Source: a virus
Taxonomy: Duplodnaviria > Heunggongvirae > Uroviricota > Caudoviricetes
IMG/VR virus record: IMGVR_UViG_3300005748_000132
Coordinates: 1-20,179 of that record
Reading direction: 5' to 3' (one strand)
DNA: 20,179 bases
Part shown: piece after piece, positions 1 through 20,179 of the stretch
Layout of the letters: each line of letters begins with the position of its first letter
Numbering within the stretch: position 1 is the stretch's first letter
The notes under the pieces: model-generated
Seen by the model: the letters and a program-made list of their open reading frames with translations, nothing else
Databases searched by the model: none
Told to the model about the DNA's origin: nothing
Position numbers and translations under genes: made by a program

Positions 1-90
1 ATTACCAGACACCCAAGCATTACCAGACACCCAAGCATTACCAGACACCCTAGCATTACCAGACACCCAAGCATTACCAGACACCCAAGC
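1..90. repeat. 18-bp tandem repeat ATTACCAGACACCCAAGC, at least 5 copies (coding repeat)
   Basis: Units at 1, 19, 37, 55 and 73. Only unit 3 differs (A>T, Trp>Arg codon). Confidence 0.97.
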
Positions 91-228
91 ATCATTATAT
101 TGACTTAAGTTTTTTTCAGATTCTACCCAACCACCTTTTTCTTTTGTAGATAACCGTCTAATTCTAAATAAAGTTACTCCCATGAAGTTTACTTTAGTCT
201 CTGTTTTAATTAGCTCATATTTTTTCAT
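1..228 (-). CDS. Phage hexapeptide-repeat (NAWVSG)n protein, 3' end truncated by window edge
   Basis: Not in ORF track. ATG at 228 with AAGGAG RBS. Translates MKKYELIKTETKVNFMGVTLFRIRRLSTKEKGGWVESEKNLSQYNDAWVSGNAWVSGNARVSGNAWVSGNAWVSGN. The MKKYEL...LFRI...GGW.ESE.NLSQ head followed by NAxVxG repeats is a common phage protein family, predicted left-handed beta-helix. Confidence 0.85.
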   Translation of the reverse strand, partial: MKKYELIKTETKVNFMGVTLFRIRRLSTKEKGGWVESEKNLSQYNDAWVSGNAWVSGNARVSGNAWVSGNAWVSGN

Positions 229-229
229 A

Positions 230-418
230 TTACTCCTTTACCATTTCGTCAAGATATTGCATGTTAAGTTCATGAAGCTCCTTTTCAAGCTCCTTAGTTC
301 TGACACTATCCCTATCCGAGTAGACAAAGATTTTAGTTTCTAGTTCGTTGATTTTTTCTAGTAAGTAATGTTTTTCCCATGCTTTTTCTTGCTGGGTTAA
401 AATAGTTGTTAAGTTCAT
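230..418 (-). CDS. Small hypothetical early protein (helical/coiled-coil)
   Basis: ORF-track ORF 230..469. Start moved to ATG 418, which has a GGGGAA RBS; the upstream part is a promoter. Confidence 0.75.
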   Translation of the reverse strand: MNLTTILTQQEKAWEKHYLLEKINELETKIFVYSDRDSVRTKELEKELHELNMQYLDEMVKE

Positions 419-439
419 GTTTCCCCTTTTGTTACTTAT

Positions 440-469
440 ATTATAGCACATAGTGTCAAAGTTAGTCAA
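440..469 (-). promoter_or_regulatory. sigma70-type early promoter
   Basis: TTGACT-18 bp-TATAAT with a TGTG extended -10. The spacer contains the TAGTGTC heptamer. Confidence 0.75.
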
Positions 470-699
470 GTAGTTTTTGAGTAATTTCTATAATAAGTAG
501 ATTCTAAAAATTCCTTTATATGACTTGGTTTATACTTATCATAATTCATTTGACGGGTTCCATACAGCTTAAATTCCTCACTATTTTCCCACCCGTGATC
601 TTTTTCATTGTATTCTTCAAACCCTTTGGGGAGCTTCATTTCATTAGGTGCTAAACAGTAATTTCCCCAATACCATGTTTCAAAACGTACCTTTTTCAT
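466..699 (-). CDS. Hypothetical early protein
   Basis: 77-aa ORF with GAGGAG RBS, tightly packed against its neighbours. Confidence 0.75.
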   Translation of the reverse strand: MKKVRFETWYWGNYCLAPNEMKLPKGFEEYNEKDHGWENSEEFKLYGTRQMNYDKYKPSHIKEFLESTYYRNYSKTT

Positions 700-702
700 A
701 AT

Positions 703-987
703 TCACTCCTCTATGTTAAAAAGTTCTATAGTATGTTCATCTCCGTAACTATCTACAAGGTAAGTTAGACACCCTTGTTCTGTATACAACATGATATCTC
801 TATTCGCAACGCTACAATCATACACTATATATTCCTTATCGTCAACAAATACTGAAAAGTCTACTTCCACGCTTAAGCTTTCATCTGCGGTTAAACTTAG
901 CTCAATAAGGTCGTTTATATCAGTTATAGGAAGCTTGTAAACTCGACCAGTTTCTGAATCTCTCATTAATTTGATTTTGTTGCTCAT
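703..987 (-). CDS. Hypothetical acidic early protein
   Basis: 94-aa ORF with GGGG RBS, directly downstream of the promoter at 1015-1043. About 21 D/E versus 7 K/R. Confidence 0.8.
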   Translation of the reverse strand: MSNKIKLMRDSETGRVYKLPITDINDLIELSLTADESLSVEVDFSVFVDDKEYIVYDCSVANRDIMLYTEQGCLTYLVDSYGDEHTIELFNIEE

Positions 988-1014
988 ATTTTCCCCTTGT
1001 CAGTTCCTATAATA

Positions 1015-1043
1015 AGTATAACACACTGCGTTAAATATTGCAA
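1015..1043 (-). promoter_or_regulatory. sigma70-type early promoter
   Basis: TTGCAA-17 bp-TATACT with a TGTG extended -10. Confidence 0.7.
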
Positions 1044-1102
1044 CAACTTTTTTACTTATTTTGTAAATATTTACTACGGAAAAGCTACGGATATAGTAAA
1101 CC

Positions 1103-1131
1103 TTGACAATAAACTAGGTTTATGCTATAAT
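1103..1131 (+). promoter_or_regulatory. Perfect-consensus sigma70 promoter, divergent from the 1015-1043 promoter
   Basis: TTGACA-17 bp-TATAAT with a TATG extended -10. Confidence 0.85.
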
Positions 1132-1212
1132 TCACTAAATGCTTGAAAATAGAGCTATATTGAAATTAGATAGTTATTATCTAAAAATTGTATAGGTATA
1201 AATAACTTAATA

Positions 1213-1225
1213 TTGACAACTATAT
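1213..1225 (+). promoter_or_regulatory. Candidate phage late-promoter motif TTGACAACTATAT
   Basis: Identical 13-mer also at 12146 and 15845, with variants at 8608 and 17712. Each is upstream of a + strand gene. Confidence 0.6.
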
Positions 1226-1240
1226 AAGGAAAGGAAACTT

Positions 1241-1441
1241 ATGTCAAAGCTTGATCACGGTAAAAGAAACAAACTAGAAAAGTTAAGACGACAAAGTGGT
1301 GAGAGAGTTTACAAGCCTAAAAAAGCTACAAGTAAACAAAAAGAGTTGATGAAAAAACTAGGCATTAAATTTGAACCAAACATAAATAGAAAAACCGCTT
1401 CATTAAAAATTAGTGAGGTTTTAAATAAAAAGAACGTATAA
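1241..1441 (+). CDS. Small basic protein, possible nucleic-acid binder
   Basis: 66 aa, AAGGA RBS, very K/R-rich. The C-terminal ATSKQKELMKKLG...TASLKISEVL resembles the AT.KQ...L..LG....AS..I small helical motif (DUF3072-like). Confidence 0.75.
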   Translation: MSKLDHGKRNKLEKLRRQSGERVYKPKKATSKQKELMKKLGIKFEPNINRKTASLKISEVLNKKNV

Positions 1442-1755
1442 GACCGACGACCGTTAAAAATGACCGAAAGGAAGGAAACGACCGAAAGGCTAAGAGGATT
1501 CAGGGCGATACTAAACAAAAGAAGTTTAGGGTAGAATTAAAGCTGAAATACTTTAATACTGAATACTAGATTAGGAAAGCCAGAACTAACTAGCGGAAAG
1601 CGTTGCTCTAAGTACTTGAAATTCACAAGCATTTTACTACGGGAATTAAAGATAAGTAGTAACATGAAAACAACCACTTAGCATATTCGCCACACTAAGA
1701 GGTAAAGTTTTCTATACCCAAAATTCAACACTAATTACTTTACCGAATCACCACA

Positions 1756-1842
1756 CTAACCTAGTAACAACCTCAACACTATAACAAACAACCCAGCAAA
1801 ACAACATTGCATAACCAAGTGAATAAGTTTATAATCTGACAC
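1756..1842 (-). CDS. Putative 28-aa membrane peptide
   Basis: Below ORF-track cutoff. AAGGAG RBS 6 nt before GTG; MSDYKLIHLVMQCCFAGLFVIVLRLLLG has one hydrophobic segment. Confidence 0.45.
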   Translation of the reverse strand: MSDYKLIHLVMQCCFAGLFVIVLRLLLG

Positions 1843-1967
1843 TAAATACTCCTTTTGTGAACACTACTATAAGCAAGTAGTAATAGTTTATAAAAATGCA
1901 ACACTACAAATTCCATTTCGTAGCATTGCGATATAGTAACCTGTTATGAGAGAGAGTGTATAACAGG

Positions 1968-2174
1968 CTAAAAATTAGTTAAGATTTTAGTACGTAAATG
2001 AATGTTAATGTTTATAGTACTTTCAACGTTTTCTAGACCCCTGAGCACCCTACCATATTCTTCACCACCATCCCACTTAGTAACCGAGACTGGTATCCTA
2101 TCAATACTATTTATTAACCTAGTCCTTTCAGCTCGTAACTCGTTTAACCTCTTATCAATTTCCTGTATTGTCAC
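1968..2174 (-). CDS. Hypothetical early protein (N-terminal coiled coil)
   Basis: 68-aa ORF, GTG start, strong AGGAGG RBS. Confidence 0.75.
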   Translation of the reverse strand: MTIQEIDKRLNELRAERTRLINSIDRIPVSVTKWDGGEEYGRVLRGLENVESTININIHLRTKILTNF

Positions 2175-2369
2175 AATTTACCTCCTAAATAAATATTATT
2201 TACTACAAAGCTCTCACAAGTCTTATACGCCATTTTAGTTCCAACCCTACCTTAGGTATAGACCTAGGTACTAGAAGCTCACCTCAGCTAAATTAGCTAC
2301 CAATTAGAGCCTGATATAACTTAGTTCTAGTAGTGTCGTAGTTTACTCCTATTAGTTATTTCTTAATAT

Positions 2370-2753
2370 TTATATGGTCCAGTATTCACCATTGACAACA
2401 CTATAAGCATATAAGTTACTTACATCATTAACCTGCTTGAACTTACCTAGTACTTCAGTCTTACCATTTTGGTATAATAAAGAAGCTTCTCCTTTATAGT
2501 CTCTGACAAGTATACTCTCTTGATCAAAGCTCTTGAAAGCAAAGTCCTTAATAGCTTCAAATTCTTCCTCGTTCTTAAATATCACCATAAAGCTTTCTTC
2601 CGTACTCCCCTTGTAGCAGCCCTGTATTTGCTTATAAGGTAGTTCTAGCTCTTGTAACATGGAATCTAGTAGCTCTGTACGTTGGTGGTTATTTCTAGCT
2701 GATAAAGTGCTTAATTCTGCTGATAAGATGATAAATTCTTTTAGTTGTTTCAT
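2370..2753 (-). CDS. S-adenosylmethionine lyase/hydrolase (T3 gp0.3 SAMase-like), anti-restriction
   Basis: Collinear motif matches to T3 SAMase as recalled: FIILSAE..L...N..R (T3 VLVSAF..L...N..R), GCYKG..EE (GCYRE...EE), FDQESILV (WEQDCVLV), ASLLY (AGLVY), LGKFKQV (PGSFQEV), NGEYWTI (GRRWQV). Positioned directly behind an early promoter. Confidence 0.8.
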   Translation of the reverse strand: MKQLKEFIILSAELSTLSARNNHQRTELLDSMLQELELPYKQIQGCYKGSTEESFMVIFKNEEEFEAIKDFAFKSFDQESILVRDYKGEASLLYQNGKTEVLGKFKQVNDVSNLYAYSVVNGEYWTI

Positions 2754-2777
2754 ATATACCCTTTTGTTTGTTTATTC

Positions 2778-2807
2778 ATCATAACACATTGCGTCATAAC
2801 CTGTCAA
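2778..2807 (-). promoter_or_regulatory. sigma70-type early promoter for the SAM lyase gene
   Basis: TTGACA-18 bp-TATGAT with a TGTG extended -10. Confidence 0.75.
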
Positions 2808-2902
2808 GCTTTATTAAACAACTTATTTAACTCATATACATAACTCTCATAAGTTATAACATTGTTTTCATAGTAGTATAATAGTTCTTGCATTGTAAAC
2901 AT
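2804..2902 (-). CDS. Putative 32-aa early peptide
   Basis: Below cutoff. AAGGGAG RBS; MFTMQELLYYYENNVITYESYVYELNKLFNKA; directly behind the promoter at 2932-2959. Confidence 0.55.
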   Translation of the reverse strand: MFTMQELLYYYENNVITYESYVYELNKLFNKA

Positions 2903-2931
2903 ATAAGCTCCTTATGCGTTGCGTCATAATC

Positions 2932-2959
2932 AGTATACCACAACTAAAATCAGAGTCAA
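2932..2959 (-). promoter_or_regulatory. sigma70-type early promoter
   Basis: TTGACT-16 bp-TATACT with a TGTG extended -10. Confidence 0.6.
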
Positions 2960-2992
2960 CACTTTTTTAAACTTTATTCACTATTCTAATGA

Positions 2993-3005
2993 TATCAAGT
3001 AGTTA
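2993..3005 (+). promoter_or_regulatory. IHF consensus site
   Basis: TATCAAGTAGTTA matches WATCAANNNNTTR exactly, in AT-rich non-coding DNA. Confidence 0.5.
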
Positions 3006-3114
3006 CTAAAATACCTTGTTATTAGTCCTTAATAAGCTCTATATAGTGTCGTGATTTATACCTATATGATAAGTAGCGTTTGGTATCTGGTGAGCATATG
3101 GAGGATGTGAGGTG

Positions 3115-3232
3115 GTAAATAGAATATGTTTAGGTAGTGGGAGCCAAGGAGTATTTTGTAAACAGGATTTGTTTAGTGGTATAGGATTTGCAGGGGGTAA
3201 ATAAGATTTGTTTATAAATAGTTTTTGTTTAG
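3115..3232. repeat. Four imperfect 19-bp dyad repeats, consensus RTAAAYA-N5-TGTTTAK
   Basis: GTAAATAGAATATGTTTAG (3115), GTAAACAGGATTTGTTTAG (3158), GTAAATAAGATTTGTTTAT (3197) and ATAAATAGTTTTTGTTTAG (3214), in non-coding DNA. Confidence 0.75.
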
Positions 3233-3253
3233 GGGAGGGTAGGGGGTAAGGGG
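3232..3253 (+). other. Canonical G-quadruplex-forming sequence
   Basis: GGGG-A-GGG-TA-GGGGG-TAA-GGGG: four G-runs of at least 3 with 1-3 nt loops. Confidence 0.65.
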
Positions 3254-3312
3254 ATTATGGTTGGGTTATAAAGTAGTGGTATACTGAGAGAACCATTTTC
3301 ATAACTTTACTT

Positions 3313-3531
3313 TTAATACACTATTTTCCTAATATAGTCATTCACTAACTTCTTAGTTGCTTTAACAAAACTATCAGTATTCTCAGAACTTCTAGGAACA
3401 AGCAACCTTTCTTCTCCGCAAATATTACAAGTACTTACTACTGTATGAGACTGTGCTAATAACCCATGTCTCCAGTGTGACCAATTATGATCCTCATTTT
3501 TACACTCTAATGGTAATTCAAGTTGTTTCAT
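3313..3531 (-). CDS. Hypothetical protein, possible small Zn-binding motif
   Basis: 72 aa with C..., H and CNIC residues; last gene of the leftward block before the non-coding region. Confidence 0.65.
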   Translation of the reverse strand: MKQLELPLECKNEDHNWSHWRHGLLAQSHTVVSTCNICGEERLLVPRSSENTDSFVKATKKLVNDYIRKIVY

Positions 3532-3535
3532 ATTT

Positions 3536-3736
3536 TTACAACCCTTCTATTCTTAATACACTATTTACCAACTCTACATACTTCTCAGGTAACTTAATCA
3601 TATCACCCTCTTTTTCACTCAAAGAAGCTGCTATACCCAATTCGATGCCAATATTACCCGTTTTACCAACTTTTCTAGAATAGTACACAATAGCTTTCTT
3701 TACGTCTTCTACTGGTATTTTAGTGTCAGATTTCAT
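3536..3736 (-). CDS. Hypothetical protein
   Basis: 66 aa, AGGAG RBS, ATGA overlap with the upstream gene. Confidence 0.75.
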   Translation of the reverse strand: MKSDTKIPVEDVKKAIVYYSRKVGKTGNIGIELGIAASLSEKEGDMIKLPEKYVELVNSVLRIEGL

Positions 3737-4071
3737 TTCAAATACTCCTTATCAATACTGATAACCTCAGCTTGCATGGGAGCTATTACACTATGAAGAA
3801 TCTCATCACTTACGCAATTGTTAAATATCTCTACCACATCTGCTCTAAACCCTTGTATTTTATGAGGATACTCTTCTATGTTATCTCTGTAATATATCCT
3901 ATAGTTACCAAATTGTAAATACATATCAGACTTATTCGCGTATAATTCGTTACTCAACCTCTTGAAATAACTACAATCTTGTTCAAATGCTTCTTTTGAA
4001 CCTATCGATTCAGAAGTTCTCTTTCTTGTAGGATATAACTTTAGTATTATTTTAGTGTCAGATTTTTTCAT
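3733..4071 (-). CDS. Hypothetical protein
   Basis: 112-aa ORF with GGAG RBS in a tightly packed operon. Confidence 0.75.
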   Translation of the reverse strand: MKKSDTKIILKLYPTRKRTSESIGSKEAFEQDCSYFKRLSNELYANKSDMYLQFGNYRIYYRDNIEEYPHKIQGFRADVVEIFNNCVSDEILHSVIAPMQAEVISIDKEYLK

Positions 4072-4077
4072 ACTCTG

Positions 4078-4368
4078 TTACTCCAACTTCTTTATCAAGT
4101 CCTCTAAAGCCTGCTCCTCCCAATCTTCAGGTGATCCCGGAGGACAATGGTTATCTAATTCTATATTCATCACTTTTAATTTTACTACACTATTTACAAA
4201 TAGTTGAAAAAAATCTTCCATCTCTACTAATTTTAGTAACTTAGGAGGTTTTATATAGTCGCGTTTCCAAAATGGAGTACTGACTATTTTACCCTCTTCA
4301 TATATAGCTATTTTCTTATGTATAGGGAATATATTGATAAAATAGTTCCCAGTATCTAGATTTTCCAT
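4078..4368 (-). CDS. Hypothetical protein
   Basis: 96 aa, GGAGAGG RBS. Confidence 0.75.
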   Translation of the reverse strand: MENLDTGNYFINIFPIHKKIAIYEEGKIVSTPFWKRDYIKPPKLLKLVEMEDFFQLFVNSVVKLKVMNIELDNHCPPGSPEDWEEQALEDLIKKLE

Positions 4369-4408
4369 ACCTCTCCATATTTTTTAAAAGCTTTAAATAG
4401 TTAATACA

Positions 4409-4660
4409 CTATATTTCTAGCATTTCTACCAATTTAGTTTCGTTTCCTACATCTATCATAATAAATTTTCTAGCTAGTAGTTTTTCACTTTCTATTATAA
4501 CATATTCTGGTTCATACTCTAATACTTCGTTATTTTCATCTTTAATATATTCCAATAGTGCTTTTATTTCATCTTTGTTTTTTATTTCCTCATTACTGAA
4601 TCTATACACCTTTTCTTTATATTCTACTACAATACTGACATTTCCTACTATTACCTTCAT
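4409..4660 (-). CDS. Hypothetical protein
   Basis: 83 aa, same orientation as the surrounding block. Confidence 0.7.
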   Translation of the reverse strand: MKVIVGNVSIVVEYKEKVYRFSNEEIKNKDEIKALLEYIKDENNEVLEYEPEYVIIESEKLLARKFIMIDVGNETKLVEMLEI

Positions 4661-4693
4661 TCTGTTAATTCCTTGAAAAGATCAAACTTGGTT

Positions 4694-4936
4694 TCATTCC
4701 TCTAAATCTCCATTCAAATAACTATCATACTCCTCTCTTGACAACACTACCATTCTATCAGTTATACTAGTCGCATACCCTCTAGCGTTCATGAACCTCT
4801 TAAACACCTCTAGTTCTCCAGAAGCGTTAGTGTCGCCGTCATTATAGATTATTTCTATACCCATCTCAGGTATCAAAGCTTCTATCTCATCGTCATACCA
4901 GCTTTCTGTCGTTGTTTTTAGAATAACTTTACTCAT
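4694..4936 (-). CDS. Hypothetical acidic protein
   Basis: 80 aa, AAGGA RBS, ATGA-coupled to the upstream small ORF. Confidence 0.75.
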   Translation of the reverse strand: MSKVILKTTTESWYDDEIEALIPEMGIEIIYNDGDTNASGELEVFKRFMNARGYATSITDRMVVLSREEYDSYLNGDLEE

Positions 4937-5091
4937 TTGTCTTCCTTTACTGGTTCTCCGACACTATTTACCCTCTCCAAAGCTTCTTTCCACCATTTAT
5001 CATACTTTTTCTTGTATTCAAATAACTCTTCAGCAGATAAGTGTCGTAGTTTTTTATTAAAAAGTTCCTCTAGTTCGTCAATCGTTGCCAT
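4933..5091 (-). CDS. Hypothetical 52-aa protein
   Basis: Below cutoff. MATIDELEELFNKKLRHLSAEELFEYKKKYDKWWKEALERVNSVGEPVKEDK; GAAGGT RBS; its stop overlaps the next start (ATGA). Confidence 0.7.
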   Translation of the reverse strand: MATIDELEELFNKKLRHLSAEELFEYKKKYDKWWKEALERVNSVGEPVKEDK

Positions 5092-5166
5092 AAATACCTT
5101 CTCAGAAGCCCATATTTAGCTTATATGAGCTTTTAACCCCTAAACCCAGCTTACCATACCAGTTTA

Positions 5167-5379
5167 TCACTCCGAGTCCTTAGAGAGCCATTTACGAGCT
5201 TCTGAGCGTATGTCGTCTATATTGGTTTCTGTAGTGTCCTCGTTTTCAATTTCCTCAGAAAAGAAGTCTTCTAGGAATTTTATAGCTTTAGAAGCTGGTA
5301 AGTTAGTGATATCACCTGTTTTAGGGTTACGAATTAGTAGTCTTCCGTTATCTAAGCGTCTTATCATTAGGTCGAACAT
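5167..5379 (-). CDS. Hypothetical protein
   Basis: 70 aa, TAATG overlap with the upstream gene. Confidence 0.7.
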   Translation of the reverse strand: MFDLMIRRLDNGRLLIRNPKTGDITNLPASKAIKFLEDFFSEEIENEDTTETNIDDIRSEARKWLSKDSE

Positions 5380-5618
5380 TAGTCTCTCACTTTTAGTATT
5401 ACTGAACCATTTATAGTATTCATAGTAATTTCTCTAATCAATCTAGAGTGTCCGTCTTCGTCAATTTCGTAAGGATCTTGTCCGTCAGAAGCTAATATTT
5501 GTATCATCATACCGGGTTCTATCATAAAGATAGGAGTTATTCCAAATAAAAAATTCTCTGATAGATCTGACATAAGCTGTTCACATATGTCTATGAACTT
5601 ATCTTCTGGTTTTATCAT
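5379..5618 (-). CDS. Hypothetical acidic protein
   Basis: 79 aa, GAGGA RBS. Confidence 0.7.
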   Translation of the reverse strand: MIKPEDKFIDICEQLMSDLSENFLFGITPIFMIEPGMMIQILASDGQDPYEIDEDGHSRLIREITMNTINGSVILKVRD

Positions 5619-5802
5619 ATTCGTTCCTCACTTTTACTGTTTTCAATGTTTTATCTTCGTAATAGCTTCTTACAATTAAAGCTATTGTAGTAGTATAACA
5701 TAGTGTTTGGAAAATTGCAACACTAAAACTCTCTCCTGTACCAGATAATACCAAAGTTAGTAGTGTCAGAAAAGCTGCTAGGACTATTTTGAACCTTACC
5801 AT
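5599..5802 (-). CDS. Small membrane protein with two hydrophobic segments
   Basis: ORF-track 5599..5814; start moved to ATG 5802 (GAGGGAG RBS). Segments IVLAAFLTLLTLVLSG and FSVAIFQTLCYTTTIALIV are hydrophobic. Confidence 0.7.
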   Translation of the reverse strand: MVRFKIVLAAFLTLLTLVLSGTGESFSVAIFQTLCYTTTIALIVRSYYEDKTLKTVKVRNEYDKTRR

Positions 5803-6023
5803 ACTCCCTCGCAACGAAATTTCTCTGAAGTAGTGTCGTTATATGGGTCTTTGCGGTCAATATAGAACCTACACATTTCATTATCTGTACCGAAGTAGTT
5901 GATATCCTTACAAACTTTAATATTTTCTGTAAAATGGCGACAATAGTTCACTTTTCCGTCAGGTAAAGTGGTAGTACAGCCTGTAAGTAGTAGTAAAATG
6001 GTTAAAATCAGCTTATTCACCAT
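5796..6023 (-). CDS. Small Cys-rich lipoprotein
   Basis: MVNK-LILTILLLLTG-C: basic N-region, hydrophobic core and a lipobox (LTGC), plus four further Cys residues. Confidence 0.75.
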   Translation of the reverse strand: MVNKLILTILLLLTGCTTTLPDGKVNYCRHFTENIKVCKDINYFGTDNEMCRFYIDRKDPYNDTTSEKFRCEGVW

Positions 6024-6201
6024 ACTTTACCCCTCGCTTAGCAGCTTCTAGCAACTTCTCGCTTATAATACTGATTTTACGTAATATGAACTGTTTAGTG
6101 TCGGGTTCTATGTCGAAATCATTTAAGGAAGCTATGAGTTCTTCTCTGTATGCTTCGATTTTCTTAAGTTCTTCTGGGTCTTCAAATGGTCTAAATTCCA
6201 T
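6013..6201 (-). CDS. Hypothetical helical protein
   Basis: 62 aa, AAGGA RBS. Confidence 0.7.
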   Translation of the reverse strand: MEFRPFEDPEELKKIEAYREELIASLNDFDIEPDTKQFILRKISIISEKLLEAAKRGVKYGE

Positions 6202-6260
6202 TACTTTTCCTTTCTAACATTATTTTCGTGATAGTAACAATTTTATGTTAGGATCACTTT

Positions 6261-6428
6261 TCATTCTATCTCCAATAGGGTATTTACCTTTAAAGGTACG
6301 TAATAAGCTACTGTACCGTATATCACCTGTCTTCTGTGTATCTCAGAGACTATTTCGTAGATGGTTCCTTTGAAGGTGATTTCTTCTCCAGAGTCTACTT
6401 CTACGAATACTATCTCTACTTGTTCCAT
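6261..6428 (-). CDS. Hypothetical protein
   Basis: ORF-track 6261..6446; start moved to ATG 6428 (AAGGTGA RBS). Lies behind the promoter at 6467-6495. Confidence 0.7.
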   Translation of the reverse strand: MEQVEIVFVEVDSGEEITFKGTIYEIVSEIHRRQVIYGTVAYYVPLKVNTLLEIE

Positions 6429-6437
6429 GTCACCTTT

Positions 6438-6459
6438 TAGTGTCAAAATCGCGACACTA
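6438..6459. promoter_or_regulatory. Operator-like inverted repeat TAGTGTC-N8-GACACTA
   Basis: Two heptamers in inverted orientation lying between a consensus promoter and the RBS. Confidence 0.55.
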
Positions 6460-6466
6460 CTTGACG

Positions 6467-6495
6467 ATTATATCATATTTTTTAACTTGAGTCAA
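6467..6495 (-). promoter_or_regulatory. sigma70-type promoter
   Basis: TTGACT-17 bp-TATAAT with a TATG extended -10. Confidence 0.8.
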
Positions 6496-6603
6496 GCGGT
6501 AATACAAGAAAGTTACCACCTAATTACTATTATTTGTATTACCTTCATATTACTGCTCAGGTAACTAAATGGCTACAATTACGCAGTAATTTAGCACGGA
6601 CGA

Positions 6604-6978
6604 CTAAAATGCTCCTTTCCACCACCCATAGTCCTGATTAAAGCTACTATCTGGTTTCTTATCAGCTTCTTCTATAAGTTCCTCTGCTGTCTTATTACAG
6701 GTACTACAGTCGTACCAAGTACTAGCTCCAAACTTAGTCATAGTCCATTCTGAGCTACATACAGGACACTTATCAACTTCTATATCCTTTTTATTAGCTT
6801 TTAGGTGACTATTGTCAAACTCTAATACGTCTTCGGTATAGTCACTTTCTACTCCACTACTAAACTTCAGCTTATACTTAAATATACCGTTATGTTTATA
6901 TGATTTCACTACTATAGCTTTGCTATCAAATCTAGTTACAACCTTATCACCTGCTTTAAATTTCGGATAGTTATTCAC
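6604..6978 (-). CDS. SH3/KOW-like beta-barrel fused to a C4 zinc ribbon
   Basis: N-terminal KFKAGDKVV...KYKLKF pattern (KOW/SH3-like) and C-terminal CPVC-x17-CSTC. Confidence 0.65.
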   Translation of the reverse strand: MNNYPKFKAGDKVVTRFDSKAIVVKSYKHNGIFKYKLKFSSGVESDYTEDVLEFDNSHLKANKKDIEVDKCPVCSSEWTMTKFGASTWYDCSTCNKTAEELIEEADKKPDSSFNQDYGWWKGAF

Positions 6979-7171
6979 CTTGTTCCTTTTTTATTTTAGT
7001 AGCTATTTTTATTTCGCTGAGTTTCTTAGATTTGGAGATCTCTTCTATATACTCTCGTATGTGTCTGAAATCAGCAGCATAGAGGTTATGATCTGCCGTA
7101 TAGTAGTCCATAACATCTTGTACGTCTTTAAGTATTTTCAGTATCTTGGTAGCTCTTTGAGGTAGTTTCAT
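6971..7171 (-). CDS. Hypothetical protein
   Basis: 66 aa, overlaps the next gene by 8 nt. Confidence 0.65.
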   Translation of the reverse strand: MKLPQRATKILKILKDVQDVMDYYTADHNLYAADFRHIREYIEEISKSKKLSEIKIATKIKKEQGE

Positions 7172-7174
7172 AAG

Positions 7175-7462
7175 CTATTTCCTTTTAAAAGCTACGATCT
7201 TCGTACTAACTTTATTAGGTTCTATATCTATCCTGACCGCTTCTTCCATAAGTTCCTCAGAAAGCTTACCTGCTAGGTGATACTTCAAAACGTCTTCTTC
7301 TTCGCTAGTAAAGTTAGTTTTGATGACGGACTGACTCTGTGACACTATAACTATGTTCTCATCCATCCATTTATGTACGGTGCGGATTTTGTCCATATGA
7401 CTCATGTCCTCGTTAAACTGCTCTCCTAGCTCAATAAGCTTATATAGTACTTCTTTTTCCAT
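7175..7462 (-). CDS. Hypothetical protein
   Basis: 95 aa, GAGGTG RBS. Confidence 0.75.
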   Translation of the reverse strand: MEKEVLYKLIELGEQFNEDMSHMDKIRTVHKWMDENIVIVSQSQSVIKTNFTSEEEDVLKYHLAGKLSEELMEEAVRIDIEPNKVSTKIVAFKRK

Positions 7463-7470
7463 CAGTCACC

Positions 7471-7572
7471 TCATCCGTCACTATTGATTGTTTTAGTAGT
7501 ATACGTCACCCCTAGCTTCGTAGTAGTTTTTCTGTAAGATTTTTCATGGTGTTTTTCTGACACTACTGACAT
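7471..7572 (-). CDS. Possible 33-aa peptide
   Basis: Below cutoff. MSVVSEKHHEKSYRKTTTKLGVTYTTKTINSDG fills the gap exactly; GGGGTGG upstream. Confidence 0.4.
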   Translation of the reverse strand: MSVVSEKHHEKSYRKTTTKLGVTYTTKTINSDG

Positions 7573-7573
7573 T

Positions 7574-7861
7574 TTACCACCCCTGATCTTGATCACTATT
7601 AAAATCCTTCATAAACTGGGTCATTCTACCCCCGACTTCTTGTTCATCCGTTCCTCCTAGAATGAAGGTGATCTTGAAAAGAGTCCTTAATAAAAATTCT
7701 AACACATTTAGTACTCCCAGTAATAAAGTGGGGATCGAAGTAAGTAGTGCTAATATCGTACTTTGTAAGAAAGGGTATTTGAAGTGAACATAGAAACCTC
7801 TAAGTAAAGCTAAAATAAGTATAATTAGTACTAAACTCGTACAAGCTATAACTACTCCCAT
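7574..7861 (-). CDS. Membrane protein with 2-3 hydrophobic segments
   Basis: 95 aa with long hydrophobic stretches; GGGGA RBS. Confidence 0.75.
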   Translation of the reverse strand: MGVVIACTSLVLIILILALLRGFYVHFKYPFLQSTILALLTSIPTLLLGVLNVLEFLLRTLFKITFILGGTDEQEVGGRMTQFMKDFNSDQDQGW

Positions 7862-8016
7862 TCGATGTCCCCTTCGTCTTTGTAATCAAAAAAGTCCATA
7901 ATAGCATAACCTCTTTCTAGAGCGTCGTAAAGGACTGTCGCTAAATACTCAGCTTCCTCTTCGTCGAATGTCATGTGCATCATTACCTGATTACGAATTA
8001 CTTCACCTACTACCAT
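7852..8016 (-). CDS. Very acidic 54-aa protein
   Basis: Below cutoff. AAGGA RBS; MVVGEVIRNQVMMHMTFDEEEAEYLATVLYDALERGYAIMDFFDYKDEGDIEWE has 15 D/E versus 3 K/R. Confidence 0.7.
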   Translation of the reverse strand: MVVGEVIRNQVMMHMTFDEEEAEYLATVLYDALERGYAIMDFFDYKDEGDIEWE

Positions 8017-8143
8017 CAAGCTTCCTTTTATTGTAAAAGCCTTTTATTAGTCTTGCTTAGGACTGAGTCACCTTGCTCTCATGCAGAACATAAGCCAGTC
8101 AGGTAGTAGTCGCCTGATACTTCAAGAGTTCTGCATACAGTAT

Positions 8144-8172
8144 AAGATATCACAATTCTCCTCTTATGTCAA
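8144..8172 (-). promoter_or_regulatory. sigma70-type promoter
   Basis: TTGACA-17 bp-TATCTT with a TGTG extended -10. Confidence 0.6.
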
Positions 8173-8199
8173 GTCCTTTCTTTAAATAAGTTTAAGACA

Positions 8200-8507
8200 A
8201 TAGAAGCGGCATTATCTACTACTAGATAACTAAGTTTAAACTCTTTGCTCAAACCATGAAGCTTAAAGGATTCTCTTTCGAGGTAGTACCAAATGCTGCT
8301 TCCGAAGTAGGCTCCGCTAGTTTCCTACACACATCTTTACAAAGGTTGTGCCTATGGTGACACTTATACTCTCACTTTCTCTCGTCCTACTCAGGTTTCC
8401 CTTACTCGACGGTTACTGATAAGAGTCCCTTAGCTTTTATTTATTGTCGAACTAAGGACTGTAATCTCGACTTACTTTAGGTTACTGCCAAAGTAGATAA
8501 ATGCTAC
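8200..8507 (-). ncRNA. Candidate structured non-coding RNA (family not recognised)
   Basis: No credible ORF. Has its own promoter, three GAAA-tetraloop hairpins, several 7-11 bp stems, a long-range helix (8292-8302 with 8203-8213) and a possible loop pseudoknot. Confidence 0.6.
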
Positions 8508-8512
8508 TGCCC

Positions 8513-8541
8513 AGATTAGCACAAAAATTGGTTTTTTGCAA
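8513..8541 (-). promoter_or_regulatory. sigma70-type promoter for the candidate ncRNA
   Basis: TTGCAA-17 bp-TAATCT with a TGTG extended -10. Confidence 0.6.
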
Positions 8542-8607
8542 GTATTTTTTACAAGTGTCTGTAATTACAAGGATATAGTAAATAAAGCTTATAATACACC
8601 CTTAAGA

Positions 8608-8620
8608 TTACCAACTATAT
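8608..8620 (+). promoter_or_regulatory. Late-promoter motif variant TTACCAACTATAT
   Basis: 11/13 match to TTGACAACTATAT, 18 nt upstream of the first gene of the packaging operon. Confidence 0.5.
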
Positions 8621-8638
8621 ATCAGAAAGGAGAAAACT

Positions 8639-8923
8639 ATGGAGAATATGAAAGGAGCTTTGAAAGCTTTGAGAAAGATAGCTGGACTAGAGAAGGAGTC
8701 TGAGGAGGTTAACCCTGACCAAGAATACTTCGACAATCTAAGAGCTAAAAAAGACGCTAGGGTTGAGGACATTAAGGAAAACAGAGTTGATAGCTTTGAA
8801 GAGATGTTAGATATGAAAGATAAGGTTGAATCTATGCCAGATGAGAGACTTCCTGAAGAAAGAAGAAAGGCTTTAGCTAGGGAAATGCAAAGAAAGCAGA
8901 AGCAGGAACTAGGTATTAAGTAA
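8639..8923 (+). CDS. Hypothetical charged helical protein, first gene of the late operon
   Basis: 94 aa, AAAGGAG RBS. Confidence 0.8.
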   Translation: MENMKGALKALRKIAGLEKESEEVNPDQEYFDNLRAKKDARVEDIKENRVDSFEEMLDMKDKVESMPDERLPEERRKALAREMQRKQKQELGIK

Positions 8924-9069
8924 TGAGCGCGATAGATGTCACTAAAGATAACGAGCAGCTTAAGAAGATAAAAGAGAAGTTGGAAAAACTTAAGATAGAG
9001 CAGTTAAAACAAAAAGAAAAGCAACGACTTAGTAAAATAAGAACTCAAGTTAAAAAACAGGAGAAATAA
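8923..9069 (+). CDS. Small basic coiled-coil protein (48 aa)
   Basis: Below cutoff. MSAIDVTKDNEQLKKIKEKLEKLKIEQLKQKEKQRLSKIRTQVKKQEK; TAATG overlaps at both ends. Confidence 0.7.
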   Translation: MSAIDVTKDNEQLKKIKEKLEKLKIEQLKQKEKQRLSKIRTQVKKQEK

Positions 9070-9386
9070 TGAAACAAATTAAAGAAGCACTTCCGTTAGT
9101 ACTACTATTAGCTATAGTACCTTACTTTTTTTACGCAAGTCCTACACTACCTCAAGCTATTATTGCGGCTTGTATTGCAGCTCTAGCAGGGTTTAAATAC
9201 TGGTTAGATCATAACTCTTTACCTGACTATAGAAAGCTTTTTCAAGAGCAGATAGACAAGCGTGATGGGGATATAAAAGCTATTATAGAGGAACTTAACG
9301 AAGAGATTAGTAATGTTCGCGAAAAGCAAGGTATTATAAATATCAATGAGACTAAGAAACAACAACGCGCTAACATAAGCTGGTAA
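9069..9386 (+). CDS. Membrane protein with two N-terminal TM helices and a coiled-coil tail (holin-like topology possible)
   Basis: Hydrophobic ALPLVLLLAIVPYFFY and AIIAACIAALAGF segments; AGGAG RBS. Confidence 0.65.
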   Translation: MKQIKEALPLVLLLAIVPYFFYASPTLPQAIIAACIAALAGFKYWLDHNSLPDYRKLFQEQIDKRDGDIKAIIEELNEEISNVREKQGIININETKKQQRANISW

Positions 9387-9388
9387 TT

Positions 9389-9733
9389 ATGCAACTTGAT
9401 TTAGAACTAGAATTAAAAGCTTTACAGGAAGAGATTGTAAAACTCAAGTCAGAAAACGCGACTCTAAAAGAGGTTATTGTTGAGAACGGTTTGGAAGCTG
9501 AGATTCCTGATATCGACCTTGTTTCTGTTGAAGAGAAAGCTTGTATAGACGGAATAGGTCATTTAGCTAAATTACTAGAGTCAGGTAATTTTACAAAAGA
9601 CGACGTTAAAGCTTTTTCTGATTTACATAACACACTCAGTAAGGTGAGAGGTAAATCTCCTGCTGGTAAAAGTAAGGTTAAATCTGCTGAAGTTAAGACG
9701 TTGTTAAAAGCTATTAGTGGAGATAAGAAGTAG
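9389..9733 (+). CDS. Probable terminase small subunit
   Basis: 114-aa helical protein with a basic C-terminus just upstream of TerL (with the HNH gene between). Call is positional. Confidence 0.5.
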   Translation: MQLDLELELKALQEEIVKLKSENATLKEVIVENGLEAEIPDIDLVSVEEKACIDGIGHLAKLLESGNFTKDDVKAFSDLHNTLSKVRGKSPAGKSKVKSAEVKTLLKAISGDKK

Positions 9734-10572
9734 TGTCTAGGAAATATTTAGACTACAGCTCAGAAGGTAGAAAATGTTCTAAATGTGGAGAATATAAACT
9801 TTGGTCTGAGTATCATAAATCTAAAAAAGAACCTTCTGGATACAAATCGGCTTGTAAGTCTTGTAGAAATAAAGATAAAAAAAAGTATAATAAAAAAATA
9901 TCGGATTCTAAACCTGAATTTACTCACATTTTAATGAACCCTAACGGTAGACATTGTAGAGACTGTAATGAGTTTAAACCTCTTAGTGAGTATAATAAAT
10001 CGGACAGACATATGTTAAACAGAATGTATCACTGTAAGGAATGTAGAAACAAAGAAATGAGAGATAGGTTTAAAGACCCCGATATTAAAAAAAGGAGAAA
10101 CGAACTCACAAGAAAGTGGAAACAAATACCTGAGAACAAAAAAAGAATATTAGAAAGCAGTAAAAGATATCGTCTGAAAAACAAAGAAAAAGTCAAAGAA
10201 AGATGTGCTAAATATAGAAAGGAGAATCCTGATAAAGTGAGAGAAGCTCAACGTAGATACAATGAGAAAAATCCTCATGTTAGAAAACGTCGTAAAATGA
10301 GAAGACGGAAGACAGAAAAACAAGCTCTAGTGTCATGGAGAAATGAAGATAAAATTAGACAAATTTACAAAAAAGCTAAAGAACTTCAAAAAGAAACTGG
10401 GGTAAAATATCATGTCGATCACATCATACCTCTTAACCATCCTAATGTTTGTGGACTTCACGTAGAAGCTAATTTACAAGTAATAACAGCTTCTGAAAAC
10501 TGTGCGAAACAAAATAGGTTCGATAATACTTATGAAAACGAATCATGGAGAATGGAGATTTATGCAGAGTGA
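9733..10572 (+). CDS. HNH endonuclease with two C4 zinc-finger repeats (homing endonuclease-like)
   Basis: CSKC...CKSC and CRDC...CKEC repeats, a basic helical linker, and the C-terminal HVDHIIPL...GLHVEANLQVITASENCAKQN HNH motif. GTG start overlaps the previous stop. Confidence 0.9.
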   Translation: MSRKYLDYSSEGRKCSKCGEYKLWSEYHKSKKEPSGYKSACKSCRNKDKKKYNKKISDSKPEFTHILMNPNGRHCRDCNEFKPLSEYNKSDRHMLNRMYHCKECRNKEMRDRFKDPDIKKRRNELTRKWKQIPENKKRILESSKRYRLKNKEKVKERCAKYRKENPDKVREAQRRYNEKNPHVRKRRKMRRRKTEKQALVSWRNEDKIRQIYKKAKELQKETGVKYHVDHIIPLNHPNVCGLHVEANLQVITASENCAKQNRFDNTYENESWRMEIYAE

Positions 10573-12133
10573 AGATAAATTAGTAAAGTTAAATGATTGT
10601 GGTAGGATGTACCCTATTGATAATGAGAAATTTGAAAAATATCAAGCTATAGATAAATTGGCTGATCTAGGAGAGACTGATAAACTTTGGGAACTCGGAG
10701 AACTTTATTGGAAGTTAAATAATGTACAACGTGAATTAAAAGAAATGGTTGATACCGATAATACCAAGACTTCAGCAGTAGTTGTTTCGAGGAGAACAGG
10801 CAAGACGTGGTGGCTTTTAGTAGAGTCGATAATGTTATGTTTAAAAAAACCAAATGCTATAGTTAAGTTTATATTTCCTCAGCAAACAGATGCTAAGAAA
10901 AATATACAACCTCTTATCTCAGAGATAACGGAAGACTGTCCAAGACATTTAAAACCTGTATACAATACTCAAGATAAAGTTTTTATTTTTCCTAATAATT
11001 CACAGATACAGATTTCAGGAGCGAATAATTCTCGGATAGAAAACATTAGAGGCGGTAGAGCAGACTTGTGTTGCATCGATGAGGCAGGCTTTATTGACCG
11101 ATTATCTTACGCAATTAAGTCAGTACTGTCTCCTACTATCAGAACTACAGGTGGTAAAATGATATTAGCATCTACACCTTCTACTTCTCCCGATCATGAA
11201 TTTATAACAGACTTTATGGTTCCTTACAAGGCTACAGGAAGATTAAAGATATTTACTATATGGGATAACCCAAACTTTACAGATGAGATTAGAGAAGAAA
11301 TATTAATGGATTTTGAACCTCTTCGTGAAAAAGATCCAGATTTCCTTCGCGAATACATGTGTGAAATAGCAATTGACAAAGAAGCTGCAATTTGTTCAGA
11401 GTTTTACGATAATAAAGCTTCTATTGTATTCTCAGACACTGACGAAGATGCTCCTCAACTCCCACCACACTTCGACTTCTACGTAGGTGCTGATATTGGT
11501 TATCGAGATCTTACTGTGATGTTATTTGGTTACTACGATTTTAGAAATGCACAACTTGTAATTTTAGATGAGTTAGTGATGAACGGACCTACTATGACAA
11601 CAGAAGCTTTAGCTAAAGAAGTGAATATGATAGAAGAGATTAGGTTCCGTCAAAGTGATATAAGAGTACTACCTTACAGAAGAGTCATGGATAATGACCT
11701 AAAGCTTATAAACGACCTCAGACAACTTCACGGTATACAGTTTTTACCGACTAAGAAAGACAATAAAGACGGTGCTATAAATGAGATGAAAATATGGATG
11801 GGACAGAATAGAATTAGGATTCATGAACGATGTAAGCATTTAATTTACCATCTAGAGTACGGACAATGGAATAATAAAAGAACCGATTTCAAAAGATTAG
11901 CTGACAGTCCAGATAAGTCAATACAAGGTGGTCACGTTGATGCAATTCCAGCTTTATATTATCTTATACGTAACATAGATGTTTGGAGAAACCCTTATCC
12001 TCATAACTACGGTATGAACATAACAGAAGATACTCACATACCTTCTCATTTTCAAGAAGCTAATAAATCAGAGGGAGCTGCTTTTATGGCTAAGTTATTA
12101 AATTTACGCAAGAAAACAAAAAAAAGAAGATGA
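10562..12133 (+). CDS. terL: Terminase large subunit
   Basis: Walker A VSRRTGKT, Walker B LCCIDEAG, motif III ASTP, nuclease-domain VGADIG and HVDA..ALYY. ORF-track start is 10502; ATG 10562 has GGAG upstream and is preferred. Confidence 0.93.
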   Translation: MQSEDKLVKLNDCGRMYPIDNEKFEKYQAIDKLADLGETDKLWELGELYWKLNNVQRELKEMVDTDNTKTSAVVVSRRTGKTWWLLVESIMLCLKKPNAIVKFIFPQQTDAKKNIQPLISEITEDCPRHLKPVYNTQDKVFIFPNNSQIQISGANNSRIENIRGGRADLCCIDEAGFIDRLSYAIKSVLSPTIRTTGGKMILASTPSTSPDHEFITDFMVPYKATGRLKIFTIWDNPNFTDEIREEILMDFEPLREKDPDFLREYMCEIAIDKEAAICSEFYDNKASIVFSDTDEDAPQLPPHFDFYVGADIGYRDLTVMLFGYYDFRNAQLVILDELVMNGPTMTTEALAKEVNMIEEIRFRQSDIRVLPYRRVMDNDLKLINDLRQLHGIQFLPTKKDNKDGAINEMKIWMGQNRIRIHERCKHLIYHLEYGQWNNKRTDFKRLADSPDKSIQGGHVDAIPALYYLIRNIDVWRNPYPHNYGMNITEDTHIPSHFQEANKSEGAAFMAKLLNLRKKTKKRR

Positions 12134-12145
12134 TAATACACAATA

Positions 12146-12158
12146 TTGACAACTATAT
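12146..12158 (+). promoter_or_regulatory. Candidate late-promoter motif TTGACAACTATAT
   Basis: Exact 13-mer in the terL-portal intergenic gap. Confidence 0.65.
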
Positions 12159-12182
12159 AATGATACGAATAAAGGACTTTAC

Positions 12183-14288
12183 ATGAAACAAGTATATTTT
12201 GCTGCTGATAAAGCTGAGAATACAATAGACGTCTTAACGGAAAAAGCCCGAAGTTGGTTTACAGGTATTTCTGATTCTACTTACATTGATAAAATTGAGC
12301 GTTCTTGGAGAGCTTATTACGGAGATTACTACGACACTAATAATGCTCATCAAATAAGCTTTGGAGGCGAGTCTGGTGAAATCGTACAACTAGCTGTAAA
12401 TCACTTTAGAAACCTTGCTGAACACATTCATGGTATGGTTACAGGCTCTAGACCAGCATTACAATGTAGAGCTATTAATACGGATAAGAAATCGCTTATT
12501 CAGGCGAAGTTAGGAAACGGTCTACTCGACTACTACATGAGAGAAATGAGACTAGAAGAAGTCCTCAATGATGCTGTTGAATATGCAATTATACTAGGGT
12601 CAGGTTACGTTAAGCTAGAGTGGAATAGTACGAAAGGTAAAGTCTATGATGTAATCGAACCTGATCCTAATTCTATCTTTGGAGAAAACGAAGACGGTGA
12701 GCCTGTCGATGAAGATGGAAATGTCCTTACTGGTTTTCCTATTCATGAGGGTGATTTAGAGTTCGGACTAGTGTCTCCTTATGATATAATCTTCGACTCT
12801 ACAAAACCATACTTTTCTAAGAACGACTGGGTTGTTATAAGAACAGCTAAAAACAGATTTGACCTAGCCGCAAAATACCCAGAGCTAGAAGAAAAGTTAC
12901 TAAATATAGAAACTGTAGATAAAGCTCAAAAGAGTGGTACAGATACTCCTCATAATACTGAGAACGAAACTGACGATATTTTTGTTTACGAGTTTTTTCA
13001 CAAAAGAACCGAGTCCATGACCAATGGTCGTTATATGCTTTATGTTAATAACGAGATCATTTTAGAAGATACGGTAATGCCTTATAGAAGCTTACCAGTG
13101 TACAGAATCACTCCTTCAAATATTATAGGAACTCCTTACGGTTATACTAACATGTTTGACCTACTTCCTCTACAGGAAATGCTTAACTCAATGTACTCAA
13201 CAGCAGCTTCAAATATAAATGCTTTTGGTTTACAAAGTGTCATGGTTCCAAGAGAAGCAGGGGTAGAGTTTGAACAAGTCGGTAACGGTATGCAGTTCAT
13301 AAAATACAACGCTCTTAACGGAGGTGGTAAACCTGAACCTATGCAGCTTACAGCTACTAGTCCAGAAGTTTATCAGATGATGCAGCTTCTTGAAAAAGGA
13401 ATGGAGACCTTATCAGGTGTAAATAGTGTCGCGAGAGGTAATCCTGACGCTGCCCTACGCTCTGGTAACGCATTAGCCTTAGTACAAGCTCAGGCTTTAC
13501 AATTTGTAAATAAACTAGAGAACTCTTACGTGAGACTTATTGAAGACGTAGGTACAGGAGTTATAAACCTTCTTAAAGACTTTGCTTCAGTCCCTAGAAC
13601 TATTGCTATTTCTGGAGTAAATAATGCTACAGAAATGAGAGACTTTAAATCTGACGATATAAAATCAATTAATAGGGTTGTGGTTGATAGAGGGAACGCT
13701 CTTATGAACTCTACAGCAGGTAGAGCGCAGGTAGCTGAGAACCTTTTACAGATGGGATTGATTACTGACGTTAACGATTACTTGATGGTTCTTAACACTG
13801 GTAACTTGAATGTAGCTACTGACTCTAAAATAGATAACTCGATACTTATAATTTCTGAAAACGAAGCTATGATAAAGGGTGAGAGACAACAGGCTATTTG
13901 GTCTGAGAAACATTCGCAGCATATCATGAAACATATGGAACTTCTGAACGACGCTGAGTTGAAAAAAGATCCACTTTTATCTCAAATTGTACTCGAACAT
14001 GTTCAGGAGCATGTTAATCTACTACGTACTACTGATCCTTCAATATTATCTATGATTGGGGAAGCCCCACTTCCACCAGCACCAGCTCCTGCTGCACCCG
14101 GACAACCCGGTTCTATGGGAACGGTCACTCCTCCTCAAAATGCACAAGCTCCAGTTCCTGATCAAGGTAATGCTCCAATGATGACACCTAATCAACAAGC
14201 TCCTAGTAATCTCCCGGAACCAGCTACTCCGGCTGGGGTGGATTCTGGAATCTTACCTCCAATGCCTACAACCCCTGAGGAGATGTAA
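12183..14288 (+). CDS. Portal protein with Pro/Gln-rich C-terminal tail
   Basis: 701 aa directly after TerL. Portal-type features include an N-terminal helical region, YP.V/LPVYRI-like P-element and ARGNP..RSGNA.A segments. Confidence 0.88.
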   Translation: MKQVYFAADKAENTIDVLTEKARSWFTGISDSTYIDKIERSWRAYYGDYYDTNNAHQISFGGESGEIVQLAVNHFRNLAEHIHGMVTGSRPALQCRAINTDKKSLIQAKLGNGLLDYYMREMRLEEVLNDAVEYAIILGSGYVKLEWNSTKGKVYDVIEPDPNSIFGENEDGEPVDEDGNVLTGFPIHEGDLEFGLVSPYDIIFDSTKPYFSKNDWVVIRTAKNRFDLAAKYPELEEKLLNIETVDKAQKSGTDTPHNTENETDDIFVYEFFHKRTESMTNGRYMLYVNNEIILEDTVMPYRSLPVYRITPSNIIGTPYGYTNMFDLLPLQEMLNSMYSTAASNINAFGLQSVMVPREAGVEFEQVGNGMQFIKYNALNGGGKPEPMQLTATSPEVYQMMQLLEKGMETLSGVNSVARGNPDAALRSGNALALVQAQALQFVNKLENSYVRLIEDVGTGVINLLKDFASVPRTIAISGVNNATEMRDFKSDDIKSINRVVVDRGNALMNSTAGRAQVAENLLQMGLITDVNDYLMVLNTGNLNVATDSKIDNSILIISENEAMIKGERQQAIWSEKHSQHIMKHMELLNDAELKKDPLLSQIVLEHVQEHVNLLRTTDPSILSMIGEAPLPPAPAPAAPGQPGSMGTVTPPQNAQAPVPDQGNAPMMTPNQQAPSNLPEPATPAGVDSGILPPMPTTPEEM

Positions 14289-14647
14289 TGAACTTAAGAA
14301 TTAGATACACAAATCATAAATACAAAGAAAATCACCGTATCTCAATGAGAGCCTTTACTTCAGCTTCCACAGGAGCTAAGTACAGAATCATACTCAACTT
14401 AGAAGATCCTAACGCTATGGAATACTATGTCCGTAACGAAAGAACTAAGGAGTTTGTTTTTAAAAGTGGTAAATATACTAATGAGAATGTCCTAAAAAGA
14501 GCAGCTAGAGCGAAGCTTTCAAAGTTCGGAGTACCTACTGGTAAAGAAAGTAGAGAGCGTAGCTTTGGAGTATGTCCTAAAGGTTTTACTCAAGAAGAAT
14601 GGGAACGACAAGAATTATACGGAAATACGGATAATAAAGAAGAATAA
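14288..14647 (+). CDS. Hypothetical basic protein
   Basis: 119 aa, TAATG-coupled to the portal gene. Confidence 0.75.
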   Translation: MNLRIRYTNHKYKENHRISMRAFTSASTGAKYRIILNLEDPNAMEYYVRNERTKEFVFKSGKYTNENVLKRAARAKLSKFGVPTGKESRERSFGVCPKGFTQEEWERQELYGNTDNKEE

Positions 14648-14724
14648 ATCATTTAACCAAACTCCTATCATAATGACGGAGTTAATTTGCTATATCATAA
14701 CAGACTAGCATAAAGGAGAATAAA

Positions 14725-15771
14725 ATGAGTGACGAAAACGTAAGTGCAGAAGCACCAGCAGAAACATCTGCACCAGAAGCAACAGAATCGGCTGCAGAAG
14801 CTTCGGATGAATCAGGACAGGTAGAACTAAATGAGTCAGGAGAGGAAGGTTCTGAGGAGTCTCAGGAGCTTTCAGGAGATGAGAGTTCAGAAGAGTCTGT
14901 AGAAGTTCAAGCTGAAACAGAAGAAGAGTTAGAAGCTGAAATTGAAGAAGCTATTGAGAATGGAGCTAGTGAAGAAGAAGTTCAGTCAATGGTTCGTCAG
15001 TTTGTACTAAAAGTTGACGGTAAAGAGTTTACAAAAGAAATTGATCTTAGTGACGAAGATGCTGTTAGAGCAGAACTTCAGAAAGCTTATAAAGGTCAAC
15101 TTACTATGCAGGAAAAAGCAGAGCAAGAGAAGTTATTTAAGCAGTTTTTAGAGGGAGTTCAAGCTGACCCATTTAAACTAATTAAGCAACTTAACCCTGA
15201 TTTTGACCCTATTGATTATTCTAGTAAGTATTTTGATGACCTTCTTAAAGAACAAGAGCTTAGTCCAGAGGAAAAAGCTGCTCAAGAACGTGAGAGAAAA
15301 TACCAAGAAGCTATTGACAAAGCTGAGAGATTAGAAAGAGAAGCTAGAGAGCGCGAGGAAGCTGAAGAAAATGCTAAGTTGACAGCTAGTTTTAAAAACT
15401 CTATTGAACAAGCTTTAGAGGCTGACCCTGAACTTAAAGTTGATAACGCTACAGTATCTAGAGTGGCTTACCATATGTACGAAGCTGCTAAGAAAGGCTT
15501 AGAGCTGGAACCTAAACAAGTTCTTGATAGTGTCAAAAAAGAGATTCGCGACCAGTTTCAAAGAAGTGCTGGTATGTTGAAAGATCAGAAACTACTTAGT
15601 AAATATATGGGTGAAGATTTATCAGAAGCTCTTAGAAGAACTAGAGTCGAGCAAGCGGCTAAAAAAGTTCCTTCTGCTAGTGATATTAAGAATGTCAGTA
15701 AACCTAAAGACCCTCAGAAAGAAGAAAAGCCTAAATTGAGCTTAAAAGATTTTATGAGAGGCAATCTCTAA
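14725..15771 (+). CDS. Capsid assembly scaffolding protein
   Basis: 348 aa between portal and capsid. Extremely acidic low-complexity N-terminus, LKVDGKE motif, coiled coils and a basic C-terminal tail; AAGGAG RBS. Confidence 0.8.
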   Translation: MSDENVSAEAPAETSAPEATESAAEASDESGQVELNESGEEGSEESQELSGDESSEESVEVQAETEEELEAEIEEAIENGASEEEVQSMVRQFVLKVDGKEFTKEIDLSDEDAVRAELQKAYKGQLTMQEKAEQEKLFKQFLEGVQADPFKLIKQLNPDFDPIDYSSKYFDDLLKEQELSPEEKAAQERERKYQEAIDKAERLEREAREREEAEENAKLTASFKNSIEQALEADPELKVDNATVSRVAYHMYEAAKKGLELEPKQVLDSVKKEIRDQFQRSAGMLKDQKLLSKYMGEDLSEALRRTRVEQAAKKVPSASDIKNVSKPKDPQKEEKPKLSLKDFMRGNL

Positions 15772-15781
15772 GTTATTGATA
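15769..15781 (-). promoter_or_regulatory. IHF consensus site upstream of the capsid promoter
   Basis: Reverse complement of TAAGTTATTGATA is TATCAATAACTTA, an exact WATCAANNNNTTR match, followed by AT-rich DNA. Confidence 0.5.
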
Positions 15782-15844
15782 ATATTTAAAAACTGAATTT
15801 TTTTGTTGAAATTAGGTAAAAAATTAAAAATAAAACTTGCAAAA

Positions 15845-15857
15845 TTGACAACTATAT
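15845..15857 (+). promoter_or_regulatory. Candidate late-promoter motif TTGACAACTATAT
   Basis: Exact 13-mer about 210 nt upstream of the major capsid gene. Confidence 0.65.
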
Positions 15858-15936
15858 GGTAGAGACTACGATTCGCTCTGGTTTCTACTATAATTTGACC
15901 ACTTTTGCTGCTTAGGCGGTTGAAGGAGATTTTTAA

Positions 15937-15975
15937 ATGAAACGACTATACCCTCGGATTAGTTGTGGACTTTAG
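15937..15975 (+). CDS. Possible 12-aa leader peptide (uORF) in the capsid 5' leader
   Basis: AAGGAG RBS 8 nt before ATG; MKRLYPRISCGL*. Confidence 0.35.
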   Translation: MKRLYPRISCGL

Positions 15976-16064
15976 AATACCAAATTTAAACTTATAAGAA
16001 GTAATGGGTCGTTTTTTGTATAACTATTAACTAACTGGGTGTAAGAACCTAAAAGGAAATTAAA

Positions 16065-17348
16065 ATGGCTAATCAAGTAGATACGCTAAACGGTCTGTAC
16101 AAAGAAAGGTACGCAGACAAAGTAAAACAATTAGTACCTGATCACGTAAAACTATACAATGCAGTTAAATTTGATACTGCTAAGAAACAAGGTAAAAGCT
16201 ATGTTGAACCTGTAATCCTTTCTTATGAGTCTGGATTCTCTTATGGTGGAACTTCTGGTTCTTTATTTGATCTTAACGACGCTAAAGAATTTAAAATGGA
16301 AGAAGCTTCTGTTCAAGCTAATGAGCTTGTTCTTCGTTCAGCTATTTCTATCGGAGCTTTAAATAGATCCGCTAGTGATGCACAATCAATCGAAAAAGCT
16401 ATGAGTTTAATGGTTGGTAACATGCTTAACTCTATTTACCACAGATTAGAAGTTCAAATGTTCTATGGACAGTCTGGACTTGGAGCTGTTAAAACTGCTA
16501 ACACAGCTGCTACTGCTACTAAAACAATCGAAATCAAAGACGCTGAGTGGGCTGCTGGTATCTGGAATGGTACTACTGGTGCTGAAATTGAAATCTTTGA
16601 TTCTGCTGTTTCTGCTAAGTCTATCTCTGATGCAATTTACATTACTGGCTATTCTTTAACTGATAAAACTATCACTATCGCTAAAGTTTCTGGTGGTAAC
16701 TTCGCTTCTCCTGCTGATGATGTTGCTGTTGATGATGTTATTTACTTTAAAGGTGCTGCTACAACTTCTGCTAAAAACGAGTTCTTAGGTATTCACGGAA
16801 TCTCTGAGGAAAATACTTCTCTTTTTGGTATCACTAACACTAACGAGCCACTTTTCCAAGGTTCTGTAGTTAATGTTGGAGCTGACGTTAATAACCCTGC
16901 TGTTCTTTCTCAAGCTAAGATCGAAGAAGGTATTTCTGCAATGGTAGAAAAAGGTCTTATGGAAGAAGAAGTTTGCGTTTACGTAAACCCTAAGCAATGG
17001 GATGACCTATTGACTGAACAAGATGCTAAGAGAGTTCTTGACTCTTCTTACTCTTCTAACAAGCATCAGTCTGGTGCTAGAGAGATCGAGTTCTTCGGAC
17101 AAAACGGAACTATCAAAGTTAAAGCTTCTACTTTTGTTAAGCAAGGGTATGCATACATCGTATGTGAAAAAGAGCTTAAGAGAATCGGTTCTACTGAAGT
17201 TACTTTCGACAGACCAGATGGCGGTAAATTCGCTAAATTACTTGAAGGTAAGCATGGTATCGAAATGAGATGTATGACTGATGAGTCACTATTCACAGCT
17301 AGACCAAGTTCTATCTGTCAATTAAGATACATCTTAGCTGAAAAATAA
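16065..17348 (+). CDS. Major capsid protein (HK97 fold expected)
   Basis: 427 aa after the scaffold gene; strongly biased codon usage (GCT/TCT/ACT/GGT); followed by a terminator. Confidence 0.88.
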   Translation: MANQVDTLNGLYKERYADKVKQLVPDHVKLYNAVKFDTAKKQGKSYVEPVILSYESGFSYGGTSGSLFDLNDAKEFKMEEASVQANELVLRSAISIGALNRSASDAQSIEKAMSLMVGNMLNSIYHRLEVQMFYGQSGLGAVKTANTAATATKTIEIKDAEWAAGIWNGTTGAEIEIFDSAVSAKSISDAIYITGYSLTDKTITIAKVSGGNFASPADDVAVDDVIYFKGAATTSAKNEFLGIHGISEENTSLFGITNTNEPLFQGSVVNVGADVNNPAVLSQAKIEEGISAMVEKGLMEEEVCVYVNPKQWDDLLTEQDAKRVLDSSYSSNKHQSGAREIEFFGQNGTIKVKASTFVKQGYAYIVCEKELKRIGSTEVTFDRPDGGKFAKLLEGKHGIEMRCMTDESLFTARPSSICQLRYILAEK

Positions 17349-17354
17349 CTAAAT

Positions 17355-17383
17355 AGGGGAGCTTAGTTCTCCCCTTCTTTTTT
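17355..17383 (+). terminator. Rho-independent terminator after the capsid gene
   Basis: AGGGGAG-CTTAGTT-CTCCCCT followed by TCTTTTTT. Confidence 0.85.
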
Positions 17384-17396
17384 ACAAGGATAAATC

Positions 17397-17603
17397 ATGG
17401 CTATTAGAAACCAATTGAAAGTAGATCTTAAGGCTAATCTTAATAAAGACCTTGCTGAACAGATTGAAAAGTTGATTGACGATCATGTAGCTCTAGTTGC
17501 TGCTCATAATGCACTACTAGCTCAACTTGACCTAGATGCTGGAGTAACAGATACAGACTACGAAGCTAATCACGAAGTTACTGCTACTTTGGACGTTGAT
17601 TAA
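17397..17603 (+). CDS. Small virion protein (possible capsid decoration protein)
   Basis: 68 aa, AAGGA RBS, directly after the capsid gene, with similar codon bias. Confidence 0.7.
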   Translation: MAIRNQLKVDLKANLNKDLAEQIEKLIDDHVALVAAHNALLAQLDLDAGVTDTDYEANHEVTATLDVD

Positions 17604-17625
17604 TAATTAAAAAATACTATAAACT

Positions 17626-17657
17626 AGCCTCAGACAAGTTCTGGGGCTTTTTTGTTT
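17626..17657 (+). terminator. Rho-independent terminator
   Basis: AGCCTCAGA-CAAGT-TCTGGGGCT followed by TTTTTGTTT. Confidence 0.85.
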
Positions 17658-17711
17658 AAGTACCTAATATTACTCCATTTTCCAAGAAATAGCGTATTTA
17701 AACCCTGTATA

Positions 17712-17724
17712 TTAACAACTATAT
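17712..17724 (+). promoter_or_regulatory. Late-promoter motif variant TTAACAACTATAT
   Basis: 12/13 match, located just after a terminator and before a new structural transcription unit. Confidence 0.6.
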
Positions 17725-17754
17725 TATAGAGTAAAAACTCTATTGGAGAATATC

Positions 17755-18243
17755 ATGTCAAAAACACTTACAGTACGAGACGAAGTATTTAAATATCCAG
17801 ACGTAGGAGATTCCAATTACGCTGAAGAAGCTACAGGATGGGCTGAAGAAGTAACCGACGTACTCACCAATGTCTCTGGTCCCGGAGATATAGCAACAAC
17901 AGAATTAACCCTTTCAGGAACTGACACAGGTACTCATATTGAAGGTACTATTACAGGTATGTTATTTGATACGGCTTTCGTACAATCTATAGAAGTTACT
18001 GGGTTTATAACTAGAACCTACACAGACGCTACTCCTGATCAAGTTGAAAGATTTGTCATAGAGGGAGCTTATAATGGAACTACCCTTAACTTCAGTGAAG
18101 AATTTGTAGGGGACGATACTGAGCTAAATTTCACAGTTACAGGTGGACAGTTCGGATTCAGTTACCTTAAAATAGCCAATACAGACACAGTGACAATTAA
18201 ATTCGAAGGTAATGCTTTTATAAATGAAGGATTTTTTGAATAA
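17755..18243 (+). CDS. Beta-rich acidic virion structural protein
   Basis: ORF-track 17743..18243; ATG 17755 with GGAG RBS preferred. Thr/Gly/Phe-rich alternating pattern. Confidence 0.75.
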   Translation: MSKTLTVRDEVFKYPDVGDSNYAEEATGWAEEVTDVLTNVSGPGDIATTELTLSGTDTGTHIEGTITGMLFDTAFVQSIEVTGFITRTYTDATPDQVERFVIEGAYNGTTLNFSEEFVGDDTELNFTVTGGQFGFSYLKIANTDTVTIKFEGNAFINEGFFE

Positions 18244-18259
18244 TACGGAGATATAAGAT

Positions 18260-20179
18260 ATGTCAAAATTAAGAAAAAAGTTTGGACTAGGGGTATTACT
18301 AAAACCTTCTACTTCAGCTACAACTAAAGAAGGTGAGTTACGAGTAGATCCTTCTGATATGAAGTTCAAAGCTTACTTGGATTCTGCTGAAAGGTCGATA
18401 GTAACTGAAGACCAAACTCAAACACTAACAAATAAAACAATCGAAGACATAACATTAGACGGTGACTTATCAGGTACAGCTATTCTTGACGAAGACGATA
18501 TGGTCAGTGATTCTGACACTAAACTAGCTACTCAACAGTCAATTAAAGCTTATGTTGATGCTCAAATACAGTCTAAAGACGAAGCTTCTGAAATAGCTTA
18601 TGATAACACAACTTCAGGACTAGTTGCTACAGACGTACAAGCTGCTGTTGACGAAGTTGAAGCTAGAGTAGACCAGAACGAAGTAGACATAGCTTCTAAT
18701 GAATCTGATATAACTGACAACGCTGCAAACATAGCTACAAACACCTCTAACATCTCCACAAACGCTTCTACTATCTCTGAGGTAGATCAGAACGTAGATG
18801 ACCTTATAACGCTTTCTGGGGTCGCTGAGAACTCTACAGACTTAGGTACTTTTACAGGTACTACAATAGCTGATAACGAAACGGTTAAAGGAGCTTTACA
18901 AGACCTAGAAGATGGTATTGAAGCTATAGACGTTACAAGCAAGGTAGATAAAGTTTCACCTTCTACAGATAATGCAATAGTTAGATTTGACGGAGTTACT
19001 GGGGATCAACAGGATTCTGGAGTAACAATAAATGACTTAGATGAAATAGAAGGGGCTACTAAAATAACTGTAGACTTACTTGAGATTGACAGTAATAGTA
19101 TATCTAACGTTAGTGCTAACCCTGTTACTGGAGATATAGTTTTAACTCCTCTAGCGGACAAAGTCACACTTTTAGAAGAAGGTAGTCAACTTAGAGGTGA
19201 CGTAAGTTTTGAATCTTATGTAGACACTACTACAGGAAGCAATGCTACTTTAATAGAACCCGAAGATACGGTAGCTTCTTTAACTAGTGATGCTTTAGTT
19301 AGTATTGATATGATTCCTAGAGTAAAAACATCTAATGTGTTAGATGTTTTTTTAATCTTACAAAATAATTCAACTACTCCGAAAATAATTAATAATGAGA
19401 CAGGAGCTACAGCAGGTGATCAAATCATAACTGGTACAGGAGCTGCTATAACACTAGAAGCTGGTTCGGCTATTAGTTTAATATATAATACCAATAAAAA
19501 TAAATGGCAAGTTCTAGGAGGCACTGGTTCAGGAACAGGTGGTTCTGGAGGATTTAACTATATTGAAAATGGTACTGCTGAAACAGATACCGCAGGATGG
19601 ACAGTTTACGCGAACACTACTCCTGATACTAGACCTGATGACTTTGGGGGTACACCTTCTGGTAACTTAACTTTTACTCAGAACACTACAAATCCTCTTG
19701 TTGAAGACGCTGATTTCAAGCTTTCTAAAACAGCTAGTAACGTACAAGGTGAAGGGGTTTATTACCAGTTTACAGCAGAAGAAGGACATAAGACTTTAAA
19801 GAACCTTCTTAAACTAATTGCAGATACTTCAGCTTTAGACGACGGTGATTTAACTTTCTATTTAGTAAGCTCAAGCGATAGTTTTGTAGCTGACTTTAAC
19901 ATAATTTCACCTAATAACCCTGATTTGATAGCAGGTTCTCCTCAGATACTAAAGCAATTCCAGTTTGACGCTAGTGACGATGATTACAGACTTTGTATTC
20001 ACTACGCTAGTACGGATACTGACGCTAAAGACGCTTATTTTGATGATATTGAGTTGGGACCTAGAGAGACAGCTACTGGGTATTTTGGAACTGATTCTGT
20101 AGCTTGGACTCCTACTGGTACTCATACTACTAATACTACTTATTCTGGTTTTTATAAAAGAGACGGGGAGAGTATAAGT
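18260..20179 (+). CDS. Mosaic fibre/adhesin-like virion protein, truncated by window edge (at least 640 aa)
   Basis: Not in ORF track because it has no stop in the window. Open from ATG 18260 (MSKLRKKFGLGVLLKP...) to the end. Contains recurrent phage-fibre motifs TQTLTNKT, LDEDDMVSDSDTKLATQQSIKAYVD, YDNTTSGLVATDVQAAVDEV and DNAIVRFDGVTG, a NxxxIxxN coiled coil, a GGTGSGTGGSGG linker, then an NYIENGTAETDTAGW jelly-roll/CBM-like domain start. Confidence 0.85.
   Translation, partial: MSKLRKKFGLGVLLKPSTSATTKEGELRVDPSDMKFKAYLDSAERSIVTEDQTQTLTNKTIEDITLDGDLSGTAILDEDDMVSDSDTKLATQQSIKAYVDAQIQSKDEASEIAYDNTTSGLVATDVQAAVDEVEARVDQNEVDIASNESDITDNAANIATNTSNISTNASTISEVDQNVDDLITLSGVAENSTDLGTFTGTTIADNETVKGALQDLEDGIEAIDVTSKVDKVSPSTDNAIVRFDGVTGDQQDSGVTINDLDEIEGATKITVDLLEIDSNSISNVSANPVTGDIVLTPLADKVTLLEEGSQLRGDVSFESYVDTTTGSNATLIEPEDTVASLTSDALVSIDMIPRVKTSNVLDVFLILQNNSTTPKIINNETGATAGDQIITGTGAAITLEAGSAISLIYNTNKNKWQVLGGTGSGTGGSGGFNYIENGTAETDTAGWTVYANTTPDTRPDDFGGTPSGNLTFTQNTTNPLVEDADFKLSKTASNVQGEGVYYQFTAEEGHKTLKNLLKLIADTSALDDGDLTFYLVSSSDSFVADFNIISPNNPDLIAGSPQILKQFQFDASDDDYRLCIHYASTDTDAKDAYFDDIELGPRETATGYFGTDSVAWTPTGTHTTNTTYSGFYKRDGESIS

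Follow-up and report, generated by a model that had tools for sequence, protein, structure and literature searches.

The opening of a marine phage genome repeats one seven-letter word so often that two questions arise: whether the word is a by-product of coding sequence or a signal in the DNA and, if it is a signal, what might read it. The window analysed here is a stretch of 20,179 nucleotides, the opening 20 kb of the 84,179-bp genome of an uncultured phage. It holds 25 exact copies of TAGTGTC (16 on the plus strand and 9 on the minus strand), and all those counted in a first-pass annotation were recovered at the same positions and on the same strands (Table 1).

Enrichment of the word

In 100 dinucleotide-preserving shuffles of the window, TAGTGTC occurred 3.19 ± 1.72 times and never more than 9 times, so that the observed number is a 7.8-fold excess and the earlier figure of about 10-fold was a fair one. 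The whole genome carries 111 copies, divided evenly between the strands (55 plus, 56 minus), against about 13 expected, which amounts to roughly one copy every 760 bp (every 1.5 kb if a single strand is counted). For TAGTGTCG, 53 copies are present in the genome against about 2 expected. The k-mer ranking and the codon- and dinucleotide-preserving shuffles that had been proposed as checks both left the enrichment standing: TAGTGTC ranks first among the 7-mers of the genome under Markov nulls, and it is again first, with a z of 16.4, when all 7-mers are ranked against 60 synonymous shuffles. When our own ORF calls were applied to the full genome of 84,179 bp, synonymous-codon shuffles inside each gene gave 26.8 ± 4.0 copies and shuffles of codon order 19.2 ± 3.4, compared with the 111 observed. 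TAGTGTC(R) is a recognition word at the level of DNA, genome-wide and free of orientation; a coding artefact is excluded, and the core idea of the first-pass annotation holds.

Placement across the genome

Most copies lie inside genes (103 of 111, or 93%, in a genome that is about 95% coding; 20 of 25 in the window). Because they occupy all four stop-free frames (Asp-Thr, Thr-Leu, Val-Ser and Ser-Val), no peptide motif lies behind the word, as had already been argued. Relative to transcription, 43 intragenic copies are sense and 60 antisense; no strand or transcription bias is seen over the whole genome, and the spacing there is random, following a Poisson pattern (CV 1.09). The first reading had also placed the copies at operator-like positions. 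This does not hold, given their location inside ORFs and the 17 copies within 30 nt either side of start codons against 11.7 expected (P 0.07). Three copies (1838, 9731 and 68334) supply a GTG beside a ribosome-binding site. The reported concentration in the first 7.6 kb is correct as a count, with 17 window copies at or below position 7565, and the early region is the densest (1.95 per kb, as opposed to 1.39 for the replication block and 0.94 for the late genes), but the early excess is modest and all three blocks are enriched 5- to 12-fold.

Table 1. Copies of TAGTGTC in the window, with the bases that follow on the strand of the word and the surrounding genes
Feature	Position	Strand	Followed by	Context
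TAGTGTC	302..308	-	A	sense, ORF 230-469(-)
TAGTGTC	451..457	+	A	antisense, near 5' end of ORF 230-469(-), just below stop of ORF 466-699
TAGTGTC	1838..1844	-	AGATT	intergenic, behind AGGAG, includes GTG
TAGTGTC	2331..2337	+	G	intergenic, between ORF 1968-2174 and SAM lyase gene
TAGTGTC	3044..3050	+	GTGATTT	within non-coding 2903-3312
TAGTGTC	3721..3727	+	AGATTT	antisense, ORF 3536-3736(-), codons 4-5 (Asp-Thr)
TAGTGTC	4053..4059	+	AGATTT	antisense, ORF 3733-4071(-), codons 5-6 (Asp-Thr)
TAGTGTC	4828..4834	+	G	antisense, ORF 4694-4936(-)
TAGTGTC	4960..4966	-	G	sense, ORF 4933-5091(-)
TAGTGTC	5232..5238	+	C	antisense, ORF 5167-5379(-); missing at aligned place in L171 and L173
TAGTGTC	5761..5767	+	AGAAA	antisense, ORF 5599-5802(-); shared with L173
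TAGTGTC	5831..5837	+	G	antisense, ORF 5796-6023(-)
TAGTGTC	6096..6102	+	G	antisense, ORF 6013-6201(-); shared with L171
Perfect convergent pair, TAGTGTC-N8-GACACTA	6438..6459			6438(+) and 6453(-); 5' end and upstream of ORF 6261-6446(-)
TAGTGTC	7341..7347	-	A	sense, ORF 7175-7462(-)
TAGTGTC	7559..7565	-	AGAAAAA	sense, ORF 7471-7596(-)
TAGTGTC	9731..9737	+		GTG at 9733 is the listed start of ORF 9733-10572(+); shared with L164
TAGTGTC	10328..10334	+	A	sense, ORF 9733-10572(+)
TAGTGTC	12333..12339	-		antisense, portal gene 12183-14288(+); private to this genome
TAGTGTC	12769..12775	+		sense, portal gene; TAGTTTC or TAGTATC in close relatives
TAGTGTC	13424..13430	+		sense, portal gene; shared with L170; L160 differs by one base, L164 by two
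TAGTGTC	15528..15534	+		sense, ORF 14725-15771(+); shared with L160, L164 and L170
TAGTGTC	18515..18521	-	AGAAT	antisense, ORF 18260-21364(+)
TAGTGTC	19223..19229	-	T	antisense, ORF 18260-21364(+)

Flank signature and convergent pairs

The first-pass remark that the next base is usually a purine is borne out in the window (21 of 25; A 12, G 9) and extends over the whole genome, where purines follow at +1 (85%), +3 (80%) and +4 (80%) and A or T at +5 (87%), giving an extended word of TAGTGTC-R-N-R-R-W. Among one-mismatch words, those differing at positions 1 and 2 are depleted, and the flanks of TAGTGTT and TATTGTC resemble those of the word to a large extent, a pattern that proto-sites or decayed sites would show. 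Outside the word, the pentamer GTGTC shows no enrichment (67 occurrences, about 87 expected).

All five close pairs of TAGTGTC are convergent and four of the five are intragenic. Three are perfect, with spacers of 8-10 bp, and the pair at 6438/6453 is the only perfect one that reaches non-coding DNA. An inverted GACAC lies 8-11 bp downstream of the word in 9 cases against 0.5 expected, and GAC at spacer 9 in 11 against 1.2, although an inverted partner of any kind accompanies only about 10-15% of copies. The stems of the convergent pairs end with the 7-mer, a pattern more suggestive of two words read separately than of a selected hairpin.

Relatives and turnover of sites

New here are the presence of the word in closer relatives, a pressure that acts on its density, its absence from distant relatives and a second word in one of the relatives. 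Conservation in related phages, which the first-pass annotation had named as a test, is found for the word and not for its sites. Closer relatives, with capsid proteins 84-93% identical, also bear TAGTGTC; the early region of L171 has 15 copies in 10.8 kb against 1.6 expected (P 2e-10) and L173 has 7 against 1.7. Distant relatives lack it, so that the word is restricted to a subclade, and in 18-22 kb of the relatives that share g105 (44-66%), helicase (68%) and polymerase (79%), 0-2 copies occur. Another relative, G002, has a dispersed word of its own, ATT[CG]TCG, with 57 copies in all frames against about 15 expected.

Sites are shared (2 of 10, 1 of 13, 2 of 4 and 1 of 5) at the rate at which any 7-mer is retained neutrally, and the copy at 12333 is broken by a C>T change at 12335 in marine metagenome contigs. 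The pressure is on density and not on position, and the lineage holds that density by continual gain of new copies rather than by conserving particular sites. Copies are created by both amino-acid and synonymous changes; of 50 alignable sites, 43 have one or more residues that differ in the nearest relative, where about 39 would be expected. Bacterial genomes were sampled from Pelagibacterales, the order of three cellular ribonucleotide reductases found by scan at 42-43% identity, and from Pseudomonadota. Enrichment of TAGTGTCG was found neither in the 101 Pelagibacterales genomes nor in the 401 Pseudomonadota genomes, where it was mostly rarer than a reversed control.

Candidate readers among the phage genes

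Encoded by the phage itself are a polymerase, a DnaB-like helicase and g105, which is probably an AEP-type primase judging from its invariant DxD, SxH and D motifs and from one family member that matches PF08800 (E 9e-4). Relatives that lack the word also conserve g105 and the helicase, and a six-frame search gave no match to Toprim_2, Prim-Pol or the T7 primase zinc-ribbon. A Sak-like annealing protein and exonucleases make up the recombination genes. No match to the N6/N4, C5 or Dam-type DNA methyltransferase families was found in the genome, no base-modification genes were found among the proteins scanned, and no repressor or integrase was recognised. A SAM lyase is encoded in the window, and both word-bearing relatives have one too. 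Most early proteins scanned lack a family match. Only one early gene, which encodes a membrane protein, occurs in each of the three genomes with the word and is missing from the corresponding location in two relatives without it. The genes g109-g112 are found in this phage but not in L021, its relative in the replication module, and neither the HNH/EndoVII-like g112 nor g109 has relatives in viral_contigs.

A possible Chi-type signal and its alternatives

The explanation that we tentatively favour, at a probability of roughly 0.35, is by analogy with phages such as P1 and LLS: TAGTGTC(R) may be a Chi-type signal that controls a helicase-nuclease acting on DNA ends. The reader that we infer could be a host RecBCD/AddAB-class enzyme or a phage-owned counterpart. 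Entering at an end of linear phage DNA, such an enzyme would soon meet a correctly oriented copy, nick the purine-rich 3' flank, cease degradation and switch to recombination, sparing the phage DNA and feeding circularisation or recombination-dependent replication. Because each extra copy would help a little, the model would account for a density that is high while positions stay free. Chi in P1 and its relatives is common on either strand (31 of 50 copies on the top strand), is oriented nearly at random and reaches about the same density inside ORFs as outside them (bioRxiv 10.1101/2021.07.08.451572), in line with the even strands, random spacing and coding-proportional placement seen here. 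The activity of E. coli Chi rises strongly with A or G at 3'-flank nucleotides 4-7, the region of RecBCD cutting (PMC5041463), and a short asymmetric word with a purine-rich 3' flank would fit this. Chi sites are expected to 'come and go' (Zheng et al.), as the copies here do under a pressure on density. The rank of TAGTGTC as top 7-mer, the excess of TAGTGTCG, the flanked near-cognates and the depletion at positions 1 and 2 also favour a Chi-type signal, and different hosts would give lineage-specific words, as in G002. Against it, high Chi content in lambdoid phages goes with a missing recombination module (PMC3784561, PMC12315714) and this phage has one; the word is enriched in none of the bacterial genomes sampled from Pelagibacterales and Pseudomonadota; single-strand reading does not predict the convergent pairs and GACAC partners; and the word is about 2.5-fold denser than Chi in P1.

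It is possible, if rather unlikely, that the copies are dispersed sites for a phage-encoded duplex-DNA-binding protein, bound as a monomer on the half-site and inner flank and as a dimer on convergent pairs, which would coat or compact the phage chromosome or mark it, for instance, as 'self' against a phage nuclease that degrades host DNA. The fixed pair geometry with its GAC and GACAC excess, stems that stop at the 7-mer, an A/T-rich tract after the core like that of DNA-bending protein sites, random orientation and the absence of enrichment from all 502 bacterial genomes sampled would suit such a protein. The search for it, however, yielded no candidate; most early proteins lack a family match, the sole early gene that tracks the word encodes a membrane protein, g112 and g109 stand without relatives in viral_contigs, few copies have an inverted partner, and about 16 bp from centre to centre would set the half-sites on opposite helix faces. 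To our knowledge, more than 100 intragenic sites for a phage DNA-binding protein are without precedent. A molecular drive devoid of cellular function is improbable: a mismatch or nicking enzyme, such as g112, would bias repair toward the word in heteroduplexes between co-infecting relatives and spread it by biased gene conversion. Strong enrichment in three diverged genomes with no above-neutral site conservation, depleted near-cognates, gains through amino-acid changes, the specificity of g109-g112 and an active recombination module agree with it, but the idea is purely inferential, explains the 3' flank and convergent pairs no better than a reader does, and calls for a bias of 8- to 26-fold when known repair-driven biases such as that of E. 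coli Vsr are far weaker. That the word is a preferred start site of a phage primase, which the first-pass annotation had raised in a T7-type form, is quite improbable. The embedded GTGTC, a per-strand interval of Okazaki-fragment size and the phage replication genes speak for it; the missing primase domains, the unenriched pentamer, Poisson spacing with no strand switch to mark leading and lagging arms, and relatives that share g105, helicase and polymerase yet almost lack the word speak against it. A target of DNA modification or of host restriction or defence, tolerated once the phage had disarmed the system or kept as a decoy, is highly improbable: about one-tenth of copies read as a bipartite, Type-I-like GTC-N9-GACACTA and SAM lyase has a known anti-restriction function, but restriction targets are normally avoided and not enriched. 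Of the modification or self-recognition system suggested earlier, self-recognition may still apply and methylation is unlikely, with no methyltransferase match and a SAM lyase that argues against SAM-dependent self-methylation. Operators or 'stoperators' of a transcriptional repressor, the other earlier suggestion, would account for the perfect pair before an early gene, the three GTGs and the early density, but are largely refuted by position, mixed orientation and sheer number, and also by the start-codon excess that is not significant, the turnover between relatives and the failure to recognise a repressor or integrase.

Comparison with known systems

The stoperators of mycobacteriophage L5 and the cluster A phages (gp71 sites) are asymmetric and dispersed genome-wide, as TAGTGTC is, but number about 20-35 and lie in short intergenic gaps, oriented with transcription, in temperate phages that have a repressor; here 111 copies are 93% intragenic and in both orientations. 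T7 gp4 primase recognises GGGTC, TGGTC and GTGTC. The last is common to both systems, but the 5' TA and 3' flank of TAGTGTC fall outside T7 recognition, and this phage shows neither gp4-type primase domains, enrichment of the pentamer alone nor a strand pattern. HIP1 of cyanobacteria (GCGATCGC) is likewise a very dense genome-wide word, intragenic too and of disputed or unknown function; however, it is a palindrome linked to a methyltransferase, whereas TAGTGTC is asymmetric in a genome with no recognisable methyltransferase. Uptake sequences (USS of Pasteurellaceae, DUS of Neisseriaceae) combine a short core with an A/T-rich flank, occur about once per kb on both strands, mostly within genes and in several frames, sometimes as inverted pairs, and are under a weak, density-type pressure. 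Such sequences are features of bacterial chromosomes, where biased uptake by competent cells drives them; a lytic phage genome lacks this route, and the uptake-sequence pairs are intergenic terminators, unlike the mainly intragenic pairs found here.

Chi accumulates on both strands in phages P1, P7 and D6 and on one strand in LLS and MD8. The differences are that P1 has one Chi per 1.9 kb against one TAGTGTC per 0.76 kb, that Chi-rich lambdoids are without the annealing protein and exonucleases that this phage has, that convergent pairs at 8-10 bp are not a feature of Chi, and that no bacterial genome sampled is enriched in TAGTGTC. Like Chi, the word outnumbers every other oligomer in its phage genome and is a sequence of 7-8 nt, asymmetric and G/T-rich; it occurs in ORFs and non-ORFs alike, its near-cognates are also frequent, its sites turn over, it shows the 3'-flank purine preference known for E. 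coli Chi, and its orientation is random, as in the headful-packaging P1.

Abundance and anatomy of the word

The heptamer TAGTGTC (GACACTA on the other strand) is strongly over-represented in this phage, as the first-pass annotation had claimed from the window: an exact search returns the same 25 copies, on the same strands and at the same coordinates, against 3.19 ± 1.72 in dinucleotide-preserving shuffles of the window. The window spans bases 1-20,179 of a single virus record (84,179 bp, 35.6% G+C, classed complete by IMG/VR), and the whole record holds 111 copies, 55 on the plus and 56 on the minus strand, where Markov models of orders 0-3 predict 10-14 (about 13). When all words were ranked at Markov orders 1 and 3, TAGTGTC came first among 7-mers at both, and the top 8-mer of the genome is TAGTGTCG, with 53 copies against about 2 expected. 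A literature search found the word in none of the papers covered. The 40-nt terminal overlap of the record, its 'terminal repeat', is merely an overlap within an array of a different heptamer, GACACCC, in a hexapeptide/beta-solenoid-repeat gene (YdcK repeat hits); at this array contigs from metagenomes stack to a depth of >400, with 'goes back' joints, so its copy number varies.

The word extends into a characteristic 3' flank. A purine directly follows 94 of the 111 copies (G in 53, A in 41), purines occupy +3 and +4 in 80% each, and A or T occupies +5 in 87%, with an A/T-rich stretch beyond; typical flanks are GCGATTT, GAGATTT and AGAWWW, and a site of this type may read, for example, TAGTGTCGCGATTT. 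One-mismatch variants at word positions 1 and 2 are scarce (0.2-0.6 times expected), while the near-cognates TAGCGTC, TAGGGTC and TATTGTC show a moderate excess. Much of the flank signature recurs at TAGTGTT and TATTGTC, which therefore look like proto-sites or decayed sites. An inverted GAC follows downstream at spacer 9 in 11 cases (1.2 expected), and an inverted GACAC at spacers 8-11 in nine (0.5 expected). All five close pairs of the word converge, with their 3' flanks inside and spacers of 8, 9, 10, 19 and 25, and their stems end with the 7-mer.

Coordinates of features in the genome and in contigs of its relatives
Feature	Coordinates	Remark
Minus-strand genes	1-8019 and 44421-84169	
Plus-strand genes	8639-44420	
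Blocks of large late genes	23357-28012 and 35288-40252	Lowest word density
GACACCC array	Window 1-97; genome 84140-84179	Tandem repeat; every 18 nt across the record junction: 8, 26, 44, 62, 80 and 84147, 84165
SAM lyase	Window 2370-2753 (-)	127 residues; PF23780, E 9e-24; anti-restriction function
Adjacent small early genes	3536-3736 (-) and 3733-4071 (-)	Near-identical starts MK(K)SDTKI
Copies at the starts of these two genes	3721 and 4053	Asp-Thr codons; both flanked AGATTT
Convergent pair	6438/6453	Sole perfect pair extending into non-coding DNA
Copies with internal GTG (TA-GTG-TC)	Window 1838-1844 and 9731-9737; genome 68334	GTG a few bases behind Shine-Dalgarno-like AGGAG/GGAG
Listed GTG start codon	9733	279-residue ORF before terminase
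Copy altered in marine metagenome contigs	12333	C>T at 12335 abolishes the site
g105, replication protein	Genome 65877-66728 (-); L003:5877-6728	283 residues
Early region, contig L171	L171:9400-20159	Capsid 92% identical
Early region, 84,409-nt genome	L173:7600-20414	Capsid 84% identical
GIY-YIG/NUMOD-type homing-endonuclease gene	L160:7130-7939; L164:4848-5678; L170:4446-5288	Directly after portal; absent there in this genome
15-nt tandem repeats, polymerase relative	L168:1-350 and 1426-1989	Pentapeptide-repeat genes

Independence from coding and placement along the genome

A coding artefact is excluded as the source of the word. With the 146 ORFs called in the 84,179-bp genome, the excess persists under both codon-aware checks, as within-gene synonymous codon shuffling leaves 26.8 ± 4.0 copies and shuffling of codon order 19.2 ± 3.4, against 111 observed, and TAGTGTC still ranks first among all 7-mers against 60 synonymous shuffles. 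The copies use all four stop-free frames (Asp-Thr 36, Thr-Leu 23, Val-Ser 17, Ser-Val 26). At 43 of the 50 sites alignable with a relative at least one of the three residues differs from the nearest relative (about 39 expected), which implies that copies arise via amino-acid changes as well as codon choice. The second most enriched 7-mer, AGAAGCT/AGCTTCT (132 copies against 51 under synonymous shuffling), was rejected as a site: unlike TAGTGTC it lies mostly in one frame and in sense orientation (NNA-GAA-GCT, 77 of 131), and it is common to relatives (for example L160, L161 and L163), and so was attributed to a codon-pair bias of the family.

The first-pass annotation had placed the copies in operator-like positions, and this part of its description does not hold. 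Spacing between copies is Poisson-like (CV 1.09 against 0.99 simulated), with no regularity along the genome and no significant strand skew in any part of it. ORFs make up about 95% of the genome and contain 103 of the 111 copies (43 sense, 60 antisense), and the 17 copies that lie 30 nt or less from a start codon are no significant excess over the 11.7 expected (P 0.07). Such placement is what random scatter would yield, and an operator function for the word is highly improbable. Density is highest in the small early genes (1.95 copies per kb), intermediate in the replication block (1.39) and lowest in the late genes (0.94), and each block exceeds expectation 5- to 12-fold. Two neighbouring early genes, both small and each with a copy at its start, look like genes with paralogous 5' ends, and at three copies the internal GTG follows a Shine-Dalgarno-like sequence (see table).

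Relatives and turnover of sites

A megablast search of the phage collection with the window gave no match, and the terminase and capsid relatives there are only 23-28% identical. Relatives from IMG/VR and JGI with capsid identities of 69-84% or polymerase identities of 47-79% show no excess of the word, which is at or below chance in them; among these is the replication-module relative L021, despite identities of 79% in polymerase, 68% in helicase and 63% in g105. The reading drawn from this set, that relatives lack the word, was overturned by closer contigs from a protein search. The early region of the contig with a 92% identical capsid protein (L171) holds 15 copies against 1.6 expected (P 2e-10), with TAGTGTC as its top 7-mer, and that of the 84,409-nt genome (L173) seven against 1.7, all seven followed by a purine and with flanks such as AGAAT, AGATT, AGAGT and GCGATTT. 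The structural regions of both show a 2.3- to 3.4-fold excess. With enriched close relatives and word-less farther ones, the word is not unique to this genome but characterises a subclade, in which its density is graded.

The conservation in relatives that the first-pass annotation had looked to is present for the density of the word in L171 and L173 and missing for its positions. Shared positions number 2 of 10 in L171, 1 of 13 in L173, 2 of 4 in L170 and 1 of 5 in L164, and the neutral retention of all 7-mers in the same alignments is 13, 9, 32 and 20%, respectively. Such sharing equals neutral retention; what is under pressure is density, with continual gain and loss of sites. Private copies are present in every genome compared, and among the differences listed for marine metagenome contigs is one that abolishes a site (see table). 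No public sequencing runs were listed for window 1-10000, and the runs found via the capsid gene gave contigs mostly <95% identical. When gene content was profiled over about 11-13 kb of the early regions of L171 and L173, the only genes to stand out were those for a membrane protein (g026) and the SAM lyase; homologues of the lyase lie in the early regions of both. The closest relatives (L160, L164 and L170) carry a homing-endonuclease gene after the portal gene, and the terminase ORF of L170 is unusually long (758+ residues).

A different word marks the more distant relative G002 (76.7 kb, capsid 70%; record of L008, loci L010-L013), in which ATTCTCG occurs 30 times against 6.7 and ATTGTCG 27 times against 7.9 under the synonymous-shuffle null. 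These are its own top dispersed words, found in all six frames and on both strands, followed by a purine in 46 of 56 cases, and twice converging as a pair across N8, once perfectly and once without the last base. Other candidates were rejected. The apparent lineage words of polymerase relatives (GGTAGTCG in L022-L027 and TAGTGCG in L021) fail multiple-test correction and lie in orthologous places. In L168, GTCAGCAC reaches 22 copies where 0.8 are expected, but it belongs to a 15-nt tandem repeat of pentapeptide-repeat genes and is not dispersed, a false signal indicating that k-mer screens require a check of dispersion. A scan of viral_contigs for TAGTGTC-N8-10-GACACTA gave no word-rich locus among the matches listed, and these loci were chance occurrences or tandem repeats, the repeats being read by eye as repeat-protein genes.

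Gene content and candidate readers of the word

The genome encodes terminase, capsid and tail genes and a portal-type protein (named from the relatives' precomputed Pfam hits), together with ribonucleotide reductase, a NAMPT/PRPP-synthetase module, DnaB-like helicase, DNA polymerase and dUTPase. Recombination genes comprise a Sak-like annealing protein (phrog_659, E 3e-56) and several exonucleases. The HNH/EndoVII-like g112 and g109 have no relatives in viral_contigs, and PDB sequence searches with g105 and g112 returned nothing useful. The early proteins include one with a zinc ribbon, at window 6604-6978 (-).

Primases of the T7 gp4 type combine a zinc ribbon with TOPRIM, and the first-pass annotation had suggested a primase site because GTGTC, which the word contains, is one of the T7 gp4 recognition sequences. 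Six-frame searches of the genome found no match to Toprim_2, Prim-Pol or the T7 primase zinc ribbon, with PF13155 and PF08273 giving none at E<=1. Outside TAGTGTC, GTGTC occurs 67 times where about 87 are expected, and without an excess there the pentamer of T7 is not what selection acts on. Judging by its motifs, g105 is probably the primase of this phage family, of a divergent AEP type: it has no Pfam hit of its own, but its DxD, SxH and D motifs are invariant and one homologue matches the AEP domain PF08800. Its predicted fold (6-sequence alignment) has a mean pLDDT of 47, too poor for structure search or confirmation. This protein is equally conserved in relatives lacking the word, and a role of the word as a primase start site is quite unlikely. 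A target of phage modification, also proposed at first pass, fares no better, as six-frame genome searches found no N6/N4, C5 or Dam-type methyltransferase (PF01555, PF00145, PF02086), and a modification or defence target is very improbable.

On the host side, the three cellular ribonucleotide reductases found, at 42-43% identity, are all from Pelagibacterales. The 8-mer TAGTGTCG shows no excess in 101 Pelagibacterales genomes (0-15 copies in about 1.2 Mb, fewer than for the reversed control) or in 401 sampled Pseudomonadota genomes.

Weighing the readings

Chi sequences are asymmetric words of 5-8 nt that the host chromosome carries in excess and with a skew following replication, and at which the host helicase-nuclease is attenuated and nicks 3' of the site. 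Their orientation in phages follows packaging, on a single strand in cos/pac lambdoids and on both in permuted P1-like genomes. Chi is the best-documented reason for a short asymmetric word to top a phage's oligomers, and by this analogy TAGTGTC may be a Chi-type signal for an end-processing helicase-nuclease of host or phage, a tentative reading to which we give a probability of about 0.35. Four points stand against it: the recombination genes of this phage, a module that Chi-rich lambdoids lack; a density about 2.5 times that in P1; the lack of any sampled bacterium, among Pelagibacterales and Pseudomonadota, that is enriched for the word; and the convergent pairs at a preferred spacing of 8-10 bp.

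These pairs point instead to a duplex-reading protein able to dimerise, and a binding site for a phage-encoded duplex-binding protein is a real if doubtful possibility. Repair-driven spread of the word without function is quite unlikely. More speculative, and rather improbable, is the idea that the word serves the phage as a 'self' tag of its own, in which a phage-encoded nuclease, helicase or duplex-binding partner would read TAGTGTC(R) and spare or organise densely tagged DNA, while untagged host DNA would be degraded for nucleotides; the different word ATT[CG]TCG in G002 suggests that the specificity of such a tag would drift between lineages. The remaining probability falls to readings outside those considered here.

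Implications

If the word proves to be the Chi of a marine host not yet in culture, phage genomes could reveal the recombination signals of bacteria that have never been grown, and words in common could tie a phage to its host. A phage-encoded reader would imply a dense self-marking system, Chi-like in distinguishing self from non-self and encoded wholly by a virus with unmodified DNA, and would bear on the old question of how such phages destroy host DNA while sparing their own. In both cases the problem is well defined. As three diverged genomes share the word with graded density and free positions, and one relative has another word, comparative and biochemical tests would be straightforward. 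For annotators the case is a caution against taking every strong k-mer signal of a phage as regulatory.

Comparison with known systems

DNA uptake sequences (USS/DUS) occur in the chromosomes of naturally competent bacteria and are driven by uptake bias. Unlike these, the word is carried by a genome with phage structural genes and is enriched in none of the bacterial genomes sampled. Stoperators and dispersed repressor operators lie in intergenic gaps, oriented with transcription and at positions conserved among related phages; unlike them, the word lies mostly within ORFs, in both orientations and without an excess at gene starts, and its positions are kept in relatives only as often as neutral 7-mers.

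The closest likeness drawn here is to Chi. Chi itself is already known to be enriched in this way in coliphages and in phages of Pseudomonas, and like Chi in phages the word is short, asymmetric and top-ranked; it also fits Chi in its turnover and lineage specificity, with another word in G002. The purine-rich 3' flank resembles that of E. coli Chi, which is strongly enhanced by purines where RecBCD cuts (PMC5041463). New features are the word as such, its occurrence in an uncultured marine clade, the higher density, the pair geometry, the second word in a relative and the coexistence of enrichment with a phage recombination module. Chi-rich lambdoids have no recombination module of their own (PMC3784561; PMC12315714), unlike this phage with its annealing protein and exonucleases. 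Chi sites of P1 and its relatives are plentiful on both strands, in near-random orientation and at similar density in ORFs and elsewhere (bioRxiv 10.1101/2021.07.08.451572), and TAGTGTC is likewise found on both strands and indifferent to coding, at a density about 2.5 times that of Chi in P1.

Follow-up and report, generated by a model that had tools for sequence, protein, structure and literature searches.

A conserved structured RNA with three predicted pseudoknots at the divergence point of an uncultured marine phage genome

Results

An ORF-free gap separates the two arms of the phage genome

The window analysed here, that is, the whole stretch of DNA under study, consists of the first 20,179 bases of an 84,179-base phage record of IMG/VR. 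The terminal repeat ascribed to this record measures only 40 bp and is probably an assembly overlap. When the record is drawn as a circle, small leftward genes run from 8019 through the record ends to ~44,421, forming a leftward arm of 48 kb, and a rightward arm that includes the terminase, portal and capsid genes runs from 8639 to ~44,420. Between them lies an ORF-free gap of 619 nt (8020-8638), the single point at which leftward and rightward arms diverge. Given the extents of both arms, the RNA element described below therefore sits in the sole divergence gap of the genome. The G/C skew of the stretch that holds the element agrees with that of the leftward-transcribed genes, and strand composition flips at the divergence point.

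The packaging genes present in the window encode a large terminase of the T4 type (Terminase_6N) and a portal protein of the P22/SU10 type. The nearest cultured phage is distant, with a best terminase identity of 28%, and neither the gap nor the window was matched at the DNA level among GenBank phages. Comparison with PHROG left nine of the ten flanking ORFs without a family, the exception being an endonuclease-like protein that adjoins the terminase, and no partner protein for an RNA was evident among these ten ORFs. Look-ups of sequencing runs with queries of 3 kb and 411 nt returned no RNA run among the matches; one DNA run, a marine metagenome, matched a small fraction of the query words.

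The initial annotation of this DNA had described positions 8200-8507 as a non-coding stretch, and the reading frames agree with it. Indeed, each of the six frames between 8020 and 8640 carries 9-17 stop codons, of mixed kinds and with no bias towards a single one, which rules out a hidden gene or a recoded stop codon in the gap.

The element is conserved in related uncultured phages

Relatives of the phage were gathered through their terminase from JGI metagenomes, ENA, NCBI and Logan assemblies, and in all of them the corresponding position is occupied by an ORF-free gap of 440-990 nt. Searches with nhmmer and covariance models identified 14 homologs of the element in contigs of related uncultured phages, whose terminases are 57-83% identical to that of the window, so that the family counts 15 members including that of the window. 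In every carrier the element is found in one copy per genome, on the minus strand of the divergence gap. Five of the members were found by the models and left out of model building. The 15 sequences contain close pairs and the effective sample is hence smaller than 15.

We also used the neighbouring 94-aa protein as a query, which led to one ENA contig (L009) and to no relatives in IMG/VR. In L009, identity to the window is 96% over the right half of the gap, 42-71% over the left half of the element and ~78% over the flanking genes. The 5' domain of the window's element is closest to that of L009 (95%) and the central domain, which is 111-114 nt long in ten members, is closest to that of another contig, L040 (85%). 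The 5' and central domains have been exchanged between phages as modules, as expected for self-contained folding modules.

Exact-sequence scans of IMG/VR, including one with a 20-mer from the element, recovered only the window's own record, and the terminase relatives found in that database either carry a different element, of the L005 type described below, or lack the gap. A search of IMG/VR with the motif pattern CTAGTAGTAG...CTATTGTC gave eight chance matches, none of them recognised by our models R1 or R2. A pattern built on pseudoknot B found nothing in IMG/VR and a single match in GTDB genomes, which lies inside a 1038-aa ORF without profile match.

Promoters flank the RNA on both sides

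The features of the locus are collected in Table 1. At the upstream side, the TTGnnn and TAnnnT hexamers of promoter P1 are equally spaced in 15 out of 15 members, 12 of which also have the TG extension. The 8-nt discriminator is variable and sequence conservation restarts at the A/G of the putative +1. That the RNA stands behind a promoter of its own, as first proposed from the window, is thus borne out by the position of P1 and by the point at which conservation starts. At the downstream side, the last conserved block, CUAUUGUC, carries two changes or fewer in 11 of 13 members, and the 23-45 nt after it form an A/U-rich spacer of variable sequence. Both ends of the RNA have been placed from conservation and are predictions in this sense; the boundaries drawn initially (8200-8507) fall within a few bases of ours (8196-8505).

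The spacer leads to a second promoter, P2. A promoter scan scores it at 10 of 12 matches together with a TG, and a TTGAC -35 element was present downstream of the RNA in all 13 members inspected. From its sequence, P2 is predicted to drive the leftward early genes. The distant member L016 has a tRNA-like gene with an insert after P2.

Table 1. Predicted features of the RNA and its flanking promoters (positions in the window).
Feature	Position	Strand	Description
Promoter P1	8513..8541	-	-35 TTGCAA (8541-8536), 17-nt spacer, TG-extended -10 TGTGCTAATCT (8523-8513)
RNA gene	8196..8505	-	~310 nt, from putative start A8505/G8504 to end of conserved CUAUUGUC; nhmmer and covariance-model matches in 14 contigs
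Pseudoknot A	8473..8504	-	Hairpin H1 (8495-8490 / 8478-8473); 5'-terminal GC (8504-8503) with H1-loop GC (8488-8487)
Pseudoknot B (H-type)	8426..8471	-	S1 GUCGA/UCGAC (8471-8467 / 8450-8446) interleaved with S2 CUUAG/CUAAG (8456-8452 / 8433-8429)
H3 domain	8369..8425	-	H3 (8425-8420 / 8374-8369); H3a (8411-8408 / 8386-8383); H3b capped by GAAA (8402-8393)
Hairpin H3.5	8348..8363	-	GUGUC/GGCAC, loop ACCAUA
Central domain	8243..8344	-	Closed by H4 (8344-8339 / 8248-8243); holds H5, three-way junction and capped hairpin
Hairpin H5	8307..8328	-	GUAGG(A)/(G)CCUAC; 5/6 pairs change both sides, 94.9% of cells paired
5' arm GAAGCAGCAUU	8292..8302	-	Two covarying partners, the A arm and the B arm
Hairpin CUC-GAAA-GAG	8273..8282	-	Within the three-way junction; stem covaries
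A arm GCUUC	8258..8262	-	Forms nested helix H6A with the first half of the 5' arm, as its proximal partner; all six pairs change both sides
Hairpin H7	8212..8229	-	Loop AGUAGU(A) nearly invariant, kept in 13/13; stem covaries
B arm AAUGCCGCUUC	8203..8213	-	Distal partner of the entire 5' arm; long-range helix crossing H4 (pseudoknot C)
3' motif CUAUUGUC	8196..8203	-	Last conserved block
Promoter P2	8144..8172	-	TTGACA, 17-nt spacer, TG, TATCTT; outside the RNA, marks its downstream limit

Covariation identifies a structured RNA of the minus strand

The fold of the element's sequence taken alone is not significantly better than chance on either strand (z = -1.2 for the minus strand and z = -1.9 for the plus strand), so the helices initially read by hand are no evidence by themselves. 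On the other hand, the RNAalifold consensus of ten full-length members reaches -28.3 kcal/mol, compared with -0.5 ± 0.9 kcal/mol for column-shuffled alignments (z = -32). With z = -18 for the reverse complement, the minus strand is the better folder.

We then counted paired cells and both-side changes in the alignments of each domain. In the 5' domain (15 sequences) 95.7% of cells are paired, against 73.5% after shuffling and 31-54% (about 35%) when the pairs are slid along the alignment, and both-side changes occur in 16 of the 23 pairs. For the central domain (13 sequences) the share of paired cells is 90.5%, against 69.8% when shuffled and 37-48% when slid, with both-side changes in 22 of 27 pairs. 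Taken together, 38 of the 50 modelled pairs change on both sides. The five members outside model building keep the pairs and add new compensations. For helices beyond the nested models, we asked whether cognate arms form more stable duplexes than arms combined across members, and all 12 helices tested passed (p ≤ 0.0006). The collection of homologs and the search for covariation that had been proposed along with the original reading have yielded 14 homologs and strong covariation.

The alignments also reveal the strand. We observed 71 G-U cells and only 11 A-C cells, an asymmetry that assigns the RNA to the minus strand, and one U-G pair in H3 is invariant (15/15). The novel, multi-domain, structured RNA that the initial annotation placed on the minus strand is hence upheld by a family of 15 members, a conserved length, pervasive compensatory changes and the excess of G-U over A-C, and we regard the element as almost certainly a genuine conserved RNA family.

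The opposite view, in which there is no functional RNA and the conservation reflects signals in the DNA (operators, promoters, packaging or origin sites) or a structure of single-stranded DNA, is hardly credible. The gap does hold promoters, and CUAUUGUC, which is conserved without covariation upstream of P2, could be a DNA-binding site. However, protein-binding DNA accounts neither for 38 pairs with both-side changes, nor for three interleaved pseudoknots, nor for G-U outnumbering A-C by 71 to 11 on one strand, and the conservation starts at the putative +1 of a promoter.

The predicted fold contains three pseudoknots

The alignments predict a fold of ~12 helices that includes hairpins with GNRA caps, a symmetric internal loop of GAGUA facing GAGUA, and three pseudoknots (A, B and C). 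At the 5' end, hairpin H1 (UACUUU/AAAGUA), already recognised by hand, is supported by covariation, with both-side changes in four of six pairs and 96.7% of cells paired. The pairing of its loop with the 5' terminus would form pseudoknot A. All 15 members have G-C at pair 1-18, and at pair 2-17 ten have C-G and five U-A, with no mismatches. With 2-3 bp, pseudoknot A is the least certain of the three knots. A terminal helix joining the 5' and 3' ends, GGGCAGUAG with CUAUUGUCU, had been predicted from four sequences. We dropped it because its 5' strand lies upstream of the putative start and the register is lost in other members.

Pseudoknot B follows. The loop sequence UCGAC had been proposed to pair with either of two GUCGA copies; pairing with the one at 8471-8467 forms stem S1 of this H-type pseudoknot, in which 100% of cells are paired and the fourth pair occurs as four Watson-Crick types, whereas pairing with the copy at 8406-8410 is not conserved. 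Stem S2 is the core of the helix first drawn as AGUCCUUAG/CUAAGGGACU, and it is this core that covariation confirms. It is 5-7 bp long, longer in the window phage, and almost all of the 15 members have a sequence of their own there; cognate arms reach -7.8 kcal/mol against -1.7 kcal/mol for non-cognate ones (permutation p = 1e-4). Loop 3 of the pseudoknot is conserved and A/U-rich.

In the H3 domain, five of the six H3 pairs change on both sides and 100% of cells are paired. Helices H3a and H3b covary as well, the cap is a GNRA tetraloop in most members, and the twin GAGUA strands (8407-8403 and 8392-8388) form the symmetric internal loop. The domain is shorter in L016 and L042. Next to it, the stem of hairpin H3.5 (3-6 bp) differs in sequence and length in nearly every member (cognate arms -5.3 kcal/mol, non-cognate -0.8 kcal/mol, p = 0.0002), while its loop, AAAUA or ACCAUA, is conserved.

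The central domain is closed by H4, which spans ~100 nt and shows both-side changes in four of its first five pairs. Model R2 matched 13 members at E ≤ 6e-16. An additional helix, H4b (8336-8333 / 8254-8251), had weak support, 2-3 of 13 cells being unpaired at each pair. The loop of the junction hairpin (8273-8282) is a GNRA in about half of the members and UUAAUU in others. This hairpin is one of three GAAA hairpins seen in the window sequence at first; it covaries, as does the one at 8393-8402, but the third (8318-8327) is not conserved and falls inside H5. Both this third hairpin and the pairing of the 8406-8410 copy conflict with covarying helices. The same fate befell two further hand-read helices, GCACA/UGUGU and GUUUGAGC/GUUUAAAC, which are not conserved and clash with covarying ones. 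Further downstream, hairpin H7, originally read as UUAUCUA/UAGAUAA (8229-8212), is backed by covariation, one of its pairs occurring as A-U, C-G and U-A (cognate test p = 0.0002).

Furthermore, invariant motifs in the alignments suggest tertiary contacts that are beyond the reach of covariation, possibly between UACU and the AGUA loop and possibly involving CUAUUGUC.

One segment has two covarying partners

The long-range helix GAAGCAGCAUU/AAUGCCGCUUC (8302-8292 / 8213-8203), part of the initial reading, also covaries. In 12 of 13 members it has 10-11 bp interrupted by a single mismatch or bulge at the centre, and in L040 it has 8 bp. Its 5' arm has a second partner: the first five bases (8302-8298) pair with the A arm (8262-8258), and the whole length pairs with the B arm. 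Duplex energies with the A arm are -7.9 kcal/mol for cognate and -4.9 kcal/mol for non-cognate arms (p = 0.0002), and with the B arm -11.6 and -6.6 kcal/mol (p = 0.0002). Covariation supports both partners in 12 of 13 members, and in L040 only the distal eight bases are spanned by the B arm.

In ensembles restricted to nested structures, the B pairing is dominant in nine of 13 members and the probability of H4 in these is near zero. As H4 and the B-arm helix both covary, H4 being one of the helices with the strongest support, the native fold must contain the two of them, as a knot (pseudoknot C). The A pairing may be a folding intermediate or a second functional state, or it may be present together with the distal half of the B pairing. 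Having two alternative partners, the GAAGC segment may take part in a strand exchange: the proximal A arm would pair first, while the RNA is still being transcribed, and completion of the 3' end would allow the distal B arm to displace it and close pseudoknot C. This covarying alternative pairing provides a specific and testable folding hypothesis. No terminator, U-tract or ribosome-binding site coincides with either of the alternative pairings of the 5' arm.

An unrelated element occupies the site in a sister clade

One clade nested among the carriers in the terminase tree lacks this RNA (it is sister to L040, with support of 83/96 and a long-branch outgroup). At the same site, on the opposite strand and behind a rightward promoter, this clade has an unrelated and nearly invariant element of ~400 nt, the L005-type element, which reads toward the late genes. 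In its predicted fold 11 pairs change on both sides, at least 10 of which are paired in all five members. The profiles R1, R2 and nhmmer gave no cross-match between the window RNA and the L005-type element. Since the sister clade has swapped in an element on the opposite strand, the slot has been kept and the orientation relative to the early operon has not.

The RNA falls outside known families

We compared the locus with the 4227 models of Rfam 15, both at gathering thresholds and at a permissive E ≤ 10. At gathering scores there was no match in the whole window, and five related loci gave two tRNA matches only, outside the element. At E ≤ 10 the window, L027 and L041 produced unrelated chance matches only, with no shared family: a tmRNA fragment (8 bits for a threshold of 47), PART1_2 and a snoRNA. 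The identity of the element as a tRNA or tmRNA is rejected by this score and by ARAGORN, which found neither kind within the 20-kb window. With no match at gathering scores and inconsistent permissive scans, the suggestion that the RNA lies outside known families, for which a comparison with Rfam had been advised, holds. Kinship with the T7 A1-A3 early leader was likewise dismissed (model R1 with filters off, best score 5.6 bits).

These comparisons bear on the idea that the RNA is a ribozyme or a ligand-sensing RNA, for instance one that cleaves itself at its own 3' end or a large aptamer for a host metabolite. Pseudoknots, GNRA caps and invariant unpaired junction bases (UAUAAG, UACUU, UACUR, the AGUAGU loop and CUAUUGUC) are typical of catalytic or ligand-binding cores, and 3'-end formation is otherwise unexplained if there is no terminator. 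Yet no ribozyme or riboswitch model of Rfam 15 matches any of the three members, even at E ≤ 10, and we identified neither a cleavage-site signature nor an expression platform. We thus consider this idea improbable.

GOLLD and ROOL are comparable in kind. Like the window RNA they are phage-borne, several hundred nucleotides long, rich in helices and pseudoknots, supported by covariation, without assigned function and untied to a single downstream gene. They measure ~580-800 nt, compared with ~310 nt here. They also differ in that their covariance models do not match the element at gathering scores or at E ≤ 10, in that no tRNA gene, a frequent neighbour of GOLLD and ROOL in phage genomes, is present in the 20-kb window, in that no conserved self-complementary loop hinting at homo-oligomers was noticed by eye, and in that it is so far confined to one marine phage lineage. 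Both are large, ornate RNAs of phages and prophages with Rfam families and cryo-EM structures (PMC12286853).

The packaging RNA of phi29 is likewise a structured RNA that a phage expresses from an early promoter, and packaging genes adjoin the element in the window. This pRNA is 120-174 nt long and works with a phi29-type packaging ATPase on protein-primed DNA. The window RNA, on the other hand, is ~310 nt long, has no Rfam match and is transcribed away from the packaging operon of a phage with a T4-type large terminase and a P22/SU10-type portal. In our alignments, inspected by eye only, we noticed no conserved free loops with self- or cross-complementarity, the trait behind the pRNA ring. 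Nothing was found in support of a pRNA-like role in packaging, which the initial annotation had mentioned as a precedent only.

Full-text literature searches yielded no description of this RNA. The largest published screen of IMG/VR intergenic regions reports only candidates of 29-151 nt present in at least three IMG/VR regions (Fremin et al., PMC10690425), and a fragment of the RNA could be among them. Judged from its sequence, the RNA would represent a new family within a known kind, that of large structured phage RNAs without assigned function.

Discussion

A free-standing RNA or a leader of the early transcript

The position of the RNA suggests how it would be made. Host sigma-70 RNA polymerase would initiate at A8505/G8504 from P1, which would place the RNA among the first transcripts of infection, and the functional RNA would end near 8196, just upstream of the separate promoter P2. 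As the terminase of the nearest cultured phage is only 28% identical, the use of P1 by the host polymerase is deduced from a consensus.

The reading that we favour, with a probability of roughly 45%, is that of a free-standing, compact early RNA that acts in trans through its three-dimensional shape, binding, sequestering or scaffolding a host or phage protein, and that is neither an antisense RNA nor the 5' UTR of an early gene. Four observations argue for it. The early genes have their own strong promoter, P2, at 25-45 nt past the last conserved base; the leader of 117 nt that separates P2 from the first gene lacks conservation, even in L009; the 5' and central domains have different nearest relatives; and the sister clade has an unrelated element at the same site on the opposite strand. 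This last argument, however, assumes that the two elements are functional analogues.

We found no intrinsic terminator after the RNA, and one terminator-like site in the next 8 kb. Transcription from P1 may hence continue past P2 and reach the early genes, in which case the RNA would be a leader. It could then act in cis on the P1 early transcript, by rendering transcription resistant to terminators, as do the put sites of HK022, by affecting mRNA stability or processing, or as an A/B switch that gates entry from P1 into the 48-kb leftward arm. The RNA immediately follows an early promoter and shares its strand with the leftward arm, no terminator intervening, and it contains a segment whose two covarying partners exclude each other, as is typical of expression platforms. 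In the first respect it also recalls HK022 putL and putR, which are folded RNAs encoded right behind a host-type early promoter and in the sense direction of a long operon. However, P2 stands between the RNA and the first ORF, the single terminator-like site in the next 8 kb makes a read-through device seem unneeded nearby, the alternative pairings mask no terminator, U-tract or ribosome-binding site, and the replacement element of the sister clade points the opposite way. The put RNAs have ~70 nt, two hairpins and no pseudoknots, and the window RNA, with its ~12 helices, three pseudoknots and ~310 nt, is far more elaborate; moreover, it is separated from the genes by a second promoter and has no terminators close by that would need to be overridden. 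A leader acting in cis is consequently possible but, in our view, rather unlikely.

The location of the RNA brings to mind a further function, that of a transcript at a replication origin. An RNA made from P1 at the divergence point could form a primer or an R-loop, as ColE1 RNA II does, its fold governing formation of the hybrid. The place where arms diverge and strand composition flips is a usual one for an origin, the RNA is followed by an A/T-rich spacer, and the orientation of such a transcript would be free to differ between lineages, as observed. RNA II, too, is a structured transcript of several hundred nucleotides made from a constitutive promoter, where replication could plausibly start. 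Nevertheless, the flip in composition is fully explained by gene orientation, and iterons, initiator-binding repeats or a conserved hybrid-forming tract were not found, nor were other features of an origin identified. Three pseudoknots, GNRA caps and conserved junction bases exceed the known needs of a primer, RNA II is not known to have a comparable set of pseudoknots, and no promoter like that of the antisense RNA I was noticed opposite the window RNA in an unsystematic look. The odds of an origin transcript therefore seem small.

A large RNA in the first moments of infection

Large RNAs with several pseudoknots and strong covariation are rare, and those that have been studied are ribozymes, riboswitches, cores of ribonucleoproteins or self-assembling cages. 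The RNA described here is phage-encoded, stands behind the first host-type promoter and is apparently exchangeable with an unrelated element, which points to a function in early infection at the RNA level. Its carriers are abundant, uncultured marine phages with no cultured relative. As the RNA is compact (~310 nt) and 15 diverse sequences define most of its base pairs, it can be used directly for probing, cryo-EM, pull-downs and in vitro transcription.

A broader proposal, which we put forward as speculative and doubtful, is that the divergence point is a dedicated slot for a large functional RNA of the first moments of infection, occupied in the greater part of the lineage by the triple-pseudoknot RNA and in one sub-clade by the unrelated RNA of ~400 nt on the other strand. 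If the two RNAs of this slot are functional analogues, they would constitute a new kind of RNA-based device for host takeover or timing without known counterpart, which might be a ribozyme, a sponge or scaffold for proteins, or a timer based on co-transcriptional strand exchange.

Mosaic structure of the RNA and layout of its genome

Comparison of the window's structured RNA with its copies in related uncultured phages yielded different closest relatives for its two domains. Identity to locus L009 is 95% in the 5′ domain but only 51% in the central domain, and identity to locus L040 is 85% in the central domain but only 45% in the 5′ domain, with the boundary at window position 8362 (alignments A12 and A13). 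The RNA is a mosaic in sequence, implying that phages have recombined where the two domains meet.

With a length of just 40 bp, the direct terminal repeat of the full 84,179-nt record (G000) resembles an overlap left by assembly. On the circular map every gene belongs to one of two arms, which run apart from 8020-8638 and meet near 44,420.

P2, the promoter of the leftward early genes, gives their transcript a 117-nt leader that is missing or unalignable throughout in L009, the closest relative. At the start of this leader is a 9-bp hairpin, AUGCAGAAC...GUUCUGCAU, with a smaller hairpin nested inside it (window 8080-8137, minus strand). On the other flank, the stretch immediately 5′ of the first rightward gene (8560-8627, plus strand) contains TTACCAACTATAT and is repeated at G000 29271-29330 and 35166-35233 with 75-77% identity. 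The 279-aa protein immediately preceding the large terminase gave PHROG matches to endonuclease VII, HNH and Lar-like families, and not to small terminase.

Other elements in related phages

Because the Rfam tRNA matches in L016 and L013 span 150-168 nt, both are predicted to be tRNA-like genes carrying a long insert. The one in L016 lies directly downstream of a P2-like promoter, itself 3′ of that locus's RNA copy. Relatives L042, L027 and L041 carry selfish elements.

Features of the window and of related loci
Feature	Location	Strand
279-aa protein	window 9733-10572	+
Sister-clade element	L005:3966-4376	+
Sister-clade element	L012:806-1218	
Sister-clade element	L013:4993-5397	
Sister-clade element	L018:317-727	
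Sister-clade element	L021:1128-1540	
Rfam tRNA match	L016:5131-5298	-
Rfam tRNA match	L013:4790-4940	-
Portal gene, 1040 aa, Hom_end/Hint (intein) domains	L042:6529-9651	+
GIY-YIG gene after portal	L027:8654-9466	
HNH/NUMOD4 gene among early genes	L041:2451-2951	

An unrelated element in the sister clade

In a sister clade, whose terminase is ~67% identical to the window's, the divergent gap holds an ORF-free element of ~410 nt that is nearly invariant among members and unrelated to the window's RNA. The window's genome lacks this element, which lies on the plus strand, preceded by a rightward promoter (TTGTCA-17-TG-TACAAT). The element matches no Rfam family, and neither of the covariance models built from the window's RNA family (R1, and R2 for the central domain) matches it. 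Both sides have changed at 11 pairs of its predicted fold (for example, CGAU...AUCG to UAGC...GCUA), at least 10 of which are paired in all five members. The element probably represents a second structured RNA that has not been described before.
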